The notes under the pieces are model-generated. The model was not told where the DNA came from and searched no databases. It was given only the letters and a program-made list of their open reading frames with translations. From Candidatus Uhrbacteria bacterium (GTDB taxonomy: Bacteria; Patescibacteriota; Patescibacteriia; GWA2-47-26), in the NCBI GenBank assembly GCA_016187515.1, contig JACPJN010000006.1, positions 856 to 64,855 of the forward strand: DNA of 64,000 nucleotides, in the 5' to 3' direction. Position 1 is the stretch's first letter. Every line of letters starts with the position of its first letter. Positions 1 to 64,000 of the stretch are shown piece after piece. Both the position numbers and the translations under genes were made by a program.

Positions 1-533
1 GCAAGGATGTTCATCAAAAGAAGCAATGTAAACCACCCTAATGTAATAAGCCACGTTTCATATTTCACACCCTCTCCCGCATCCACCCGCAAAGCGTGGA
101 AAAAAAACGAGAGCGCCAGACCGCCGTAATAATCTATCGGCGCCGGGCCGATCCAGATTTTGTGCCAGGTTGCGCAACCCGGATGAAATTTTCGGATGCC
201 GTAGTGGGGATTGATGATGAACCACAAAAAATCCCAGACCACCACAAACAGAAAAAACGCGGAAAGGGTTTGAAGCTCGGCGCCAGTATTCCACGGCAGA
301 CCCCAGACATACGGCAGATGAAACATCAGCAGCGCAAAACTAAACACCCCGACATGATAACCGGTCATTTCTTTTCCGCCCAGCACCTTCGTGTACAACC
401 GCGCGTACCACTTGCCCGTCGGCCGCCAGCAAGGCAACTTTGCCGCCCAGCCATGCTCACCCTCAATTTGCACTTCCAAAAACGCCAGCGTAAGCGCGAG
501 GAGATAGAGATAGAAAATTTGCAAAATCTGCAT
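1..533 (-). CDS. Integral membrane protein, 3' end cut by window edge (MQILQIFYLYLLALTLAF... multi-TM, Trp-rich)
   Basis: Manual translation of the minus strand from ATG (533-531) stays open to position 1, so it is absent from the ORF track for lack of an in-window stop. It is hydrophobic with TM-like segments. The supplied ORFs 96..560(+) and 58..294(-) are in other frames and low-complexity. A GGGAGG SD-like sequence derived from the adjacent hairpin repeat lies upstream of the ATG. Confidence 0.55.
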   Translation of the reverse strand, partial: MQILQIFYLYLLALTLAFLEVQIEGEHGWAAKLPCWRPTGKWYARLYTKVLGGKEMTGYHVGVFSFALLMFHLPYVWGLPWNTGAELQTLSAFFLFVVVWDFLWFIINPHYGIRKFHPGCATWHKIWIGPAPIDYYGGLALSFFFHALRVDAGEGVKYETWLITLGWFTLLLLMNIL

Positions 534-544
534 ATCAATTTTCT

Positions 545-668
545 CCCTCCCTTAAGTTAAGGGAGGGTTGCCCGCCCGTCCCGACGCCGGGCGTGCGGGC
601 GGGGGGAGAGTTATGCAAAGTGATCATAACCCCTCCTAACCTCCCCTTATCTTAAGGGGAGGAATATT
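545..668. repeat. Two hairpin units of the GC-rich palindromic element family (intergenic copies)
   Basis: CTCCCTCCCTTAAGTTAAGGGAGGG (545-575) and TAACCCCTCCTAACCTCCCCTTATCTTAAGGGGAGG (628-668). Confidence 0.8.
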
Positions 669-737
669 TGGATTTTATCACAAAAACCCCGACACACGAA
701 TGTCCCAGGGCTTCTGTTAACCATCTACCGCGAAATC

Positions 738-1022
738 TTACAAAATCGAATCCTTGGCCGCCTTGGCCACTCGGAATTTCACGACCGTTTTGGCCGGAAT
801 CTGGATCGAAGCGCCGGTCGCGGGGTTGCGGCCCATGCGCGCGGCCCGGTGCCGCTTCAAGAGCTTGCCAAGCCCGGGAATGGTAAATTCCCCCGCGCTT
901 TTGGCCTGATCGTAGGCGAGCGCTACCAACGCCTCCAGCATTTCTCCCGCCTCTTTACGGGTCTTACCGAGCTTTTCGGCAAGCGCGTTAAGGGTCTGGG
1001 ACTTATTCATGCCTTTTGCCAT
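738..1022 (-). CDS. hup: DNA-binding protein HU (histone-like)
   Basis: 94 aa with typical HU/IHF family sequence (MNKSQLIEALAEK...GEFTIPGLGK...RNPATGASIQIPAKTVVKFRVAK). Confidence 0.9.
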   Translation of the reverse strand: MAKGMNKSQTLNALAEKLGKTRKEAGEMLEALVALAYDQAKSAGEFTIPGLGKLLKRHRAARMGRNPATGASIQIPAKTVVKFRVAKAAKDSIL

Positions 1023-1147
1023 AGCACTTTGAGTTAATGAGTTATTAAGTTATTGGTTATTAAATCCTTTAGGATGTGGATAGTATAGCAAACTCTAGGA
1101 AATCGCACAAAATCAAACTATCCACAGCCCCATACTCCTACTTCCCC

Positions 1148-1390
1148 CTAACTAATTTCAAAAGTTCGGGAAAAATTATAAGTTCCGTCAAGCGGATCAA
1201 CGTACCAAACATAGTCGCGGCCATCATTATGATTTCCGCTCGCTTCGGCCACAATGCCGTGCGCTGGAAAGCGCCTGCGTATCGCGCACATAATCAGCTT
1301 CTCGGCCGCAAGATCTGCTTCAGTAACCACGTCGGTAGGATTTAATTTAGTGCGCACGGTATGCGCTTTGCCAAAACTCTGCGCCAGCAC
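1148..1390 (-). pseudogene. Inositol monophosphatase-family fragment (N-terminal ~80 aa only, contains WYVDPLDGTYNF motif)
   Basis: IMPase/SuhB signature DPLDGT is present, but the ORF stops after ~80 aa where full-length enzymes are ~260 aa. AT-rich non-coding sequence follows and no continuation is seen in another frame. Confidence 0.5.
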
Positions 1391-1449
1391 GCGCCCAGCT
1401 CGGCGTGCCAGATTTTAGATAAAACTATCCGCGTTGATCATAGATTTTA

Positions 1450-3219
1450 TTATACCACAAGATCCGGTAGAAAACCACCCGCTTGAAGTTCCCAAAGGTG
1501 CGCGTAGAGTCCGCCGCGTTGAAGAAGCTCATCGTGTGTTCCTTCATCAATGATACGCCCACCCTCCAGTACTACAATACGATCCATCTGACGAATTGTA
1601 GAGAGCCGGTGCGCGATCACAATTACGGTCTTCCCCCTCATCAGTCGCTTGAGGGCGTCTTGAATCAATCGCTCGGAATGCGAATCCAAACTTGAAGTTG
1701 CTTCATCCAGAATAAGAATCGGCGCGTTTTTAAGAATCGCCCGCGCGATAGCCACGCGCTGTCGTTCCCCTCCGGAGAGTTTAATCCCCCGCTCCCCGAC
1801 ATAGGTCTCATATTTTTGCGGAAATTCCCGGATAAACTCATCGCAATGCGCGAGTTTCGCGGCGGCCATGACTTCCGCGTCAGAGGCCTCCCGTCGGCCA
1901 TAGCGAATGTTCTCCATCAGTGTCCGGTGAAACAGAATCGGCTCTTGCGGAACCAAGCTAACATTTAGGCGCAAACTTTCTTGAGTAACCCGATTGATCC
2001 GCTGATCGTCAATCAGAATCTTGCCGGCGTCAAGATCATGGAAACGCAGCAGCAGCTTTACGATCGTGGACTTTCCGGCTCCCGAAGGACCAATCAGGGC
2101 GACTTTTTCTCCGGCGGTAATCGTCAAATTAAGGTTACGCACCACCGCCCGGGTCTTATGATAACTGAAAGTAACCCCGCTAAATTCAATTTTTCCAGCG
2201 GTGACTTGCAGTGGTTTTGCGGCGGGAACATCGCGAATTTCATGTACGGTATTCATGATCTCGGTAATCTCCTCGGCGTCCGCGAAACTCTCATACAAAT
2301 CACGGATATGCCGCCCCACGTCCCAAAGACGATTTATCAAACCCAGCAAATAGGATTGGATAAGCACGAAATCGCCAACCGTAAGCTCACTGCGCTGCCA
2401 AAACCGGATCGCGAAATACATCAACAAAAATTCCACGATAATAAAAAGTCCGGCCTGCACTCCCTCAATAATCGAGCCGAGATTCCAGGTAAAGGTCTGC
2501 AGTTTCTGCAGCTCGCGGGTAACCTTTTTAAACCGACTCAATTCAAACTCATGGCCATTGAACAATTGGATGTTCACTTGATTGGTCAGCGCGTCCGCCA
2601 AGGTCGCGGTGGTCTCGGTATCTTTCGCGCTGCGCAGCGTATCATATTTTAACTTCCAGATCGAGAAAAGATAATTGATGATTATAAAGAGCACCGTCCA
2701 GGCCAGCAAAATATAGGCAATGGTGTGATTAAAAATATAAAGTATAATTGTGGCGCCCGTAACTCGAATCGTAAGCGGATACAAATTCCAGTAAGTCCGA
2801 TCCGCGAATACTTCAAACGCGCGCGAGAGTTTGGTAACTTTGCGCGTAAGCGCTCCGACAAAACGGTTGGTAAAAAATCCGTAAGAGTGGCGTTGAAGAT
2901 ACGCGTACGCGTTTTGCAAAAGATCCGCCATGATATGCGGCTGAAAATAATCATTGGCAAAAGTGGTAAACCGAAAAATAGTCCACATTAGCGCGTTAAG
3001 CCCTAAAATCATGAACAAGATTTGCAAAAGATCAGCCGCGACAGATACCGACGGCACGGCCCCGGTCAAAATATTAAAAAATTCCTTATAGTACAGCGGC
3101 ACTAAAAGTTCAAGCGCGGTTACGGACCCAAGCGCGATTAACATCAAAAACGCCAGCAGCTTATAGTTGCGCGCCGCGTGCCAATATATTTTCAGCGTTT
3201 CTTTGGTTCTGACTTGCAT
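1450..3219 (-). CDS. ABC transporter, fused permease/ATP-binding subunit (MsbA-like type I exporter)
   Basis: N-terminal 6-TM domain followed by Walker A GPSGAGKST, ABC signature LSGGERQRVAIARA and Walker B ILILDEATSSLD. Confidence 0.9.
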   Translation of the reverse strand: MQVRTKETLKIYWHAARNYKLLAFLMLIALGSVTALELLVPLYYKEFFNILTGAVPSVSVAADLLQILFMILGLNALMWTIFRFTTFANDYFQPHIMADLLQNAYAYLQRHSYGFFTNRFVGALTRKVTKLSRAFEVFADRTYWNLYPLTIRVTGATIILYIFNHTIAYILLAWTVLFIIINYLFSIWKLKYDTLRSAKDTETTATLADALTNQVNIQLFNGHEFELSRFKKVTRELQKLQTFTWNLGSIIEGVQAGLFIIVEFLLMYFAIRFWQRSELTVGDFVLIQSYLLGLINRLWDVGRHIRDLYESFADAEEITEIMNTVHEIRDVPAAKPLQVTAGKIEFSGVTFSYHKTRAVVRNLNLTITAGEKVALIGPSGAGKSTIVKLLLRFHDLDAGKILIDDQRINRVTQESLRLNVSLVPQEPILFHRTLMENIRYGRREASDAEVMAAAKLAHCDEFIREFPQKYETYVGERGIKLSGGERQRVAIARAILKNAPILILDEATSSLDSHSERLIQDALKRLMRGKTVIVIAHRLSTIRQMDRIVVLEGGRIIDEGTHDELLQRGGLYAHLWELQAGGFLPDLVV

Positions 3220-3247
3220 AATAAAGGCAGAGCTATTCTACCACCGA

Positions 3248-3276
3248 TTGCACGGATTGTCGAGCCATGGTACACT
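3248..3276 (+). promoter_or_regulatory. Sigma-70-like promoter for tRNA-Trp (TTGCAC-17nt-TACACT)
   Basis: -35 TTGCAC at 3248-3253, a 17-nt spacer, then -10 TACACT at 3271-3276. The predicted TSS is ~7-10 nt downstream and coincides with the tRNA 5' end at 3289. Confidence 0.5.
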
Positions 3277-3288
3277 TTCCCCTGCCGT

Positions 3289-3362
3289 GGGGGCGTAGTT
3301 CAACAGTAGAACGGCGGTCTCCAAAACCGCAGACGAGGGAGCGTCACCTTCCGCCCCTGCCA
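3289..3362 (+). tRNA. tRNA-Trp (anticodon CCA)
   Basis: Hand-folded cloverleaf: acceptor GGGGGCG/CGCCCCT (G1-U72), D-stem GTTC/GAAC, anticodon stem GCGGT/ACCGC with loop CTCCAAA (anticodon CCA), discriminator G and an encoded CCA. The T-loop AGCGTCA is non-canonical, so confidence is moderate. Confidence 0.55.
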
Positions 3363-3372
3363 AAAGTACGGT

Positions 3373-4248
3373 ATGCGTATTTTTCAAAATAAAATAAGCG
3401 CCGGACAATCCGCCGCTATTCTCGGTTTGATTATTCTTTTGCTGATTTTCCTAATTACCTTTGTGGTGATTGCGGCCGGAGATGAAAAAGAAGCGCAGCA
3501 AACCATCCCGCCGCCGGTTACAGCCGAGCCGCAAAAACAAGAAGAACAAACACCGAAACAAGATGCTCCGCCAATCCAGCCGTTTTTGCCAACCGTAGAG
3601 CAAATACCTGCCCCGGAGGTGAAAGATGAAACGGTTCTGGTCACCCGCGTAATTGACGGCGACACCATCGAAATCGAGGGTGGCCAGCGCGTGCGCTATA
3701 TTGGCATAGACACGCCGGAAACAGTTGACCCGCGAAAACCGGTGCAATGTTTCGGCGCGGAAGCCAGTAATTACAACAAAGCGCTTGTCGAAAACAAAAG
3801 AGTGCGTTTGGAAAAAGATGTGAGTGAAACCGACAAATATGGCCGCTTGCTCCGCTATGTCTATGTGGATAATCTTTTCGTGAATCTTGTTCTTATTCAA
3901 GAAGGGTTTGCCCACTCCTCCGCTTATCCGCCGGATGTGAAATACCAACCTCAATTCACAGCCGCCGAACGGCTGGCGCGAGAACAGCAAAAGGGGTTAT
4001 GGAATTCGTGCCCAGCCGCCCCAATCGCGCCGCCTCCCGCCGCCGCAGCGCCGGGGGCCCCGCCCCTGCAATCACCACTGGCCGCCTGCACAATTAAAGG
4101 CAATGTCACCACGGAAAAAATCTATCATTTGGAGGGCTGCGGCTCTTACGAAAAAACTAAAATTGACGAAGCGCGAGGTGAGCGCTGGTTTTGCACGGAA
4201 GCAGAAGCCGCGGCGGCCGGTTGGCGAAAGGCGCAAAATTGCCCATAA
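3373..4248 (+). CDS. Membrane-anchored thermonuclease (staphylococcal nuclease/SNase-like) with C-terminal Cys-containing domain
   Basis: N-terminal TM helix, Pro/Gln-rich linker, SNase motifs ([29 protein letters not shown]). The C-terminal [14 protein letters not shown]...[18 protein letters not shown] module resembles metal-binding tails of secreted nucleases. Confidence 0.8.
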
Positions 4249-4265
4249 TTTTCAGAAAAAACCGG

Positions 4266-5585
4266 ATGTCAAAATCCATAATCCGAACCTACATTTTACT
4301 GTTCATCGCCGCTATCGCGATGGCGGTGTTTGTGTCGGCCATCGGCGTAAAACTCATCCGCTCCGGGGGCGCGTCGGCTTTATTTGCGCCGGGGATCCGG
4401 CGTGAAAACCAATCTCCTTACCGCCGGGAAGCGGTGGAGATCACCCCGAAGGCCGCCTACACCCGGCTGATGGAGCAAGCCGGAATTGACCGGACTGACG
4501 CGGACGCCATTTTTTCCGCCGCGCAAAACGTGTATGACCTGACGAAAATTCGCGAAGGGCGCACGCTTGATCTTTATTTCAGCAAGGACACGGGCGAACT
4601 TGAAAAACTGGCGTATCAAATTGACAGCGAGGATGAGCTAGTGGTAACGCGTGTGAGCAATGCTGAAGATCTCCCACCCCTCCTAACCTCCCCTCGGGCA
4701 GGGGAGGAAATTTCCCCTCCTTTCCAAGGAGGGGTTAGGGGTGGTTCTCGTCTCCTCGGTTGGCACGCAACCCGCACCCCCATCAATTACGAAATTCGCG
4801 TTAAAAAAGTGGCCGGCGCTCTGGAAACCTCCCTTTACGAATGGGCGCTTACGCATAGCGTGGACGAACGCGCCATTATTGAATTTGCCAACGCGCTAGA
4901 GTGGAGCATTGATTTTGCCCATGACCCGCAAGCGGGAGACCGGTTTGCGTTTATCTATGAGGAGCGCTATCGGGATGGCGCATACATAATGCCCGGCACG
5001 GTTTTTGCGGGAAAATATGTAAATGTGGATAAAGAGCATCTCGCCTTCTACTTTGAAGAATCCGCCGATAACCAAGGATATTTTGACGCGGATGGAAATT
5101 CCCTTCAAAAACTGTTTTTGAAAGCGCCGGTGGCTTACCGCTACATTTCTTCCGGTTTTACCACCGGGCTGCGCTATGTGCGCGCGTTCAATGTCGCAAC
5201 CGGCCATCGCGCGATTGATTACGCGGCCGCGCACGGCACGCCGGTACGTACGACGGCCAACGGCACGGTAACGTACGCCGGCCGGAGCGGATCGTACGGA
5301 AACTTTATTACAGTGCGGCATAACGGGACCTACTCCACCAACTACGCTCATCTTTCGCGCCTGGCGGTGCGTTCCGGACAAAAAATCGCGCAGGGAGAAA
5401 CGATCGGGTATGTCGGTTCAACCGGATTTTCAACCGGCCCGCATTTGCACTATGAAATGGAAAAGCATGGCGTAAAAATTAATCCGCTCAAAGAAGTACT
5501 GCCGCCGGGAAAACCTATCGCGCCGGAGAATAAAGATAAATTTTTTAAGGAAATAAAACCTTACTTTAAAGAACTAAGGGAATGA
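4266..5585 (+). CDS. M23 family metallopeptidase (murein endopeptidase-like) with OapA-like N-terminal region
   Basis: C-terminal M23 motifs (HRAIDYAAAHGTPV, GNFITVRHNGTYSTNYAHL, GSTGFSTGPHLHYE). Start chosen at ATG 4266 (MSKSIIRTYILLF signal/TM), which avoids overlap with the upstream gene. Carries an in-frame hairpin repeat at 4672-4746. Confidence 0.85.
   Translation: MSKSIIRTYILLFIAAIAMAVFVSAIGVKLIRSGGASALFAPGIRRENQSPYRREAVEITPKAAYTRLMEQAGIDRTDADAIFSAAQNVYDLTKIREGRTLDLYFSKDTGELEKLAYQIDSEDELVVTRVSNAEDLPPLLTSPRAGEEISPPFQGGVRGGSRLLGWHATRTPINYEIRVKKVAGALETSLYEWALTHSVDERAIIEFANALEWSIDFAHDPQAGDRFAFIYEERYRDGAYIMPGTVFAGKYVNVDKEHLAFYFEESADNQGYFDADGNSLQKLFLKAPVAYRYISSGFTTGLRYVRAFNVATGHRAIDYAAAHGTPVRTTANGTVTYAGRSGSYGNFITVRHNGTYSTNYAHLSRLAVRSGQKIAQGETIGYVGSTGFSTGPHLHYEMEKHGVKINPLKEVLPPGKPIAPENKDKFFKEIKPYFKELRE
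4672..4746. repeat. Hairpin-element pair inserted in frame in M23 peptidase (PPLLTSPRAGEEISPPFQGGVRGG)
   Basis: CCCACCCCTCCTAACCTCCCCTCGGGCAGGGGAGG...CCTCCTTTCCAAGGAGGGGTTAGGGGTGG. The same sequence recurs at 43622-43705. Confidence 0.85.
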
Positions 5586-5726
5586 GACCGTTGAACAATC
5601 AATTGTTCGCGGTCATTCGTAAGGCCGCATGAGATAGACAGCGCAGGAAACCCAGGGTTTTGCGGCCGTCGGTTCGTGTCTATTTGTGTAAACTGCGAAG
5701 GAGTTAATTCCTCAACGCTCTAAGAA

Positions 5727-5767
5727 TAAAAAAAGCCCCCAAAGTCCTCTCCCGGCGACTTTGGGGC
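5727..5767 (-). terminator. Rho-independent terminator (GC hairpin GCCCCCAAAGTC/GACTTTGGGGC, T-run on the minus strand)
   Basis: An 11-bp GC-rich stem with a 10-nt loop is flanked by A8 on the plus strand (T8 on minus). It lies between convergent genes 4266..5585(+) and 5788..6822(-). Confidence 0.65.
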
Positions 5768-5787
5768 TTGCACCTTGTACATTATTT

Positions 5788-6822
5788 CTACGGCTCGCTG
5801 TCCTCCGGGTCGGGCTCACCGTCGGGCGGCGCGTTTACGACGGCGGATCTTTCGCGCGCACCGCCTTTTTGCGCCTGCTGCTCACGCTCGATCATCTGCA
5901 GGAATTCTTCTGCCACTTGCATCTGCAGAAATACCGCGGTCACTTGCGGATCAAACCACGTGCCGGAGTGGTTCCGGACCCGCGCCATGATTCCGGCGGG
6001 CGATCTCCTCTCGGCAATCGCTTGGCAGACAAAATCCGCAACCGAGATAATCCGCGCGAAAAGCGGGATGTCCTGGGCGCGCTTGCCCTGCGGACCAGAG
6101 CCGTCAAAATGCTCACGCCAGTCGCGGGCGGCCTCCAGCACCTTTTCCATTCCGGCCAGTCCGCTGAAAATCCGCACGGCCGCTTCCCGCGCGCGATCCG
6201 GATTATCCGGAAACGCGCGCCAGCCCAGATCGTATAAGTCCGCCGCCCACAGCAGTATGAACTTATCCGCCTGCCGCATATCCAGGTGCGACAGAAGATG
6301 TTTCACCAAAACCGCTTCCAACCGCGAAAACGCGCCCAACTCCAGATTCGTCGCGCCCTCATCAGACAGGCGCTTCTGAATCTCAAGGCCGTGTTCGTCG
6401 CGCAAACGCCGGAGATGCCTGCGCCCATGCTCCGCGGCTGCCTCGGCAACCACACTGGCCATATTTTGGCCGACGAAAAAATTCTCCTTGGAAGTGACGC
6501 GCCAGCAAAGCGGACTGTCGTGCCGCGCGCGGACGACCAGTTCATCGCTGTCCGGCAAATCCGTAACCGCGATGGCGGCGATGTCCGGGTTGATCTTGAC
6601 TACCGCGCGCAGGAACTCCAGGCCGTTTCGGTTGGAAACCGCGAGGTCCGCGATGACCACCTCCGGATGCACCGTCTTTTGAAGCTCATCAAGCGCGCTG
6701 CTTGGATCCGCAAAGGTCGTAACCTTCGCGTGGTCCAGGAGGCCGTAGCGTACGGCCTGTCCACACTCCGCATCGCCGTCCACGTACCACACGCTGGGCC
6801 TTCCGTGCAAGTTAAGGGGCAT
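5788..6822 (-). CDS. Response regulator: CheY-like receiver fused to HD-type (HD-GYP-like) phosphohydrolase domain
   Basis: Receiver-like N-terminus, then an HD domain (HLLSHLDMRQ..., later DFVCQAIAERR). A strong SD (AAGGAGG) sits 7 nt upstream of ATG 6822 (MPLNLHG...). The region is GC-rich (~62%). Confidence 0.65.
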   Translation of the reverse strand: MPLNLHGRPSVWYVDGDAECGQAVRYGLLDHAKVTTFADPSSALDELQKTVHPEVVIADLAVSNRNGLEFLRAVVKINPDIAAIAVTDLPDSDELVVRARHDSPLCWRVTSKENFFVGQNMASVVAEAAAEHGRRHLRRLRDEHGLEIQKRLSDEGATNLELGAFSRLEAVLVKHLLSHLDMRQADKFILLWAADLYDLGWRAFPDNPDRAREAAVRIFSGLAGMEKVLEAARDWREHFDGSGPQGKRAQDIPLFARIISVADFVCQAIAERRSPAGIMARVRNHSGTWFDPQVTAVFLQMQVAEEFLQMIEREQQAQKGGARERSAVVNAPPDGEPDPEDSEP

Positions 6823-6881
6823 GGTGTTCCTCCTTTCGAGGCACTTCCACCTTAGCATACTCTCGCGCGCCTGTCAAACCC

Positions 6882-7781
6882 GTGGTACAATACCGCACTA
6901 TGTTTATCGCCATAGATATCGGCGGCACCAATACGCGGATCGGCGCTTCCAAAGACGGCCGACGACTTTACGCGATTGAAAAATTCAAAACTCCGAAAAA
7001 GTTTGCGGATGGAATCAAAGCAATTTCAAGGACTGTCCTTCACGCCACAAAAGGACAGTCCTTGAAATCTATCGTGATCGCAGTTCCAGGTCCTATTGAT
7101 CATCCACGCGGCAAGGTGCTCCACCTCCCTAATCTACCGGGCTGGCGCAACAAACCAATTACCAAAGTACTGACGCGCCATCTTAATTGCAAGGTGCTAC
7201 TTATAAACGATGCGGATGCCGCCGGATTAGGCGAAGCGCGCCGTGGAGCCGGACGCGGCTACACCCGAGTGGCTTATTTCACGATAAGCACCGGTATTGG
7301 CGGCGCGCTAATCATAAACGATTTTCTCCCCCTTTTGAAGGGGGAGATTAAGAGGGGGTCAAAATGCCCTCATCCACTCACCATCTCCGCAGAGCCAGGC
7401 CACCAAATCCTTATACCCGGCGGCCGGCGCGACAACTGCGGTCAACGCGGCTGCTTTGAGGCCTACGCTTCGGGAACCGGATTTTATAAAACCTACGGTG
7501 TGCGTCCCGAAAATTGTAAAAACAAAAAAATCTGGGCTAAACATGCCCAGACGGTTGGCTGGGGACTGATAAATACTATTGTGCACTGGTCTCCGGATAT
7601 TGTAGTTATCGGCGGCGGCCTTGCGCAGGCCGGCACATTACTTTTCACGCCCCTCCGCGCCTATGTGCGCAAAAATCTCAAAATCTTCAAACCACCACTA
7701 ATTGTTCCGTCAAAACTCGGAGATGACGCCGGACTTTACGGATGTTTGGAGTTGCTCAAGGGGAGTAAAAATTTTTCATAA
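6882..7781 (+). CDS. ROK family sugar kinase (glucokinase-like)
   Basis: N-terminal IAIDIGGTNTRIG ATPase motif and ROK Cys/His region (CGQRGCFEAYASG). Contains an in-frame hairpin repeat at 7326-7358 encoding LPLLKGEIKRG. Confidence 0.75.
   Translation: MVQYRTMFIAIDIGGTNTRIGASKDGRRLYAIEKFKTPKKFADGIKAISRTVLHATKGQSLKSIVIAVPGPIDHPRGKVLHLPNLPGWRNKPITKVLTRHLNCKVLLINDADAAGLGEARRGAGRGYTRVAYFTISTGIGGALIINDFLPLLKGEIKRGSKCPHPLTISAEPGHQILIPGGRRDNCGQRGCFEAYASGTGFYKTYGVRPENCKNKKIWAKHAQTVGWGLINTIVHWSPDIVVIGGGLAQAGTLLFTPLRAYVRKNLKIFKPPLIVPSKLGDDAGLYGCLELLKGSKNFS
7326..7358. repeat. Variant hairpin element CTCCCCCTT(T/G)(T/A)(G/C)AAGGGGGAGATTAAG(A/T)GGGGG in ROK kinase (second copy at 26518-26550 in ribE)
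   Basis: Two 33-bp copies with 4 mismatches sit in unrelated genes, both in frame. Confidence 0.8.
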
Positions 7782-8451
7782 TCCGCTCCCCGGCCGGCAG
7801 GCGCTTCAATTTTTTGTATAGCGCGTCGTAGTCAACGCTGCGGTCGTCACTCGCTTCTTTTCTATAACTGATTATTTTACGCGCGCGAGTAAGATTTATT
7901 TCCGGATGAAACTGCACTCCCCAGGCCTGATCTTTATAACGAAACGCTTGAATTTTTGAATGCGCGTTTCCGGCAAGCACAGCAACATCCTCAATGCCGG
8001 AAAAATTCTTCACCTCAAAATAATGGTACGCGAACACCTGAAATTTTTTCGGCACTCCGGCAAAAAGCCGCCCGGCTTTCCCCTCGGAAGTCAGCTCCAC
8101 GGCAACTGTCCCCGCTTCAATTCCTTTTACATTTTCAACCACCGCGGCGCCCAGCGCTCGTGCCAGAAGCTGGTGGCCGAAACAAATACCCAACAGGGGT
8201 TTTTCAAGTTCAAGAATCACTTTAACCTGATCAAGCAGATAATGAATCCAAGGAAGATTCTCCCCAGCTTGAAATTTGGAGCCAGTAATCACAAAAAAAT
8301 CATATTCTTCCAAATTTATTTTCGGGGTCTCCCGAAGACAATGCACCACTTCAAAACGATCCTCTTTTCGCAAAAAGGGATGCACCAGCCACTCACACCG
8401 AAACTGCTCCAGCGGCTCGCGATCATCTGCCTGGAATACTAATACGCGCAT
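7756..8451 (-). CDS. Class I glutamine amidotransferase (GATase1 domain protein)
   Basis: GICFGHQLLARALG catalytic Cys motif and conserved His/Glu near the C-terminus (GVQFHPE). Overlaps the convergent ROK gene 3' end by 26 nt. Confidence 0.8.
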   Translation of the reverse strand: MRVLVFQADDREPLEQFRCEWLVHPFLRKEDRFEVVHCLRETPKINLEEYDFFVITGSKFQAGENLPWIHYLLDQVKVILELEKPLLGICFGHQLLARALGAAVVENVKGIEAGTVAVELTSEGKAGRLFAGVPKKFQVFAYHYFEVKNFSGIEDVAVLAGNAHSKIQAFRYKDQAWGVQFHPEINLTRARKIISYRKEASDDRSVDYDALYKKLKRLPAGERIMKNFYSP

Positions 8452-8469
8452 ATTCCGATCGGACGGTAC

Positions 8470-8530
8470 GGGGCAGGGAGTTTGGCAAGCTCCACGATTT
8501 GGCGGCCGTTGAGTTTTTGGCGGTTATATC
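8470..8530 (-). pseudogene. Remnant of the 3' end of a PPDK_N (PEP synthase/RPH N-terminal) gene
   Basis: About 50 bp (8478-8527) are near-identical (3 mismatches) to 21954-22003 inside the intact ATP-grasp gene. It encodes ...RQKLNGRQIVELAKL out of any long ORF. Confidence 0.5.
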
Positions 8531-8599
8531 CTGAAATCGTTGATATGCAATCCTCGCGGACCGGCAGCCCGAAGTAATGCCTTATCCGCTACATAGACT

Positions 8600-8854
8600 T
8601 TATCGGCCATACCGTGTATCACGCATGCGACGGATAAATTCAACAATACCGCCAGCGCGCGCACTGGCTTTTATTGCATCCTGCACTGCAATTGCCTCAT
8701 TCCAATGCCCTGTGCGATCTGCGCGATCATGTGTAAGTTGGTGGATGAGTTCGTGGAGAAATGTCTCTTGATCCTTTCCCGCTTGTTTTGCCGCACGATC
8801 CAACTCTTCCGCAAGCCGATGGGAAATAGTAATGGTTGCTTGTGTATTCTGCAT
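8600..8854 (-). CDS. Ribbon-helix-helix (CopG/ParD-like) small DNA-binding protein, possible orphan antitoxin
   Basis: 84 aa. The N-terminal TITISHRLAEELDRAAKQAGKDQETFLHELI fits a beta-strand plus helix RHH pattern. No cognate toxin ORF is adjacent. Confidence 0.35.
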   Translation of the reverse strand: MQNTQATITISHRLAEELDRAAKQAGKDQETFLHELIHQLTHDRADRTGHWNEAIAVQDAIKASARAGGIVEFIRRMRDTRYGR

Positions 8855-8889
8855 ACGATAATGATCGTATCATGCTATTACAAATTGTG

Positions 8890-10407
8890 TCAAATTTTCC
8901 GTACCATCCCCTTTACTGCATCAATCTCAACCCGATCACCGGTTTTTAACACCTTCGTTGCAATTCTGGTCCCGATGATGCAGGGAATCCCCAGTTCTCG
9001 CGAGACAATCGCGGCATGCGAGGTGAGTCCGCCTTCATCTGTGATTACCGCGCTGGCCTTATGCATGAGCGGCACAAATTCCGGCCGCGTCATGGTCGTG
9101 ACCAGAATTGCGCCGGCCTTAAAACGCGCGTTCGATACGTCGAGCACAACCTGCACGCGCCCTTGGAATGATTTGACCGGCAATGATGATGCAACCTGCC
9201 CTTGTATGGCAGCGGTCTTCTGCGCAGGAAACATTGTTTTCCACAGTTGTCGCGCGTCACGCCCCGTCAGCATGGCCTCCCGTTCCCCTTTGCCGCGCTT
9301 CCATGCTACATAGCATGAAAGCGTCCGCCGCTTACGCAATTGCGGCCGTCTTGGAATCACCCCGCGCATGAGTGCCGTTTGCACCTCCTCAATGGTCATA
9401 TATTTTACCTCCCGCACATTCATGCGCAACCGTCGTGAAATTTCGCGCGCATACTCTTCAAAGTATCGATCCGCAATAAGCGCGATGCGCTTGCGTTCAT
9501 CAACCCATCCTGACCAAAACGAAAGTAGCTCAAACGCGCGCTTTAGTTTTAAAGAGCATGGTAATGCAAGGCGCAATCGAGCTTGTTCCTTTTTCGTGCG
9601 CGCTATTTTTGCGCGGATGTCGCGCAACCCTCTGACCAGCTTCGCGCGAGTATTATTCTTAACCTCTAACCGCATCTCTTCCCAAAAATCTTGCGCGCCA
9701 AGCGCGCGGCTTTCCCGATAATTAGAACGCAGCCAGCTGTGGCCGCGCGCGAACGCCTCGAGTTGATTGCGAAAACGCTCTGGTAAACGCGGGTAGTTGT
9801 TGTACTTACGCAGCGCCGCATACCACTTCAGCATTATAGTGAGCACCCCTCCGCGCGCCTGTTGTATAAAACTTAGTTTAAGCGGCGAGGAAAGCGTAAA
9901 CGCAATATTATTTAAGCGTTCGTCAGTCAAGCCGGGAAATTCTTGCCTCATGAGCTTAGGAAGTTCGTAGGTCGTAAAAATGTCCGCGCTCTCTTGGACC
10001 CAGGTCATGCGCCAATGATCGCGCACTGCTTCATTAAAACGCAAAAAAGATAAGGCCAGCTCGCGATTACTCATTGTATTTTTTCTTCGAACCAGTCGCT
10101 TCCCCTCATTATGCAGCGTGCGAATAATTTCTCCCCATTTCTTATATTGGACGCGCTGACGTGATGGATTTTTGAGGTGTCGCATCCATACATAATTCCA
10201 AATTTTGAGTTTCTCGTCTTCGGGCGTTTCCTCAAAAACAAAATCATTTTTGAAAAAACACAAAATAATTGTCGGCAGCCGCGGATGCCAAAATTTTGAC
10301 TGCTCAATAAAGGCCCGCATCCATACGCAAAACATGGGCACGGCCGGCGCCTCTTCCGACCACCAAGTATGCTTTTTGATTTCTTCTATGACGAATGGCA
10401 ATTTCAT
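8890..10407 (-). CDS. RPH-like protein lacking ATP-grasp: variable N-terminus + central (substrate-binding-like) domain + C-terminal PEP-utilizer swivel phosphohistidine domain (paralogue 1)
   Basis: C-terminal GDILVTTMTRPEFVPLM...GGLTSHAAIVSRELGIPCIIGT matches the PEP-utilizers mobile domain with its catalytic His. The central W.DERK...Y region parallels the rifampin-binding domain of Listeria RPH. No GGKGxxL ATP-grasp motif is present. Confidence 0.7.
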   Translation of the reverse strand: MKLPFVIEEIKKHTWWSEEAPAVPMFCVWMRAFIEQSKFWHPRLPTIILCFFKNDFVFEETPEDEKLKIWNYVWMRHLKNPSRQRVQYKKWGEIIRTLHNEGKRLVRRKNTMSNRELALSFLRFNEAVRDHWRMTWVQESADIFTTYELPKLMRQEFPGLTDERLNNIAFTLSSPLKLSFIQQARGGVLTIMLKWYAALRKYNNYPRLPERFRNQLEAFARGHSWLRSNYRESRALGAQDFWEEMRLEVKNNTRAKLVRGLRDIRAKIARTKKEQARLRLALPCSLKLKRAFELLSFWSGWVDERKRIALIADRYFEEYAREISRRLRMNVREVKYMTIEEVQTALMRGVIPRRPQLRKRRTLSCYVAWKRGKGEREAMLTGRDARQLWKTMFPAQKTAAIQGQVASSLPVKSFQGRVQVVLDVSNARFKAGAILVTTMTRPEFVPLMHKASAVITDEGGLTSHAAIVSRELGIPCIIGTRIATKVLKTGDRVEIDAVKGMVRKI

Positions 10408-10452
10408 AACACATGTGGCACTCCCATGCTTTGGAGTATGGGAGTGCGCAAA

Positions 10453-11859
10453 TTAGAGTTTCCTGACCATCCCGCGCTGCGCGTCAACTTCCACGTGATC
10501 GCCGGTTTTGAAAAGATGAGTCGCATGCACCGTGCCCGTGATACACGGAATTCCGAACTCGCGCGACATAATTGCCGCATGCACGGTTACTCCTCCTTCA
10601 TTAGTCACCACCCCGCCGGCCTTTTTCATGGCTAGCACAAAATCAGGGGTCGTCATGGAGGTAATTAGAATATCACCTTTCCGAATAAGACGCATGGCCT
10701 CTTTCGGATCATCCGTAACCACCGCGCGCCCTTTTGCATATCCGCGCGAGGCAATGACCCCCTTCACTTCCTGACGCGCCGTGTTCGGCATAGCCAGCTC
10801 TTGGTCAATCGCTTTCCACGCGGCCTGGCCATATTTTTCAAAAACTATTTTGCCCTGCTCAAACTTTGCGCAATATCCTCGCCGCCGCTTGGCAACAATC
10901 GCGCGCGGAAATTTTCCGGTTCTGATAAACTGTCTGGTCTCCTCTACTGTTAGCATTTGCACATCACGCATTGGCACCCTGTATCGCTTCGCCGCCGCCG
11001 TGCGCACCTCATCTATGGCATAAAGAGTCCGCATTTGAATTTCTTTGCGCTCATCATGCAATCGCGCGCAAGCATCCAGCACGCGCAAATACGGTTGTAT
11101 AATTTGCGCCGGAATTTTCCATTTGCGGATCATGGCTTGCCGCGCGTTGGCGATCTTTACGGCATACTGCAGCAACTCCACGCGTTTTTCTTTAACCTTC
11201 CGCATCTCTTTCAGTATATCGGCATGAGACAATGGTTTGGTTCCACTCCAACCCATGGTCAACCAAAAGTATTGCTTCCAAATCTCTCGGAGATCCAATC
11301 TCCGTAAGTTAGGAGATTGGATCTCTGCTTTGTATTGCATCACCACGCTGCGATACGCCGCTTGCTGCAAAATAGCCCAGTCCTCTTTATCTTCAACTAC
11401 CTGGCCATAACCGGCGCCACGCAACTGCTTTGCACATACTTCCGAAAAATAATCATCAAATGCGTCAATGGCAATGCCGAGCGTTCGCGTATGCAATAAA
11501 AGCAGTTCGTGTATCTTATCAAAACGCGCTAAAAGACCTTTGGCATCTTTTGGCAACGGCACATCCAGCAAGGCCAGCAGATATTTTCGGCACACTGCAT
11601 AACGCTCCCGCGCCGCTTTAAAAAAACTTCCTTCAGTGCCTTGAGTAATCCAGCGCTTGTTCCATTTCAAACCATTATCTCGGTATTCCGGCTGACCATA
11701 GCACCAATACAAATGCTCGTCTTTGAAACCAAAAAACGCGCGATCCACATTGTAGTATTCGCGCCCCTGGGCACCGCGCCGCTTAAACCAATCCGTGTGC
11801 GGCTCCAGCGCACTGAATATCGCGCCCCCGCGCTCATAGACTTTCCAATCAGTCCACAT
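10453..11859 (-). CDS. RPH-like central + swivel phosphohistidine domain protein (paralogue 2)
   Basis: C-terminus GDILITSMTTPDFVLAM...GGVTVHAAIMSREFGIPCITGT. Divergent N-terminal 150 aa. No ATP-grasp. Confidence 0.7.
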   Translation of the reverse strand: MWTDWKVYERGGAIFSALEPHTDWFKRRGAQGREYYNVDRAFFGFKDEHLYWCYGQPEYRDNGLKWNKRWITQGTEGSFFKAARERYAVCRKYLLALLDVPLPKDAKGLLARFDKIHELLLLHTRTLGIAIDAFDDYFSEVCAKQLRGAGYGQVVEDKEDWAILQQAAYRSVVMQYKAEIQSPNLRRLDLREIWKQYFWLTMGWSGTKPLSHADILKEMRKVKEKRVELLQYAVKIANARQAMIRKWKIPAQIIQPYLRVLDACARLHDERKEIQMRTLYAIDEVRTAAAKRYRVPMRDVQMLTVEETRQFIRTGKFPRAIVAKRRRGYCAKFEQGKIVFEKYGQAAWKAIDQELAMPNTARQEVKGVIASRGYAKGRAVVTDDPKEAMRLIRKGDILITSMTTPDFVLAMKKAGGVVTNEGGVTVHAAIMSREFGIPCITGTVHATHLFKTGDHVEVDAQRGMVRKL

Positions 11860-11892
11860 ATCCCATAGTAGAAATTCGACTTAACTGTTACG

Positions 11893-12513
11893 TCATCTCA
11901 GTCCCGCCACTGATTCTGCTATGGCACGTTTGATGATTCGTTCAAGTAAGCGGTAATCTCCATTATCTCCGGCTTGAAGCGCCTGAATATAACGATGTCT
12001 TCCGGATTTTGTTTCCACTTTAAGTTCAACAGGCGGCAGATCAAGGTTGAGCAAAATAATATTGATGAGCAAACGGGCCATACGACCGTTGTAATCTTGA
12101 AACGGATGAATCCAAAGGAAGCGGTGGTGTGCCCACGCAAGGAGTGTTATCAGCGCGCCTAAAAAATCTGGATTCTCAATTGAAGGCAGATGTCGCAAAC
12201 GCTCCTCAATATCACGACAAAAATCGAGCATAAGTTGGGGTACGATAAAAAATTTCGGCGGCTTATGATCAGAAACTTCAACGTCAACCGTGCGAAATCG
12301 ACCGCCAAGATCAGGAAAAATCCAACCAAAACCAACCCGGTGAATCTCGCGAAGAGAGTCCAAGGTAATAGAAATTCTGCCCGCAGCATGCATTTCCAAC
12401 ACAAAATCCCACGCCCGTTTAATTCCCTCTATCTCAAGCGGAATCAATTTTGAGCGCGGGATGATGCCAAACGCAGTGTCGCGGTAACTTGTTTCCCCTG
12501 GCCTGCGCGACAT
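11893..12513 (-). CDS. Fic/Doc family protein (AMPylation-type toxin-like) with variant motif HPFQDYNGRMAR
   Basis: Fic core motif HPFx(D/E)GNGRxxR is present with Gly->Tyr at the first Gly. The N-terminal LEIEGI stretch resembles a class II inhibitory xxxEG motif but lacks the S/T. Confidence 0.75.
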   Translation of the reverse strand: MSRRPGETSYRDTAFGIIPRSKLIPLEIEGIKRAWDFVLEMHAAGRISITLDSLREIHRVGFGWIFPDLGGRFRTVDVEVSDHKPPKFFIVPQLMLDFCRDIEERLRHLPSIENPDFLGALITLLAWAHHRFLWIHPFQDYNGRMARLLINIILLNLDLPPVELKVETKSGRHRYIQALQAGDNGDYRLLERIIKRAIAESVAGLR

Positions 12514-12764
12514 AGATCTTATCGAAACTTATGTAGAATATTGGCGACCATCTGCCGCGTAGTTTCCGGATTTTCCGTTTTAGTAGTACGATAAATCATT
12601 TTAGATTCAAATGCGCGAAAATATGCCCGGCGCATTGCGCTTGCGCGCCCGGTTTTTTTATACTTTTTGAGGATAGCGACAAGATCGTGTTCAGACATAT
12701 TATGGTAAGTACTTCTTTTATTGTATATGATAAAAAATGGTCTGTCAAGATCACAAAGAATGGG

Positions 12765-14501
12765 CTATATTTTTCTCACTGTCCCATTTTCTGCATCCAC
12801 CTCAACTATATCCCCATCCTTAAATACCTGCGTTGCCACTTTGGTACCCACAATGCAGGGCACGCCAAGCTCTCGTGAAACCACTGCCGCGTGGCTAGTC
12901 ATGCCGCCGGTGTCCGTTACAATCGCGGCGGCGCGTTTCATCACCATAATGTAATCCGGCGAAGTCATGCCCGTAACCAAAATATCGCCGTGCTTCATCC
13001 GTTGCAATTCTTTGTGCGGCGAAAAAATCAAACGCACTCTCCCGCGCACTTTTGGCCCACGGCTTACCGTGAGCCCATGCACTTCCTCCACTCCTTGATG
13101 CGCGCGTTTTTCAAAAGGCGCCAAAACTTTAAGCGCGGCTTTGCCGGTATATACTCGCGAATCGCCTTTTTCCCATTCTAAATGCATCACACTCACTTGC
13201 CGCGCTTTGGCCAGATCGCGCACATTGACCCTGGCACCCGATAATACTGCCTCAATTTCATCTGGCATCAAATCTTTGCACATCGTAAACGGCACTCGCG
13301 CGCGCCGCGCCACCTCATTCAAAAATATATCAATCGCATGATTGGCTTGCCACACATATTTTTTGCGTTCGTCTTGCCAACTAATGGTTTGTCCAAGTTT
13401 GCGCGCCACAGTTGCTTCCAATTTTGAAAAACCTAGTTTTTTGATCATCTGCTCTTTTGCGCGCGCCCGCTGTCGTGGGGCTTGCTCAATGGCGCGCATA
13501 CGCTCACTAATACTTCCTTTTTTTATTTCCTCTTTGAGCCGCTTTGCAAAATCCGCCGCGGTGAGTACGCGACTGCCATAATAACTGTTATACAGCCAAA
13601 AATATTTTCGCGCGTGCGCTGCCAGAGCTTTCCTTAGTTCTTTGTCATCAATAAATTCATAACTCCCCCTCCCCCCTCTTATCTTAAGAGGGGGTTTCGA
13701 TCGGTCTCCTCCCCTTAAGGTAAGGGGAGGCTGGGAGGGGCTATGCGCAATTGCAATCCTCAACAAATCCCGTTCCTCTTCTTGAAAAAATCCCAACTCT
13801 GCCGGCGCGCTTAAAACTTCAAGCGCATGCAGATATTCTTGACCAGCCAGTCCGCGCTTTTTAAGCGCGTCCATCAAAAACTTCTCCCCGCCCCAATTAG
13901 CCAGCTCCGGCACAGTGCCATGATTCCAAAAATCAAAATACGCTTCTTTCCACTGATGATAAAGCTTCGCGTAACTCCCCCTTATCCCAAGATGGGGTTT
14001 CGCTTGATCCCCCTCCCAAAAGGCGCGGGAGGGCTGGGGAGGGTTATGAAAAATCTGGTTCACGACTTGCTGATTTAGCGCGAGTAACTTTTCTACCGCC
14101 CGATCAAACCGCCGGCGCACCAACGCCTTCTTCTTATCCGGCAATATCCACTTTTCAAAAACGCGCCACCCGTCCTTGCGTAGCGCCTCCTGGTCACAAA
14201 TATAAGTCATCTTATGACGATTGAACGCAAAAAGCGCCTCGGGCCAATGCACGCCATAGGTTTTTGGAAACCGGTCAAAATAGGTCATGACCCAGTACGC
14301 AGGATACTGCCACGCCCCCTCAATCGGCCCCCAGACAAACAGTTCACGCTTGGGATTGATCATAATCACGATTACCCCTAATTCTATAATAAAAACTGCG
14401 GCTTGACAAGGAGAGGTAAATATGCTATGATGCGAGGATTCTGGATGATGAAGATGAATAGGACAACCTGCCCTTGCGCAAAGCTGCGCAAAGCAAGACA
14501 A
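12765..14501 (-). CDS. RPH-like central + swivel phosphohistidine domain protein (paralogue 3), carries two in-frame hairpin-repeat insertions
   Basis: C-terminus GDILVTGMTSPDYIMVM...GGMTSHAAVVSRELGVPCIVGT with central KYFWLYNSYYG and W.DERKKY motifs. In-frame inserts at 13663-13745 and 13973-14050 encode SQPPLTLRGGDRSKPPLKIRGGRGSYEF. Confidence 0.7.
   Translation of the reverse strand: MSCFAQLCARAGCPIHLHHPESSHHSIFTSPCQAAVFIIELGVIVIMINPKRELFVWGPIEGAWQYPAYWVMTYFDRFPKTYGVHWPEALFAFNRHKMTYICDQEALRKDGWRVFEKWILPDKKKALVRRRFDRAVEKLLALNQQVVNQIFHNPPQPSRAFWEGDQAKPHLGIRGSYAKLYHQWKEAYFDFWNHGTVPELANWGGEKFLMDALKKRGLAGQEYLHALEVLSAPAELGFFQEEERDLLRIAIAHSPSQPPLTLRGGDRSKPPLKIRGGRGSYEFIDDKELRKALAAHARKYFWLYNSYYGSRVLTAADFAKRLKEEIKKGSISERMRAIEQAPRQRARAKEQMIKKLGFSKLEATVARKLGQTISWQDERKKYVWQANHAIDIFLNEVARRARVPFTMCKDLMPDEIEAVLSGARVNVRDLAKARQVSVMHLEWEKGDSRVYTGKAALKVLAPFEKRAHQGVEEVHGLTVSRGPKVRGRVRLIFSPHKELQRMKHGDILVTGMTSPDYIMVMKRAAAIVTDTGGMTSHAAVVSRELGVPCIVGTKVATQVFKDGDIVEVDAENGTVRKI
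13663..13745. repeat. Inverted pair of hairpin units inserted in frame in paralogue 3
   Basis: TCCCCCTCCCCCCTCTTATCTTAAGAGGGGG...CCTCCCCTTAAGGTAAGGGGAGGCTGGGAGGGGCTATG. Confidence 0.85.
13973..14050. repeat. Degenerate inverted pair of hairpin units in paralogue 3
   Basis: AACTCCCCCTTATCCCAAGATGGGG...CCCCTCCCAAAAGGCGCGGGAGGGCTGGGGAGGGTTATGA. Confidence 0.75.
14403..14431 (+). promoter_or_regulatory. Near-consensus sigma-70 promoter (TTGACA-17nt-TATGAT) upstream of the creatininase-family gene
   Basis: TTGACA at 14403-14408, a 17-nt spacer, then TATGAT at 14426-14431. The leader to ATG 14556 is ~120 nt. Confidence 0.55.
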
Positions 14502-14555
14502 ACCAAAAGGAGACGTACCTTGAGCAACCTACGTAATACAACCGTCACCGGACGC

Positions 14556-15347
14556 ATGAGCTGGGGAGAAGTCGAAGCAGTAATTCGAGGCGACAAGCAA
14601 GCATACGGTAGCTGTTTCGCGGTCTGGGGATGGGGTTCGCAAGAACAGCACGGCCCGCGCATGCCGCTGGACACCGATGCGCTCATCGCCGAACACTTCG
14701 CGCAACTAATCGCGCGAGAGCGACATGTCCTCCAGTTCCCCACGGTTCCGATCGGCATGAGCCGGCACCACGAGGCCTTCCCAGGCACGGTCTCGCTCTC
14801 GCAAGAAGCGGCCTACGGGGTCGCCGCCTCGGTCCTGCGCTCGCTTCACCGTATGGGCGTGACTCACCTGTTCGCGCTCATGGGACATGGTGGCAATGTC
14901 AACCCGTTCCACGCCGCAGTCCAGGGCCTAGGCAAGGAGATCGCTGGTCTCACGGTCTGCGAGCCGCTGGATGCACTGTTCTACACGACCGAAGGTGAAC
15001 TGGGCGAGCTCCTGAACTCCTTCGGCGAGACGGTCAGTCACGCAGGCGCGGCCGAGTGCTCCATCATCTACGCGATCATGGACGACCACGAACGAAGGGT
15101 GGACATCGCCGATCTGAACGCGGTCAAGATCACCGACGACATGGTGACCTTGGGCGGTCACGGCGTCGGAACCCAGGGCGGTAACCCCGAGGCCTTCCGC
15201 CAGATGTTTCCCTACGGCTCCAAGGGCGACCAGCGCAAGTCGGACACCACAAGAGGCCGCCGAATGCTCCACCTCATGGAGCAAGCACTACTGGCCAAGT
15301 TCGACGAGTTCGTGACACCCACCCTAGCCACGACTCGACGACAATAA
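14556..15347 (+). CDS. Creatininase-family amidohydrolase (creatinine amidohydrolase/MftE-like fold)
   Basis: Sequence WGWGSQEQHGPRMPLDTDALIAEHFA...LMGHGGNV fits the creatininase family. Start taken at ATG 14556 (MSWGEV...). It is the only plus-strand gene in this block and is markedly GC-rich. Confidence 0.6.
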   Translation: MSWGEVEAVIRGDKQAYGSCFAVWGWGSQEQHGPRMPLDTDALIAEHFAQLIARERHVLQFPTVPIGMSRHHEAFPGTVSLSQEAAYGVAASVLRSLHRMGVTHLFALMGHGGNVNPFHAAVQGLGKEIAGLTVCEPLDALFYTTEGELGELLNSFGETVSHAGAAECSIIYAIMDDHERRVDIADLNAVKITDDMVTLGGHGVGTQGGNPEAFRQMFPYGSKGDQRKSDTTRGRRMLHLMEQALLAKFDEFVTPTLATTRRQ

Positions 15348-15354
15348 CCACAAA

Positions 15355-15391
15355 GGGCGTGCGCCCGCAAGGACGCACGCCTGATTTTTTT
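15355..15391 (+). terminator. Rho-independent terminator (GGCGTGCG-loop-CGCACGCC followed by TGATTTTTTTA)
   Basis: An 8-bp GC stem with a 10-nt loop and a U-run lies immediately after the creatininase stop (15345-15347). Confidence 0.75.
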
Positions 15392-15403
15392 ATAGTCTCG
15401 TTT

Positions 15404-16249
15404 TCATATCTTATTATTCGCCATCGCCACGGCGTGCACGATGTGCCAGAAATAATCTTTTTCATTGCGGGTGCCGTCTTCGTAGACAACGCCAAGATCA
15501 AGGTAGGGACACGCCAGGCAATTCCAACCGCCCAGATACAACAGGGCTTTGAACCAAGCATTTCCCACCAGCCCCATGGAAGGGACAATAAGCGTGGCGC
15601 CGTCCCACACCGCGGTCTCATACTCAAAATAATATTCCTTCGTATCATATCCTCGCCCGCGTAAATATTCCGCCAGTTGCGTATTGATTGCCGCTATATC
15701 ATCCAGCAATGGGTATTTGCCAACTTTGCTGGTGGGCCGCAAACTGGACATCACGCCGATCTTTGGCTTTAACCCTAAATCCTCCTCCATGTAGCGAATC
15801 AGGCGATCAATTTCATATTTTTTGTCCTCCAAAGTATGCCCCTGATAAATTGAACTCGTGCTGGCCACGAAACAGTACTGATCCTTCTGCAATATTCCCG
15901 GACACACTTTGCGATTGGAAGGCAATGGCTCTTTTCCAAATTGCCTGTGAAACTCATCAAGTGTAAATGAATCTTTGACTTGCCCGCGCACAATTCCGTC
16001 CACTTTGCCCTCTTTGAGCAAGCCAATCAATTTTACGCTGGCTTGATCCTGATCTTCCTCAACCACATTTTCAAATCCTTCCACTTTTGCGCCGACCACG
16101 ACAAGATTGGCATATTGAGATGCGCGCCGCAAACTTTCTACCGTTTCGGGAATCGGCCGCATAATACCAATCGCGATTTTGCGCTTTTGCCTTTTCGCGC
16201 GGTCAAGGAAAAGCTGTTGAATAGGATGTAAGTTATTCATCATATGCAT
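15404..16249 (-). CDS. Hypothetical protein; weak resemblance to phosphate acyltransferase (PTA/PTB-like) fold
   Basis: 281 aa. KIAIGIMRP...LVVVGAKVEGFENVV...DGIVRGQV has an arrangement similar to phosphotransacetylase/phosphobutyryltransferase N-terminal regions. This rests only on motif-level similarity. Confidence 0.3.
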   Translation of the reverse strand: MHMMNNLHPIQQLFLDRAKRQKRKIAIGIMRPIPETVESLRRASQYANLVVVGAKVEGFENVVEEDQDQASVKLIGLLKEGKVDGIVRGQVKDSFTLDEFHRQFGKEPLPSNRKVCPGILQKDQYCFVASTSSIYQGHTLEDKKYEIDRLIRYMEEDLGLKPKIGVMSSLRPTSKVGKYPLLDDIAAINTQLAEYLRGRGYDTKEYYFEYETAVWDGATLIVPSMGLVGNAWFKALLYLGGWNCLACPYLDLGVVYEDGTRNEKDYFWHIVHAVAMANNKI

Positions 16250-16252
16250 ATT

Positions 16253-17011
16253 TTACACCTCCACTCCTTGGGTTTCCACCAGATTGCCATCCTTGTCAAA
16301 GGTAAACATTTCGCAAAACTTTGGCGCATCTTCCGCGATCGCTTCTCGGCCTAATTTTTCATACCGGATTTGTCCAAGCGCGCCGCTGTGTCCGGCGCCA
16401 AACAATACTACCGGTACTGTATCGCTCGTAATTTTTTCGCGTAAAGTACGCACGACTTGCCGATACCTCTGCGCTGATTCTGCCGGATGAATTGCCGGGT
16501 CAGTGCGCGGCACTATTCTATTCATTTCATTTAGCCAGCGCGCCACTGCCTCGGCTTCGCTAATCCCGTCTCTGGCCATCATCTCCGCAAACGGCGTCCA
16601 GGTTTTATCGCTGGAGTCGGCCATGAGTTTTACCAGCTCTTCTTCGTCTACCTGCAGCATATCAACTCTTTTGGCGCCCTCCCCATGTTCCTTTTTGTCC
16701 CGCGCTTCCCGCTGGGCAATGCGCGCGGTGGCCAGCGCGCGAGTAAGTTGCGCGCGATCTTTTCCGCTATCAATGCTTACAAACACGCTTTGCTTAGGCA
16801 GTGACTCAAAAAGCGCGTCGCCCAATCGCAAACTGCGTTGAATCCCGTCCAGTTTAAGCGGGGTTTCAGTAAGCCCTTTAAATTCACTTTTCAACACTGA
16901 CAAAACCAACTCCGCCTCCTCTGGCGGAAGTTCAACACGCAATTCTTGCTCATCAATTTGCCACTTCCCTTTATCCGCATGCCGGACGATAATTGATTCT
17001 CCTTCTGGCAT
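16253..17011 (-). CDS. Hypothetical protein (possible histidine-phosphatase-like motifs IIVRHADKG ... GAGHSGALG)
   Basis: 252 aa with clear protein-like composition. An N-terminal RHA motif and a C-terminal GHSG resemble the two-His arrangement of histidine phosphatases but are not conclusive. Confidence 0.3.
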   Translation of the reverse strand: MPEGESIIVRHADKGKWQIDEQELRVELPPEEAELVLSVLKSEFKGLTETPLKLDGIQRSLRLGDALFESLPKQSVFVSIDSGKDRAQLTRALATARIAQREARDKKEHGEGAKRVDMLQVDEEELVKLMADSSDKTWTPFAEMMARDGISEAEAVARWLNEMNRIVPRTDPAIHPAESAQRYRQVVRTLREKITSDTVPVVLFGAGHSGALGQIRYEKLGREAIAEDAPKFCEMFTFDKDGNLVETQGVEV

Positions 17012-17035
17012 ATAATTTTGAATTAATACTTAATG

Positions 17036-18520
17036 CTATGCCCGCTTAAGCACGGTTACCACTTCATGATTCGCATTGACCTCCACTAGATCGCCATCCT
17101 TGAGAACTTCCGTTGCGATTTTGGTGCCGATGATGCATGGAATGCCAAGTTCTCGCGAGACAATGGCGGCATGGCAGGTAATTCCGCCCTCATTGGTTAC
17201 CAGCGCCGCCGCTTTTTTAATGCCCGCGATATAATCCGGACGAGTCATCACCGCGACAAGAATGTCGCCTTTTTCTACTTTGCCAACCTCCCGCGCTGAT
17301 CCTACGATTTTTGCGCGCCCAATCACGCGCCCCACTGACGCGGCCAGACCGCGAATATCCCGCACCTGATCATTGGTTTTATCGGGAAACATGATGCGGC
17401 GGACTTTTTGAACATCATCACCTGTCAAAATGGAATACGCACCGCGGGTCGCCATGAAAAAGCAACCTTGCTCACGTTTTCGCAGATCGGAAGTCGAAGG
17501 CGTTCCTGCAGTAAACCATTTTGAGACCTCGGCAGGCACGAGATATTTCGTAAGCGCGGGGTTGATACCACGTCTGCGCGCCATTTCTCCTAAAATCTTC
17601 GTCCCCATGTGAATGTTCAGATACGTTGATTTTTTCCTTTCATCCTGCCACCAAGTAAAATCCTCGGAAACCTTGAGCAATGTGAGCAGTAATTTTGAAA
17701 ATTTATATTTTTTAAAGAGTGCAACTTTCTTTTCTCGATTCACGCGCGGAGTATTCCGCAACTGCCGATATTTCGCCTTAAGATCAACACCAGATGCAAT
17801 CCAACGCTCAATCTCCTTTTTAAAATGCGCAACCGTGAGTACATGCGCGGCAAAATAATTATTATTGATCCAAAAATACTTTTGCTGATATTTTTTAATG
17901 AGCAAGTCATTCCCGCGCAAGCGGAATTTCATGGCGATTTTCAACAACTCCATCTCTGCCTCATTAATGAACGATTGGGATATCGGCGCAGTGGCAATAC
18001 TGAAAATCTCCGTAAAATCCGATTCTTTTTTCGTGCTTCCGATTTCCTCTCGCAACATTTTCGCAATATGCTCATCCGTGCCAAGCGCAAAATGATCAAT
18101 AATCGCCGAGGATGTAAAACGATTAATAAAACACTCGTGATATTTTTTGTAAAGCGCTAGTAATTTCTCATTGGATAATTTTCTAACATTGAGTGTCTTG
18201 AAATTTTCAAAAAACTTCTGGAACGCGCCTTCATCAGCCTTCCATTTGGCTAAAAGTTTCGTACTAACATGCGGATCCTTTTTGGCAAGCCGGATCATGA
18301 TGTCAGAACCGCGCGCAATATCCGCCATATCAAGATACCAATCACCCTTTCCGTCTTTCATAAAAAAACTGACGCGCACGTTCGCCTCGGTGCCCGCCGG
18401 TTTTCGTTTTTCTTTTCTCAATTCCGCCTCGGCCACCGCAAACAAATAAAATGGCGATCCATCAAACCGCTGATGATACCACTGCCTCCCTTTGATCAGT
18501 TTTTCAACGCCCTTCCCCAT
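17036..18520 (-). CDS. RPH-like central + swivel phosphohistidine domain protein (paralogue 4)
   Basis: C-terminus GDILVAVMTRPDYIAGI...GGITCHAAIVSRELGIPCIIGT with central KYFWINNNYF and FTWWQDERKKSTY motifs. No ATP-grasp. Confidence 0.7.
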   Translation of the reverse strand: MGKGVEKLIKGRQWYHQRFDGSPFYLFAVAEAELRKEKRKPAGTEANVRVSFFMKDGKGDWYLDMADIARGSDIMIRLAKKDPHVSTKLLAKWKADEGAFQKFFENFKTLNVRKLSNEKLLALYKKYHECFINRFTSSAIIDHFALGTDEHIAKMLREEIGSTKKESDFTEIFSIATAPISQSFINEAEMELLKIAMKFRLRGNDLLIKKYQQKYFWINNNYFAAHVLTVAHFKKEIERWIASGVDLKAKYRQLRNTPRVNREKKVALFKKYKFSKLLLTLLKVSEDFTWWQDERKKSTYLNIHMGTKILGEMARRRGINPALTKYLVPAEVSKWFTAGTPSTSDLRKREQGCFFMATRGAYSILTGDDVQKVRRIMFPDKTNDQVRDIRGLAASVGRVIGRAKIVGSAREVGKVEKGDILVAVMTRPDYIAGIKKAAALVTNEGGITCHAAIVSRELGIPCIIGTKIATEVLKDGDLVEVNANHEVVTVLKRA

Positions 18521-18562
18521 ACACTAAATCCACCACTTCCATGATAGGTATCATGGAAGTGC

Positions 18563-18925
18563 CTAAAAAGGTTTCTTTTTTACAACGCGTTTCTTTTTTG
18601 ATACACCTTTTTTCATTTCTCGCGCTCCAGTTAATGCCTCAAGGTATCCCCCACGCCCAAAGCTCAACCAGCGCTCTACGCGTGAAATAGTCGCTGGTCC
18701 GCAATTCAATCGATCAATAATATCCTTGTAGGTAGCCCCCTGCAGCAGCATATCTGCAATCATAAGGCGCCGGATTAACATCAAACGTTCCTGTCTATTC
18801 AAGAGATCTTTGAGAAAGTTGTGAATCGACTGCTTGGTTTTGAGATCACAAAGGGTTTTACAAAACCAATCCATGAGCCGATCTTGGGTATTATAAGGTA
18901 TTCGCTTTTCATTATATCGCGCCAT
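18563..18925 (-). CDS. TrpR-like protein, YerC/YecD family
   Basis: 120 aa. LNRQERLMLIRRLMIADMLLQGATYKDIIDRLNCGPATISRVERWL matches the Trp-repressor-like YerC/YecD HTH. It ends in a Lys-rich basic tail. Confidence 0.7.
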   Translation of the reverse strand: MARYNEKRIPYNTQDRLMDWFCKTLCDLKTKQSIHNFLKDLLNRQERLMLIRRLMIADMLLQGATYKDIIDRLNCGPATISRVERWLSFGRGGYLEALTGAREMKKGVSKKKRVVKKKPF

Positions 18926-19174
18926 ATATTTGAGTACACTTCTATGCTACATAGCATGGAAGTGTACCATTATTTCAATTTTCTCACAATCCCCCGCTCC
19001 GCGTCAACCCCAGCACCAAAGCCCAAAGGAAAATCGTGGTGAATGGAGGTGCGAGCCACGGATTCCGCCTACGGCTACGACTATTGTATTCAAGGTTCCG
19101 GCTGCGGCTTGGTGCGGGGCAGGCCTCCACCCAATCGCCGTCTTTGAAAATTTTAGTAGCGATTTTGGTGACGA

Positions 19175-19456
19175 TCAGAATAACCGCCGCAACCTATCAT
19201 AAAAATTCTCGCGTGGACCTACAAGATGGATGATCACTAGTTTCTGCATCGCTTCAATTGTATATGCCACTCGATACTGCACATTTTGAAACTTAAAGTG
19301 GAAGGAAAACAAAAAAGAGAGCGAGCCGTGAAGCTTCTCTCCGGTATGCGGATTAGTAATCAACATCTCGGTCGCCTTGAGCAATTCCTGCTCGGCATCG
19401 CGCGAAAGTCGTTTGAGCGACTTTTTCGCCGATGGCGTAATAACCCTCCTAAACAT
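19175..19456 (-). CDS. Type II toxin, RelE/ParE family
   Basis: 93 aa with the RelE/ParE pattern (ITPSAKKSLKRL...KLHGSLSFLFSFHFKFQNVQYRVAYTIEAMQKLVIIHLVGPRENFY). The antitoxin ORF lies immediately upstream. Confidence 0.75.
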   Translation of the reverse strand: MFRRVITPSAKKSLKRLSRDAEQELLKATEMLITNPHTGEKLHGSLSFLFSFHFKFQNVQYRVAYTIEAMQKLVIIHLVGPRENFYDRLRRLF

Positions 19457-19468
19457 ACCCCGCGCTTG

Positions 19469-19696
19469 TTATCGTCCTACGGCATCTTCAAGCGGCTCAA
19501 ACATTCCGGCCTCCGCCTCCTCCAGGCTTTTTTCAACGGTCTCCATTGCATTACTATCAAGAAGCAACGCCAGCGTTTCGCGTTCAGTAGCGGAAAGCGT
19601 AGGACGCAGGGTCTTAATAGTGATCACCGCCTCCCTCGCCTTTTCAAAAGTATAAGGATGGGGATGGTTATGGATAGTAGTTGCACTTGGATTCAT
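19469..19696 (-). CDS. Type II antitoxin (RelB/ParD/Phd-like) paired with RelE/ParE toxin
   Basis: 75 aa, acidic C-terminus, 12-nt gap to the toxin gene, same strand. This is the typical antitoxin-first arrangement. Confidence 0.6.
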   Translation of the reverse strand: MNPSATTIHNHPHPYTFEKAREAVITIKTLRPTLSATERETLALLLDSNAMETVEKSLEEAEAGMFEPLEDAVGR

Positions 19697-19757
19697 ATAT
19701 CATAACCTTACATCAAAGTATGTATTCTGTCAAATTTTCCGCGCAATCCCCTCTTGT

Positions 19758-20639
19758 TTACTCCACATTTTGTACCGGATGCTGCTGCCTATACAAATCA
19801 ACAAGTTCAAGCAAGCGCTTTTGATCTATATCATACTCTTTCCCGCGAAACTTCAATTTCATATCCATCCGCCCTTTCTCATCTCGTTTAATATCAATTT
19901 CAACTGCCTCACCCGGCTTAACCATCCCGCCAATCTCCTCTAATTTTTCAAATCCGCGCGTCCCATCTTTTTTTAAAAGCACCTCTTTCAAAAACGCTAC
20001 CAGTTTTGGCCCATGGGTCAAATTTTCAAACCGCACATCCAAACCCTCATATAATTTTCCGGACATATTGACACCCACTGTCAACCGGTGCGCCATCTCC
20101 GCCGCAATATCTTCCAGGGCTGGCGCCCCAAGGTCACGAGTTTTATTCTGATTCGCGAGCCACCAATCCACAACTGCGGGCAATTCTTTTGCCACGCCTT
20201 CTTGTCTGGCCGCGCCTCTGATAATCGAAAATCCTTTCTCTGGGTCAAGATCACCTGATCGGTAAATGACCACATCCCCAGGCGGTATTTTTCCGTGTCC
20301 CATCTTTTCTTGCTGCTCCCCGCTCATTTCACGATTTACAATCGCGGCCGCGCCTGCCTCATCGCGAAAAGAGCCAAGCATATGCCCTCCGCTCTCACGA
20401 GCGCGTTTTACTCCTCTGCTTCCCGCTACCATCAAATACGCGTCCTGCGGAAGCTCGCGGCCGGTCTTTTTTGCCAACTCAACGCCCGCTTCAGTTAAAA
20501 AATCCATAGGAGTTCCGGCTTTCTCGTCTATGCCCGGCTGTTCATGCCGCCGGAATACGAATTTAACATTCACGTTTTTTCCGCGTTCGCGGCCTTCTTG
20601 CCGCGCCTCGCGGTATGCTTCCTGAAATCGCTTAAACAT
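19758..20639 (-). CDS. Hypothetical protein (293 aa)
   Basis: Long ORF with balanced composition. The FRRHEQPG and MGHGKIP motifs are suggestive but not diagnostic of a His-phosphatase-type fold. Confidence 0.35.
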   Translation of the reverse strand: MFKRFQEAYREARQEGRERGKNVNVKFVFRRHEQPGIDEKAGTPMDFLTEAGVELAKKTGRELPQDAYLMVAGSRGVKRARESGGHMLGSFRDEAGAAAIVNREMSGEQQEKMGHGKIPPGDVVIYRSGDLDPEKGFSIIRGAARQEGVAKELPAVVDWWLANQNKTRDLGAPALEDIAAEMAHRLTVGVNMSGKLYEGLDVRFENLTHGPKLVAFLKEVLLKKDGTRGFEKLEEIGGMVKPGEAVEIDIKRDEKGRMDMKLKFRGKEYDIDQKRLLELVDLYRQQHPVQNVE

Positions 20640-20751
20640 ATAATGAATAGTGTGTTAGACGTTAGGATGATATTATATCACAGGCAGACATCCTTTGTAG
20701 TTATATGCACTGTCGAACTATATCATGGATCAGTGCATGTGCAGGAGAACA

Positions 20752-21783
20752 CTATTTGATTATCCGTACAATTCCTTTAATCGCATCTACTTCTACTTGC
20801 TGGCCATCACGCAAAACTTTCGTTGCGATTTTGGTGCCGATGACGCAGGGTTTTTTAAGCTCACGAGCGACAATCGCGGCATGGCAAGTAATTCCTCCCT
20901 CGTCAGTCACAATCGCCGCGGCTTTCTTGACCGCGGCTATCAGCCGAGGTGTAGTCATTATAGAAACTAATATTTCCCCTCTCTTCATTTGATGCATCTG
21001 CGCGTCGGTATTTACAATGCGTACACGGCCCTGTACACGGCCGGGCGATGCACACATACCCTTGAGTTCACGCAATATCACGATCTTTTCCTTTGATAAT
21101 TCTTTTGCTTCAATTACACGCGCTTTTTTCCCGGTATAAAGAAACATCTTGCCATGCTTCAAAAGCAACACATAGTAGTAACGCCGCTGTTTTAGAACAT
21201 CTTTAGACAATCTTTTTCCGGACTGTAATAGCTGCAAAAATTCTTCTGGGAGATAGTACAGTACATCATTTTTTGCTACATCGTGCTTTCTGGCAATCCT
21301 CATTAATACCGGTCGCAGCCGATCCCATGCTTGACATGTTGCAACCTCTGCCTTCTCATGCCAATGTCCTACTGTTTTTAGTTCATGTGCAGTAGATTTT
21401 TCTAGCAGTTTAGCTAATCCTTCGGTATAAAAAACAATCGCGCGACCGAGTTGATAATCATGAATAAATTGAGAGAGAGTTTCATGGTTTTGCTGCCTGG
21501 AGAATTTCTTTGTTGAATTGCTAAGATGTATCAAAATTTCTTTCCAGAAAGGTAAAAATTTGTTAAGATACTGCCGTTTATATTCTGATTCAATAATAGC
21601 AAGGCGCCGGTTTGTTTCAGGAATATGAACATACAAGGCAGTCAATCCGTCACGATTCACAGTTAGCAAATTTCGCACATGTACTTGTGAATGACTACCA
21701 AACATCTCGCGATATCCCGCGACTCGTAAATATCTTTCGAATAGGGCTGTTTCTCTTGTGACAAGCAGCTGCCATTTTTTCAT
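20752..21783 (-). CDS. RPH-like central + swivel phosphohistidine domain protein (paralogue 5), directly downstream of the stand-alone ATP-grasp gene
   Basis: C-terminus GEILVSIMTTPRLIAAV...GGITCHAAIVARELKKPCVIGT. Together with 21852..22994 it recreates the RPH/PpsA domain order split at the domain boundary. Confidence 0.7.
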   Translation of the reverse strand: MKKWQLLVTRETALFERYLRVAGYREMFGSHSQVHVRNLLTVNRDGLTALYVHIPETNRRLAIIESEYKRQYLNKFLPFWKEILIHLSNSTKKFSRQQNHETLSQFIHDYQLGRAIVFYTEGLAKLLEKSTAHELKTVGHWHEKAEVATCQAWDRLRPVLMRIARKHDVAKNDVLYYLPEEFLQLLQSGKRLSKDVLKQRRYYYVLLLKHGKMFLYTGKKARVIEAKELSKEKIVILRELKGMCASPGRVQGRVRIVNTDAQMHQMKRGEILVSIMTTPRLIAAVKKAAAIVTDEGGITCHAAIVARELKKPCVIGTKIATKVLRDGQQVEVDAIKGIVRIIK

Positions 21784-21851
21784 AGTGTCGTAATCGGCCT
21801 ACTCTGCACCCCGCACCAGAACAAGTTCGATGCGGGGCAGGCAATATAAAA

Positions 21852-22994
21852 TTATAGAGTAGTTATGGGTCTACTCTGAACAATAAAAAATTTATTTCGC
21901 TCAAGACACCATTCCACATCACATGGAAAGCCATAGTGTTTTTCGATTTTGGCGCAGAGTTTGGCCAGCTCCACGATTTGGCGGCCGTCGAGTTTTTGGC
22001 GGTGGAGGAATTTTGTGGGGACAGCGATTTCGCGCGTGCCGCCCGATTCGGCTCCCCTCTTAAGGTAAGAGGGGCTGGGGGAGTTATGAGAAGTTCGTAA
22101 CCCCTCCTGACCTCCCCTTACCCTAAGGGGAGGAACGCCACGACGTACAATCATCTTTTTCTGCTCGGATACGCTCACATCAATCAAACTCCAATCCCTT
22201 TTGTCTATAACATACGCGTCCGGCGTTACTTGCCCGCCGACCAGCGCCTCGCCTAATCCCCAGCACGCCTCAATAATCATTTGGTGTTTATCTTTAGTCA
22301 CCGGATGCACCGTAAAGCATACGCCCGCAATTTCCGACTGCACCATTTTTTGCACCACCACCGCCACAGATACATGCGACTTGTGCATGCCTTTTTCATT
22401 GCGATACACCAACGCACGAGGAGTAAACAGCGATGACCAGCACTGCTTCACATTGCCCAAAAGCACCTTCTCCGTGGTGTTCAAATATGACTCAAGCTCC
22501 CCTGCCCACGAGGCCTGCGAAGAATCCTCGGCCGTGGCTGACGAACGGACAGCAACAAACAAATCCCCCTCCCTTAAGGTAAGGGAGGGCTGGGGAGGGT
22601 TATGAGCGTTCCCGTCCGAGGCGGACAGGCGTAACCCCTCCCGACCTCCCCTTACTCTAAGGGGAGGAGATTGTTTAGCAAGCGCACGATACGCACCCAA
22701 TATCTCCTCTTGCAAATCCTTGGGCATCCGCTCGTCGTGGATCAGATCACGAATCGTTTCCGAAGCATGCTCTACGCGGTGGATGTCTTTGTAGTTAAGC
22801 TCATGCACGATGGAGTCAACCTCAACTTTCAAATCCGTCTCCTGCAAAAACCGCTCAAACGCGCTGGCAGTTACCACAAACCCCGGCGGTACCGCAATCC
22901 CCGCCTTAGTCATCTCCCCCAGCGACGCCCCTTTGCCTCCCGCAATATGCACGTCCTTTTTGGAAAGCTCTTTGAAAAATTTTATGTGCTGCAT
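21852..22994 (-). CDS. Stand-alone PPDK_N-type ATP-grasp domain (PEP synthase/rifampin phosphotransferase N-terminal nucleotide-binding domain), two in-frame hairpin-repeat insertions
   Basis: Classic N-terminus MQHIKFFKELSKKDVHIAGGKGASLGEMTKAGIAVPPGFVVTASAFERFL and C-terminal ...HYGFPCDVEWCLERNKFFIVQSRPITTL. In-frame inserts at 22051-22135 and 22565-22670. Confidence 0.8.
   Translation of the reverse strand: MQHIKFFKELSKKDVHIAGGKGASLGEMTKAGIAVPPGFVVTASAFERFLQETDLKVEVDSIVHELNYKDIHRVEHASETIRDLIHDERMPKDLQEEILGAYRALAKQSPPLRVRGGREGLRLSASDGNAHNPPQPSLTLREGDLFVAVRSSATAEDSSQASWAGELESYLNTTEKVLLGNVKQCWSSLFTPRALVYRNEKGMHKSHVSVAVVVQKMVQSEIAGVCFTVHPVTKDKHQMIIEACWGLGEALVGGQVTPDAYVIDKRDWSLIDVSVSEQKKMIVRRGVPPLRVRGGQEGLRTSHNSPSPSYLKRGAESGGTREIAVPTKFLHRQKLDGRQIVELAKLCAKIEKHYGFPCDVEWCLERNKFFIVQSRPITTL
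22051..22135. repeat. Inverted pair of hairpin units in the ATP-grasp gene
   Basis: GCTCCCCTCTTAAGGTAAGAGGGGCTGGGGGAGTTATGAG-spacer-TAACCCCTCCTGACCTCCCCTTACCCTAAGGGGAGG. Confidence 0.85.
22565..22670. repeat. Inverted pair of hairpin units in the ATP-grasp gene (second insertion)
   Basis: CCCCCTCCCTTAAGGTAAGGGAGGGCTGGGGAGGGTTATGAGCG...GTAACCCCTCCCGACCTCCCCTTACTCTAAGGGGAGG. Confidence 0.85.
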
Positions 22995-23023
22995 ACAACT
23001 TTAAAAAAACGCAGCGCATCTGA

Positions 23024-23386
23024 TTACCGCTGCAGAGTCAATGTATCATGTGGAAAATCGATGTACAACGAATACCTGAATCGCTTCAATAATCCCACAC
23101 CTACAAGAGGAATTCCTCGGCCAACTAGCACGCTCACTACATGCACGGTATTTTCCATGGAAACCTCCGCGAGCGCCGCATCCCAGTGCACAATTTCCTC
23201 ATTTGCCAAAGAAACTGGTTCAGTATGACTAATCTCCAGTCCCAACTCCGCAACTTTTTTCGGCGGTATTTTCAACTCTCCGGTAAATCCCGTATCTATA
23301 AGCGCAACAATTTCTTGTACACTTTGATGCCAGCCCACGACAAGCGCAATTAATGGTTTGTTCTGATACACAACCCCTTTCAGCAT
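23024..23386 (-). CDS. Retropepsin-like (clan AA) aspartic protease, single-domain
   Basis: 120 aa with the ALIDTGFTGEL active-site DTG motif and a typical size for bacterial/archaeal retropepsin-like proteins. Confidence 0.65.
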   Translation of the reverse strand: MLKGVVYQNKPLIALVVGWHQSVQEIVALIDTGFTGELKIPPKKVAELGLEISHTEPVSLANEEIVHWDAALAEVSMENTVHVVSVLVGRGIPLVGVGLLKRFRYSLYIDFPHDTLTLQR

Positions 23387-23389
23387 ACT

Positions 23390-23662
23390 TTATGCTTGCA
23401 ATCGAGCAAGGGTCTCCGCCGCGGAATATCCAATTTTCACCACATAAAAAACTTTTTCAGGATATTTCTTTTTTGCTTCCTCAACCGCCTCCGCACTCGT
23501 ATTACCGATAAATACCTCGCTGGTATCAATATCAATCGCCAAAAACTTTCCGCGATCCTTAGGGCCGTACTCCCCTTTTATTTGCTCGTAAATCTTCCTC
23601 CCCTCGCGCGCAATCTGTTCAATATCAACCTGTTTTACGAGATTGACAGTTGACGTATTCAT
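23390..23662 (-). CDS. Small hypothetical protein (90 aa) immediately upstream of retropepsin-like gene
   Basis: Compact ORF separated from the protease gene by 3 nt, suggesting a two-gene module. Confidence 0.4.
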   Translation of the reverse strand: MNTSTVNLVKQVDIEQIAREGRKIYEQIKGEYGPKDRGKFLAIDIDTSEVFIGNTSAEAVEEAKKKYPEKVFYVVKIGYSAAETLARLQA

Positions 23663-23671
23663 AGAATGACT

Positions 23672-23917
23672 TTAGTGAATTGCGAGTTGCCCCATTAAAT
23701 TTTTTGTATTATCAAATCCCTTTGTCCTTCCAGAAAAATATTCAAGATGCGCCTCGGCAACCATCTCATCAATCGTTGCGGGCTCATTTACCTCACGCAG
23801 AGAATCAACATCAATTTCACATACTACCTTGTTACTGGACTCATTGCGATACAAACACTTAAGAGCAGTCAAAGGAATATTGACCGCGGCATGTGTGGAT
23901 TGCGTATTCATATTCAT
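23672..23917 (-). CDS. Small hypothetical protein (81 aa)
   Basis: ORF with protein-like composition 9 nt upstream of 23390..23662. No recognisable family. Confidence 0.3.
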   Translation of the reverse strand: MNMNTQSTHAAVNIPLTALKCLYRNESSNKVVCEIDVDSLREVNEPATIDEMVAEAHLEYFSGRTKGFDNTKNLMGQLAIH

Positions 23918-24084
23918 CTAGATAATAATTATCCTCTGCCTCTATACTGTCATGTTACCATGATCATATCTGCCTGTCAACCTGCGTTCCGACAAAATAT
24001 CCTTCAACTGCGTAAGTTCGGTAATCGCATAAGTCGGCATTCCATTCTTGAGCATTTAGAAGTTTAGCGCTGAATTTCCCTCTT

Positions 24085-24873
24085 TTAATCAAATCCATTG
24101 TATCCATAAATCACTGATACTTCAAGTGGTCTCGTCAAAATACCACCAATCATTTTTGTGCCATAACATTCCTCGATCTTCTGTTTGGTTCCCTCTCTGC
24201 GATGTTCTGGAACGATTCCCCATAAACTTGTTGATTGGAAATATTGTAATGCCTGTGCCATTGTAAAATATTCTTTATGATCAAAACCGCGCCTGTGCAC
24301 TTCAGTAAATCCTGCCTGCACTAAAATTTCCTGCGGATCATAGAGCGCCTTAACATGCGGCGGTATATTCTCTACAACATTGCATACAATATCTCTGTAA
24401 TCCTTCTTAAATTCTGCTCGATCATTCTTATTTACCACAAAAAATAAACCGCCATGCTTCAACACCCGACGAATTTCAGAGATTGCCTGCGCATTGTAAA
24501 ACCAATGAAAAGCACCAAATGCAGTTACCGCATCAAACACCTCATTCTCAAAAGGAATCTTCTCCGCTCGCGCTTGAATATATTCAATGTTATATCCTTG
24601 ATAGCTCTTGGCAACATTGAGCATCTCCTCGTCAGGATCACAACCTATAATTTCTCCACCTCGCGCTGCAAGTTGCCTCGTGGAGATGCCTGTACCGCAA
24701 CCAATATCAAGCACTCGTGACGGTAGATCTTTTACCAACAACCAAAACAGCTCTATCACTTCTTGGGGATATCCTTGGCGTCCTGTATTATATGCGGTAC
24801 TGAATGCTCCAAAATCTCCATAACCGTGTGGACATGTCGCGGTTGTGGTTTCCATATAGTTTCCTACGTCCAT
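24085..24873 (-). CDS. Class I SAM-dependent methyltransferase
   Basis: Motif I VLDIGCGTGISTRQLAARGGEIIGCDPDEEML and downstream motifs of the Methyltransf_11/25 type. Confidence 0.8.
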   Translation of the reverse strand: MDVGNYMETTTATCPHGYGDFGAFSTAYNTGRQGYPQEVIELFWLLVKDLPSRVLDIGCGTGISTRQLAARGGEIIGCDPDEEMLNVAKSYQGYNIEYIQARAEKIPFENEVFDAVTAFGAFHWFYNAQAISEIRRVLKHGGLFFVVNKNDRAEFKKDYRDIVCNVVENIPPHVKALYDPQEILVQAGFTEVHRRGFDHKEYFTMAQALQYFQSTSLWGIVPEHRREGTKQKIEECYGTKMIGGILTRPLEVSVIYGYNGFD

Positions 24874-24896
24874 GCTCTAGAGCATGGAAGCAAACT

Positions 24897-25886
24897 TTAC
24901 AACAACGCACTCGCCACCGCAAAATACACGAGCAAGCTCAAAATATCCTGCACCACGGTGGCAAACGGGCCGGCGCCCAGCGCTGGGTCGCGCTTAAAAC
25001 GGATGAGAAGCCAGGGGATAAAAATCGCTACCAGTCCGGCAAGCACAATCGCGATTGCCATGGCTACCGCCACGGCCAAGGCGAGGTCAGCGCGCCTCGT
25101 AAAGAATCCGGCAAACCCAAAAAGGATGATTGAAAGAAACGCCGCGAGCACGCTATCCACTATCACTTCCTTCGCCAGATATCCGGCGGTGGAAAGTTTT
25201 TTGATTGCCGAGGCGCGAATAAAAATGATCTGAGTTTGCGCGCCAACCGCGGATGCCATATAGACCGTAAGCGGCATGAAAAACGCCAGTTGCACAGTGC
25301 GCGCCAGCGCCTCTTCAAAACGGCTCACCACAAAAGTCGCCAAAAATCCGCCAAACAGTCCGAGCACCAGCCAATTTAACCGAATGCGAATAAGATGCGC
25401 GACTTTATCATGCAGCATCTCTAAAATATGTTTTTGTTCTATAATCTCAACGCCTCCGATGCGTAAAAGGTCTTCAGTGTGCTCACGGTGCAGCGTATGC
25501 AAAATGGTGTCGGTGCCGACAATGCCAAGAAATTTACCCGCATGATCTTGAACCGGCACGGCTTTGATGCCGTGCTGAATCGCCGTGATCGCCGCGCGCT
25601 CTAAAGTGGCATGGGGATGGATTGTTATAAAATCATGCTTGGTGATTTTTGAAATCGGCGTATCGGCATGCTCACGCAAAAGTTCTTTGATGGAGACCAC
25701 GCCCTTAAGTACGCCATCCTCCACAATATAGATATAATTAATGGACCCAAACTCATGCTTTTTGTCGGTCAAATGCGCCACCACCTCGCGCACCTTGGTT
25801 GTCGGCGCGAAAGTGGGGACTTTAGTTAAAAGATGCTGATCCACAAGTTTTGACGTCATAGTGCTCATTATATCATGTTTTCTCAA
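24897..25886 (-). CDS. mgtE: Magnesium transporter MgtE (CBS pair + C-terminal TM domain)
   Basis: Central CBS domains followed by a 5-TM MgtE-type membrane domain (…FFMPLTVYMASAVGAQT…). Confidence 0.75.
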   Translation of the reverse strand: MRKHDIMSTMTSKLVDQHLLTKVPTFAPTTKVREVVAHLTDKKHEFGSINYIYIVEDGVLKGVVSIKELLREHADTPISKITKHDFITIHPHATLERAAITAIQHGIKAVPVQDHAGKFLGIVGTDTILHTLHREHTEDLLRIGGVEIIEQKHILEMLHDKVAHLIRIRLNWLVLGLFGGFLATFVVSRFEEALARTVQLAFFMPLTVYMASAVGAQTQIIFIRASAIKKLSTAGYLAKEVIVDSVLAAFLSIILFGFAGFFTRRADLALAVAVAMAIAIVLAGLVAIFIPWLLIRFKRDPALGAGPFATVVQDILSLLVYFAVASALL

Positions 25887-26298
25887 AAAGCTCTGCCATA
25901 TTCAAGGCGGCTTTTGCCGCGCAGTACCCGCGATTATCGTGGTTGTTACGGCTGCGCGCCTCGGCTTGTTTCCAGGTGTTACAGGTAATAATTCCAAGCG
26001 TAACCGGAATCATATATTCTTCGGCCACTTCTTGAAGCGCGGGAAAAATCGCGTGATTAATCCAATAGTCATGGGTGGTCGCGCCTTTCACGACCGCCCC
26101 GACGGTCACGATTGCGGCGTACTTTTTGGTACGGGCCAGCAGGTGGGCCGCCAGCGGAATCTCCCACGCGCCCGGCACGCGCACGATTTTGATGCGCGAG
26201 GCCGGTACGCGCGCCTCCTTAAACGCTTTGAGCGCTCCGTGTAAAAGTCCCTCGGTAATTTCTTGGTTAAAGTTTGCGACGACGATGGCGTAGTGCAT
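25873..26298 (-). CDS. ribH: 6,7-dimethyl-8-ribityllumazine synthase
   Basis: MHYAIVVANFNQEITEGLLHGA...GAWEIPLAA...VTVGAVVKGATTHDYWINHA are hallmark RibH motifs. Start set at ATG 26298 to match the conserved N-terminus. Confidence 0.85.
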   Translation of the reverse strand: MHYAIVVANFNQEITEGLLHGALKAFKEARVPASRIKIVRVPGAWEIPLAAHLLARTKKYAAIVTVGAVVKGATTHDYWINHAIFPALQEVAEEYMIPVTLGIITCNTWKQAEARSRNNHDNRGYCAAKAALNMAELFEKT

Positions 26299-26361
26299 AG
26301 TGTGGTGATTAGATGATTCGCAATTAGATAATTCGAGTTGCCTAATTATCAAATCATCGAA

Positions 26362-27006
26362 TTATCGTTCGCGAAGCGAACTAATTATCCGCTCAACATA
26401 TTTAGCCAGTATATCAACTTCAACGTTCACCTTATCTCCTACGCGCACTTCACCCAAATTGGTGTGTTTTTGTGTGTACGAGGTCAGTGCTACGGAAAAG
26501 CTACCCACCCCCTCTTTCTCCCCCTTGACAAGGGGGAGATTAAGTGGGGGTCCCACCTCCACAATCGTAAGCGCCACGCCGTTTACCACCACCGACCCTT
26601 GCGGCACAAGATAGCGCGTGAGCGCGCGTGGTACGCCAATAACCACGTACCGCGTGTGCCAGCGTGTGCTGACTTTACGCACCACCCCTACTCCATCTAC
26701 ATGTCCGGAAATAAAATGCCCGCCAATCGGCTGGCCTGCGAGCATCGCCGGCTCCACGTTCACGCGATCACCGACTTTCCACGCGCCAAGTGTGGTTCGC
26801 TTAAGCGTGGAATCCAGGAGTTCAAAGGTCAGTGTACCACGCGCACGTCGAAGTGAAGTCAAACACACCCCATCCACACTCACGCTTCCGCCTTCTGGAG
26901 CGCGGCGCGCGATTTTTGGATTGGTTTTGATGGTGATAAATCTTGCTTTGCCGCGCGCCTGCACACGCTCCACTGTGCCAAGCGCCTGAATTATTCCTGT
27001 AAACAT
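26362..27006 (-). CDS. ribE: Riboflavin synthase (alpha subunit), carries an in-frame hairpin-repeat insertion
   Basis: MFTGIIQALGTV...VSVDGVCLT and a second lumazine-binding repeat (GHFISGHVDGVG...VNGVALTIVE). The insert at 26518-26550 encodes PLNLPLVKGEKEG. Confidence 0.85.
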   Translation of the reverse strand: MFTGIIQALGTVERVQARGKARFITIKTNPKIARRAPEGGSVSVDGVCLTSLRRARGTLTFELLDSTLKRTTLGAWKVGDRVNVEPAMLAGQPIGGHFISGHVDGVGVVRKVSTRWHTRYVVIGVPRALTRYLVPQGSVVVNGVALTIVEVGPPLNLPLVKGEKEGVGSFSVALTSYTQKHTNLGEVRVGDKVNVEVDILAKYVERIISSLRER

Positions 27007-27347
27007 AGGCGGGCTTTCCTAATGTCTTCCTCAATTTTACTTTTCAGTTTCTCATCATTGGAAAAATTCTCAATCTCCGAAATCTTATTCAGTATTTCCA
27101 CCGCCAGCTCTTTTCCCGAAAGATCATCTTCAAAATCCAGCAGATGTACCTCCAGGAGCGGCTTTGCATCTTCACTGCGCGCGCCGACCACGGCCACGGC
27201 ATCGCGCGGCGCGCCATTAATCGCAACACGCGCTGCGTACACGCCGGGTATTGGACAAAGACCCCCTCCACACTCCAAATTCGCTGTCGGATATCCCAGC
27301 TTTGTTCCAATGCCAAGACCTCTCTTAACTTTTCCAACAATCCACAT
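26991..27347 (-). CDS. Riboflavin kinase (monofunctional, RibF C-terminal-domain type)
   Basis: Has the RGLGIGTKLGYPTANL flavokinase motif. It overlaps the ribE start by 16 nt, suggesting translational coupling. Confidence 0.7.
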   Translation of the reverse strand: MWIVGKVKRGLGIGTKLGYPTANLECGGGLCPIPGVYAARVAINGAPRDAVAVVGARSEDAKPLLEVHLLDFEDDLSGKELAVEILNKISEIENFSNDEKLKSKIEEDIRKARLCLQE

Positions 27348-27351
27348 AATA

Positions 27352-27435
27352 CCCCCTCTTAAGGTAAGAGGGGGCTAGGGGGAGTTATGAATCGCTCATA
27401 ACCCCCTCCAGCTCCCCCTTATCTTAAGGGGGAGA
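27352..27435. repeat. Intergenic inverted pair of hairpin units upstream of the riboflavin kinase gene
   Basis: CCCCCTCTTAAGGTAAGAGGGGGCTAGGGGGAGTTATGAATCGCTCATAACCCCCTCCAGCTCCCCCTTATCTTAAGGGGGAG, a near-perfect 84-bp palindrome. Confidence 0.85.
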
Positions 27436-27462
27436 GTTTATTGCATCCTACCACACTTCTTG

Positions 27463-27506
27463 ACAAAAAAACAGGCCCGGGGCCGCTAAGAAGCGTGGCC
27501 CGGGCC
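27463..27506 (-). terminator. Rho-independent terminator for the small Cys-rich gene
   Basis: GC stem GGCCCGGG.../...CCCGGGCC is followed on the minus strand by T7 (plus-strand A7 at 27465-27471), just downstream of the stop at 27525. Confidence 0.55.
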
Positions 27507-27524
27507 AAGGTGCAAAGATGAGGC

Positions 27525-27737
27525 CTAGTTGGTCAAAGTACGCGCGCGCGCCTTGTTGAAACAGGCGCGATGGTCTCCCTCCTCCAGCGGCTTATTGCAG
27601 AAACCGCAGATCGGGACGGTGCAAGAGTCCGCACCCGGCGCCAGATCCAGCGCATCCTGATTCTCGTGGCCGGCGCCACAGCCGCAGATTCCGCCCTCGT
27701 CGAAGTACGCGCCTCTGGGACATCTGGTTGCCATCAA
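27525..27737 (-). CDS. Small Cys-rich protein (70 aa; CxC ... CxxC, possible zinc ribbon)
   Basis: A strong SD (AGGAGG) sits 8 nt upstream of the ATG and a terminator lies just downstream. There are 7 Cys including CGC and CGFC. No family assigned. Confidence 0.4.
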   Translation of the reverse strand: MMATRCPRGAYFDEGGICGCGAGHENQDALDLAPGADSCTVPICGFCNKPLEEGDHRACFNKARARTLTN

Positions 27738-27866
27738 CTTTCCTCCTGGTTAAAGGTCTACCTCCACCCTACACCATTTTCCGTAAAATGTCAACCCCGT
27801 ACGAAATGGGGTACGGCTGCGGAGACGCACAAATACACTTCGAAATCTCACGGCACTACCGGGCGC

Positions 27867-28358
27867 TTACTTGTTCTGTACCAAATTTCGTACGTGGTCA
27901 AGTGCTCGTTCCAAAATCGGCCGCCCGTCTTTGTAGCTTGAAAATTGAAGCGCGCTGGAAACAGGTACCCAGCGTACTGCTTTGATAAGCTCACTTTTTT
28001 GCGCGATAAGCCGCGTGTGCGAAGGCGCTTCCATTAAAAAATAATATGCAAACTTACGTATCCGCACGCCGCGGGGAGAATGCGCCGTGCCGCGCCGCTC
28101 CGTAAACCACCAATCAATCCGTCCCAAAGGCGCCACTACCCGCAAGGTCCGGATTCCCATTTCTTCTTTGACCTCCCGAACTGCCGCAGCCCTAACGGAC
28201 TCGCCGCGCTCAATATGGCCTTTTGCAAAAGTCCACTTATGGAAGGGATCCAAAAGAAACGCGATCTGGGGCCCTTGCGGCGTCCTACGAAATACCACGC
28301 CACCGGCGCTGTACTCAATGCGGGCTGTGTGCCGCCCTTTCCCTAATTCATGCTTCAT
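27867..28358 (-). CDS. NUDIX hydrolase
   Basis: Nudix box GHIERGESVRAAAVREVKEEMGI. Confidence 0.85.
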   Translation of the reverse strand: MKHELGKGRHTARIEYSAGGVVFRRTPQGPQIAFLLDPFHKWTFAKGHIERGESVRAAAVREVKEEMGIRTLRVVAPLGRIDWWFTERRGTAHSPRGVRIRKFAYYFLMEAPSHTRLIAQKSELIKAVRWVPVSSALQFSSYKDGRPILERALDHVRNLVQNK

Positions 28359-28368
28359 AATTCCTAAT

Positions 28369-29616
28369 TCACTTCAATAACTCCATCGCTTTCTTCAGTT
28401 GCGGATCTTCCCCGTTGTCAAGATTATCCCGCGTCATTTCCACCGCGATATCCGGGACAATGCCTTCACCTTCGATCTGCTGACCTTTTGGCGTCAGCCA
28501 ATGGGCAATCGTCAGTTTCAAAGCTGAACCGCCGCGCAATTGTTCAAAACTCTGCACGGATCCCTTGCCAAAAGTTGTTTCACCGATCAATTTCCCCTTG
28601 CCGTGATCGCGGAGCGCTCCGGCAACAATTTCGGAAGCCGACGCGGAGCCATTATTGATAAGTACTGCTGTCGGGATGTCACCCAGCCGCGCCGTGCCTT
28701 GGGCGCGGAAGGCCTCTTTTCGGCTGCCCTGAAATTCCTGCCAAACCACCACTTCTCCGGAAGGCACCCAAGCCGACGCCACGGAAACGGCCACTTCCAG
28801 AAAGCCGCCCGGGTTGTTGCGCAGATCCAGAATAATACCCTTCGGATTTTGACTGATAATCTGCTGTATGGCTTGCTCAAATAATCCCGGAGTGGACTCG
28901 TTAAAATAAACAATTTTAAGATACGCGAGGCCATCTTTACGTTTTTCAAATCGAACGCTCTCGATATTTATCGTATCTCGAATAATTGGGAATTTCCTTG
29001 GCTCATCCCATCCCTCGCGCAGGAGCGTAAGTTCAACCGTGCTGCCTTTCGGGCCGCGAATATTGGAAACCGCGATATCCAAGGGCATACCGCGGGTATC
29101 TTGGCCGTCAATGGCGATTATTCGGTCGCCGGAGCGAACCGCGGAGGCCTCGGCCGGAGTCCCCGGAAGCGGGGCAATAATTACGAGCTGCTCTTTTTGT
29201 ATGCCGATTTCCGCTCCAATGCCCTCAAATACTCCCGAGAGCTCCGCGGTAAATTTTTGAGTGGTCTCCGGATCCAAAAATACCGAGTAGGGATCGCCCA
29301 ACGACCCCACCACTCCCGTAAGCGCCCCATAAAAAAGCTGGGTGTCAAAAACCGGCTGTTCCACATAGCGATCCTTAACCATGTCCCACACCTCCCAGAA
29401 AAGATCAAAATTCACGTCCTGAAGAAGGTATTGGGCCGGTGAGTTCTTGCCTTGCACCAAACCGCCCTCCGCTTCCATTGCGGTTGTGGCCGGAGTGCCC
29501 GACTTCCGCCCGACAGACCAGCCAAAAATAAACGACACCGCGATGAATACCGCGACAATAGCGGAGGAGATGAATTTCCTAACCAATTTTGATTTTGGTC
29601 TCGCCGTATAAAACAT
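28369..29616 (-). CDS. ctp: Carboxyl-terminal processing protease (S41 family, Ctp/Prc-like) with PDZ domain
   Basis: PDZ region (IGIQKEQLVIIAPLPGTPAEASAVRSGDRIIAIDG) and S41 catalytic region (GGFLEVAVSVAS..., GKLIGETTFGKGSVQ). Start set at the second Met (MFYTARPK...), which excludes the upstream iteron-like repeat. Confidence 0.85.
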   Translation of the reverse strand: MFYTARPKSKLVRKFISSAIVAVFIAVSFIFGWSVGRKSGTPATTAMEAEGGLVQGKNSPAQYLLQDVNFDLFWEVWDMVKDRYVEQPVFDTQLFYGALTGVVGSLGDPYSVFLDPETTQKFTAELSGVFEGIGAEIGIQKEQLVIIAPLPGTPAEASAVRSGDRIIAIDGQDTRGMPLDIAVSNIRGPKGSTVELTLLREGWDEPRKFPIIRDTINIESVRFEKRKDGLAYLKIVYFNESTPGLFEQAIQQIISQNPKGIILDLRNNPGGFLEVAVSVASAWVPSGEVVVWQEFQGSRKEAFRAQGTARLGDIPTAVLINNGSASASEIVAGALRDHGKGKLIGETTFGKGSVQSFEQLRGGSALKLTIAHWLTPKGQQIEGEGIVPDIAVEMTRDNLDNGEDPQLKKAMELLK

Positions 29617-29617
29617 A

Positions 29618-29665
29618 ATCTGGAGGTAAATCAAGCGCTTGATTTATCGGATTTACTTAATTTAC
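29618..29665. repeat. GTAAATCAAG iteron-like palindrome (family B) at the ctp/murA junction
   Basis: GGTAAATCAAGCGCTTGATTTATCGGATTTACTTAATTTAC. Confidence 0.7.
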
Positions 29666-30916
29666 TTTTTCTATCTTGGCCCCCAATCCACGCAGTCGCT
29701 CCTCAATATTTTCATATCCCCTCTCAATCTGATAGATATTGTCAATCACGGTCTCGCCCTGCGCCGCAAGCGCGGCGATAACCATCGCGATGCCGGCTCG
29801 GATATCCGGGCTCTCAATCCGTTTGCCGCGCAAGGGTGTCGGCCCTTGGACCAGCGCGCGATGGGGATCGCAAAGAATGATATTGGCGCCCATGCGGTTT
29901 AGAAGATCAACATAGAATAGGCGTCCTTCAAAAATCGTTTCGTGCACCAGCGTGAGTCCCCGCGCCTGCGTTAAAAGCACGGTCAGCGGCGGCTGGAGGT
30001 CAGTTGGAAAACCGGGGTATTCATGGGTAATAACTTTTCCCGGACTGCGATAATCCTCCTTTGCTTGAAGAATCGCAATTGAATCAGAACCTTGCTTAAA
30101 ACGCGCACCCATTCTGCGCAAAATGGTCAGCAAACTTTCGATGTGTTCCGGATTGCACTGCGTAATCGTAATCGGACTGCGCGTGGCGGCCGCGAGAATC
30201 GCGAACATGCCGGTCTCCAGCCGATCCGGAATCATGGCATATTCACTTCCCTGAAGGGCCTCCACGCCCTCAATTTTAATGGTACTGGTACCGGCCCCGG
30301 AAATGCGCGCGCCGCAGCGATTCAGATAATCGGCCAGCGCCGCCACCTCCGGCTCGGAGGCCGCGTTCTTCAGTATCGTGACGCCCGGTACCCTTGTCGC
30401 GGTCATCATCAAGCTTTGGGTCGCCGTAACCGACACAAACGGAAAAAAATAAGACGCGCTCTTAAGCCGTTTGGCGATGAAGCGATACTCTTCGCCATTA
30501 TCTTCAATCTCCACGCCCAGCGCCTTGAATCCTTCAAGAAACTGATCAATCGGACGCCGGCCAATCGCGCATCCGCCCGGATGTCCAATACTCGCTTCCC
30601 CAAAACGCAGTAGGAGCGGACCGATGAGTAAAACTGAAGCCCGCACTTTTCCGGAGAGTTCTCGGCTCAAACTATGGGAGTTAAGCGTAGCGGGATCAAT
30701 GGAAACCTCGCTATCCCTGATTTCCACCCGCGCGCCCAGTTTCTTAATAATATCCAACATCACGCCGACATCATTGATCTTTGGAACGCGCTTGAGCGTA
30801 GTTGCCCCCCTTGCCAAAAGCGCGGCGGGGATGGCAATTAACGCCGCGTTTTTCGCGCCGGAAACCGCGATCTGTCCGGAAAGACGCTGTGGTCCTTGAA
30901 TTACGAATTTAGCCAT
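29657..30916 (-). CDS. murA: UDP-N-acetylglucosamine 1-carboxyvinyltransferase
   Basis: Full-length EPSP-synthase-fold protein with MurA motifs (MAKFVIQGPQRLSGQIAVSGAKNAAL..., catalytic Cys region IGHPGGCAIGRRPIDQ). Confidence 0.9.
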   Translation of the reverse strand: MAKFVIQGPQRLSGQIAVSGAKNAALIAIPAALLARGATTLKRVPKINDVGVMLDIIKKLGARVEIRDSEVSIDPATLNSHSLSRELSGKVRASVLLIGPLLLRFGEASIGHPGGCAIGRRPIDQFLEGFKALGVEIEDNGEEYRFIAKRLKSASYFFPFVSVTATQSLMMTATRVPGVTILKNAASEPEVAALADYLNRCGARISGAGTSTIKIEGVEALQGSEYAMIPDRLETGMFAILAAATRSPITITQCNPEHIESLLTILRRMGARFKQGSDSIAILQAKEDYRSPGKVITHEYPGFPTDLQPPLTVLLTQARGLTLVHETIFEGRLFYVDLLNRMGANIILCDPHRALVQGPTPLRGKRIESPDIRAGIAMVIAALAAQGETVIDNIYQIERGYENIEERLRGLGAKIEKVN

Positions 30917-30984
30917 AGTATCATGGATTATATACTAGTTACTTTCCGTAGGCAAGCCATCACATCCTAATGGCCGACAGCATG

Positions 30985-31110
30985 GATTACATCAAAAATC
31001 ACAAATCACAAGCACCAAATTACAAGGAAATGACAATTTACAAATTACAAATAACAAGTTTGAAGTTTGAGTATTGGAATTTGTAATTTGTTTGTGGTTT
31101 GGCATTTGGA
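30985..31110. repeat. AAATTACAA / TTGTAATTT palindromic repeat cluster (family C) in the murA-PEGA divergent intergenic region
   Basis: CCAAATTACAAGGAAATGACAATTTACAAATTACAAATAACAAG...TTGGAATTTGTAATTTGTTTGTGGTTTGGCATTTGGAATTTGGAATT. Confidence 0.7.
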
Positions 31111-31130
31111 ATTTGGAATTTTTACGCCAT

Positions 31131-31994
31131 ATGTCTCTGATTTTTCGCCGCCTCATATTTTATTTTCTCCTTTTCATCTTTATTATTCTCGCCCCGATTA
31201 TTGTCGCCTACACTGCCGGATACCGCTTCAGTCCTACCCAACGCCAGATCGTCAAGACCGGCGCGCTTTCGATTACCACCCTCCCGGCCGGCGCCGAAAT
31301 TACTCTAAATGGCCGGTCGGGTTTGGCCTATACTCCAACGCTGATTACCAATCTCCTCCCGGGAGCGTATGAAATTAAAATTACCAAAGCCGGGTATCAC
31401 CCCTGGATGAAAAATCTTACGGTTGAAGATGGAAAAACCACTTTCGCGCATAACGTTTCCCTTTTTAAGCTGGCCGACCCGGAATCCACTCCGACGGTAA
31501 ATGACTTGACTTCGGATCAGGCCGTTCCGGAAAGTTTGGGAAATTTTAAGGTCTGGTATGACGACAACTTCAGAAAGATCGTCGTAACGAACAACCTTCT
31601 CAAGCAGCGAGTCGCTGAACTCGACGCGGATCAGGCCCGCTGGCGCCGACAACCCACTCCGCTGCTTTTCGCTTATAGCGGACACGAGGTCTGGCAATAC
31701 AATCCCGAAAACCAGAGCACTGCTTTGATCACCCGGCTGACCGAAGATATCCACTCGGTCATCCCTCTTCCGCGCGAGGAAGCTATTTTGATCATTATCG
31801 CTTCCGAATCGTCTGGCGCGGAGAAATATACCATCCGCGCTTCAGAGCTGGATTCACGCGATCATCAAAACAGTTGGGATCTGGGAAAGTTTGATGCAAT
31901 TAAAAAAGCCGTCCTGGCGGAGGACGGAAAAACCCTGGAGGTATCCGGAATTTATCGCGGTAAAGCCGGGCGCTGGCAACTGCAATTAAAATAA
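31131..31994 (+). CDS. PEGA domain-containing membrane-anchored protein
   Basis: N-terminal TM helix, then a PEGA domain (PAGAEITLNGRSGLAYTPTLITNLLPGAYEIKITKAGYHPW). Start set at ATG 31131 to exclude the repeat-derived N-extension. Confidence 0.65.
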   Translation: MSLIFRRLIFYFLLFIFIILAPIIVAYTAGYRFSPTQRQIVKTGALSITTLPAGAEITLNGRSGLAYTPTLITNLLPGAYEIKITKAGYHPWMKNLTVEDGKTTFAHNVSLFKLADPESTPTVNDLTSDQAVPESLGNFKVWYDDNFRKIVVTNNLLKQRVAELDADQARWRRQPTPLLFAYSGHEVWQYNPENQSTALITRLTEDIHSVIPLPREEAILIIIASESSGAEKYTIRASELDSRDHQNSWDLGKFDAIKKAVLAEDGKTLEVSGIYRGKAGRWQLQLK

Positions 31995-32007
31995 ACCCCC
32001 TTTATAA

Positions 32008-33231
32008 TCACCAAAACATCACTCGTCTGTTTATCTGCCAATACGCATTCATGGCTGGATTCGCAATATACTTAAGCACGGGGTTCATTACTTCTTGAAA
32101 TAAAATTTGTCCGGTAAAATCGCGCATCATACTCCTATCGGACATGGTGCGCATGGCTTGAATCGCGCGCCTCTCACGCGCTATTTTTCGCCACGAACTG
32201 GGTTTGAAAAAATAACCCCAGCTGCGTAATTTTGGCTTGGCGTATCCGCCAAGTATCGCGCCGGAGAGCACCCCAAGCTCCATTGCGAAAAACGCCGGCG
32301 CGATTAAAATCAGCGTCGGCACTTTATAAAACTGCAGCATCGTGAGCAACCGATTGCGCTCCATATAATAGACCTGTAAAATGGAACGCTTGAATTCATA
32401 CTTGTGCCACATGATTGATTTTGGAGCGAACACCACGCGATAGCCGGCCAACTTGGCTTTCAGGCAAAGCTCCATATCGTCGTGATACATAAAAAAGTCC
32501 GGATTGCAAAGTCCAATTTTTTCAAATACTGCGCGCCTCACATACATGGACGCGCCAGAAGCGTAAGGAATGTCCTCAATTTCTCCTCCCCTTAAGGTAA
32601 GGGGAGGCTGGGAGGGGTTATGAGTGCTTTCTATATCGCCATATCCCTTGCAATACCCAAACCCAAGAAAATGAATTTGATTGCCAACTGAATTGATCCG
32701 CTGCACGCCATCTTTTCCCACGGGCCAAAGCAACAGTTTTGACTGCACAATGCCGATCGGGCGATTGTCGTAACTCCCCCTACCCCCTCTTACCCTAAGA
32801 GGGGGTTCCGATCGATCTCCCTCCCTTAAGATAAGGGAGGGTTGGGGAGGGTTATGCTCCTCACTATACGCTGCCGCCACGAGTTCGCGTAACCACTGCG
32901 GCTGCACAATCACATCCATGTTGGAAAGCACAATATCCTCACAGCCGTCTTTAAACGCCTGCGCAATCCCCACATTATTCCCCCCGCCCCAACCGGAATT
33001 TTCTTTATTGGGCAATATCACCGCCTCCGGATACATTTCGCGCAAATATGCTTCCGTCTCCGGACTTGTCGCGTTGTCCACGATGTACACCACATATTTA
33101 TCACGCGGATAATTAATCTTCCGCATGCTATCCCGACAATCCTCAAGAAACCTTTTGGCGTAGGTTTTGTAGTTGATTAAAACTATGCCTACCTTCGGTG
33201 TCATAGTTTGATTATTAATCAGATTTAACAC
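32008..33231 (-). CDS. Family 2 glycosyltransferase with two in-frame hairpin-repeat insertions
   Basis: GT-A motifs (VVYIVDNATSPET..., DxD-type region, NSGWGGGNNVGIA). Inserts at 32584-32622 and 32773-32857 encode HNPSQPPLTLRGGEIED and HNPPQPSLILREGDRSEPPLRVRGGRGSY. Confidence 0.8.
   Translation of the reverse strand: MLNLINNQTMTPKVGIVLINYKTYAKRFLEDCRDSMRKINYPRDKYVVYIVDNATSPETEAYLREMYPEAVILPNKENSGWGGGNNVGIAQAFKDGCEDIVLSNMDVIVQPQWLRELVAAAYSEEHNPPQPSLILREGDRSEPPLRVRGGRGSYDNRPIGIVQSKLLLWPVGKDGVQRINSVGNQIHFLGFGYCKGYGDIESTHNPSQPPLTLRGGEIEDIPYASGASMYVRRAVFEKIGLCNPDFFMYHDDMELCLKAKLAGYRVVFAPKSIMWHKYEFKRSILQVYYMERNRLLTMLQFYKVPTLILIAPAFFAMELGVLSGAILGGYAKPKLRSWGYFFKPSSWRKIARERRAIQAMRTMSDRSMMRDFTGQILFQEVMNPVLKYIANPAMNAYWQINRRVMFW
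32584..32622. repeat. Solo hairpin unit in GT2 (encodes PSQPPLTLRGG)
   Basis: CTCCTCCCCTTAAGGTAAGGGGAGGCTGGGAGGGGTTATGAG. Confidence 0.85.
32773..32857. repeat. Inverted pair of hairpin units in GT2
   Basis: ACTCCCCCTACCCCCTCTTACCCTAAGAGGGGG...CTCCCTCCCTTAAGATAAGGGAGGGTTGGGGAGGGTTATG. Confidence 0.85.
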
Positions 33232-33236
33232 AGATA

Positions 33237-33635
33237 TTAAACAAATGGTTTCTTGCTTCTATCCGGGTAGACTATGCGACGAATGCGTACACCATTAGGT
33301 GTAAAGAAAATAAGCAGCGCAATCTGCATATTAGTTACCCGTAGATATTCTAAAACCTGACGCAAGTGAACATTTTTTAACTCCGGGACCACTTTAATCT
33401 CTACCACGACCTTACCATCAACTATAAAATCCAATCGATCCTCTCCTATCTTTTTTCCAGCATAGCACAAATCCACTGTAAATTCACGAGCATATGCTAT
33501 GCCCAATTGATCAAATTCGGCCGCTATTGCTCTCTGCACATAAGTTTCCCGAATATGCGGCCCTAAACTGTTCCCCACTTTATATGCCGCCCCAATAATT
33601 TTATGAGTTAGCTCTTTATGCGGGTACTCTGCCAT
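33237..33635 (-). CDS. GxxExxY-family (PD-(D/E)xK-like) protein embedded in the glycosyltransferase cluster
   Basis: KELTHKIIGAAYKVGNSLGPHIRETYVQRAIAAEF...LDFIVDGKVVVEIKVV matches the family pattern. Start set at ATG 33635. Confidence 0.5.
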   Translation of the reverse strand: MAEYPHKELTHKIIGAAYKVGNSLGPHIRETYVQRAIAAEFDQLGIAYAREFTVDLCYAGKKIGEDRLDFIVDGKVVVEIKVVPELKNVHLRQVLEYLRVTNMQIALLIFFTPNGVRIRRIVYPDRSKKPFV

Positions 33636-33679
33636 ATAATATCTGATTATATCTGATCCGAATCTGTTTAGTGATCGCG

Positions 33680-34501
33680 TCAGTAACTCTGACGCCACCA
33701 TTTCCACGCATACTTCATCAAACTTTTAATATGGATACGCGTCAGGGGGTTTAGTAACACTGACTTGAGACCAGGCACTTTGGCCGAAGCGCGCTCGTGA
33801 CCGTGTTGAATTATCACATCGCCCTTGTAATACACTGGCCAGCCGCGGGACCAAAAGGTGCGGCAAAGATCCGTGTCTTCAAGATACATAAAATACCGCT
33901 CATCAAAAAATCCTACGTCCTTGAACACTGAGCCGCGGCAAAACAGTGCCGCACCCGTTGCCCAATCAATCGGCTGTGTTTTTGTGTGGTCAAAATCCTT
34001 CATGTGCAGATGTTCAACGCGCCTGCGCGCCCAGTCATATTTTTTATGCAAGCCCAGGCGATAAATTGGTTGGTCCAAAAAACGCGGAAATCGCATGCAG
34101 GAGGGCTGCATCTCACCGTTTGGGAGCATAAGCCGCGGCGCTACGATTCCCACTTTGGGATGCGCTTCCATAAATTGATAAAGCCGCAGAGTTGTGCGCG
34201 GCTGGTTTTCTAAAAATACCAGATCGGGATTGGCAATAAAATAATACTTGGCCTCAAATTGTTTAAGCCCGAGATTATTTCCACGACCAAATCCGACATT
34301 TCTGCCGGCATCGATGAAAACCACGCGATCACCAAACTCCTGTGTGAGCGCCTCCTTTAACCCATCCCTTGACGCATTATCCACAACAACCGGCTGCACC
34401 TTCAAATTTGTGCCTTGAACATCTCGAAATAGCAACCGAAGCATCGCCAAAATTTTATCGCGCATTTTGTAGTTGACTGTCACGGTAATAATATCAAACA
34501 T
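33680..34501 (-). CDS. Family 2 glycosyltransferase
   Basis: GT-A N-terminus (ITVTVNYKMRDK...VVVDNASRDG...) and DxD/ED region. Start set at ATG 34501 (MFDIITV...), which excludes the upstream iteron repeat translated in the longer ORF. Confidence 0.75.
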   Translation of the reverse strand: MFDIITVTVNYKMRDKILAMLRLLFRDVQGTNLKVQPVVVDNASRDGLKEALTQEFGDRVVFIDAGRNVGFGRGNNLGLKQFEAKYYFIANPDLVFLENQPRTTLRLYQFMEAHPKVGIVAPRLMLPNGEMQPSCMRFPRFLDQPIYRLGLHKKYDWARRRVEHLHMKDFDHTKTQPIDWATGAALFCRGSVFKDVGFFDERYFMYLEDTDLCRTFWSRGWPVYYKGDVIIQHGHERASAKVPGLKSVLLNPLTRIHIKSLMKYAWKWWRQSY

Positions 34502-34506
34502 ATTTG

Positions 34507-34575
34507 ATTGAAGTAAATCAAGCGAGACAGGTAAATCAGGCGCTTGACTTGCTTGATTCACTTGATTTACTTGCT
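34507..34575. repeat. Family B iteron array (TAAATCAAG / CTTGATTTA copies) between two GT2 genes
   Basis: AAGTAAATCAAGCGAGACAGGTAAATCAGGCGCTTGACTTGCTTGATTCACTTGATTTACTTGCTTTAC. Confidence 0.75.
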
Positions 34576-35754
34576 TTACTTTTCTAAAAACCACCGCCTC
34601 ATCTCTTCCGGCTTTACTTTATAATTCGCCATAATCGCGCACCGCTTGGCCATGGTGCGCGGCCACAGTTTTTTCACTTCACGCAAGCCTTTCAGTGTTC
34701 CCCAATCGGTGAAAATCAGATATACAAACTTCTTCAGCTCATACCCGAGAATCCACGGCCAGTCTTTTCCAAAGTTAGCACGATGCTCATTCTTTAGCAA
34801 GACCGTGAGATGATTCCGATAGGAATAGTAATTTACATACGCCGCCCGCCCTTTTCGATTTTTCATGGCTGCCGAGTCAGACATTTCTTGCGGTCCTGTC
34901 GCAGTGCGATCATGCCACGCGCGCGCCTCTGCCGTCACATACGCTTTCCATCCCGCGCTCCGCAGGCGGAATGCTAAATCAACATCCTCTTTATAACTTC
35001 CAAATTCATCATCAAACATACTTCCTTCAAATGCCACATCATCAACTGCCTTGCGGCGATAAATGGGGAGTGCACCAGAGACACCGAAAACTTCAACGCC
35101 TCCCCCTCTTAAGGTAAGAGGGGGTTGGGGGGCGTTATGAGTTGTCATTTGTTCTCCTGTTCTCCAATCCACCACTCTCCGATTTCGCAACACCTTCAAT
35201 CCCATTGTATCAATGATATTGGTGAGCGATTCGCTAATTGGAAATTGGAAATTATCCTCCCGATGCGGATCCGCCCTGGGCGGAGAAATTAGAAATTTAC
35301 TAAAATCCCATTTTAGCAGTGTCCCCTGTCCTGCCCCGGCCTCCGGATTGCCGTCCATCATCGCGACTACTTTTTCCAAATAATCCGGGGCCAAATACAT
35401 GTCTTGATTGAGGAGTTGGATGTACTCGGATGGCGTAGGGCGTAGGGCGTAGGGCGTAGAGTTCGAATCAATTTCATTACCATTTGCCCTATGCCCTATG
35501 CTCTTAGCCACCAAACGCACGGCTTGATTATGCCCCCCTGCAAATCCGAGATTTTTTTCATTGCGCACTAGTCGCGCAGGCACTGGCAGATTCTTTATTT
35601 CACGCTCAATTAAATCCGCTGTCCCATCCGTGGAATTATTATCAATCGCCAGTAACTCCCAATCTCTATACGTCTGCCTTCGGAGCGACTCAAAAAGATA
35701 GGGAATATACTTTGCGCCGTTCCAAGCCACTAAATGCACCGAGAGTTTTGCCAT
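34576..35754 (-). CDS. Family 2 glycosyltransferase carrying a heptanucleotide tandem repeat and a hairpin-repeat insertion in frame
   Basis: LSVHLVAWNGAKYIPYLFESLRRQTYRDWELLAIDNNSTDGT GT2 motifs. In-frame inserts (GCGTAGG)x4 at 35433-35460 and the hairpin unit at 35099-35141. Confidence 0.75.
   Translation of the reverse strand: MAKLSVHLVAWNGAKYIPYLFESLRRQTYRDWELLAIDNNSTDGTADLIEREIKNLPVPARLVRNEKNLGFAGGHNQAVRLVAKSIGHRANGNEIDSNSTPYALRPTPSEYIQLLNQDMYLAPDYLEKVVAMMDGNPEAGAGQGTLLKWDFSKFLISPPRADPHREDNFQFPISESLTNIIDTMGLKVLRNRRVVDWRTGEQMTTHNAPQPPLTLRGGGVEVFGVSGALPIYRRKAVDDVAFEGSMFDDEFGSYKEDVDLAFRLRSAGWKAYVTAEARAWHDRTATGPQEMSDSAAMKNRKGRAAYVNYYSYRNHLTVLLKNEHRANFGKDWPWILGYELKKFVYLIFTDWGTLKGLREVKKLWPRTMAKRCAIMANYKVKPEEMRRWFLEK
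35099..35141. repeat. Solo hairpin unit in GT2 34576..35754
   Basis: GCCTCCCCCTCTTAAGGTAAGAGGGGGTTGGGGGGCGTTATGAG. Confidence 0.85.
35433..35460. repeat. Heptanucleotide tandem repeat (GCGTAGG)x4 inside GT2 CDS, paired with inverted (GCCCTAT)x2 at 35487-35503
   Basis: Direct reading of GGCGTAGGGCGTAGGGCGTAGGGCGTAGA. The unit length is not a multiple of three. Confidence 0.8.
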
Positions 35755-35756
35755 AT

Positions 35757-36803
35757 CTATGTTACTCTCTTTCCCTGCATATTCAATTTATCCCCCACCC
35801 ACACAGCCGCAAGCGCCAACGGACGCACCCAATCAAGTAATTCCCCCTCCCACCATGGACGATGTTTTCTAAAATATTGCACCATTGAGCGCGTCATCAT
35901 TTTTTGCTTCGGATACAAGCGCACTTGCTTAAAACTCTGTCCCACATAATCCACGGCCTTGACTGTCGGCGTGTAAGCCACTTCATAACCGGCCTCAATT
36001 GCGCGTTTGCAAAAATCCACTTCTTCAAACCAAATAAAAAATCCTTCATCCAGCATGCCGATTTTATCCAAAAGTTCCCGCCGAATCATAAAGAAAGACC
36101 CGCGAATGGAATCCACCCGCGCTTCTTTACTATAATCAAAATCTTGCATCATATAATGGTCAAGTACTTTTGGAAAAAAATGTGGTACTTTGAGCATAAT
36201 AGCAAGCTGATCTTTGATTGTGGGGAACCTGCGCACGTGGGGGACAGTGACGTAGTCATCTATTTCGTAACTCCCCCTACCCCCTCTTACCCTAAGCGGG
36301 GGTACCGCTCGATCTCCCTCCCTTAAGGTAAGGGAGGGAGGGGGTGGGTTATGAATCGGCGACACCAACCAACACCCTGCTACTCCGACCTTCGCATTTA
36401 CAGGATCATCCATAAACCGTACCATCCCCTCCAATGTCCCCTGAAATACCCGCATATCCGGATTCAGAAGAAGCACATAGCGACCTTGCGAAAGCCGAAT
36501 CGCTTGATTGTTGGCTTTTGCAAAACCAGCATTAAAATCATTGGCAATCACATGTACGGACGGAAATTCCTGCTCCACCATTTGTACTGTCCCATCTTTT
36601 GAAGCATTATCAACCACAAAAACTTCGTAGGTTAAAGAGCCCCCTCCCCTAGCCCCTCCCACCGAGGGAGGGGAATTTCCAATGATTTCCTCCCCCTTGA
36701 TGGGGGAGGATGAAGGAGGGGGTGTGGTTTCCTCCACCGACCTCAAACACTCCCTTAACTTTTCCTTGACGTTCCAACTGACGATAACAATTGATAAATC
36801 CAT
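35757..36803 (-). CDS. Family 2 glycosyltransferase with three in-frame repeat insertions
   Basis: MDLSIVIVSWNVKEKL...FVVDNASKDGT GT2 motifs. Inserts at 36269-36354 and 36639-36730. Confidence 0.8.
   Translation of the reverse strand: MDLSIVIVSWNVKEKLRECLRSVEETTPPPSSSPIKGEEIIGNSPPSVGGARGGGSLTYEVFVVDNASKDGTVQMVEQEFPSVHVIANDFNAGFAKANNQAIRLSQGRYVLLLNPDMRVFQGTLEGMVRFMDDPVNAKVGVAGCWLVSPIHNPPPPSLTLREGDRAVPPLRVRGGRGSYEIDDYVTVPHVRRFPTIKDQLAIMLKVPHFFPKVLDHYMMQDFDYSKEARVDSIRGSFFMIRRELLDKIGMLDEGFFIWFEEVDFCKRAIEAGYEVAYTPTVKAVDYVGQSFKQVRLYPKQKMMTRSMVQYFRKHRPWWEGELLDWVRPLALAAVWVGDKLNMQGKRVT
36269..36354. repeat. Inverted pair of hairpin units in GT2 35757..36803
   Basis: Nearly identical to the pair at 32773-32857 (ACTCCCCCTACCCCCTCTTACCCTAAGCGGGGG...CTCCCTCCCTTAAGGTAAGGGAGGGAGGGGGTGGGTTATGA). 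Confidence 0.85.
36639..36730. repeat. Variant hairpin element (TCCTCCCCCTTGATGGGGGAGGA type) in GT2; second copy at 43037-43133 in GT4
   Basis: GCCCCCTCCCCTAGCCCCTCCCACCGAGGGAGGGGAATTTCC...TCCTCCCCCTTGATGGGGGAGGATGAAGGAGGGGGTG. Both copies encode ...SSPIKGEE.... Confidence 0.85.
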
Positions 36804-36867
36804 AAATGTTTACCTACTATATCCGAAATCTGTTTTTTGGTCAACCCGCCTTAACTCTCCTAAATCT

Positions 36868-36925
36868 GCCATAAACAAATTATGTCAACTATGAGCGATC
36901 GTTTATAATTGACATAATTTAAAAT
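36868..36925. promoter_or_regulatory. AT-rich palindrome AAATTATGTCAA(N26)TTGACATAATTT upstream of the GT2 gene, plus a TTGACC-17-TATAGT promoter closer to the start
   Basis: Inverted 12-bp arms centred near 36895. On the minus strand a sigma-70-like TTGACC(17)TATAGT lies ~13-40 nt upstream of ATG 36803. Confidence 0.4.
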
Positions 36926-37021
36926 ACCAAAATTAATTAAAATAGCCGGCGCCTTGAGCATGTCGCGTGACATGCTTTGGGCACCGGCCGCCTCCTGAAG
37001 AACAACCTTTGTGAGCCTTCG

Positions 37022-37633
37022 CTAGAGTACCGCGAGCAGCAGCACTAGTGCGAGATGCTCGTTGACCTCGCCTTCGCGCAGAGCCTCATCCAGCTCGTCT
37101 CGCTTGAGCCACATCTCGTTGTCGGCGAGCTCAAACGTGTGCGGGCTAACCCGCACTACCGCGTAGCGGTTCTCCTTGCCGATGAACCGTCCGCCATCCA
37201 TGGTGAGCCTCACCCACTCGATCTCCTTCCCGTCGAGAAGCTCTGCCCGCGGCGGACGCTTGCCTCCATGGGCTTGCTGCAGGTTCGACCACGAGGCCTG
37301 CAAAGGCGGCCCGAGAAGAACATGCCCGGGTTTGGTAGTATTGCCGGGCTCCTGGCGCGCCGCGACAAGGAAATACCCCAGATCAAACAAGGATTGAAAC
37401 AGAACTACCGCGCCCTCTCCGACTTCTTGGAGAAGCGGCTGATTCCATTCCCTTACCTCACGCTGCGCCACCACATGCACCCCTACGAGGTTGAAGAATC
37501 CGCCATCCGGACGACCGAATCGCGCTCCCCCATCCTGCAGACCCCAGGGCTGCGCTTCGGAGAGGGGAACCACCGTTGCGGACATCTGCGATTTTGCTCG
37601 CTGCTCGGCAAGCCAATCCTGCCAATTGGACAT
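37022..37633 (-). CDS. NDP-hexose 2,3-dehydratase-like protein (single ~200-aa domain)
   Basis: Motifs FGRPDGGFF...VREWNQPLL...AARQEPGNTTKPGHVLLGPPLQASWSNLQQAHGG parallel the conserved QAKAEPGN...PTVQAT.SNY core of EvaA/EryBVI-type dehydratases. GC-rich relative to neighbours. Confidence 0.55.
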   Translation of the reverse strand: MSNWQDWLAEQRAKSQMSATVVPLSEAQPWGLQDGGARFGRPDGGFFNLVGVHVVAQREVREWNQPLLQEVGEGAVVLFQSLFDLGYFLVAARQEPGNTTKPGHVLLGPPLQASWSNLQQAHGGKRPPRAELLDGKEIEWVRLTMDGGRFIGKENRYAVVRVSPHTFELADNEMWLKRDELDEALREGEVNEHLALVLLLAVL

Positions 37634-37677
37634 TGTCTACTCCTTTTCTAGGCGTTTTTGCCTATGGCTACCATATA

Positions 37678-38607
37678 CTACGCCATGTTTTTTGTCAAGA
37701 ATTCTTTTAGCGCCTCTTGCCACGGTCGCAGAGGCGGCAGTTTGGTATTGAAGAGTACGACACGCGCTGGTCGGCGGGCTTTGCGGGGAAAGTGGTCTGG
37801 ACCGACTGGCACGACTTCCACATTGGAAAGGCCGGCGTATTCCAGCGCGGCTTTGGCATACTCATACCAAGTGCAGGAACCGGAATTGGTGAGGTGATAG
37901 ATGCCTGAGGGGTGTGGTTGTCGTAACCCCTCCTTCGCCCCGCCATCTGGCGGTGGCTCACCTCCCCTTACCCTAAGGGGAGAAAGACCGAGGAGAGTAA
38001 GTGTGGCTTGCGCTAAATCCTTCACATACGTCGGGCTTCCGGCTTCGGCATCAACCGCTTCCACTTTCCCCTTTTCACGCGCGATTTTAATCATCATTTC
38101 CGGAAAACTTTTTTTGCTCGTCTCCCCAGTACCGGGGGGGCCGAAAAGTTTGGAGGTACGGATGAGGTACCAGGGGGTAAGTGAGTAAGTTAGTAAGTGA
38201 GTAAGTAATTTTTGCTCTCCCAACGCCTTAGATTGGCCGTATACGGAAATGGGGCCAGGAAGATCTTCCTCATGGTACCCGTCAGTACGCGTACCACTAA
38301 ACACGTAATCCGTGGAAAAATGCACAAACGTCGCGCCGCACTCTGCTGCCGCGCGCGCTAAGTATCCTACGGCTTCGCCGTTGATCGCCATCGCCACCTG
38401 CGGTTCGTCTTCCGCTTTGTCCACGTTATTGTACGCCGCACAATTCAAAATTACGCTCGGCTGGAGCGCGTTTATTTTATTCATAACTGCTTGTTCGCTG
38501 GTAATATCAATATCTTCGCGCGTCCAACCCACCACGTCTTGGCCGCGCAGTTGCCTCATGAATTCTTGGCCCAGCATTCCATGACCTCCTATAATGAGGA
38601 TCTTCAT
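37678..38607 (-). CDS. rmlD: dTDP-4-dehydrorhamnose reductase
   Basis: MKILIIGGHGMLGQE Rossmann N-terminus and RmlD-type catalytic YxxxK region. Start at ATG 38607. In-frame hairpin insert at 37908-37984. Confidence 0.75.
   Translation of the reverse strand: MKILIIGGHGMLGQEFMRQLRGQDVVGWTREDIDITSEQAVMNKINALQPSVILNCAAYNNVDKAEDEPQVAMAINGEAVGYLARAAAECGATFVHFSTDYVFSGTRTDGYHEEDLPGPISVYGQSKALGEQKLLTHLLTYSLTPWYLIRTSKLFGPPGTGETSKKSFPEMMIKIAREKGKVEAVDAEAGSPTYVKDLAQATLTLLGLSPLRVRGGEPPPDGGAKEGLRQPHPSGIYHLTNSGSCTWYEYAKAALEYAGLSNVEVVPVGPDHFPRKARRPARVVLFNTKLPPLRPWQEALKEFLTKNMA
37908..37984. repeat. Hairpin unit pair in rmlD
   Basis: GGGGTGTGGTTGTCGTAACCCCTCCTTCGCCCCGCCATCTGGCGGTGGCTCACCTCCCCTTACCCTAAGGGGAG. 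Confidence 0.8.
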
Positions 38608-38694
38608 AACGTAAACTTGATGGCCACTGATGGTGACGGATGGCCACGGGATCACGGATCTGTGATCTGTGGCTATCCTGTCTTCTATCCGTGG

Positions 38695-39714
38695 CTATCC
38701 GGTCTTAATATGCGGGTTCATGTCTTGCTTTCGAGTGCGTAGTGCCTCCACCCACTCGGTATTTTCCTGATACCACTCTACGGTTTTGCGCAAACCAGCT
38801 TCAAATTTTTCTCGCGGATACTCTGGAATCCATCCCATGCGCATGATTTTGGCAGAATCAATGGCGTAGCGGCGATCATGACCGGGACGATCTTGTACAT
38901 GGCTCATCAGCGACTCGGACTTGCCCAGCATCGTAAGCAGCATTCTCACCACCTCCAAATTTGATCGCTCATTATCCGCGCCAATGTTGTACACCTCACC
39001 CGGCACGCCTTTTTGCAAAAGCAACTCAATCGCGCTCGCATGATCTATGGCATGAATCCAATCGCGCACATATAAACCGTCGCCGTAAATCGGAATCGCC
39101 TCATCTGCCATGGCTTTGAAAATTGTTTGCGGAATAAATTTTTCCGGAAACTGATACGGGCCGTAGTTATTTGAACAATGCGTCACAATCACCGGTGTTT
39201 TGAAGGTTTGAAAGTAAGAACGGCACACGAGATCGCCGCCGGCCTTGCATGCCGCGTAAGGCATATTGGGCGCAAACGGGGTTTCTTCATGAAACAAACG
39301 CTTTTCATCAAGACGCAATGCTCCAAAAACTTCATCGGTTGACACTTGAATAAAAAGCGGCACCTTATATTTTTTAGTGGCTTCGCATAAAACCTGCGGC
39401 CCCATTACATTGGCAGAAATAAAATCCTTGAGTGAACCATGGATCGAACGATCCACATGGGTCTCGGCCGCGAAAGAAATGAGCGCCTCCGGTTTGCTCT
39501 GCTCCACCGCGCGATCCACGGCGTCTTGATCCGCGATATCGCCGCGCACAAGCTTATACCGCGCATCACTGCCAAAATCTTTGAGGTTCAAAGAATTGCC
39601 GGCATAAGTCAGCTTATCAAAATTCACCACGTCCCAATCGTGGTGTTTATTCAAAATATAGCGGATGAAATTGGAACCGATAAATCCGGCTCCGCCGCAG
39701 ACCAGGAGTTTCAT
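38695..39714 (-). CDS. rmlB: dTDP-glucose 4,6-dehydratase
   Basis: MKLLVCGGAGFIGSNF...SDARYKLVRGDI...catalytic YAACKAGGD, with full-length extended SDR architecture. Confidence 0.9.
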   Translation of the reverse strand: MKLLVCGGAGFIGSNFIRYILNKHHDWDVVNFDKLTYAGNSLNLKDFGSDARYKLVRGDIADQDAVDRAVEQSKPEALISFAAETHVDRSIHGSLKDFISANVMGPQVLCEATKKYKVPLFIQVSTDEVFGALRLDEKRLFHEETPFAPNMPYAACKAGGDLVCRSYFQTFKTPVIVTHCSNNYGPYQFPEKFIPQTIFKAMADEAIPIYGDGLYVRDWIHAIDHASAIELLLQKGVPGEVYNIGADNERSNLEVVRMLLTMLGKSESLMSHVQDRPGHDRRYAIDSAKIMRMGWIPEYPREKFEAGLRKTVEWYQENTEWVEALRTRKQDMNPHIKTG

Positions 39715-40127
39715 AGTGATGTCTTAATTTTTTCTGCCAGCGCAACCATCTCCCCTTCTTTATATTCCGTCTGCCCCCAAAGCGCCAGTCCGTCGCCGCG
39801 GCTTCGGGGAATAATATGCAAATGCAGGTGAAAGATCACTTGTCCGGCCGCGGCGCCATTGTTGACTCCCAGATTAAAACCCTCGGCCCCGGTCCCGGAG
39901 ACAACCGCGCGGGCAACCTTTTGAGCGGCCTCCATCATGGCCGAAAGCGCCTCGGGATTGCAATCCATCAGATTCTCACAGTGAATTTTAGGAACCACCA
40001 AGGTGTGTCCCGGACGCACCGGATGAATATCCAAAAATGCTACCACGGCATCATTCTCGTACACTTTCGCGGACGGCAATTCGCCGCTGATAATTTTGCA
40101 AAAAATACAATCTCTCATATCGCGCAA
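39711..40127 (-). CDS. HIT family protein (histidine triad nucleotide hydrolase/transferase)
   Basis: HLHLHIIPR histidine triad. Its start overlaps the rmlB stop by 4 nt. Confidence 0.85.
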   Translation of the reverse strand: MRDMRDCIFCKIISGELPSAKVYENDAVVAFLDIHPVRPGHTLVVPKIHCENLMDCNPEALSAMMEAAQKVARAVVSGTGAEGFNLGVNNGAAAGQVIFHLHLHIIPRSRGDGLALWGQTEYKEGEMVALAEKIKTSL

Positions 40128-40230
40128 GGCAAGTAAATCAAGCGAGACAAGCCCTGTAGTGAAGCTTCGCTCTACTACGGGGCAAGCAAGTCAAGCTGCT
40201 TGATTTACTTGATTTACTTGATTTACCTGA
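40125..40230. repeat. Family B iteron array between HIT and PMT-like genes
   Basis: AAGTAAATCAAGCGAGACA (identical 19-mer to 34509-34527), then an imperfect hairpin, then (CTTGATTTA)x3 CCTGATTCAC. Confidence 0.75.
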
Positions 40231-40231
40231 T

Positions 40232-41899
40232 TCACTCGCCGAGCTTAACTAACTTATACAACCGGTGTCGTCCGGGCAATAGTATCATATCGGCCGCGTA
40301 AAGTCCAGCCCGCCTCCAGAATTGCTCATTTTCTTTGGCCACGTCCATTTCGTTTAGAATCGTCTCGTAATAAAGCGGATAGGGCCGGAGCTCGCGAAAC
40401 TGCTCGGCGGTAAGATCGCGAAATCGCGCGACCACTTCACGGCTGGGAAAAATAATCTTATCCGCGCGGTCAGTAAGAATTATGGAATCGGCCGGCGTAA
40501 GCGAAAGGATATGCTCGCGCACCTTGATATTTTCCCGCAGTACCGCGTTGAGCTCCACTAAATTTTCATCCGAACTCCACAACAGCGTCCGCGCTGAAAA
40601 AAACAAAAAGAAAATGCCAGCGCATACCGCCAGTATTTTTCCAAAACGTCGAAACTGAATTACCCGCAGTCCATAAGCGGCCAGCGGAGTCGTCAATAGA
40701 TAAAGCGGCAAAAAATAACGGGTAAAAGAAGTGCCCAGGGAGGGCAGTAGATCCAAGCGGTCGCGCAAGAGCCATGATCCGTAAAATTGGAGAAAAAATA
40801 GCGTGAGCAAAAGTACTCCCAAACCCCACCAGCGCATCCGCCGCGCGGTGGTACTCTTTCTTAAAAACAGCGCCGCTACACCGATGACGATAAGCAGCGC
40901 GTACCACCAAAACAACCGCGCCAAATATTCCCAGCCCACCTGCGCGGTGCGCGCCAGATCAAATCCAAACGGGGTTACCAGAATGCTTACGGTATCCGCG
41001 AGATTTTTTGGCTGAAACAATTCCGGGTACCCAGTCTTAAACGGACTGCCGTAAAGCCGGTTTTGGAGCGCGAGAATCGCAAAAATTGGAAATAATCCCC
41101 CGAGTGCCAAGGGGATAAGCGCTACGCGCCTGCGCAGCGCGCGCAGCGCAAACACCGCGAAAAATACCGGCGCGAGCCACAACCCTTCCGTAGGCCGCAG
41201 GGTCACGGCGACTCCGGCCATCAGTCCGGCCAAAAATGACGCGGCGCGTTTTTTCACTAGCGGCTGACTCGCGGTGGGATTTTCCTTAAGGATCTCTTGA
41301 TCAGCCGCCCCTCGCTCATGACGCAATCGAACCGTCCGCCCTAAAAAATACAAAGCCAAAATCGTCGTGCTGATAAACAGCGCGTGCGGATAAAAAGGTC
41401 TGGCTCCCCAATAAAGCACGGCGGGATGTAACCCATATAAAATTGCGGAAAACAATCCAATCGTCGCCCCAAAGATCCTTCGGATAAATCCGTACCAAGC
41501 GCCTACCGTAAGACCGGAAAGTATCGCGGTCAGGGCGAGCGTACCGGTCGTCCCCAGCGCTTTGGCCAGGATTCCAAAAAGAGTCGGAAAACTTATAAAG
41601 CCCACCGGAATAAAAGTATTCCCAGCCCTTTTTATGCTGCGCGGCGCTACAAAGGCGGGCGCGTCTTTAATTAAGGTCGGTACGCGCACGCTTGTGGCCT
41701 GCTGCATCTGCCGCGCGAAAAGCGCGTTGGCGGCCTCATCCGGTGAATTATAAATTCCTCTGGGAAATGACAGGGAAACAAAAAAAATAAAAGCGCTGTG
41801 GGCAAGCGCGACCAAGATAACCGCCGCCTTGGAAATTCTTCCGCTTCCCGCGCTGACAAGCGGCGGCTCAAGAGTGCTCAAGCGTTCGGGCATGGACAA
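40232..41899 (-). CDS. Polytopic membrane glycosyltransferase, PMT/ArnT-like (GT39/GT83-type)
   Basis: 555 aa, >10 predicted TM segments. The overall topology and Arg/Asp-containing first loop are typical of dolichyl/undecaprenyl-phosphate-sugar dependent transferases. Confidence 0.5.
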   Translation of the reverse strand: MSMPERLSTLEPPLVSAGSGRISKAAVILVALAHSAFIFFVSLSFPRGIYNSPDEAANALFARQMQQATSVRVPTLIKDAPAFVAPRSIKRAGNTFIPVGFISFPTLFGILAKALGTTGTLALTAILSGLTVGAWYGFIRRIFGATIGLFSAILYGLHPAVLYWGARPFYPHALFISTTILALYFLGRTVRLRHERGAADQEILKENPTASQPLVKKRAASFLAGLMAGVAVTLRPTEGLWLAPVFFAVFALRALRRRVALIPLALGGLFPIFAILALQNRLYGSPFKTGYPELFQPKNLADTVSILVTPFGFDLARTAQVGWEYLARLFWWYALLIVIGVAALFLRKSTTARRMRWWGLGVLLLTLFFLQFYGSWLLRDRLDLLPSLGTSFTRYFLPLYLLTTPLAAYGLRVIQFRRFGKILAVCAGIFFLFFSARTLLWSSDENLVELNAVLRENIKVREHILSLTPADSIILTDRADKIIFPSREVVARFRDLTAEQFRELRPYPLYYETILNEMDVAKENEQFWRRAGLYAADMILLPGRHRLYKLVKLGE

Positions 41900-42485
41900 T
41901 TAAGCTAATAACACCAACGCCAATCGCGCTGATAAAAATCCAAAAGGACGCGTCTCGAAAGATACGCGCGCCGTCAATAATATGGATGAGCAAGAGCGCG
42001 ACTCCAATAACTTGCAGATTCATCTTAATCTTGCCCCATAAATTCGCGGCGCGCACGATCCCTTTATTCTTAAAATATAATCCGGCCAATATTCCAAAAA
42101 ATTCCAGTCCCAGCACAAAACCCGCCAAAACCATACCAAACTCCTGAAACACCAGCATCAATACCGCTCCGCCAATCAAAAATTTATCCGCCACTCCGTC
42201 ATAGATAATTCCCCACAGCGTAATCTGCCGCCGGGTGCGGGCCATCGCGCCGTCAATCGCGTCGGTCAGCGCTACTAAAAGGAAGGCCGCAAGTCCCGCG
42301 GCATAATATTCCTTAAGCAGCAGCCAAAACACTAGCGGGGCAGTTACAAACCGCACCATGGTAACGTGATTGGGTTTGACCGAATACGGAATAATCCGCA
42401 AAATCGTCAGAGCAAAGAGCTTATCGTAAAAAGTGAGTTTAATATTGGAATTAAGCGCTTCGGTCGAAGTTTCACTGCTGGGCAT
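41868..42485 (-). CDS. CDP-alcohol phosphatidyltransferase family protein
   Basis: DAIDGAMARTRRQITLWGIIYDGVADK matches the D-G-x2-A-R...G-x3-D-x3-D signature. Multi-TM. Confidence 0.8.
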   Translation of the reverse strand: MPSSETSTEALNSNIKLTFYDKLFALTILRIIPYSVKPNHVTMVRFVTAPLVFWLLLKEYYAAGLAAFLLVALTDAIDGAMARTRRQITLWGIIYDGVADKFLIGGAVLMLVFQEFGMVLAGFVLGLEFFGILAGLYFKNKGIVRAANLWGKIKMNLQVIGVALLLIHIIDGARIFRDASFWIFISAIGVGVISLIVHARTLEHS

Positions 42486-42497
42486 ATTCCTTATATT

Positions 42498-43886
42498 CTA
42501 ACGCGTTTGTATAGAATTGTAAACCCCGAGGAGTCGATCATAGTAGGCCTCCGGAGCAGACATCTTCGCGCTTTTGGCCGCGCCCTCCGCAAGCGCCTCC
42601 TGCTCTTTACCCATCATCCGCGTTAGTGCGGAAGTCAACGCTTGCGGATCACCCGGAACAACCAGAATTCCATTGACCCCATCCTCCACAATTTCCGGAA
42701 TTGCGCCGATCCGCGAGGCAATTACCGGAACTCCGGAGGAGAAACTCTCCACGATCGCAAGTCCAAACGTCTCGTAGGCGAGTGACGGTACGACCATGGC
42801 CCGTGCGCCTTTCATTAATTCGAAAAGTTCATGATGGGCGACAAATCCTCGGCAGATTATTCCGCGAATCATCTTGGCGGCCCGTTGCGCTTCTTGCTTC
42901 ATACTGCCCCGACCAATAATCTCCAGGCCTGCTCGGGGATTACCCGCGACAAATTGCCGCCAAGCGGAAATAAGCACGCGCAGACCTTTATAGGGTTCGA
43001 GTTGGCCAATAAAAAGGAATCGAACTCCCTCAACATTTCCCCCTCCCCTAACCCCTCCCGCCAAGGGAGGGGGATTTCGTTTGTCTTCCTCCCCCTTGAT
43101 GGGGGAGGATTGAGGAGGGGGTGAGGGGTTATGAACCACGGGATTCGGAATCACCGCTTTTTTCGCCTTTGGAAAAAATCCCGCGCGATTATATTCCTCC
43201 AGCACAAATTGCGAAGGCGCGACCACCGCGTCCGGGCCGCTTAAAAGTTTCCGACATATCGCGCGGTACAAACGCACAACCGGTATCGGATTGCGAATCG
43301 CGTTTTCTTTGCCCCACTCCATATATCCGCGCGGATGCAAAGCGCCAAGATCGTGTAAACCATGGAACCACTTGGGCGTGTAACGTGTAACGTGTAACGT
43401 GTAACGTCGGATTGCTAGCGGAACGGTGTAACCCAGGCCCTTGAGATTGCGGGTAACAATAAGGTCGGGCTGCTCCTCATACAAAATGCGACGTACGACC
43501 AAAAATGTATGCGGATTAAACATATCCACGAGATGCCAGATCAGGCGCAGCAGCGGCGGATATTTTGCAATACTAAAATAAGTAAAAAGATTCAGCGGAG
43601 TGAAACGAAAAATACGGATCGCGCTCCCACCCCTCCTAACCTCCCCTCGGGCAGGGGAGGAAATTGGATCGTTTCTCCCCCTCTCCGAGGGGGAGTTAGA
43701 GGGGGTCCGCATGGATTGCGCTTGCCACGCGCCGGCCAAACTTTTTCCCCCTTCAAACGGCGCGCCGGTAATCACGAACACGGCGTGGCCCGCCTCCGCA
43801 AACGCGCGTGCCGTGGCCTCCGCCACCATCTCTGCCCCGCCGCGCGCATAAGGCGGAAAAATACTGCTAATAATACAAACCTTCAT
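42498..43886 (-). CDS. Family 4 glycosyltransferase with two large in-frame repeat insertions
   Basis: GT-B/GT4 EX7E-region motif ETFGLAIVESFSSGVPVIAS. Inserts at 43037-43133 and 43622-43705. Confidence 0.8.
   Translation of the reverse strand: MKVCIISSIFPPYARGGAEMVAEATARAFAEAGHAVFVITGAPFEGGKSLAGAWQAQSMRTPSNSPSERGRNDPISSPARGEVRRGGSAIRIFRFTPLNLFTYFSIAKYPPLLRLIWHLVDMFNPHTFLVVRRILYEEQPDLIVTRNLKGLGYTVPLAIRRYTLHVTRYTPKWFHGLHDLGALHPRGYMEWGKENAIRNPIPVVRLYRAICRKLLSGPDAVVAPSQFVLEEYNRAGFFPKAKKAVIPNPVVHNPSPPPQSSPIKGEEDKRNPPPLAGGVRGGGNVEGVRFLFIGQLEPYKGLRVLISAWRQFVAGNPRAGLEIIGRGSMKQEAQRAAKMIRGIICRGFVAHHELFELMKGARAMVVPSLAYETFGLAIVESFSSGVPVIASRIGAIPEIVEDGVNGILVVPGDPQALTSALTRMMGKEQEALAEGAAKSAKMSAPEAYYDRLLGVYNSIQTR
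43037..43133. repeat. Variant hairpin element in GT4 (copy of 36639-36730 type)
   Basis: CCCCTCCCCTAACCCCTCCCGCCAAGGGAGGGGGATTTCG...TCCTCCCCCTTGATGGGGGAGGATTGAGGAGGGGGTGAGGGGTTATGA. Confidence 0.85.
43622..43705. repeat. Hairpin-element pair in GT4 (copy of the 4672-4746 M23 insertion, opposite coding orientation)
   Basis: GCTCCCACCCCTCCTAACCTCCCCTCGGGCAGGGGAGGAAATTGG...CTCCCCCTCTCCGAGGGGGAGTTAGAGGGGG. Confidence 0.85.
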
Positions 43887-43904
43887 AAGCGGCGCACGAC
43901 CATT

Positions 43905-45209
43905 TTAAATGGACTTATAGATCTTCTCCAGCTTGTCTCCGATTATTTTCCAATCGTAAAGCTCCACCGCGCGTTTGCGCGCCGCTATTCCCATGGCGTG
44001 AGATTTTTCCGGATTTTTAATAACCTCGCCAATTCGGTCGGCCAGCGCTTCCGGATCCCCCGGGCGCACCACATAGCCCGTCTTCCCGTCTTCCACGGTT
44101 ACGCGCACTCCGGGAAAATCCGAAACAATCGCCGGAACCCCGCACGCCTGGGCCTCGGCCGCCACAATGCTGAAACATTCCACGCGCGCGGTCGAAGGCA
44201 CGACCGCGACCGCGGCCTGGCGATAATAGTCCGGCATATCTTGATGATGCGCTAATCCCAGAAATTCCAAATGCGCTTCCGGAAACTGACATGCTCCCCT
44301 CTTAATTCCGCATTCCGCATTCAATACTCCTGCCACTCTCGCATGCGCTTCGTATTCTTTTTGCATCTTCCCGGATCCGATAATCCATCCGCGACAGGGC
44401 ACTTTGCGCTGTTTCAAAATCCGGACTGCCTCAATCAAGACATGCACCCCTTTAAAATAATGCGCCCGATCCAGGCCGCTGGCAAAAAGGATAATGGGTA
44501 CACTTTTGTCATTCCGAGCGAAGCGAGGAATCTCTACACCATTATCAGGCGTGGCGTGAGAGATTTCTCCACGCGCTCTCATGGGTCGCTTGGTCGAAAT
44601 GACGGATTGGGAGGTCGGGCGAAAGAGCTTCGTATCCACCCCGTTGGGTATGAATTCAATGGGCGGGGAGGCCGGCATTGCCGCGTATACTGAAGTCAAA
44701 TCGCACTCCCGAAAATAATCCTCGGATAAAGTAATAATCAAATGCGCCTGCTTAAAAATACGCGGCATGAGCGTTTGATTGTACAAACGAAAGATCATGC
44801 CGAGTACGCCTTCAGCCATCGCGTCCATCGTGTGGTGCACCACGATCTTGGATTTGGTGCGCGCCCGTAAATACGGAATGATCTCGGCGACTCCAAAAAA
44901 CGGGTAGAGCAGATGCACTGTGTCAAATCTGCTCAACTGCCGCGCCAAATTAGGCGCCCAACCGGCGTGGCCATAGCGCAGCACGGTATTGATAAAATTC
45001 ACTTTGACCTTCGCCGGAGTATGTGCCGGCCCCTCCGCGCTGCGCAGACCGGCCTCCTGCGCAATGGCCTGCTCCAGTCCTTTTGATCGCAGGGTAAAGA
45101 CCTCCGCAGTATAGCCCCGTTCCGCGATTTCATGAGCCATCCCGTGGGCCAACACTCCAATACCGCCGGGATAAGGAGGGTAGACACAAGACAAATACGC
45201 TATTCTCAT
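43905..45209 (-). CDS. Family 4 glycosyltransferase
   Basis: MRIAYLSCVYPPYPGGIGVLAHGMA N-terminus and ECFSIVAAEAQACGVPAIVSDFPGV C-terminal motif. Contains an in-frame insert of a different repeat (GTCATTCCGAGCGAAGCGAGGAATC; VIPSEARNLY). Confidence 0.8.
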   Translation of the reverse strand: MRIAYLSCVYPPYPGGIGVLAHGMAHEIAERGYTAEVFTLRSKGLEQAIAQEAGLRSAEGPAHTPAKVKVNFINTVLRYGHAGWAPNLARQLSRFDTVHLLYPFFGVAEIIPYLRARTKSKIVVHHTMDAMAEGVLGMIFRLYNQTLMPRIFKQAHLIITLSEDYFRECDLTSVYAAMPASPPIEFIPNGVDTKLFRPTSQSVISTKRPMRARGEISHATPDNGVEIPRFARNDKSVPIILFASGLDRAHYFKGVHVLIEAVRILKQRKVPCRGWIIGSGKMQKEYEAHARVAGVLNAECGIKRGACQFPEAHLEFLGLAHHQDMPDYYRQAAVAVVPSTARVECFSIVAAEAQACGVPAIVSDFPGVRVTVEDGKTGYVVRPGDPEALADRIGEVIKNPEKSHAMGIAARKRAVELYDWKIIGDKLEKIYKSI

Positions 45210-45249
45210 ATATCGGATGTCCCTATCTTAACATAAAAAATCAGGGCCT

Positions 45250-45355
45250 GACTAGCCCCTAAAAAATTCCAAATTACAAGCACCAAAACACAAAGAAATT
45301 ACAAGCTCCAAATTACAAATCACAAAGTTTGTGATTTGTGATTTGTAATTTGTTA
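45250..45355. repeat. Family C palindrome CAAATTACAAATCACAAAGTTTGTGATTTGTGATTTGTAATTTG between GT4 and UXS-like genes
   Basis: Near-perfect 18-bp arms. Preceded by AAATTACAAGCACCAAAACACAAAGAAATTACAAGCTCCAAATTACAAATCACAAA. Confidence 0.75.
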
Positions 45356-46372
45356 TTTTACTCCCAATAGATGCTTGGTGGCGCGAGTATATTCAATCAT
45401 CCGACTTAATCCTTCTTCCAGGCGCACCACCGGAAACCAACCCAGCGCGTCTTTGGCCTGCCGAATATCCGGCAAGGGCTGCGGACGCATAAATAAAAGC
45501 GGCGGCTTAAACACTATCTTGGAGGTGGATTTGGTCAGCTCGATAATCTTGCCGGCCACCTGCGCGAGATTCTGTTCTTCATCACTGCCCAGATTTACCG
45601 GGCCGAAATTTTGCTCGGCGTCCATGAGCTTGAGAATCCCATCCACCATATCAGTGATATAACAAAGCGAAGTAGTAAAATTTTTGTCGCCATAGATGAT
45701 CAGGGGTTTCCCCTCGAGCGCGTTCAAAATTAAATCCGGAATCATCTCGCCAGCCGCGATCTGGAGGCGCGGGCCATAGGTCCGAAACACTCGGGCAATC
45801 CGGGCATCCAATCCATATACTTGCGAAAAAGTATGATAGGCCGTCTCGGCAAAACGCTTGCCTTCGTCGTAGCAGGCGTGCGGTGAAAGCTGGTCGGCAA
45901 TCCCCAGCTCTTCCTCCGCAATGTAGCGATTGCCGCCGGCTTGCTTTCCGTACACCACCGAAGAGGAAGAAAAGAATACTTTGGACTTCCAGAGCACGGC
46001 GAGGTCGAGTACGTTGAGCGTCGCTTGGGCGTTCGCTTTGAGAATCTTAATTTTATTTTGTTCAAACGTAAGCGGCGCGGTCGGACACGCCAGATGATAA
46101 ATTTCCTGCACTCCTTGAAATTGCGTCTTGAATTTTTTAAGTTCCGGCCAGCTATTGAGATCAAAGGGTACGGCCACGTCATGCTTGATAAACTCAAAAT
46201 CCGGGTATTTTAAAAGATGTTCGATATTGCTCAACTGCCCGCCGCTTAGCAAATCGTCAATGCAAATCACTTTGGCGACCTTGAGCAGATTCTCGCACAG
46301 ATGCGACCCGATAAACCCCGCTCCGCCGGTAACCAGCACATTCTTTTTTTCGAAAATTGGAATCTTGGCCAT
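45353..46372 (-). CDS. NAD-dependent epimerase/dehydratase, UDP-glucuronate decarboxylase (UXS)-like
   Basis: VLVTGGAGFIGSHLCENLL Rossmann motif, catalytic YDEGKRFAE (YxxxK) and typical UXS length. Confidence 0.7.
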   Translation of the reverse strand: MAKIPIFEKKNVLVTGGAGFIGSHLCENLLKVAKVICIDDLLSGGQLSNIEHLLKYPDFEFIKHDVAVPFDLNSWPELKKFKTQFQGVQEIYHLACPTAPLTFEQNKIKILKANAQATLNVLDLAVLWKSKVFFSSSSVVYGKQAGGNRYIAEEELGIADQLSPHACYDEGKRFAETAYHTFSQVYGLDARIARVFRTYGPRLQIAAGEMIPDLILNALEGKPLIIYGDKNFTTSLCYITDMVDGILKLMDAEQNFGPVNLGSDEEQNLAQVAGKIIELTKSTSKIVFKPPLLFMRPQPLPDIRQAKDALGWFPVVRLEEGLSRMIEYTRATKHLLGVK

Positions 46373-46374
46373 AA

Positions 46375-46452
46375 TTGTTGAGGTAAATCAAGTGAATCAA
46401 GTAAATCAAGTGCTGGATTTACTTGCCTCGCCTGATTTACCTGATTTACTCT
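46375..46452. repeat. Family B iteron array between UXS-like and S8 peptidase genes
   Basis: GGTAAATCAAGTGAATCAAGTAAATCAAGTGCTGGATTTACTTGCCTCGCCTGATTTACCTGATTTAC. Confidence 0.75.
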
Positions 46453-46455
46453 CAA

Positions 46456-48501
46456 TTACAACTTTATTATCCCCACGCTCACTCCCCCCCTAAAGCCATC
46501 CTCGTAGGGGAAGAACTGCTGTTTTACCCGTCCAAATCCGTCAAAAACCACCACATGCGCTCCCCCGCCTTGGCCCGGCCCGGTAATTATATCATCAATT
46601 CCGTCCCGATCAAAATCCTCCGCGGCCAGATTAACCCCGCCTAAGAAGGCCTCATTATACGCCAGAAACGCCCTTTGCCACTGTCCCGCGCTATTATATA
46701 CGCGAACTTCCGGCAAGACCCCCCCGAAGGGAGCCGTGATAATTTCGGCTTTCCCATCGCCATCAAGATCACCCGCGGCGACATTGACGCCGCCTTCAAA
46801 AGCGCGCGGGTAAGCGGAAAACCGCGCCTTCACGCGGCCCCGCGCGTCAAAGATCCGCACTTCTCCCTCATAGCCCTGACCTTTTCCGGGCGTAGTAATG
46901 ATTTCCTCTAAACCATCGCCATCAATATCTCTAACCGCCAGATTCACTCCGCCGCGCAGCCGTGAATTGTAGGCAAAAAATCCGCCGACGGCCGCGCCGT
47001 TTTCGTTAAAAATCCGGATATGCGGGCCGCCGCCCGGCCCCGGAGCAGTAACAATTTCTTCCTTGCCGTCGCCGTTCAAATCGCCCACCCCCACGTTCAC
47101 GCCGCCGCGAAACTTCGGATGATAGGCAAACCAACTTCTTACCACGCTGCCGTCCGGACGAAAAACCCGCACGTGCGGGCCGCCGCCCACTCCGGCTCCG
47201 GTAATAATCTCGGCGGTCCGATCGCCGTCAATATCCCCGGAAACCAGGCGCACTCCTCCTTTAAAATTCAAGCCGTAAGCCGCAAAATCCCGCAGGGGGC
47301 TGCCGGAGGGAAGCAGCATCTGGACTTTAGGCAACCCGCCTGAAAATGGAGCCGTCAGCAGGTAAGGAATTCCCCGCGAAGGCCCAAACACGGCGGAGCC
47401 GCCGGAAGCCGCCAGCTCCAGGGCGCGGCGGACATTCAACCGCCCTTTGCCCAGTTTTCCGTTAAAAGCGGGGTTGGCCGCCTCGATCGAATCCGTGGTT
47501 TGCACTAGGATATTGCGAAGCTCTTGCGCGGCATAGGACGGATTAAGCGCCTTGATTAGCGCGGCCGTGCCGGAAACCAGCGGCGCGGCCATGGAGGAGC
47601 CGGCAAATCCTCCGCCAAACCGCTCTGGATAACCATGCTCGAGATCATGAAATTGCGGACCGTAGATATTCACCCCGGGCGCGGAAAGATCCACGCAATT
47701 TACTCCGTAGTTGGAAAAGGTTGACTTTTGATCTTGCTCATCAACCGCCGCGACGCCCACCACCACGTCTTCTCCTTCCAACCCCGAGTAACACACCGGA
47801 TAGAGCGGCGAGGCGTCCAAATCCAAACCGGTCCCGGTTTCCGTATTGCCCACGGCCCCGACGGTTAAGACCCCGCGCCGCGAGGCATCTTGAAGCGCCA
47901 CAAATAAATCACGGTCAAAACCGGGCCCGACAAACGAAAGGTTGATAATATCCGCGCCATTTTTCACGGCATACTCAATGGCGGAAATCACGGTCCCGAC
48001 ATTTCCTCGGCCGCGGCTGTCAAGCGCGCGCAGCGCCATCACTTTGACTTGCCAATTCAACCCAACTCCGCCAATGCCGTTATTGCCAACGGCGCCAATA
48101 ATTCCGGCGATCATGGTGCCATGATGCACGGCTTGGGCCCGCACTCCGGATCCGTTTAGATTGGGCGAGGGGTCGTTATCGCCATCCATAAAATCCCACC
48201 CGTACACGTCATCCACATAACCATTGCCATCATTGTCCACGCCGTCCAAAACTTCGCCGCGGTTTTTCCAAAGATTGGGCGCCAGGTCCAAATGATCTAA
48301 ATCCACGCCGGTATCAATCACCGCCACCACCACCTCGCGCGAACCAGTCGTTTTTCCCCAGGCCTCATACGCCTCCACTTTTTGCAAGTACCACTGCCTG
48401 GAAGCGGCATCCGGATCAGCCGGATAAACCGGCGATGCAAAAACCGGCTGGCTGATAAGTCCAATGAGTCCAATGAGTCCAATGAGTCCGATCTTGCGCA
48501 T
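46456..48501 (-). CDS. Secreted S8 (subtilisin-like) serine peptidase fused to FG-GAP/VCBS beta-propeller repeats
   Basis: Asp/His/Ser triad motifs (VAVIDTGVDLDH, HGTMIAGIIGA, GSSMAAPLVSGTAALI) followed by seven GD(I/L)(N/D)GDG...EI(I/V)T FG-GAP repeats. The signal peptide contains a 9-bp tandem repeat. Confidence 0.85.
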   Translation of the reverse strand: MRKIGLIGLIGLIGLISQPVFASPVYPADPDAASRQWYLQKVEAYEAWGKTTGSREVVVAVIDTGVDLDHLDLAPNLWKNRGEVLDGVDNDGNGYVDDVYGWDFMDGDNDPSPNLNGSGVRAQAVHHGTMIAGIIGAVGNNGIGGVGLNWQVKVMALRALDSRGRGNVGTVISAIEYAVKNGADIINLSFVGPGFDRDLFVALQDASRRGVLTVGAVGNTETGTGLDLDASPLYPVCYSGLEGEDVVVGVAAVDEQDQKSTFSNYGVNCVDLSAPGVNIYGPQFHDLEHGYPERFGGGFAGSSMAAPLVSGTAALIKALNPSYAAQELRNILVQTTDSIEAANPAFNGKLGKGRLNVRRALELAASGGSAVFGPSRGIPYLLTAPFSGGLPKVQMLLPSGSPLRDFAAYGLNFKGGVRLVSGDIDGDRTAEIITGAGVGGGPHVRVFRPDGSVVRSWFAYHPKFRGGVNVGVGDLNGDGKEEIVTAPGPGGGPHIRIFNENGAAVGGFFAYNSRLRGGVNLAVRDIDGDGLEEIITTPGKGQGYEGEVRIFDARGRVKARFSAYPRAFEGGVNVAAGDLDGDGKAEIITAPFGGVLPEVRVYNSAGQWQRAFLAYNEAFLGGVNLAAEDFDRDGIDDIITGPGQGGGAHVVVFDGFGRVKQQFFPYEDGFRGGVSVGIIKL
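48459..48487. repeat. 9-bp tandem repeat (TCCAATGAG)x3+ inside the S8 peptidase signal peptide (encodes IGLIGLIGLI)
   Basis: Direct reading of AAGTCCAATGAGTCCAATGAGTCCAATGAGTCCGAT. Confidence 0.8.
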
Positions 48502-48526
48502 ATTTTTCTAGTATACCCTATCATTT

Positions 48527-48559
48527 ACCCAAAAACAAGAACCCCGCGGCCGCGGGGTT
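48527..48559 (-). terminator. Rho-independent terminator for the 1233-aa surface protein gene
   Basis: Perfect palindrome AACCCCGCGGCCGCGGGGTT (48540-48559) followed on the minus strand by a T-run (CTTGTTTTTGGG). Confidence 0.7.
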
Positions 48560-48600
48560 CGTTGTGTTCGATTTTTGCGAATCGAGAACGTGAGTTGCCG

Positions 48601-51600
48601 CTAGTACACCATGGTTCCTCCAATGACGGGCAGGTTTTTGACGAGCGTGCCGGCAATGTTGGTCGCCGCGCCAGAACCAACTTCATCCCACTGGAGTTCA
48701 TTAAGAGCAGCCAAGGTCGTGTTGGTGGACCCGGCTTCCTCAAGAACGTCGAAACGCACAGTATCGTCACTGGCGGAGGAGGCGCCGGTCGTGTCTACTT
48801 TCAAGACATAGGTCTTGGAAGTGCCGGCGGCAATGGTTCGCGAGGTCGTAAAGACCAGACGAGCATAGCCAACTTCCTCGGTTCCAGAGAGTGTACCATC
48901 AGTGGCGGCTGAACCGTAGAGCGTCCAGTCCGCATCCACATCCAACTGGGTAGTCAGGTCGCTGGAATCATACAATGACCAGGAAGTAACCGTATCAATG
49001 GGGCCGGTGGCATCACCATTGACATTCCAGTCCGAATTACCGTTGTCGGTAAGCGTGGCTTTGAAGGTAATCGCCTCAAGCACCACATCGCCGGAAGCAT
49101 CTGCCGCGACTGTGAAGCGCAACGCTTCATTCAATCCGGGCACGGAAGCGCCGGAGGGTGAGGCCGCGTGCAAGGTGATGACTGGCTTGGTCTTGCGGAC
49201 CGTCATGGCATTGCCGGTAATGGTGGAGGTATCCGTGTAACAAGTGGAGAGTCCACCGCCATCGGAACAAGCCGTGGTCTGGCCAGCGCCGTGGACATCG
49301 CTGCCTTCATCCAAAGATGATCCGGAGGCAGCGCCAACGGCTTCAAACGTGCCGGCAAAGTCCAGACGGAAAGTCGGGGTGTCGCCGGATACGCCCGATT
49401 CGGAAATCGTGGCGAAATCCGCGGCCACCGTCATCACCGTGGTCTTGTCGCGCGGCACATAGAAGTTCAGGTCGCTAAAGTCCGCGTTGGCGGAAGCCAG
49501 GACGCCGGTCTTGGTCTCCGTCGTGCCATCCTGTTTTGGATAGGTCAGCTTGATCTGGACTACGCCAGTGTCATCCGCGGTCGCGTCATTGGAGATGCGC
49601 AGCCGCTTGACCCGGAAGTCCTCGTTGGCCGCCAAGAATTTAATCTTGGTCATGTTCACGCCGGAGGCGCCGCCCAAGATGATGGCGGAAAGCGGGGTAT
49701 CGCCGTCCGGATCAACCGTGAGCGTGCCGGAAGTGGCGGAAGTCAGGACCACGGTTGGCGTGTTGTTCCTCGGATTTGACCAAGTCGCGTCGCCGTCAGT
49801 CGGGGTTACGGAATTGCTGTCTTTGTCTTGCGCGGTAATACCGGCAGCAGTGTCAATACCGAGCCAAGCCGTATCCGCGGCGGAAGACATCTGGGTGGTG
49901 GCCAAGCTAACTCGCGCCGTGAGTTTCTTGGTTGCGCCAGCCGGAATTGTCCAGTTCATGTTATCGAAGGTCAGTACTCCGGCCGTAGTTGGAGATTTTG
50001 CTTCAGACACGGCGGTATCGCCATCATATAGTCGGGCCGTCAGCACCACATCGTCAAACTCTGCCGCAGTGTAGGTGCCGCCGGTGTCATCGCCTTGTCC
50101 GGTCATCACAATCTGGGTTACTTTGATGTCCGATTGCGCGCCGGCCGCGAAAGACAGACCAACCATTTGTACGCCGGTTGCGCCCTTAACGGAAGTTCCA
50201 GAGACCGGCGTAGAAGCCAATTGCACGGTAAGCGAGCTCGAACGAATCGTCATGGTATTGCCGGTTACATCGGATTGACCGCCGATAATGTCAGTAACCG
50301 CCACGTTCTGCGCAGTGGACACCTCGCGGATCGATCCGGCTTCAAAGTCATTCAAGGCGAAGGTGAATCCACGAGTCGTAACATCGTTGGCCGTTACTTC
50401 ACTGGCGGCAATGTCCGCGGTGACGACCAGTTTGCGGGTCTGACCAGCCGCGAGCGTCCAGGACTGGGTCAGGTCGTTATTCCAGACCGCGCTGGAGGCC
50501 GCGGTAGTGGAAGTACCGGCGGTAACCGTGGCGCCCGAAAGCTCCACCGGTCCCATCAGCACGGCTCCGGTATCCGCGTCTTTGATCTTGATATCAGTGA
50601 AGTAGTTGGTCGTGCCGTTGGAAAGCACGCCCAAAACTTGCGCGCCGGCTTCCGCCAGGGTCAGTTCTATCTCGCGGATTTCCAGCGCTTGATCGCCAGC
50701 CGAGAGCGAGAACTTGTAGAACTGAACATCTTGGCTGCCCAGCGCGATATCCGAGGCGGACGGACCATTAAAGGCCACAGTTACGCGGCCGCCCTGGGTG
50801 GTGACGAATGAACCGCCAGTCGCGGGAGTTGACGCGGCCGTTGCGGCTGCGGCAAAACTCGTGAAGGTGGTGGTAGAGCCATAGCCATACACTTTGTCAA
50901 CCACCAAAAGATCCGACGGGTAAGTTGAATCAATGTAAGTGGTTACCGTGCGGCCTCCGCGGCCGCCTACGTTGGCTTTTACCGTAAACAACCGATTGGA
51001 ACCCTGACCCAAAGCAAACGGAGCGCTGGCCAGGTCAAAGGTTACGCGATCGGATGATACAGTGCCGTCGGCCAGTTTGGTAGAACCCTGATACAGAGCA
51101 AAAGCGCTCAAATCAGACACGGTTACCGTACCGCCGACAGTTACCACGGCGCGGCGAACTTCAACATCATTTACGCCGGCGGTAATGCGGAACTCACCAA
51201 TCGCGACGTTCGTTTGTCCAATCGTGGGGTTAGCCGGATCAGAACCGCGAGTCAAGGTTACGGTGGAGACGCCTTGTGATCCGATGGAATTGGTCGCGCC
51301 AGTCAAAGGCAAGCCCGACACTGATGCGCTCGTACCAATCGCAATCAACTGGAAAGCATGGGTGTCTCCGGCCGTAGCAACTGTACCGGCGGTTAAGGAG
51401 TTTACATCCACCACTACGGAAAGCGTCTTTGAGCCATTGGCCGGTACCGCGATCGAAAGCGCGGCAAACTCGGTCTGCCGGGTCTGGGAAGTAAGCGTGC
51501 GTCCGGAAGTCAAACGCAGCGCGCCATCATACAGATAAACCGCGCTAATGTCGTTGGAAGAACCGACGCCCACGCTTTTAACCGTTGCTCCGGTAACCGT

Positions 51601-52302
51601 TTGCGCGGCTGCTCCGGCGGTGAGTGTAAACTTCAGGACTACTACCGAAGAAGCTCCTCCCGGAATTACTCCGGCAGCCGGATTATCCGAAGCCAGGGCC
51701 GCGGAAAGCGGACCGGTGGCGACTGCCGCCGCTGGAGTGGACTGTAAGCCCTTGTCTGCGCCAATGTCCGCGGCCAGTGCGGCTGCTACCGGCGCGACAG
51801 TGGCTTCTGCTCCGGCGCTGTAATTAGCTTGGAAGGCCTCGGGAATGCTGTAGGTGGCGGCGGTGGCTCCGCAGACCGCGGCCTTGTTGGCCGCTGAAAC
51901 CATGCGGCGTACTCCGCCTTTTTCCACCACATAGGTATTGGTATCCGGTCCCGCGAACATTACGCAGGATCCGGGCTTGGCAGTAACGTTACCGCCAAAG
52001 GCAATGGCCTGGAGTTCTGCTTCAGTTACATCTTTAACCGCGGCAAAACTCGTGCCATTCCAGGTCTCGTAGGTCTTTGAACTGGAGAAAAGATAGCGTT
52101 TCGCGTCCGAACCATAGTAATACACCGGACGTCCTGGACCAGAAGTTGACTTGGCAGTGCCCACAATAAGGTCACCGGCAGTCAAAGTTGCCGCGCTAGC
52201 CAAAGGAATGGCAATGAACGCCGCAGACATGGCCCAGGCGATCGTCGCGACCACTACTGCCCAGGTAAACGCTTTCTTTCCAAATACTAAAGTGTTACTC
52301 AT
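48601..52302 (-). CDS. Large Thr/Ala/Gly/Ser-rich cell-surface protein (1233 aa, signal/TM anchor, beta-rich repeats)
   Basis: N-terminal hydrophobic anchor, then very low-complexity T/A/G/S/V-rich sequence typical of S-layer/adhesin-like proteins. GC-rich because of its composition. Confidence 0.7.
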   Translation of the reverse strand: MSNTLVFGKKAFTWAVVVATIAWAMSAAFIAIPLASAATLTAGDLIVGTAKSTSGPGRPVYYYGSDAKRYLFSSSKTYETWNGTSFAAVKDVTEAELQAIAFGGNVTAKPGSCVMFAGPDTNTYVVEKGGVRRMVSAANKAAVCGATAATYSIPEAFQANYSAGAEATVAPVAAALAADIGADKGLQSTPAAAVATGPLSAALASDNPAAGVIPGGASSVVVLKFTLTAGAAAQTVTGATVKSVGVGSSNDISAVYLYDGALRLTSGRTLTSQTRQTEFAALSIAVPANGSKTLSVVVDVNSLTAGTVATAGDTHAFQLIAIGTSASVSGLPLTGATNSIGSQGVSTVTLTRGSDPANPTIGQTNVAIGEFRITAGVNDVEVRRAVVTVGGTVTVSDLSAFALYQGSTKLADGTVSSDRVTFDLASAPFALGQGSNRLFTVKANVGGRGGRTVTTYIDSTYPSDLLVVDKVYGYGSTTTFTSFAAAATAASTPATGGSFVTTQGGRVTVAFNGPSASDIALGSQDVQFYKFSLSAGDQALEIREIELTLAEAGAQVLGVLSNGTTNYFTDIKIKDADTGAVLMGPVELSGATVTAGTSTTAASSAVWNNDLTQSWTLAAGQTRKLVVTADIAASEVTANDVTTRGFTFALNDFEAGSIREVSTAQNVAVTDIIGGQSDVTGNTMTIRSSSLTVQLASTPVSGTSVKGATGVQMVGLSFAAGAQSDIKVTQIVMTGQGDDTGGTYTAAEFDDVVLTARLYDGDTAVSEAKSPTTAGVLTFDNMNWTIPAGATKKLTARVSLATTQMSSAADTAWLGIDTAAGITAQDKDSNSVTPTDGDATWSNPRNNTPTVVLTSATSGTLTVDPDGDTPLSAIILGGASGVNMTKIKFLAANEDFRVKRLRISNDATADDTGVVQIKLTYPKQDGTTETKTGVLASANADFSDLNFYVPRDKTTVMTVAADFATISESGVSGDTPTFRLDFAGTFEAVGAASGSSLDEGSDVHGAGQTTACSDGGGLSTCYTDTSTITGNAMTVRKTKPVITLHAASPSGASVPGLNEALRFTVAADASGDVVLEAITFKATLTDNGNSDWNVNGDATGPIDTVTSWSLYDSSDLTTQLDVDADWTLYGSAATDGTLSGTEEVGYARLVFTTSRTIAAGTSKTYVLKVDTTGASSASDDTVRFDVLEEAGSTNTTLAALNELQWDEVGSGAATNIAGTLVKNLPVIGGTMVY

Positions 52303-52654
52303 ATTTTGATTTGGAGAAGATTGTATATTTCTCTTAATACTTACTTGATTTTACTGACCAAGAATCCTGTCCGACGGTTGTCGGGCTCGACCTTTAGAAC
52401 TCTTAAATAATTTGCCCACAAAGGGGTGCGACAATAACAGTCAGGGTAACTGACTTTTGCTGTGGTACCCATTCGTGTGGCTCATTTCCCGCATGGAATT
52501 TGAACCAGTATACACTATCTCTATATCAATGAACAATTAGGTGTGGATAACTGACGCATTTCCCTCACCCTCCCCTCTCCCTTAGGGAGAGGGTGGCCGC
52601 AGGCCGGGTGAGGGGCACACCAAGCGTTTGTGGCCTAGCCACATAATGCTTACT

Positions 52655-53434
52655 CTAAATCCCCACCTCCCCGTTTTCTAATTCACCAGCCGAATCAGAG
52701 TCCTGTTGCACTCCCTTTAATGCCTCTTCCGCCTCGGCCAAAACCGCGATTCCCACTTCACGGCCGGGTTTCACCTTTACATCAATGAGCTTTTTCTCAT
52801 ATTCACGGGCTTTTTTAGCCAACTCCGCTTTGGCTTGTTTAACCTGCAGCGGATCTCCGGCCTGTTTTAAGCTTTCCTGGGCCCGTTTGATATCCTTGGA
52901 AAAATGCCTTAAAACCTCTTCGGTGCGCTGTGATTCCTGGTTTCCGGTAATATCTCCGGCGATCGGCAAGACCTTTTCCAGCTCGCGCAAGCGATTACCG
53001 GCAATCTCCATTTGCACCCGCGCGCGACTGGCCGGATTAGAGGTAAAACGGACTTTTGCTTCATCAACGGCCAATTTTGTCCCATACAAGGTCTCGCCGG
53101 GAAGGGCATTGCGGGATCCTACCGCGGCAGAGGCAACCCCGACAAACAGCGCGAAAATCCCCGCCGCGTAGACGAAACGGGCGGAAAACAAGTACTGGGC
53201 CATTCTCAATATCGCAAAAAATCCTAAGTAATACACCGGACGCGGGAACGCGCCGCCCTGAACCCCAACATACTCCATAACCCGCTTTTTCATTCTTTCT
53301 GACGTATCAAAATCAGGCCACCCCGCTTCCGGGATATTTTTCAGCGCTTTAAGCGCTTTTATGATGGCTTTTTCTTCTTTGTGGGTCATACTCAACCAGC
53401 TTTTTTGCGGCTTATTTTTGCGGCCTAGGCGCAT
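52655..53434 (-). CDS. Putative membrane-anchored anti-sigma factor partner of the ECF sigma
   Basis: Overlaps the sigma gene end. It has one TM helix and a coiled/charged extracytoplasmic region, the arrangement typical of ECF anti-sigma factors. No specific family recognised. Confidence 0.4.
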   Translation of the reverse strand: MRLGRKNKPQKSWLSMTHKEEKAIIKALKALKNIPEAGWPDFDTSERMKKRVMEYVGVQGGAFPRPVYYLGFFAILRMAQYLFSARFVYAAGIFALFVGVASAAVGSRNALPGETLYGTKLAVDEAKVRFTSNPASRARVQMEIAGNRLRELEKVLPIAGDITGNQESQRTEEVLRHFSKDIKRAQESLKQAGDPLQVKQAKAELAKKAREYEKKLIDVKVKPGREVGIAVLAEAEEALKGVQQDSDSAGELENGEVGI

Positions 53435-53999
53435 GATCAGCCAACATCGCAGATCTTAGGGCATTCAATCCTCGGTGGATCAGTACACGCACATTACCTG
53501 AAGTTTTACCAATAATTTCAGCGATTTCCTCCATGGTGGCTTCTTCCAAGTAGCGGAGCATTATTGCCTCCCGGTACTCATCTTTAATATCTTTGAGATA
53601 TTTACTTAAGTACGCGCGATCTTCCGCGTATAGAAACTGATTTAATAGCGCTGCGGATCGCGGATCTTCAATTGTTAATTCCTCCTCGACGGTTTCCAAG
53701 TCCACCTTTTGCGGGGATCTTCCCTGTCGGCGATAAAAATCTATTACTAAATTGCGGCTAAGCTGATAAATAAACGCTCGGAAATTTTGCACTCGTTTGG
53801 CGTTTTCATCAGTCAAGTATTCCCAGGCCTTTAAAAATACCTGCGCAGCCAAATCTTCGGCTTCATCTTGACTTGAAACTTTAAAGTACACAAACTGATA
53901 AATTTTCTGCCGGTATGAATTGTAGAGCGTTTCAAAGGCCCGATGGTCTTTTCCCTCGGAAACCCTGAAAACCAGCAGTTTTTCGCGGAGCTTTTGCAT
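53412..53999 (-). CDS. RNA polymerase sigma-70 factor, ECF subfamily
   Basis: Region 2 (AQVFLKAWEYL...FRAFIYQLSRNLVIDFYRR) and region 4 HTH (ATMEEIAEIIGKTSGNVRVLIHRGLNALRS). Confidence 0.8.
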   Translation of the reverse strand: MQKLREKLLVFRVSEGKDHRAFETLYNSYRQKIYQFVYFKVSSQDEAEDLAAQVFLKAWEYLTDENAKRVQNFRAFIYQLSRNLVIDFYRRQGRSPQKVDLETVEEELTIEDPRSAALLNQFLYAEDRAYLSKYLKDIKDEYREAIMLRYLEEATMEEIAEIIGKTSGNVRVLIHRGLNALRSAMLADHAPRPQK

Positions 54000-54075
54000 G
54001 GTAGGAGACGCTTCATTATTGATAACGTTACAGGATTATAACCTATTTATCCACAGAAAAGCAAATAAATCGGGC

Positions 54076-54104
54076 TTGACACGAGTATTTGTCTACGCTA
54101 TAGT
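54076..54104 (+). promoter_or_regulatory. Consensus sigma-70 promoter TTGACA-17nt-TATAGT
   Basis: TTGACA at 54076-54081, TATAGT at 54099-54104, facing the HTH gene at 54215. The leader contains the GAGTTATTG / CAATAACTC inverted tandem motifs. Confidence 0.6.
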
Positions 54105-54214
54105 GGACATTAAGCGAGTTATTGAGTTATTGAGTTATTGGTTATGAGTTATTATTTGTATTGATCTAACGTACTTAATAACCCAGTAACTAATAACCTA
54201 ATAACTATCACTCT

Positions 54215-54484
54215 ATGATCCGTTTATCCGTTTCCGAAGCCGCTAAATTCTTCGGCCTGGAACAAAAAACCGTGCGCCGCGCCTTAAAGAGCGGCGAGTT
54301 GCGCTATGTGGTAGTTCGCGGCCGCTATCGCATCGCTTTTGAGAGCTTACTGGAATGGTCGCAAAAGCGCCCCCAAGTGCGCAATAAGTTATCCACACAA
54401 GGAGTAGGCCAATTTGTTGGCCAATGGAAAATCCGGAATAAATTATACAGCCCCAACCCAGAAAAGCTTTCTACCAAAGAGTAA
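54215..54484 (+). CDS. Excisionase-family helix-turn-helix DNA-binding protein
   Basis: LSVSEAAKFFGLEQKTVRRALKSGELRYVVVRGRYRI matches excisionase/MerR-superfamily HTH_17-type domains. Confidence 0.6.
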   Translation: MIRLSVSEAAKFFGLEQKTVRRALKSGELRYVVVRGRYRIAFESLLEWSQKRPQVRNKLSTQGVGQFVGQWKIRNKLYSPNPEKLSTKE

Positions 54485-54543
54485 CCAAACTCCTTTACCC
54501 CGCTAAGCAGGGCCTAACCCGGCCATGCTGGACAAAGCCGATA

Positions 54544-55836
54544 TTACTCAATCCGCTGCACTGCCGATAAAGAAGCCAGTTTAATATCTTGATGCACGAT
54601 TTCGGTCGTCTCCACGCTGGTAAAATCCAGGGTGCGGGAGCGGTACTCCGCGTAACCCGGTTTTTCCGCCGTAATATAAAACGCGCCGCGGCCAACCAGA
54701 AACGCGTAACGTCCATGACGATCCGTAATTTGCGTATCTAAAAGTTTGTTGAATTGCCCGTCGAAAATACGGATCACGGCCAAAGCGAGCGGCCGGCCGC
54801 TTAACGCGTCAACCACGGATCCCCAGGGCCGCGGGCGTTTACCCTCGGCGATTCTTCTAAATAAACCCAGGAAACCAAGCTGTACCGCCAAGAGAACCGC
54901 AGTAGTCAGCGTTGGACGAATCGCTAATGCGGCGGCGGCAAAGACCGGCCCGCTCCAAGCCAGACCTTTTTGAACAGCGCGTAAACGCCGGCGCGCGAAA
55001 ATATTCCGAGGAGTCGTCTCGTCTTTTTGAAGCGGATCAATCGGGATGGGCCGGGCGATGGTTGTTGATTTTAGGGTCGCCTCCAAGAGCTCACCGTGAT
55101 AAAGCTCGGTAAAATCCAGGTCGGATTTTTTGTCTTGCAAAAAACCGGAGGGGAAGCTAAATCCCGGCTTCGACACTTCCATCCGATAATTGCCCGGATC
55201 AACCAGAAATAAATACCGCCCCTGCTTGTCACTCACGCGCGTCTGGGTCAGCCGCCCGGTCTGGCCGTTAAATAGCCGCACGACCGCCAAATCCACCGGC
55301 AGCTTAGTCAGGGAGGAATAGATAATCCCCCACTCTTTTCTTCGCCGCCTGGTAAACAAAAGCAGCGGTTGGGTAAAAAACCCTTGCAGATAGATAAGCA
55401 GGGTTCCGAAACCAACCGCGCCAGTGGCCACCGCGGAGGCGGCATTGGCCGCGCCAGATACCGCGATTATCGGGGAAACCAATTCTACGGCGGCTTGCTC
55501 CACCTTCGGATTATCCAGGACTCTTACAATTGCCCGGGTCGTCTGCTCCGGCACTGCCTGGGGAATAACCGGAGCAATAAAACCAGAAACCGGTTCGGAC
55601 TCATCCTCATCCAGACGCGAGGAACAATCCGGATCGTCGGGGTAATCAATCAATTGATCCCCGTCGTTATCCAGTCCATCAAAACAGTCCGGAACAGTTA
55701 CCGTAAACCGCACCGGCGCGTTAAACTGGCCAGCCGGACCGGCCTGGTCCGCCTCCTGTCCTTCTGCCGGATAAGACCACCCCGCCAAAAGCAGAAAAAC
55801 AATTACCCCCAAAAATGAGTAAACAATCTTGCGCAT
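54544..55836 (-). CDS. Membrane protein with two carboxypeptidase-regulatory-like (CarbopepD_reg) beta-sandwich domains
   Basis: Signal/TM N-terminus and two repeats (VRLFNGQTGRL...DKQGRYLF...PGNY and IRIFDGQFNKL...DRHGRYAF...) with central TM helices. Confidence 0.5.
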   Translation of the reverse strand: MRKIVYSFLGVIVFLLLAGWSYPAEGQEADQAGPAGQFNAPVRFTVTVPDCFDGLDNDGDQLIDYPDDPDCSSRLDEDESEPVSGFIAPVIPQAVPEQTTRAIVRVLDNPKVEQAAVELVSPIIAVSGAANAASAVATGAVGFGTLLIYLQGFFTQPLLLFTRRRRKEWGIIYSSLTKLPVDLAVVRLFNGQTGRLTQTRVSDKQGRYLFLVDPGNYRMEVSKPGFSFPSGFLQDKKSDLDFTELYHGELLEATLKSTTIARPIPIDPLQKDETTPRNIFARRRLRAVQKGLAWSGPVFAAAALAIRPTLTTAVLLAVQLGFLGLFRRIAEGKRPRPWGSVVDALSGRPLALAVIRIFDGQFNKLLDTQITDRHGRYAFLVGRGAFYITAEKPGYAEYRSRTLDFTSVETTEIVHQDIKLASLSAVQRIE

Positions 55837-55963
55837 ATGCGATGGTTACCCTCACCCCCGCCCTCTCCCATAAAGGGAGAGGGAGTAATGGTGTTTCGTA
55901 TATCTACATTATAGCATGGCTATCTTTTTTTCCCCAAACTTTGGAATTACGAAACCCAACTTT

Positions 55964-56050
55964 TCCTCCCCTTAAGGTAAGGGGAGGCCAGGAGGGGTTA
56001 TGAGTTTCGTTCGTAACCCCCTCTCGCTCCCCCTTACCCTAAGGGGGAGA
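55964..56050. repeat. Intergenic inverted pair of hairpin units downstream of the giant surface protein gene
   Basis: CCTCCCCTTAAGGTAAGGGGAGGCCAGGAGGGGTTATGAGTTTCGTTCGTAACCCCCTCTCGCTCCCCCTTACCCTAAGGGGGAG. Confidence 0.85.
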
Positions 56051-56157
56051 ACTAAAAACGAGTGAGGCCGAGCACAAACAGCGGGGTGCCCGCTGGGGCA
56101 CCCCGACTGTAGTTTTTGCGCGAGTGGTCTGGGCGCTAGCGGCCCAACCCCTCACCC

Positions 56158-59100
56158 CTACTTATTGATGTACGCCTTGTAGTCCGCGGCGCCTCTCCAG
56201 GCCGAGGCCGGAATGGTCGGGTGCACGGTCTTGCCGCCAAACCGCACGGACTGTTTGATTTCATCCATATTGTATCCGCCGTAAGTATAGGCGTTTACAT
56301 AAGTGTACCACCAACTCTTGGACTGGGCCGTTTTTTGATGGAACAGCCGGTTAAACACTCCGGGCAAAACAATGTTTAGATCCTTGGATAACCCGCGGGC
56401 CAGTCCCTGCTCGGTTGAAAGCGCGCGCACGCGTGCGGCGCCATAAGCATGCGTTCCGGAACGCAGTACTTCCACAGATACGCCTTCAATTGGCGGGGTC
56501 TGGGATACGCTCGGCGCCGGCGCAGCCGCGGTAGCAGCAGCCGGGGTTGCGGCAGTAGTTCCGGTCGTAGCGGCTGGCGTTGCTGTGGTAGCCGGGGTTG
56601 CGGCGGCAGGCGCTGGAGCAGTAACCGTACTGCTCGCGGCGGCCGCAACCGCGATACTCACTTCCTCACTCAAGCGCTGGTTGTTCGAAGTATCGCGCGA
56701 CTTCAAGATATATTTGTAGGTCTTGCCGGCCGCGACTGTGCTATCCACATACTGTCTAACTCCTTTTAGGACCGGGGCGCGCATCTCGCCGGTAACCGCG
56801 GTACCATTACCGTCATTGCGCAAAATCTCAATGCGGGATAGGTCGGTATCGGTTGGATCAGTCCAGGTCAAGGTTACCGAGGTACCGTTGGAGGTCGCGC
56901 GCACATTGGTTGGCGCCCCGGGCGGAGTCAGATCGCTGGAAGAACCGGCCGTGGTGACTACTCCGCCGATAATGCCAAAGGACGAGAAGTGGCTGACCGA
57001 GGCAATCAAGAGATTGTTGGTAGTATCCACAGTGGTCGCCACGGTTTCCCAGGTCTGCGAGGAAGTATTGTAGGAAGCCAGCTGCAACTTTGCCTCGGCC
57101 ACGCCGGCGGAGGACACATCCGCGTCAGTGTAGGGCATGGTAATGGTTACCGGACTGTTGGTGTCGGATACTTTTTTGCCGTTGGCGTCTTGGGGCGTAA
57201 TGTCATAGCCATGGCCGCCGACAAAGTTCTGATCCAGGCCGGGATCAATATCTTTGAGCGTTGGATCGCTCTTCATCTCCACTTTCCCGGTTGAAGAATC
57301 CGTGGTGGAGAAAGCGTTGGTTGGCACATTGATCTCCGGAGCAGTGCCGCTAACCGCCAAATCATTAAACTTCATTAGTCCGCCGGAGGAAAGTCCAAAG
57401 GTGCCGGATCCGCTCTTCTGGGTGTACCCCGAGATTGAATTATCCAGCGCAAGCGTCGGCGCTGATCCGGAAAGCGCGCCGCCAGACACGGTTACCGTGG
57501 AAGCGGTGGATTGTTTGCCATTGTCTCCGACGGCTTTAACGGACCAGACGCCATTGGTCAGATCCAGCGAAGCATTGCCGGTGGTAGAATCAATTTTTCC
57601 GACCACGACCGAATTGCCCTTCGTGGCAATCACCGTGGCTACACCAGTATAAGCCGCGCTTGACTCTTGAACCGGAATAGTAATAATTTCACCAGCGGTC
57701 GCGGAGGTTGGCGTTAACGCCACCGCGCTCGACATCGTCAAGTTGCCGCCGGAAACGCTGGCGGTGGTGGCGGCGGACTCATATCCTTTTTTGGAGACCA
57801 TAACATTATAGACGCCTTCCGGAACGTTCGAACCGGACAAGTTGTTGTTGGTTCCGCTTTGGTTTCCGGTTACCACTTTGAATGACGACTTAGTGGTGGT
57901 ATCGGTAAAGGTTGCCGTAACGCCTTCCAGGTTGCTCGTGCCATCGGTAATCCGTCCGGCCACAGTTCGCAGAGTTGGCACGGTGGCGGTAATTGCCGTG
58001 GTACTGCCGGCCGTAAGCGTAGCGGAGGAGGAGCCCAGCGTAAGCGGGCCGGTCCGGGGACTGCCGCAACGCACCGTATAAGTTCCGGCCGGCGCCTTAA
58101 TTGTGGCCGTACCGCTTTGAATCGGAGCGCCGGAACCTAGACCGGCGGAGTCGCGCGCGTCGCAGAATCCTTCAGTCAAACCGGTCGCGGTTACCGTAAT
58201 CGTGCCCGGGTTGCCGGCAACGGTAAAGTTCTGGGTCTTGGACGTATCGCCGGACGCGAAGGTGACGGTGGCGCGTCCCAGCGGACCCACTCCGGGCGCG
58301 AAGCCATCGCAAGTCATGCTGGTTGAACCGCTCCCAGCCAGTTTTACTTTTATGGAATAGACGCCGTTGGAACCGGTCTGCCCGCCATTGCCGCCGTTTG
58401 AACCATAGCAGTTCACAAACGCGCCGGAAACATTGGATCCGGCTTTGGTGACCGTGCCGGTTACCGTGCCAAAGCCAGTCGAGGTGGCCGCGATGTTCTG
58501 ACCGGTCAGCGAAGTTCCGGCCATGGTGACGGTCTTGGTGCCGACTTCGCCGTAGGACGGCGCAAAGGCGCGAATGCACCACGTGCCGTTGGACACATAC
58601 AGCGTAAAGTTGCCGGAGGAGTCAGTGGGACTGTCCGCAAATCCGCCGGATGGCCGGGAATTGCTAAAGTCGCAAGCATCCGAGCCGGTGGTAATCGTGC
58701 GCTTCTCCGCGCTGACATGCGCGTACTGAATGCCGTTTCCGGATTCATCTTGAATCGCGCCGGAAATCGTGGTGGAGGACTTCACCATCTTTAAGGTAAC
58801 GCCGGTTACATTCACGCCTTTCACATTGGCAATCTGACGCGTGGAAGGCGGAAGTCCTGGCCCGTCCGCGCCAACTTCGTAAGTACCGTCCACGACTGCC
58901 AAGCTAAAGGTTCCGTCGGATTTGGTCTGGGCAAACGCGCCATGGCAGTCCTTAAACTCGCCGGAGGTGGCGTCAAAGCAGCCCACCGGTTCCGCATGCA
59001 CGAACACATTGGCAATGCCGTTGGAGGAGCCGTCCACCACTGTTCCGGTAATGGTGCGATTGGTGGATTGCAAGGCAAAGGTAATGGCTTTGTCCGCGTC

Positions 59101-61944
59101 CATGTTTACGATTTGCGGCTTGGGCGGCATAAAGGTAAAGGTCGGCATTGGCGGCGGACCACCGCTTCCGAACTGTTCAAAGGCCATGTGCGGACCCATC
59201 CCGCAATCATAGTTCTTATCCTGCTGAAGCTTAAGCGTGGTGGTTCCGGAGCCGTCGGCGCCCAAAGTTACGGATTTCATGGACGGCGCGGAAAATTGAA
59301 AGTCAAATCCGCCCGCGGAACAGAACACATCCACCTCGGTACTGGCTGGCCCGCCGGAGATATTAACGGTCAAGGTTTTGGCGTCGGACGCCGTCGCCAT
59401 ATTCTTATACTTGGTATCCACGTCCGTCCGGTTCGCGTTGGATAAGGTAATTGGCTGGAAAGGAGGCGAGCCGCCAACATCCGCCAGTCGGGTGGGATCC
59501 GGCGGGATATTGCAAGAGTACTCGCCCGCGGTTAAACCGGTAATGCTCCAGTCGCCGCTGGCATCCGTGGTGGCTTCTTGAAAACCCATAAAGGCGCTGC
59601 TCGCCGCACCCACCACGAAACCGCCCATTTGATTGCAGAACACCTTAACACTGGCAATTCCGGTGTCGCCTACGCCGCAGGTTCCGCCCGAGGTGGTACC
59701 CTTGCACACGGTTCCGGAAATGGAAAGCGATCCGCCTTGCTGAATGCTAAACGGCGCCGGATTAATGGTTTGACCGATTTTTACTCCGCTATTATCTTTA
59801 ACCACAATGCTTACCCGCAGATTTTCCCCTGGCGTAGTCGGGGTGGTTAGGCGATCCAGTTCAAAATGCACCATGGCGCCGTTTCCAATGGCCGCTCCCA
59901 CGGTCGTGAGCGTTATGGTTTTTGCGCCGGTATCGGTTACGGCCGTGGCGGTAACTGTTCCGCTCTCCGGCCCATTCAAGTCCGTATTCCACTGTGACAG
60001 GGTCGTTGGAACTATCCGCGCGTTGCCGTCCCCGGTGGACAAGGTAAATCCGGACGGGAAAGTCAAAAGTACGGTAGAGCTAACCGGCATGGCGCCCGGC
60101 GCCGGGAATTCACACTCCAGAGAAGTGCCTTTGTTTACCGCGACATTGCGCGGCTGACAGCGCATCGGCTTTTCCCAAAAGGTGGCCGCGGTTTGTCCGC
60201 CCATGCCGCCGAAAAAGTCGTTGCTCGCGGTCGCGCCTCCGCCCAGGAATCCGCCGGTGGTTGCCGCGTTCAAAACCTTGAAGTCCCCCCGATTATTGTT
60301 GCTGGCGGTATCCATGGCATTGCCGGCCAGATCGCGCGCGGTGGTAACGGTAATTCGGCAGGTTTGATCCTGCGGCAAACCCAAGCCGCTAATTTCCAGC
60401 TCTTTAAACTCGGAACGATAGGTAGCCGCTTTGCCGGTCAGCGCGATCGCCACCCCGGTTGGACATTCCAAGGACACATTGGAGGTATTGACATTGCCGC
60501 TCGTGATCAAATCCGCGGACCGCATGGCCTCGTTAAAGTGCACCACCGCTTTATAGTTATCCGCGTCAATATAGGACACTTTGGGACCGCCGGAGACCGG
60601 ATCAGTGGACAAGCCCGTGGTAAAGCAATTCGCGGAAGAAGTTGCCGTAACCGCATTGCCGGAAAGATCTTTTACCCCGCTTGCGCCGCCCACAATTTCA
60701 ATGCAGTACTTCGTACTCGCGGCCAGCGCGTCGCCGGTAATGGGATCCAACCCTACTTCCTTGGCAATATCATCATAGCTAATGGTGAATTTCGTCACAT
60801 CAGTCAGACGCGTGTCCCCGGCTTCGCATCCGGCAGTTCCGGCAGTGGAGTCCTGACACAGACGCACCGTGGACAAAGAAACGGTTGACGGATCCAGCGT
60901 TTCGCCAAAACGCACATCCAGCAGAAGTCCCAACGGCGAAACATTCGTGGCGCCGTCAACCGGAGTGGTCGGAGCCGAAGCGGCCAGCGCGGGCGCGGTG
61001 GAGTCCGCCGCCGCGGTTCGGAAGCGCATGCAATAATCACCCATTAAATTCTGGTTAGCGCTATTTTTAACGGCAAAGGTGTTACCGCTGCCGCGCACGC
61101 ACAAATCATATTCAATCGGCGCCGCTGTCCCGGAAGCCACTTCCAAGTTGGAAGCCGGATTAACCGTTAGCTCGCGCGTTACGGCATTCCAGCTTAACGC
61201 GCAGGTGGTGGAGTTAGTGCATACTTCGGTAGTCGGCACAAAATTTTCAATCTTTTTGATACTGATCGCGCCTTGATTATTCTGAAAGAAATTCAAGTCG
61301 CCGGCAACAGGAGTGACCGCGCCAAAATTCATATTGCCATCCGGACCAGTTGGGAACATCACGATGAGATTGCCACCGGCCGGAAAAGCTATGCCTGGAC
61401 CCGGAGTGGTGCCCATTACCCGCGGCGGAGTAGTATTGGTCCCAGCCATGACGGTTCCGGTGCGGAAAATTCGGGTTACGGCGGAAGCAAGCGCATCATT
61501 GGTGGAACTTTGCACCCCGGTTCCAATCTGAAATCGAAACGTGGTGCTGGCCGCCAGCGCCGCGTGATCACACACGATGCGGGTATTGTTATCCAAAGTT
61601 ACGGCCGTGCAAAGATTGGCCGCGGTATTGGGAGTAGCGCACGCAGTCGCGTCAGTTGCGCCGGTACAGGAATAAAGCGTGACATTGGTGGTATTGACCG
61701 TAGCGGAACTTAGATTTTCCGATCCAGTTATATCAACCAGCGCCAGGTCCGGCACAAACTCCTGACCGTTCTGCGGACCGCCGCCGGAAAGCGTTGGCAC
61801 GCCGGCGCGGCTTACTCCCGCCACGATAAACATACTGACCAACACGAGTGAGGCAATCAAAAAAAGCGTACTAAACGCACGCTTCCCACGACCTTCGGGA
61901 ATTAACGACTTAAACGACGGGACAGAAAGGATTGAATAAGACAT
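56158..61944 (-). CDS. Giant cell-surface protein (1928 aa) with Ig-like/fibronectin-III-like repeats and Thr/Ala-rich linker
   Basis: N-terminal signal-anchor, many beta-rich repeats, an FN3-like segment (PGAPTNVRATSNGTSVTLTWTDPTD) and a TTAT/PA-rich low-complexity linker before a small C-terminal domain. Confidence 0.7.
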   Translation of the reverse strand: MSYSILSVPSFKSLIPEGRGKRAFSTLFLIASLVLVSMFIVAGVSRAGVPTLSGGGPQNGQEFVPDLALVDITGSENLSSATVNTTNVTLYSCTGATDATACATPNTAANLCTAVTLDNNTRIVCDHAALAASTTFRFQIGTGVQSSTNDALASAVTRIFRTGTVMAGTNTTPPRVMGTTPGPGIAFPAGGNLIVMFPTGPDGNMNFGAVTPVAGDLNFFQNNQGAISIKKIENFVPTTEVCTNSTTCALSWNAVTRELTVNPASNLEVASGTAAPIEYDLCVRGSGNTFAVKNSANQNLMGDYCMRFRTAAADSTAPALAASAPTTPVDGATNVSPLGLLLDVRFGETLDPSTVSLSTVRLCQDSTAGTAGCEAGDTRLTDVTKFTISYDDIAKEVGLDPITGDALAASTKYCIEIVGGASGVKDLSGNAVTATSSANCFTTGLSTDPVSGGPKVSYIDADNYKAVVHFNEAMRSADLITSGNVNTSNVSLECPTGVAIALTGKAATYRSEFKELEISGLGLPQDQTCRITVTTARDLAGNAMDTASNNNRGDFKVLNAATTGGFLGGGATASNDFFGGMGGQTAATFWEKPMRCQPRNVAVNKGTSLECEFPAPGAMPVSSTVLLTFPSGFTLSTGDGNARIVPTTLSQWNTDLNGPESGTVTATAVTDTGAKTITLTTVGAAIGNGAMVHFELDRLTTPTTPGENLRVSIVVKDNSGVKIGQTINPAPFSIQQGGSLSISGTVCKGTTSGGTCGVGDTGIASVKVFCNQMGGFVVGAASSAFMGFQEATTDASGDWSITGLTAGEYSCNIPPDPTRLADVGGSPPFQPITLSNANRTDVDTKYKNMATASDAKTLTVNISGGPASTEVDVFCSAGGFDFQFSAPSMKSVTLGADGSGTTTLKLQQDKNYDCGMGPHMAFEQFGSGGPPPMPTFTFMPPKPQIVNMDADKAITFALQSTNRTITGTVVDGSSNGIANVFVHAEPVGCFDATSGEFKDCHGAFAQTKSDGTFSLAVVDGTYEVGADGPGLPPSTRQIANVKGVNVTGVTLKMVKSSTTISGAIQDESGNGIQYAHVSAEKRTITTGSDACDFSNSRPSGGFADSPTDSSGNFTLYVSNGTWCIRAFAPSYGEVGTKTVTMAGTSLTGQNIAATSTGFGTVTGTVTKAGSNVSGAFVNCYGSNGGNGGQTGSNGVYSIKVKLAGSGSTSMTCDGFAPGVGPLGRATVTFASGDTSKTQNFTVAGNPGTITVTATGLTEGFCDARDSAGLGSGAPIQSGTATIKAPAGTYTVRCGSPRTGPLTLGSSSATLTAGSTTAITATVPTLRTVAGRITDGTSNLEGVTATFTDTTTKSSFKVVTGNQSGTNNNLSGSNVPEGVYNVMVSKKGYESAATTASVSGGNLTMSSAVALTPTSATAGEIITIPVQESSAAYTGVATVIATKGNSVVVGKIDSTTGNASLDLTNGVWSVKAVGDNGKQSTASTVTVSGGALSGSAPTLALDNSISGYTQKSGSGTFGLSSGGLMKFNDLAVSGTAPEINVPTNAFSTTDSSTGKVEMKSDPTLKDIDPGLDQNFVGGHGYDITPQDANGKKVSDTNSPVTITMPYTDADVSSAGVAEAKLQLASYNTSSQTWETVATTVDTTNNLLIASVSHFSSFGIIGGVVTTAGSSSDLTPPGAPTNVRATSNGTSVTLTWTDPTDTDLSRIEILRNDGNGTAVTGEMRAPVLKGVRQYVDSTVAAGKTYKYILKSRDTSNNQRLSEEVSIAVAAAASSTVTAPAPAAATPATTATPAATTGTTAATPAAATAAAPAPSVSQTPPIEGVSVEVLRSGTHAYGAARVRALSTEQGLARGLSKDLNIVLPGVFNRLFHQKTAQSKSWWYTYVNAYTYGGYNMDEIKQSVRFGGKTVHPTIPASAWRGAADYKAYINK

Positions 61945-62128
61945 ATAACCTTAAAAAGATTAAATATTCGATTAAAACGTTATCCACAGCGTGGAAACGC
62001 CTAAATTTATATTATTCTATCACATTTTTGCACACCCTATCCAGTGCAAGATGTGGATAACCTTGGTTATTTTGGTTATTCGGCGGTCAAAAAAATAAGA
62101 CGGCGGCCTCCTTAAAAACCTTACTTAC

Positions 62129-62827
62129 TCACCAACTGATCAAAATACTGGGATTCAAAATTTCCCGATTAGTAATGACCATTTTGAGGTTATCCACCAC
62201 AATAAGCTGTTTTCCCGCTAATTGCTGGGCGGTTGGGGTAATGGCCACCTCAAATACCGCGGAATCATCACATTTCACCTCTGACATTTGACATCTGACA
62301 TTCCACCGCACCATCCGCGTTGCCGGTTCATAACTTAAACCTTGCGCTTGCGGCGCAAATCCGGTCCATTCGGCATGGGAGCCCAATTTACCCCCTACCA
62401 CAACACCGGCGCCCGCTCCCGCAACCCTCCAAAACACTTTTAGTCGGGTTTCTTCCCCAACCTTGGGCGGCCATGGTCCGCGGCCTAGTTGCTCGCCCTC
62501 CTTGGAAAAATATAAGGCCTCGGTCTCTAGATATGGTAGAGATGGCTTAATTTGTCCAGAATATAGTGGACTCTTCGTTTCACCCTCTATCTGCACCAAC
62601 TCAATCTCCCTTTCCCCTTGTGGGAAAGGGCTGGGGTAAGGGGTAATCAAATAATCTTCGGGTTTATCCACAGGCGGTGTCTTGACAAATAAAACTATGC
62701 TTATCCCCAAAAGCGCCGCCATCAACACCCCTAACCCAATTTCAAACACGCGATGCCGCCACGGCAGCTTGGTTTCGCAAATCAGATGATTAGGATCAAG
62801 CGGATCATGTTGACAAACAAATTGCAT
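62129..62827 (-). CDS. Hypothetical membrane-anchored protein (232 aa)
   Basis: One TM helix (LGVLMAALLGISIVLFV) and an in-frame hairpin-unit insert (PYPSPFPQGEREIELV at 62600-62640). Confidence 0.4.
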   Translation of the reverse strand: MQFVCQHDPLDPNHLICETKLPWRHRVFEIGLGVLMAALLGISIVLFVKTPPVDKPEDYLITPYPSPFPQGEREIELVQIEGETKSPLYSGQIKPSLPYLETEALYFSKEGEQLGRGPWPPKVGEETRLKVFWRVAGAGAGVVVGGKLGSHAEWTGFAPQAQGLSYEPATRMVRWNVRCQMSEVKCDDSAVFEVAITPTAQQLAGKQLIVVDNLKMVITNREILNPSILISW

Positions 62828-62915
62828 ATTGTTATTGAGTAAATCAGGTAAAGCAAGTAAATCAGGCCCGTCAAGTTTTTGATTTACTTGTCTTGCTTGC
62901 CTCGCTTGATTTACT
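62828..62915. repeat. Family B iteron array between the hypothetical membrane protein and FG-GAP genes
   Basis: GAGTAAATCAGGTAAAGCAAGTAAATCAGG...GATTTACTTGTCTTGCTTGCCTCGCTTGATTTAC. Confidence 0.75.
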
Positions 62916-63900
62916 ATAATATTTCTCTCGTTACCGCCAAGATCTCCGGCCTTCCGTCCCCGTCAATATCCGTCACAATCGGAATCGCTCCGACGCGGCT
63001 GGCGCGGTCAAACGCGAAAAACCCGGGTGACAGCGCGCGTCCTTTGCCATCGAACAGTCGCACCTGCGGTCCGCCGCCGGGACCAGGGCCGGTGATGATT
63101 TCCGCGCTTCCGTCTCCGTCAGTATCTCCCGCTGCCACGCGCACTCCGCCGCGAAACCGCGGATCATACGCGAAAAATCCGCCGGAAAGCAATTTGCCTT
63201 CACCATTAAAAATGCGCACTTGCGGACCGCCGCCCGGACCGGCTCCTACGACTATCTCGGAAAACCCGTCCTTGTTCAAATCGCCGACCGCCACGTTGGC
63301 TCCGCCGCGATAATTCGGTCCAAACGGAAAAAATGACAGGGTCAGCAGGGTGCCATCAGGGCGGAACACGCGGACTTGGGTCGATACGTCAATTCTCCCC
63401 CTCTCCCCTTGCGGGAGAGGGCCGGGGTGAGGGGTGGTCCCCATTGCCGCCACAATCTCGAGAACCCCATCTCGATTCACATCCCCGATATCAAACTGCA
63501 CCTCCCCTTCCCATCTAGGGAACGGTTCAAAACGCGAGATTCGGCCATCGCCAAAAAAAATCTCCACCTGTGATTTGTGATTTGTGATTTGTGATTTTCG
63601 CACCCGCTCTTCCTTCCCATCCCCATCCACATCCACCACCGCGATCGTGGCCCCGCTGCGTTCACGTTTATCAAACGCGAAAAAACCCGCGCGTACCGGC
63701 TCCCCGCGCGCGTCAAATACTCGGGCAAACACGCCGTTTTCAAATGGCGCGCCGACAATGACCTGCAGCGGCCGCAGCACGATCAGTCCATCCTGTCCCG
63801 CTAAAGTAACGCTCCGGACAATCGCGCCATCATTTATCTTTGGATCTTGCGGGCCGCGCAGCTTCTCCACTTCGACCGGCAAGCTGACCGTCCGGCTCAC
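62914..63900 (-). CDS. FG-GAP/VCBS repeat protein (paralogous to the propeller part of the S8 peptidase)
   Basis: Repeats DVDGDGKEE, GDVNRDGVLEIV, GDLNKDGFSEIVVGAG, GDTDGDGSAEIITGPG, TDIDGDGRPEIL. GTG start per the ORF track. Contains (GTGATTT)x4 and an A8/T8 tract in frame. Confidence 0.7.
   Translation of the reverse strand: MSRTVSLPVEVEKLRGPQDPKINDGAIVRSVTLAGQDGLIVLRPLQVIVGAPFENGVFARVFDARGEPVRAGFFAFDKRERSGATIAVVDVDGDGKEERVRKSQITNHKSQVEIFFGDGRISRFEPFPRWEGEVQFDIGDVNRDGVLEIVAAMGTTPHPGPLPQGERGRIDVSTQVRVFRPDGTLLTLSFFPFGPNYRGGANVAVGDLNKDGFSEIVVGAGPGGGPQVRIFNGEGKLLSGGFFAYDPRFRGGVRVAAGDTDGDGSAEIITGPGPGGGPQVRLFDGKGRALSPGFFAFDRASRVGAIPIVTDIDGDGRPEILAVTREIL
63570..63597. repeat. Heptanucleotide tandem repeat (GTGATTT)x4 inside FG-GAP CDS, 8 nt from an A8 tract (63554-63561)
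   Basis: Direct reading of CCAAAAAAAATCTCCACCTGTGATTTGTGATTTGTGATTTGTGATTTT. Confidence 0.8.
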
Positions 63901-64000
63901 TTTACCGCTATTTAACAGGACCAGGCCTTTTTCAAAATCCCGCCGCCATAATCCTTCGGCAAACGGACGCTGTTTATCATAAGAGCGCGGAGGCGCCAGC

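Follow-up and report, generated by a model that had tools for sequence, protein, structure and literature searches.

Five arrays of a short repeated unit lie in the analysed window, a stretch of 64,000 nucleotides of DNA from a Candidatus Uhrbacteria MAG, and each of them fills the spacer between two minus-strand genes. The exact motif TAAATCARG occurs 16 times in the window against 1.11 expected copies (maximum of 4 in 100 shuffles), and 16 of 16 copies fall within five intervals, each of which is a gene-to-gene spacer (Table 1). The arrays at five consecutive-gene junctions, all between minus-strand genes, that a sequence-only reading of this DNA had described are therefore real. With the generalised unit GYRARNCAR, nine arrays of at least three units were counted in the window versus none in 30 shuffles, and runs of three or more consecutive units were confined to the same five sites. 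Outside the clusters, matches with two mismatches stayed at about background level; scattered single copies were absent, and coding DNA had none. With 89.5% of the window taken up by the listed ORFs, the probability of five out of five independent sites being non-coding is about 1.3e-5. The 19-mer AAGTAAATCAAGCGAGACA is indeed identical at two sites and occurs exactly twice in the window (34511-34529 and 40131-40149), although its first copy had been placed at 34509, 2 nt off its true start.

Table 1. Repeat elements W1-W5 and the hairpin nested in W3, with the start codon of the downstream gene and the predicted RNA fold.
Feature	Position	Junction and content	Downstream ATG	Fold
W1	29617-29665	Short degenerate copy; entire MurA-to-S41-protease spacer (29617-29656) plus MurA last codons and TAA stop	29616	z = -1.8
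W2	34502-34579	Entire GT2-to-GT2 spacer (34502-34575) plus upstream TAA stop	34501	-24.5 kcal/mol, z = -4.2
W3	40119-40235	Entire PMT_2-like-to-HIT spacer	40118	z = -5.5
Nested G/C-rich hairpin CCCTGTAGTGAAGCTTCGCTCTACTACGGGG	40152-40182	In W3 loop		
W4	46373-46458	Entire S8 subtilase/FG-GAP-to-NAD-epimerase spacer plus upstream TAA stop	46372	-35.8 kcal/mol, z = -6.95
W5	62828-62916	Entire spacer from FG-GAP protein to 232-aa ORF plus upstream TAG stop, directly adjoining the first unit	62827	z = -3.7

Over its full length each of the five sites, in spacers of 40-113 nt, forms one long imperfect palindrome whose arms consist of tandem 9-bp units; elements of the family measure about 40-115 bp. 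The units themselves are not palindromic and begin with GTAA, GTGA or GCGA. On the coding strand the window sites follow the layout stop-(GTAAATCAAG)n-loop-(CTTGATTTAC)m, and the distances to the downstream ATG given in the sequence-only reading hold on this strand, where 9-14 nt separate the last CTTGATTTAC unit from the start codon. The GTAAATCAAG copies start at the upstream stop codon or at most ~6 nt past it, and in several cases the element extends into the final codons of the gene before it and provides the stop codon of that gene. W2-W5 each carry three units on the plus strand adjoining four inverted units; W1 has three inverted units and a single plus-strand unit. In every full copy, GTAAATCAAG and CTTGATTTAC form terminal inverted repeats at the two ends, and one asymmetric module, CGAGRCA, is present per element beside one terminal unit. 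Among the copies compared, this module was placed on the sense 5' side in six, on the ATG side in five, in both arms in one and was absent in one; the element thus occurs in both orientations relative to transcription.

Within this common plan the individual copies differ in detail. The coding strand of W1 reads GTAAATTAA-GTAAATCCG-ATAAATCAAG-CG-CTTGATTTAC-ctccagatt-ATG, with the MurA stop in the 9-nt register of the units. In W2, with four units on the stop side and three on the ATG side, the upstream stop lies inside the unit GTAAAGCAAG, and the CGAGACA module is on the plus strand, that is, beside the ATG. W3 has four stop-side units, with the TGA stop inside GTGAATCAGG, and its ATG side reads GCTTGTCTCGCTTGATTTAC-14 nt-ATG; its palindrome is interrupted by the nested hairpin, and locus L126 has a similar G/C hairpin behind the same CGAGACAAGC module, at 13575-13610. 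W4 and W5 both have four stop-side units bearing a CGAGGCA module and three ATG-side units. The W4 palindrome reaches into its flanks, so that stop and ATG share one predicted helix, and the tail of W5 reads ctcaataacaat-ATG. W4 was identical across three independent Logan assemblies, and W5 was identical in two other samples (L144 and L145).

The elements make gene callers over-extend N-termini. As the sequence-only reading had recognised, three ORFs of the window enter the repeats and have artefactual N-termini: 28369-29634 (TTG start), 33680-34594 (GTG start, VVFRKVKQVNQVNQASQAPDLPVSLDLLQSN-M...) and 39711-40127 (TTG start). The true start of HIT, MRDCIFCK, is backed by orthologues. A 31-aa artefactual peptide searched against 1.84 billion representatives returned three irrelevant repeat proteins. 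The HIT and GT2 entries in the protein collection consulted are over-extended gene calls. One short-read contig, from Logan, breaks off 25 nt into W3, within the repeat.

The predicted RNA folds of W2-W5 and of two loci elsewhere (L032 and L100) had z-scores from -3.7 to -7.0; the fold of W1 was weak. In a strand-asymmetry test the difference between sense and antisense MFE ranged from -8.4 to +9.2 kcal/mol without a trend, the two strands folding equally well, and the A/G variants of the unit yield G.U pairs on either strand randomly. With such a hairpin directly after each stop codon, and with A-rich sequence ahead of and U-rich sequence after some copies (L032, L122, L125), the elements could be taken for combined intrinsic terminators and promoters, a kind of module that the sequence-only reading had suggested, and would then delimit transcription units. 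This role is highly improbable. Intrinsic terminators combine a G/C-rich stem with a U-tract; here the stems are AU-rich with no T-run after them, no U-tract terminator consensus was found on the coding strand at the sites, and a terminator consensus scan gave only marginal matches on the plus (antisense) strand, at 34534 and 40183. Canonical G/C-rich, T-tract terminators exist elsewhere in the window (e.g., 48539-48560 and 45243-45259), which indicates that the organism uses the usual kind of terminator. Consensus scanning of the coding strand revealed neither a sigma-70 promoter at the five sites (the 3' arm was also inspected by hand) nor a -35/-10 pair upstream of the ATGs, and the spacers inside these apparent operons leave no room for a promoter. 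In addition, the copy at L124 lies downstream of a canonical terminator and the copy at L127 downstream of a promoter, TTTACA-17-TATAAT, which ends 7 nt ahead of the element, so that the element would constitute the whole 5' leader.

At Rfam 15 gathering score the sole match in the window was a tRNA (3289-3359), with none for the element. A literature search with the unit retrieved only primer and shRNA coincidences, and tandem strings gave zero matches; the element has no described Rfam family or literature match. Two other readings, as DnaA boxes and as sequence complementary to the 16S anti-SD, were dropped after no match was found by eye.

The element is found outside the window as well. 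At least seven metagenome contigs with a GC content of 35-51% carry it. It is also present in L032/L130, which is Candidatus Nomurabacteria, a different NCBI candidate phylum from the Candidatus Uhrbacteria of the window. W3 and the Nomurabacteria locus L032 have the identical 21-mer AGTAAATCAAGCGAGACAAGC in common. The Nomurabacteria copies lie at rpsB-tsf and mreC-tgt junctions, and further metagenome contigs have copies at rpsI-grpE, ychF, GT2 and 5'-UTR sites. Copy density was 5 in 64 kb in the window, 2 in 20.6 kb in L130 and 2 in 14.5 kb in L126, which has no synteny with the window. Every copy is intergenic, and each except L126b, a half element, is an inverted array. They are found in 5' leaders or in the very short gaps within compact operons, just ahead of a start codon: 2-14 nt separate the last unit from the ATG in 13 of 13 oriented copies, and at L127, L126b and L124 the element still abuts the start codon despite a far longer intergenic region. 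The stop codon shares the 9-nt register with the first unit in about 7 of the 11 co-directional copies. A pattern scan of genome contigs with TGATTTACYTGATTTAC gave mainly chance 17-mer matches; L032 and L100 were the real ones among the matches listed. A pattern scan of viral contigs yielded one match, chance-like, in a contig of 28% GC. Arrays with the same design of an arm made of tandem units appeared in the genome scan in L026 (Dolichospermum) and L042 (labelled Margulisiibacteriota).

The element is specific to particular genomes, and relatives have empty sites at the orthologous positions. The rpsB-tsf spacer measures 75 nt when filled (66 nt in one strain); empty, it is 8 nt at 70% Tsf identity and 4 nt, or replaced by overlapping genes, at 56%. 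Upstream of HIT the spacer is 113 nt in the window versus 13 and 5 nt in Uhrbacteria relatives. The genomes used for these empty-site comparisons are 56-82% identical in marker proteins, with 70% protein identity in the closest empty/filled pair, and exact element boundaries are therefore not definable from them. No array was present in ~105 kb from relatives, where ~8 would be expected at the density of the window, and equivalent spacers in relatives contain other palindrome families. The unit number is polymorphic, with four versus three CTTGATTTA units between contigs whose Tsf is 100% identical. The pair L123 and L125 is a recombination mosaic, 100% identical from ~15 nt before the stop, and its comparison therefore says nothing on purifying selection on the element.

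This comparative evidence best supports the MITE-like mobile origin that the sequence-only reading had listed as an alternative to its main inference of a regulon, which did not stand. We consider it probable (roughly 0.58) that the arrays are a REP/MITE/BOX/STRR-like, non-autonomous palindromic repeat family that is co-transcribed as a long hairpin. The five arrays would then be copies of one small non-coding, hairpin-forming family in some uncultured groundwater CPR bacteria of the Parcubacteria group, and the element appears to behave like selfish miniature mobile DNA rather than an envelope-gene control switch. Copies may have spread by transposition-like or template-switch copying through an enzyme not found in the sequence examined, with a RAYT/IS200-type HUH transposase that acts on the hairpin and a MITE transposase that targets TA as candidates. 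Replication slippage would lengthen or shorten the arms, and the family has probably moved horizontally between CPR lineages. Because the copies sit inside transcription units, they are expected to be co-transcribed and to fold into AU-rich hairpins of 20-30 bp. Any effect of these hairpins on the mRNA would at most be a by-product: they might block an exonuclease, offer a site to RNase III or modulate initiation further downstream.

Several observations stand against a mobile family. That every oriented copy adjoins a start codon is more than insertion into short spacers would by itself account for. An identical 21-mer in different candidate phyla is not what REP or MITE elements usually show and could reflect the constraint of a conserved host factor. 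Neither the 64-kb window nor L126 nor the Pfam-labelled genes of L130 and L134-L143 yielded a transposase or RAYT gene, and the units are non-palindromic and lack a GTAG or CGTC tag. There was no unambiguous target-site duplication and no other direct repeat at the flanks; these mostly read A|GTAAATC...GATTTAC|T, which is compatible with a TA duplication yet indistinguishable from the unit's own TA.

The sequence-only reading had favoured binding-site arrays for a dedicated regulator coordinating the envelope and glycosylation genes. More generally, a regulator or nucleoid protein might bind the 9-bp direct and inverted copies and control the flanking genes: the tandem arrangement looks like an iteron or operator layout, the unit sequence is kept beyond base-pairing needs across genomes of very different GC, and the window encodes HTH proteins such as a Trp_repressor-like ORF (18563-18925). 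We nevertheless judge this very improbable. Iterons and operators belong to promoter or origin regions and to a coherent gene set; the sites here are in operon-internal spacers, between tightly packed co-directional genes and without a sigma-70 promoter consensus. Across genomes the neighbouring genes have unrelated functions, with no theme uniting rpsB-tsf, mreC-tgt, rpsI-grpE, ychF, GT2, HIT, epimerase and S41 protease; the same element thus sits at unrelated housekeeping junctions, and the orthologous junctions of relatives lack it. Unit number changes between strains while gene content does not, and a 9-bp period would be out of helical phase by ~50 degrees per step, judging from B-DNA geometry. 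The arrays are hence very unlikely to be operators or iterons of a local regulon.

DNA uptake sequences (DUS) of Neisseria often form inverted pairs after genes. A similar function of the 10-mer would fit its conservation across lineages and its inverted-pair arrangement in intergenic DNA, but is scarcely credible, as all 16 copies are gathered in five clusters, tandem arrays of 3-5 units are not a DUS/USS trait, and close relatives lack the 10-mer.

A possible, though doubtful, alternative to a mobile family is a selected post-transcriptional RNA module, in which the hairpin itself would be functional and the stop and start codons would lie at the base of one helix. It could stabilise the transcript between cistrons or be processed there by RNase III, protect the 5' end as a terminal stem, or serve translational coupling where Shine-Dalgarno sequences are largely absent; most genes of the window lack an upstream GGAGG. 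The stability of the hairpins, the stop codons in unit register, the constant proximity of the ATG and the L127 copy, which would form the entire 5' leader behind its promoter, are in line with this idea. A precedent exists in the cyanobacterial STRR hairpins of the hupS-hupL spacer, for which transcript stabilisation or translational coupling has been proposed (PMC2670836). Neither folding energy nor G.U usage, however, shows a sense-strand bias, the asymmetric CGAGRCA is found in both orientations, and orthologous junctions of relatives work with spacers of 4-13 nt and no hairpin. Adjacency to stop and start codons is moreover largely expected from insertion into 4-10 nt spacers. Mobile origin followed by domestication could also lead to such a module.

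A further reading, which we think unlikely, takes the element as a cis-module that sits just ahead of start codons, is shared by different candidate phyla through conservation and is recognised by a conserved CPR factor. If this were true, the hairpin would join the upstream stop and the downstream AUG at its helix base, allowing re-initiation or defined RNase III processing in operons largely without Shine-Dalgarno sequences; as a whole 5' leader it would cap the 5' end of the mRNA. The mobile-element features would then describe the mode of spread and not a lack of function.

Small, non-coding, intergenic elements with terminal inverted repeats include the Correia elements of Neisseria, whose RNA is cut by RNase III, and the pneumococcal BOX elements with their variable internal tandem modules. 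The family proposed here shares with MITE, Correia and BOX elements its small size, non-coding and intergenic nature, terminal inverted repeats, co-transcribed long hairpins and presence/absence differences; as with MITEs, both filled and empty orthologous sites were seen (rpsB-tsf and HIT spacers, at 56-82% marker identity). Unlike a MITE, it has no clear target-site duplication and no cognate IS was seen here, it is much shorter, its arms are wholly a 9-bp microsatellite, and it always abuts a start codon. With REP/REPIN sequences it has in common that copies are extragenic, numerous, hairpin-forming, often transcribed, arranged in inverted pairs forming a larger hairpin, and patchy among relatives (PMC3733652; PMC3116915). 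A REP unit, however, is a palindrome of 20-40 bp with a GTAG or CGTC tag, and the 9-bp non-palindromic units, which start with GTAA, fall outside that definition (PMC3733652). The likeness to STRR lies in the design: there, as here, short intergenic tandem units in inverted arrays form a hairpin between co-transcribed genes (PMC2670836). STRR units usually measure 7 bp, whereas those described here are 9 bp long with another sequence and a CPR host instead of cyanobacteria, and they differ further in their fixed terminal units, the conserved asymmetric CGAGRCA and the same sequence across candidate phyla. Given the different period and host phylum, we regard the element as an analogue and not a member of STRR. 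TIGR arrays, known from CPR bacteria and phages, have 36-nt units with edge and loop repeats around two variable spacers and a Nop-domain Tas gene (PMC12045711). A TIGR array was rejected, with a 9-nt period, no variable spacers and no Nop-domain ORF in the window.

A sequence common to candidate phyla points to horizontal exchange of non-coding DNA among co-resident CPR bacteria, or to a conserved protein that recognises it. Should the hairpins influence how mRNA is processed or translated in these organisms, where Shine-Dalgarno use is rare, they would offer a tractable entry to CPR gene expression, a process still out of reach of culture work. The window also holds at least three further palindromic repeat families, including one with in-frame insertions within genes for enzymes, which fits a genome permissive to such elements. 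CPR genomes have been described as streamlined, yet together with the arrays at least four palindromic repeat families are present here.

The window has 16 occurrences of the motif TAAATCARG where 1.1 would be expected, and all 16 copies fall within the five intervals where the sequence-only reading had described motif arrays at gene junctions (repeat copies W1-W5, see table). That reading had also reported an identical 19-mer at two sites; AAGTAAATCAAGCGAGACA has exactly two occurrences, and the one at 40131 was right, but the first lies at 34511 instead of 34509. Reading the five sites gave a broader unit consensus, GYRARNCAR, with the variants GTAAATCAA, GTGAATCAA, GTAAAGCAA, GCGAGACAA and GCAAGTCAA. 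A window scan detected nine arrays of at least three consecutive GYRARNCAR units, every one at W1-W5; 30 shuffles gave none. At W2-W5 three units on the plus-strand side are opposed by four inverted units. As unit arrays oppose inverted arrays, each of W1-W5 is one long imperfect palindrome. RNA folds of W2-W5 reached -22.6 to -53.9 kcal/mol (z = -3.7 to -7.0), while the short, decayed W1 had z = -1.8. Two further spacers in this run of genes contain degenerate unit-like strings, which may be decayed copies.

Repeat copies, other hairpins and neighboring features (window positions unless a locus is named)
Feature	Position	Context
W1	29617-29665	
W2	34502-34579	
W3	40119-40235	
W4	46373-46458	
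W5	62828-62916	
Degenerate string GTAAAATCAAGTAAGTA	~52340-52356	~40 nt upstream of ATG of ORF 48601-52302
Degenerate string TGAGTAAGTAAGG	~61945-61960	past stop of ORF 62129-62827
CCCCTCC...GGGGAGG G/C-rich palindromes	4676-4745, 36640-36722, 43039-43121, 43629-43706	inside ORFs
CCCCTCC...GGGGAGG G/C-rich palindromes	544-663, 55953-56051	intergenic
Third hairpin family, arm period ~7-8 nt (CAAATTACAAATCACAAA / TTTGTGATTTGTAATTTG)	45263-45359	directly past stop codon, then canonical bidirectional terminator 45243-45262
Third hairpin family	~30990-31075	
ORFs with C-terminal PEP-utilisers mobile domain	8890-10407, 10453-11859, 12765-14501, 17036-18520, 20752-21783	five paralogs within 8890-22994
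PPDK_N gene	21852-22994	adjoins the five paralogs
Trp_repressor-like ORF	18563-18925	
PDDEXK_3 (GxxExxY-type PD-(D/E)XK nuclease) gene	33237-33707	wedged among glycosyltransferase genes
Conserved hairpin, ~90 nt (...CACGGATATTTTTTTRCTAAAAAATTCCTCGTGCTCGCG...)	L135 5878-6007, L138 4956-5169	mreC-tgt spacer, two Nomurabacteria relatives
UDP-glucose dehydrogenase gene with intein and LAGLIDADG domains	L140 6250-8985	Uhrbacteria relative

As had been proposed, the sites separate consecutive minus-strand genes, forming the entire spacer in 5/5 cases; 89.5% of the window is coding, and the probability of five non-coding sites is ~1e-5. The coding-strand layout is stop-(GTAAATCAAG)n-loop-(CTTGATTTAC)m-9 to 14 nt-ATG, in agreement with the claim that an inverted copy lies within ~15 bp of the ATG. 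The stop codon is a TAA or TGA within a unit at W1-W3; at W4 and W5 it precedes the first unit by no more than 6 nt. Three longest-ORF calls run through repeats, as noticed earlier, and the HIT start codon was confirmed by comparison with orthologs; the element thus causes annotation errors. Next downstream after the GT2 gene that follows W2 comes the PDDEXK_3 gene, with a 28-nt overlap onto the end of this GT2.

The dTDP-glucose dehydratase encoded in the window shares 100% identity with a Candidatus Uhrbacteria MAG protein. Outside the window, a genome collection was scanned with two tandem units; most of the listed matches were chance, but the element was recovered from L032, which is Candidatus Nomurabacteria RIFCSPLOWO2_01_FULL_42_20, and from L100. 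The 21-mer AGTAAATCAAGCGAGACAAGC is common to L032 and W3. Within the Parcubacteria group, Uhrbacteria and Nomurabacteria count as two distinct candidate phyla. A stricter pattern found the element on at least seven metagenome contigs (GC 35-51%). A pattern scan of the viral collection gave a single match that looks like chance, and no element among the matches listed. L100 and L141 are contigs CAZBUQ010000004.1 and CAZBUQ010000001.1 of assembly GCA_964495135.1, labeled 'uncultured Gammaproteobacteria'. This assembly has contigs with Uhrbacteria-like genes and synteny, its RmlB being 81% identical to the window's, and the bin is probably mislabeled or mixed.

Among 13-14 copies, every copy has the ends GTAAATCAAG ... 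CTTGATTTAC, and all except W1 contain one CGAGRCA module immediately internal to one terminal unit; the carrier L124 has it on both arms. CGAGRCA is found on either side (sense 5' in six copies, beside the ATG in five), so that relative to transcription the element comes in both orientations. Sense and antisense folds are equal in mean stability, and A/G unit variants give G.U pairs randomly on either strand; this lack of strand difference counts against selection on sense-transcript structure alone. In W3 and L126b (the second copy on L126) a separate G/C-rich hairpin is nested beside the CGAGACAAGC module.

The sequence-only reading had suggested a dedicated-regulator (iteron) regulon for envelope and glycosylation genes. 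The flanking genes share no functional theme: MurA-S41 protease, GT2-GT2, PMT-HIT and S8-epimerase in the window, rpsB-tsf and mreC-tgt in Nomurabacteria (L130), rpsI-grpE at L123/L125, and ychF (L126) or a GT2 (L122) with the element upstream. Orthologous sites were empty. At rpsB-tsf of relatives with 70% and 56% Tsf identity the element was not found, the spacers being 8 nt, 4 nt or replaced by gene overlap; their mreC-tgt spacers hold other palindromes. Uhrbacteria relatives (RmlB 82% and 76% identical to the window's) keep the order CDP-OH transferase, PMT-like, HIT, RmlB, with an ORF of 115-128 aa directly upstream of HIT and spacers of 13 and 5 nt before it. No arrays were present in ~105 kb of relatives' DNA; at the density seen in the window there should be about eight. 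With no common theme and empty orthologous sites, the regulon is not supported. Among contigs with identical Tsf, those of three assemblies have four CTTGATTTA units and that of a fourth has three, so unit number changes among near-identical strains. W4 and W5 were identical in other samples, and one short-read contig terminates 25 nt into W3. L123 and L125 diverge by 8-9% until ~15 nt before the rpsI stop and are 100% identical for 2.1 kb from the element onward, either a recombination or an assembly breakpoint that falls at the element.

Terminator/promoter modules, also proposed, found no support, as consensus scans of the coding strand at W1-W5 revealed neither a sigma-70 promoter nor a stem-plus-T-tract terminator; ordinary G/C-rich terminators are present elsewhere in the window. 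At L124 the element comes after a canonical terminator, and at L127 a TTTACA-17-TATAAT promoter is followed by 7 nt, the element and, 2 nt further, the ATG. Rfam gave no match. The TIGR arrays known from CPR bacteria do not fit, as they consist of 36-nt units that include variable spacers and lie beside a Nop-domain gene (PMC12045711). Uptake sequences were rejected, as these would also occur as single units scattered over coding DNA, which is not seen here.

The best-supported reading is the MITE-like origin that had been offered as an alternative: the five arrays are small, non-autonomous palindromic repeats. It is based on high within-genome similarity, both orientations, unrelated neighbors, abundance that depends on the genome, orthologous sites that lack the element, slippage in unit number, nesting with a different hairpin, and the presence of further palindrome families, one of them lying in frame within genes. 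The DNA examined yielded neither a RAYT nor any other transposase, so we infer the mode of spread. A literature search found no occurrence of the tandem motif; the 9-bp-unit palindromic element is previously undescribed, its general kind already known. MITE or BOX-type modular repeats are among its three closest analogs. The others are cyanobacterial STRR hairpins, with 7-bp units, e.g., between hupS and hupL (PMC2670836), and REP/REPIN elements (PMC3733652, PMC3116915); REP by definition was rejected, as the units are not tagged palindromes.

A function for the element, all forms taken together, is rather unlikely. It would draw on conservation across candidate phyla and on position beside start codons: the last unit lies 2-14 nt from the start codon in 13/13 oriented copies, including L127 and L126b, where the intergenic region far exceeds element length. 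Of the regularities, this adjacency alone is not fully accounted for by insertion into short spacers. As copies lie inside transcription units, they would be transcribed as predicted hairpins of 20-30 bp, which could plausibly affect mRNA stability, RNase III processing or downstream initiation. The element is relevant to mobile non-coding DNA in CPR genomes regarded as 'streamlined', and it may offer a way into the study of gene expression that does without Shine-Dalgarno sequences.

In long ORFs (M23 peptidase, GT2, GT4) the CCCCTCC...GGGGAGG palindromes form in-frame inserts of ~25 aa, e.g., PPLLTSPRAGEEISPPFQGGVRGG, across which Pfam domain matches stretch; they look like an intragenic family of palindromic repeats comparable to the RPE of Rickettsia. 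In a relative (L134), the mreC-tgt spacer is occupied by a similar palindrome. Hairpins of a fourth family (CACTTCCATG...CATGGAAGTG, or GCACTCCCAT...ATGGGAGTGC) end 12-15 nt ahead of the ATG in two PEP-utilisers paralogs (8890-10407 and 17036-18520) and in the Trp_repressor-like ORF.

Follow-up and report, generated by a model that had tools for sequence, protein, structure and literature searches.

Closest described systems

ArnT (GT83) is an undecaprenyl-phosphate-L-Ara4N:lipid A transferase, and thus a lipid-acceptor enzyme; the GT39 family of protein O-mannosyltransferases, to which yeast Pmt1, Pmt2, and Pmt4 belong, is also taken to include bacterial Pmt. The streptococcal rhamnose wall polysaccharide is made by Rml enzymes, GT2 and GT4 rhamnosyltransferases, and an outer-face GT-C step. 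In the actinobacterial PI/PIM operon, the HIT-like Rv2613c is found with pgsA1, patA, pimA, and the Nudix gene Rv2609c, and GT-C enzymes elongate the phospholipid-anchored glycan (LM/LAM). The Patescibacteria (Candidate Phyla Radiation) account for a large share of bacterial diversity, and most of them live attached to other cells. They are regarded as lacking LPS, and to our knowledge, the construction of their envelopes has hardly been described.

Three further systems serve as points of comparison. The Pgf cluster of Streptococcus mutans combines the GT-A enzyme PgfS, the epimerase PgfE, and the GT-C enzymes PgfM1 and PgfM2 with their substrates, the adhesins Cnm, CnaB, and CbpA (10.1101/2024.05.05.592596; PMC5856776). 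GacI, GacJ, and GacL are placed in the streptococcal rhamnose wall-polysaccharide pathway (10.1101/180810). Systems that join an S-layer to a secondary cell wall polymer (SCWP) pair SLH or CWB2 anchoring domains with SCWP synthesis genes (10.1101/2025.04.02.646754).

The window, which is the whole 64-kb stretch of DNA that was analyzed, comes from Candidatus Uhrbacteria (Patescibacteria), and positions 32008–61944 were described in an earlier note as an envelope glycosylation locus next to giant Thr-rich surface proteins. The ORF coordinates agree with that gene list, Pfam and NCBIfam confirm the gene identities, and the gene content bears out an envelope glycosylation locus. We tentatively read the locus, with a probability of about 0.45, as a vertically conserved surface island whose 32.0–46.4 kb part would make a lipid- or wall-linked glycoconjugate and not primarily a protein glycan; the product is best read as a glycolipid, a lipoglycan, or a wall polymer that contains a deoxyhexose and possibly xylose. 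Related loci, given by L numbers where they must be told apart, include 84 around homologous GT-C genes, which represent one Patescibacteria group (Uhr-, Falkow-, and Kuenenbacteria). All genes of the locus lie on the minus strand, apart from one small HTH gene.

Sugar-supply genes and Leloir glycosyltransferases

Four GT2 glycosyltransferases lie at one end of the cluster. GT2a (32008–33231; 407 aa; PF13641/PF00535) has one TM-like segment (residues 304–322) and a weak NCBIfam match, below the cutoff, to the TIGR01556 rhamnosyltransferase model; it shows no likeness to GtrB or DPMS in a PDB sequence search, and an orthologue is present in 46 of the 84 related loci. GT2b (33680–34594; 304 aa), GT2c (34576–35754; 392 aa), and GT2d (35757–36803; 348 aa) are soluble PF00535 proteins with no TM segments, and the order GT2d–GT2c–GT2b–GT2a is kept in L002, L006, L007, and L026. 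None of the four enzymes resembles the GtrB, DPMS, or GacI type, and a polyprenyl-phosphate sugar donor synthase among them is rejected. The gene for a GxxExxY/PD-(D/E)XK_3 protein (33237–33707; TIGR04256, 98 bits) is found in none of the 84 loci, where GT2b adjoins GT2a, and is a lineage-specific insertion outside the conserved cluster.

The sugar-nucleotide genes begin with a single-domain NDP-hexose 2,3-dehydratase homologue (37022–37633; 203 aa; PF03559, E 2e-32), which matches each of the two halves of EvaA (4j7g, E 5.6e-27) and whose position is occupied in relatives by FdtA or unknown ORFs. It is followed by an RmlD-type dTDP-4-dehydrorhamnose reductase (37678–38655; TIGR01214, 245 bits, cutoff 224), the dTDP-glucose 4,6-dehydratase RmlB (38695–39714; TIGR01181, 431 bits, cutoff 365), and a Hint-type HIT protein (39711–40127; PF01230, E 2e-30). 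RmlB is encoded downstream of the GT-C gene in 64 of the 84 loci, and the HIT gene is downstream on the same strand in 56. On the other side of the GT-C gene lie two GT4 enzymes of the GT-B fold (42498–43886, 462 aa, and 43905–45209, 434 aa; PF00534/PF13692/PF13439 for the pair), for which every NCBIfam match is far under its cutoff, and which are found upstream of the phosphatidyltransferase gene in 57/84 and 51/84 loci. A UXS-type extended SDR (45353–46372) matches human UXS1 with 222 bits (E 1.6e-64) and the next class with 95 bits; judged by this similarity, it is probably a UDP-glucuronate decarboxylase/UDP-xylose synthase. It is present in 63 of the 84 loci, and in most of the relatives centred on S8 its gene comes directly after that of the protease.

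A dTDP-6-deoxyhexose (rhamnose-type or 2,6-dideoxy) would come from RmlB, RmlD, and the half-size 2,3-dehydratase homologue, and UDP-xylose from the SDR; with these sugars, the two GT4 and four soluble GT2 enzymes may build a glycan on a predicted lipid acceptor at the cytoplasmic face. Six cytoplasmic Leloir glycosyltransferases together with NDP-sugar genes point to an oligo- or polysaccharide, and are not explained by a single-sugar transfer of the PMT type. The pathway is incomplete as seen in the window, since no polyprenyl-phosphate sugar synthase, flippase, priming phosphoglycosyltransferase, polymerase, or O-oligosaccharyltransferase is encoded there. RmlB and RmlD score above their equivalog cutoffs, and RmlA and RmlC are absent from the 64 kb, as the earlier note had stated. 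A 710-aa polytopic protein, an anchored protein of ~490 aa, a 120-aa membrane protein, an NTP-transferase, and FdtA, all conserved in relatives, are likewise absent from the window, and Pfam gives no matches for them. The relatives' GacI-like GT2 and DUF2304 protein give no match in the window as tblastn queries, and the relatives' second GT-C paralogue was not found there.

The locus resembles the streptococcal rhamnose pathway in its dTDP-rhamnose genes, its several GT2 and GT4 enzymes, and its presumed outer-face GT-C enzyme, and the short GT2 and DUF2304 protein of relatives are like GacI and GacJ. Unlike that pathway, it shows neither a GacO/WecA-type primer nor an ABC exporter, and the window has no rmlA or rmlC; moreover, coupling to a PgsA-type enzyme, described below, is not part of the streptococcal system.

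The GT-C enzyme

The 553–555-aa polytopic protein (40232–41899; the NCBI start is two codons downstream) is, as modeled, a GT-C-fold glycosyltransferase of an unclassified Patescibacteria family. Its Pfam match to PMT_2 (PF13231) is marginal, at 28.1 bits against a cutoff of 26 and over residues 121–191 only; no NCBIfam model matches, ArnT models included, and the family profile finds nothing at E<=10 among PDB sequences. Across the 24 family members, P52-D53 is invariant and E54 nearly so, forming an SPDE motif in loop 1 after TM1; further invariant residues are R86, R234/E237, Y372-G-S, R393-Y394, and D479-K480, the last pair residing in a C-terminal domain of ~100 aa. The loop-1 D/E motif is predicted to lie outside the membrane, according to the positive-inside rule and the analogy with ArnT and oligosaccharyltransferases (OSTs).

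A Foldseek search with the AF2 model (pLDDT 89.9) places ArnT (5ezm) first, with an E-value of 4e-6, a TM-score of 0.48–0.49, and 12% identity, and STT3, AglB, and PglB fit about equally well (TM 0.43–0.56). The Pmt structures rank 21–29 (E 1.7e-3 to 0.27), after ArnT, STT3/AglB/PglB, and ALG9/12; Pmt4 is at rank 21 (E 1.7e-3) and Pmt1 at rank 24 (E 0.11). The protein had been labeled PMT/ArnT-like, with a structural comparison of GT39 and GT83 proposed as the check. That comparison speaks against GT39 and does not clearly place the protein in GT83, ArnT being the top structural match only at TM 0.48 and 12% identity and with OSTs matching about equally. The NCBI annotation is "GT39 family protein". 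A GT39 PMT identity is rejected on the absence of Pfam matches to PF02366 (PMT) and PF16192 (PMT_4TMC) and on the rank of the Pmt structures; an OST (GT66) identity, on the absence of a WWDxG motif; and a YfhO-type GT-C identity (PgfM1, PgtC2, GtlB), on the absence of a YfhO Pfam match at E<=0.01.

The enzyme resembles ArnT in its modeled GT-C_A fold, which OSTs match about equally, in its length of ~550 aa (537 vs 555), in a short soluble domain at the C-terminus, in the acidic motif predicted for the first outer loop, and in the marginal PMT_2 Pfam match. Unlike ArnT, it has a PgsA-type partner, and a monoderm Patescibacterium has no lipid A. The context is also not that of an arn operon, as Pfam and NCBIfam detect no ArnC, full ArnA, ArnB, or ArnD at the locus. 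The likeness to the GT39 PMTs lies in the D-E pair of loop 1 and the implied lipid-phosphate sugar donor, and here the locus differs in lacking a Ppm1-type enzyme, no Ppm1/DPM1-like synthase being found in the window. The acceptor of the GT-C enzyme is not readable from its sequence.

Coupling to a PgsA-type lipid enzyme

Of the conserved partners of the GT-C enzyme, the tightest is a lipid enzyme of the PgsA type, not a surface protein. This CDP-alcohol phosphatidyltransferase (41868–42485; PF01066) is encoded by a gene whose 3′ end overlaps the GT-C start by 26–32 nt, and in 65 of the 84 loci its gene directly precedes the GT-C gene in the same orientation (median offset between gene centres −1112 nt, with a tight IQR). 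The D-x2-DG-x2-AR-x8-G-x3-D-x3-D motif, as read from the translation, is intact. Against the PDB, the family profile matches Staphylococcus aureus PgsA (7drj) over its full length (positions 20–182) with an E-value of 1.4e-18, and PIP synthases over the motif region only (E ~5e-5 to 3e-4). The protein scores 61 bits against the TIGR00560 equivalog, below the cutoff of 109, suggesting that it is a divergent PgsA member or a paralogue of altered specificity; it scores 32 bits against NF045883 (cutoff 170). The GT-C subfamily, which is coupled to this PgsA-type lipid enzyme, is new, and our literature search found no paper on a PgsA/GT-C pairing or on protein glycosylation in the CPR.

In the lipid- or wall-linked reading, the PgsA-type enzyme, which would be translationally coupled to the GT-C enzyme, may supply a phosphatidylglycerol-type lipid as the anchor or a substrate of the pathway, and the ArnT-like GT-C enzyme would add a sugar from a polyprenyl-phosphate donor at the outer face. 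The PgsA-like gene could also be a housekeeping pgsA parked beside the GT-C gene in a compact genome, a point that was counted against this reading.

The combination of HIT, CDP-alcohol phosphatidyltransferase, and GT4 genes, with NUDIX in relatives, is reminiscent of the PI/PIM operon. The phosphatidylinositol part of a PIM-like operon is rejected because the family profile is of the PgsA type and not the PIP-synthase type; in addition, the cluster has no acyltransferase, and PimE is found only at Foldseek rank 25 (E 0.18).

Surface proteins, protease and regulators

A secreted S8 subtilase fused to FG-GAP repeats (46456–48501; PF00082 with PF13517/PF01839) adjoins the glycan cluster. It has >6,000 homologues, and those with a source name are mostly from Patescibacteria; in relatives, the S8/FG-GAP gene heads the cluster. 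The neighboring protein, Surf1233 (48601–52302), is a 1233-aa secreted protein with an N-terminal signal/TM segment and no Pfam match, rich in Ala, Thr, Gly, Val, and Ser (A 14.4%, T 13.9%, G 10.1%; S+T 23.2%). Residues 36–195 (51718–52197) form a portable N-terminal module of two beta-beta-beta-alpha-beta-alpha repeats. Many Surf1233 homologues are 1170–1260 aa long, and a strong intrinsic-terminator-like hairpin lies just after the gene (48539–48560, minus strand; 9-bp stem with 7 GC pairs and a T-rich tail). Indirect signs, namely its composition, signal peptide, conserved size, own strong terminator, and two-part architecture, make Surf1233 a candidate S-layer or major surface protein.

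A single-pass DUF5667 membrane protein (52655–53434; TM residues 82–100) and an ECF sigma factor (53412–53999), both identified by Pfam, are encoded by overlapping genes and are a probable sigma/anti-sigma pair. The plus-strand gene (54215–54484) encodes a small HTH_17 DNA-binding protein (excisionase/MerR-like; PF12728, E 6e-11), and has the same position, on the opposite strand, in L086 and L087. It is followed by a 430-aa membrane protein with two CarboxypepD_reg domains (54544–55836; PF13620, E 3e-18) and TM-like segments, which was omitted from the earlier gene list.

Surf1928 (56158–61944) is a 1928-aa secreted protein rich in Thr, Gly, Ala, and Ser (S+T 23.3%; 30 Cys) with CarboxypepD_reg domains (PF13620), and a hairpin search finds a terminator-like hairpin for its gene at 56082–56105. 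The 962-aa C-terminal part of its 2057-aa orthologue in L087 is 63% identical over 715 aa. The protein had been described as carrying FN3/Ig repeats; Pfam gives this no support, the sole trace being a faint fn3 match in an orthologue. On visual inspection, the translation does contain an FN3-like stretch. The Thr-richness of both giant proteins is spread over folded regions, and a mucin-like A/T/P linker is found only in Surf1928, near the C-terminus (residues 1759–1821); Surf1233 has no Ser/Thr-rich disordered linker. The strong terminators after both giant genes indicate separate transcription units. The ECF sigma factor, the anti-sigma factor, the S-layer-like Surf1233, and the S8/FG-GAP protease would form the protein part of the same surface as the glycan.

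Conservation across relatives

The HIT, RmlB, SDR, and GT4 genes are kept around GT-C genes whose products are only 27–31% identical, and L007 is collinear with the locus over the entire span between S8 and GT2a. Genes for the ECF sigma factor, the DUF5667 protein, a Surf1233 homologue, and S8 lie, in that order, directly upstream of the glycan cluster in L086, L087, L098, and L099, where the Surf1233 orthologues are 70%, 56%, 27%, and 30% identical, respectively; in L090, non-homologous Thr-rich Big-domain proteins occupy the position of Surf1233. The surface proteins upstream of S8 and the cluster in these five loci have S+T contents of 21–25%. The association with surface proteins noted earlier is thus more than a one-off, being present upstream in 5 of 10 informative cluster-bearing relatives, and an adjacent module-bearing surface protein is missing in the other five (L088, L089, L096, L101, and L108). 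Within 10 kb of the GT-C gene, all 84 loci are free of ORFs of >=1100 aa and of ORFs with S+T >18%. Distant relatives carry the GacI/PgfS-like short GT2 and DUF2304 protein, and the near relatives L006, L007, L086, and L087 have a second GT-C paralogue. The housekeeping neighbors (S41 protease, MurA, NUDIX, and PEGA) are syntenic too.

Alternative readings of the locus

In the model of the earlier note, extended here to Pgf, the GT-C enzyme would act at the outer face as a protein O-glycosyltransferase of the PMT/Pgf kind and decorate Ser/Thr residues of the giant surface proteins with a lipid-linked sugar derived from the NDP-sugars of the locus. This model, which survives best among the alternatives and is still somewhat unlikely, would account for the invariant loop-1 D/E motif, placed at the outer face by topology prediction, for the Surf1233-family or Thr-rich proteins directly upstream of S8 and the cluster in L086, L087, L090, L098, and L099, and for the A/T/P linker in Surf1928. 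In addition, the short GT2 and DUF2304 protein and the second GT-C enzyme of relatives, together with the SDR, recall S. mutans Pgf (10.1101/2024.05.05.592596). The Pgf locus is also similar in uniting SDR, GT-A, and GT-C genes with Ser/Thr-rich surface proteins and, as in the relatives only, two GT-C paralogues with a short GT2. However, the Pgf GT-C enzymes are YfhO-type, and the Pgf cluster includes neither PgsA nor rml genes nor six additional glycosyltransferases; the short GT2 is missing from the window, and Pgf modifies disordered Ser/Thr regions, a feature not seen in Surf1233.

The same points weigh against the model itself: the GT-C enzyme is neither GT39 nor YfhO, the window has no GacI-like GT2, DUF2304, or second GT-C gene, the coupling to PgsA exceeds any coupling to a surface protein, the adjacent surface proteins are missing in half of the informative cluster-bearing relatives, six Leloir glycosyltransferases are left unexplained by single-sugar transfer, and Surf1233 has no disordered Ser/Thr linker. 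Since the enzyme is not a GT39 member, its partner is of the PgsA type, half of the relatives have no surface protein, pathway genes are missing, and the giant genes are separate transcription units, covalent decoration is at most something we infer. Covalent O-glycosylation of the giant proteins is possible and, in our judgement, less likely; a non-covalent link between glycan and surface proteins, or a shared envelope assembly, is more likely.

It is unlikely that there is no functional link at all, with a generic polysaccharide cluster, a housekeeping pgsA, and fast-evolving surface genes adjacent by inherited order in compact genomes. The loci all come from one Patescibacteria group, the housekeeping neighbors are also syntenic, and L088, L089, L096, L101, and L108 have no surface protein beside the cluster, all of which would fit inherited order. 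However, the overlap of the phosphatidyltransferase and GT-C genes is kept at 27–31% GT-C identity, and different proteins (S-layer-like, Big-domain, BNR, and S8) with one portable module recur at the spot, which is hard to explain by descent alone. An ArnT-like head-group modification is improbable. Under this reading, the GT-C enzyme would glycosylate the phosphatidylglycerol-type lipid from its PgsA-like partner, or a different membrane lipid, so as to change the charge or properties of the surface, and a separate polysaccharide would be the product of the GT2, GT4, and rml genes. The best structural match to ArnT with its similar size (537 vs 555 aa) and the translationally coupled PgsA-type partner are offset by a match no better than that of OSTs (TM ~0.5, 12% identity), by the presence of a UXS-type SDR only, with no ArnC-like synthase, ArnA, ArnB, or ArnD, and by the co-oriented, tightly packed cluster, which suggests one pathway.

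Counted for the lipid- or wall-linked glycoconjugate were the pairing of phosphatidyltransferase and GT-C genes, the PgsA profile, the top match and similar size of ArnT, the kept cluster genes, and the collinearity in L007, along with the six Leloir glycosyltransferases, the absence of large or S+T-rich ORFs near the 84 GT-C genes, the 5 of 10 relatives without a surface protein, the terminators, and the absence of a linker in Surf1233. Counted against it were the incomplete pathway in the window, the acceptor that sequence does not reveal, the recurrence of surface proteins at the cluster over deep divergence and, in L090, with non-homologous Thr-rich proteins, as expected of a Pgf-like protein-glycosylation island, and the fit of the protein-acceptor GT-C enzymes STT3, AglB, and PglB to the model, which is about as good as that of ArnT.

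The locus constitutes a conserved, testable module, comprising a new GT-C subfamily coupled to a PgsA-type enzyme, a predicted deoxyhexose/xylose supply, a widespread S8/FG-GAP protease, and an S-layer-like protein with a portable N-terminal module that many secreted proteins share. If the glycan anchors or covalently decorates the surface proteins, the locus would offer a first molecular entry to how Patescibacteria assemble their surface and make contact with hosts; if it does neither, the locus is an ordinary envelope-polysaccharide cluster.

The N-terminal module of Surf1233

An exhaustive HMMER search with the N-terminal module (~130 aa) finds 2,162 representative clusters at E<=1e-3, in most of which it is N-terminal, and in others C-terminal. 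The module has no Pfam match at E<=10, and SLH, CWB2, and SH3b are unrelated to it in sequence. Fold searches with its AF2 model (pLDDT 88.4) give weak leads only, namely the EccB1 repeats, which are the sole PDB resemblance (E 3e-3, TM 0.3), and small actinophage proteins.

It is conceivable, if doubtful, that the module is an unrecognized Patescibacteria surface anchor, a counterpart of SLH/CWB2 with EccB/PlyCB-like repeats, and that its ligand, a rhamnose-type lipoglycan or wall polymer with a phospholipid anchor, is the product of the neighboring cluster. One island would then hold the S-layer protein, the anchor polymer, the processing protease, and the regulator. The resemblance to SLH/CWB2 systems lies in a two-part surface protein with a terminal module common to many secreted proteins, encoded beside polysaccharide genes; the difference is that the Surf1233 module is unrelated in sequence and its glycan binding is putative. 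Among S8-only control loci, the module is found in 0 of 14, a set that probably includes non-Patescibacteria and is not a fair control. Big-domain, BNR, and S8 proteins encoded next to the same cluster also bear the module, and in seven loci the S8 domain carries it in place of FG-GAP.

Gene Content of the Region

The genes described in the earlier note were all recovered where it had placed them, with the expected family matches and on the minus strand, apart from the HTH_17 gene on the plus strand; rmlA and rmlC are missing from the 64-kb window, as it had said. Candidatus Uhrbacteria is the organism named by the best database match. The glycan cluster (32.0–46.4 kb) contains four GT2 genes, one GxxExxY/PD-(D/E)XK gene, and a single-domain NDP-hexose 2,3-dehydratase homologue that can be aligned to both halves of EvaA. 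RmlD and RmlB each score above the NCBIfam equivalog cutoff; after them come HIT, a polytopic protein of 555 aa whose PMT_2 match is marginal (40232–41899, minus strand), a CDP-alcohol phosphatidyltransferase (41868–42485, minus strand), and two GT4 proteins. The SDR is clearly of the UXS type (222 bits to human UDP-glucuronate decarboxylase versus 95 bits for the next class), and the 143-nt gap between its gene and the first GT4 gene holds an AT-rich inverted repeat with a 17–18 bp stem (45309–45352), which could be a regulatory site.

Further along lie an S8/FG-GAP protease (46456–48501), the 1233-aa protein Surf1233 (48601–52302, minus strand; no Pfam match), and a DUF5667 membrane protein whose gene overlaps that of an ECF sigma factor, beyond which come the HTH_17 gene and the 1928-aa protein Surf1928 (56158–61944, minus strand). 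Each of the two giant proteins carries a signal or anchor at its N-terminus, and Ser and Thr together make up 23% of its residues. A 430-aa membrane protein with two CarboxypepD_reg domains (54544–55836), missing from the earlier list, carries the Asp/Cys-rich N-terminal motif CFDGLDNDGDQLIDYPDDPDCS. Strong, terminator-like hairpins follow the genes of Surf1233 (48539–48560) and Surf1928 (56082–56105); these are GC-rich palindromes that score as terminator-like in either orientation, the minus strand having the better T-rich tail. Each giant gene is thus probably a transcription unit of its own, separate from the glycan genes, and its expression is likely to be high.

Elsewhere in the window, five paralogues of 343–578 aa (8890–22994, minus strand) each carry a PEP-utilizers swivel domain at the C-terminal end, and their N-terminal parts are mutually unrelated and lack Pfam matches. 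They adjoin a PPDK_N ATP-grasp protein, a Fic protein (11893–12513), and a Trp-repressor-like HTH protein (18563–18925).

The GT-C Enzyme

Relatives of the 555-aa enzyme numbered only 24 in a word-indexed search of 5.8 billion proteins, and 114 were confirmed by a scan of GTDB species genomes, from which 80 loci were kept. These are labelled as Uhr-, Falkow- or Kuenenbacteria, Parcubacteria, or unclassified Patescibacteria, and the remainder carry bulk MAG submission titles, "uncultured Gammaproteobacteria bacterium" or plain "bacterium", that are apparently mislabelled. Many of the loci L006–L085 bear the Gammaproteobacteria title though the Patescibacteria gene order is present, and these titles therefore look wrong. 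Invariant residues in the alignment comprise P52-D53 (SPDE) directly past the first transmembrane helix, R86, R234/E237, Y372-G-S, R393-Y394, and, in a small C-terminal alpha/beta domain, D479-K480.

AlphaFold modelled the enzyme with confidence (pLDDT 89.9), and the best PDB match of the model is ArnT (E 4e-6, TM 0.48). STT3, AglB, PglB, ALG9, and ALG12 are as near to the model as ArnT (TM 0.43–0.56), Pmt4, Pmt1, and PimE occupy ranks 21–25, and a sequence profile searched against the PDB found no solved relative. The enzyme thus has a GT-C_A fold and belongs to a subfamily of its own. The GT39 versus GT83 comparison proposed in the earlier note was not clean-cut; a GT39 identity was rejected, Pmt structures ranking only 21st and below. 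An oligosaccharyltransferase identity was rejected because the WWDxG motif is missing, and a YfhO identity was rejected as well.

Conserved Partners and the Predicted Glycoconjugate

Every window protein was compared by tblastn with 84 related loci, each extending up to 10 kb on either side, whose GT-C genes are only 27–31% identical to the window copy. The CDP-alcohol phosphatidyltransferase has a homologue in 65 of the 84, on the same strand and immediately upstream of the GT-C gene, with a median centre-to-centre offset of -1112 nt and a narrow spread; in the window, it overlaps the start of the GT-C gene by 26–32 nt. Homologues were also found for RmlB (64 loci), the UXS-type SDR (63), the 462-aa GT4 (57), HIT (56), the 434-aa GT4 (51), the 407-, 304-, and 392-aa GT2 genes (41–46), RmlD (34), the S8 protease (25, at the very edge of the flank), and the 348-aa GT2 (16), and the related locus L007 is collinear with the window from the S8 gene through the last GT2. 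The GxxExxY gene (33237–33707), flanked by two GT2 genes, one of which it overlaps, was found in none of the 84 loci, where these GT2 genes are adjacent, and is therefore a lineage-specific insertion.

Further conserved genes are found in most relatives: an approximately 710-aa protein with 16–19 hydrophobic segments and no Pfam match, divergent from the phosphatidyltransferase/GT-C pair (L003, 7270–9381; L090, 18248–20380; about 65 other loci), an anchored protein of about 490 aa, a membrane protein of 120 aa, a sugar-phosphate nucleotidyltransferase of 360 aa, a short GT2 paired with a DUF2304 protein in the manner of GacI/GacJ, and, in many cases, another GT-C paralogue. None of these is in the window, whose cluster is thus a reduced version.

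A profile of 49 phosphatidyltransferases matched S. aureus PgsA over its full length (E 1.4e-18) and phosphatidylinositol-phosphate synthases over the catalytic motif only; a PIM-like reading of the cluster was dropped because the profile is of the PgsA type. We read the region, at a probability of roughly 0.45, as a conserved cell-surface island whose enzymatic half would make, on lipid or wall, a glycoconjugate containing a deoxyhexose and probably xylose. Six cytoplasmic Leloir transferases, a PgsA-type lipid enzyme that would be coupled to an ArnT-like outer-face GT-C enzyme, and the absence of protein-specific machinery all point to such a product. What the GT-C enzyme uses as acceptor and donor, which sugars are involved, and any contact between glycan and protein are inferred.

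Surface Proteins Beside the Cluster

No ORF of at least 1100 aa or with more than 18% Ser+Thr was found within 10 kb of the GT-C gene in any of the 84 loci, which at first sight argues against a link with surface proteins. The relatives' cluster is longer, however, with the S8 gene at the edge of this neighbourhood, and loci centred on S8 altered the picture. Two of them (L086 and L087) repeat the full layout: a giant CarboxypepD_reg protein, HTH_17, ECF sigma factor, DUF5667, Surf1233 orthologue, S8, SDR, GT4s, phosphatidyltransferase, and GT-C. In the more distant L098 and L099, the ECF sigma factor, DUF5667, and a Surf1233 homologue (27–30% identity over about 1200 residues; 23–25% Ser+Thr) precede S8 and the cluster, and in L090, a complete 886-kb chromosome, three Big-domain proteins with 21–24% Ser+Thr take the place of Surf1233.

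This recurrent adjacency is real support for the proposal of the earlier note that the giant proteins are covalently O-glycosylated. A precedent exists in S. mutans, whose Pgf cluster combines genes for a GT-A, an epimerase, and two GT-C enzymes with those for their adhesin substrates (10.1101/2024.05.05.592596). Surf1233 contains no disordered Ser/Thr linker and Surf1928 a single A/T/P linker near the C-terminus, and covalent O-glycosylation is considered rather unlikely; the observation behind the proposal is confirmed, and its interpretation partly supported. A surface-protein neighbour is present in five and absent in five of ten informative cluster-bearing loci, and mere inherited synteny of cluster and surface proteins is a doubtful explanation; as the loci compared all belong to a single bacterial group, synteny is lighter evidence here than conservation across phyla would be. 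The GT-C enzyme is like ArnT in size and general architecture only, and an ArnT-like modification of a phospholipid head group is improbable.

A Portable Module in the Surface Proteins

The surface neighbours share a module of roughly 130 aa (Surf1233 residues 36–195; window 51718–52197), which matches no Pfam family even at E 10 and occurs in 2,162 representative protein clusters. It usually lies right behind the signal peptide in proteins of 141–1656 aa, with a large class of 1170–1260 aa, and is C-terminal in some others; an HMM found C-terminal copies on Big-domain proteins, a BNR-repeat protein, and the S8 protease, where in seven loci it replaces the FG-GAP repeats. Every gene with such an HMM-found C-terminal copy adjoins the same glycan cluster, and the carriers beside the cluster are S-layer-like, Big-domain, BNR, and S8 proteins (loci L090, L098, L102, L106, L019, L027, L055, L065, L026, L042, and L012). 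A portable terminal module across unrelated secreted proteins is a hallmark of cell-surface anchoring domains. Polymer-synthesis genes have been shown to co-distribute with such domains (10.1101/2025.04.02.646754). There is some small chance that the module is the Patescibacterial surface anchor and the cluster the maker of its ligand.

The module is modelled (pLDDT 88.4) as two beta-beta-beta-alpha-beta-alpha units in tandem, and among PDB structures it resembles only the repeats of EccB1, a protein of type VII secretion (E 3e-3, TM 0.3). These repeats have been reported to bear a weak likeness to PlyCB, a phage protein that binds cell walls (PMC4769845), and PlyCB binds polyrhamnose (10.1101/2021.03.19.436156); the chain of likenesses may serve as a lead, and not as evidence. 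Among NCBIfam models, the S8 domain matches the type VII secretion mycosin best, at 144 bits, under the cutoff of 279, so that the S8 domain and the module both have type VII likenesses, which may be a coincidence.
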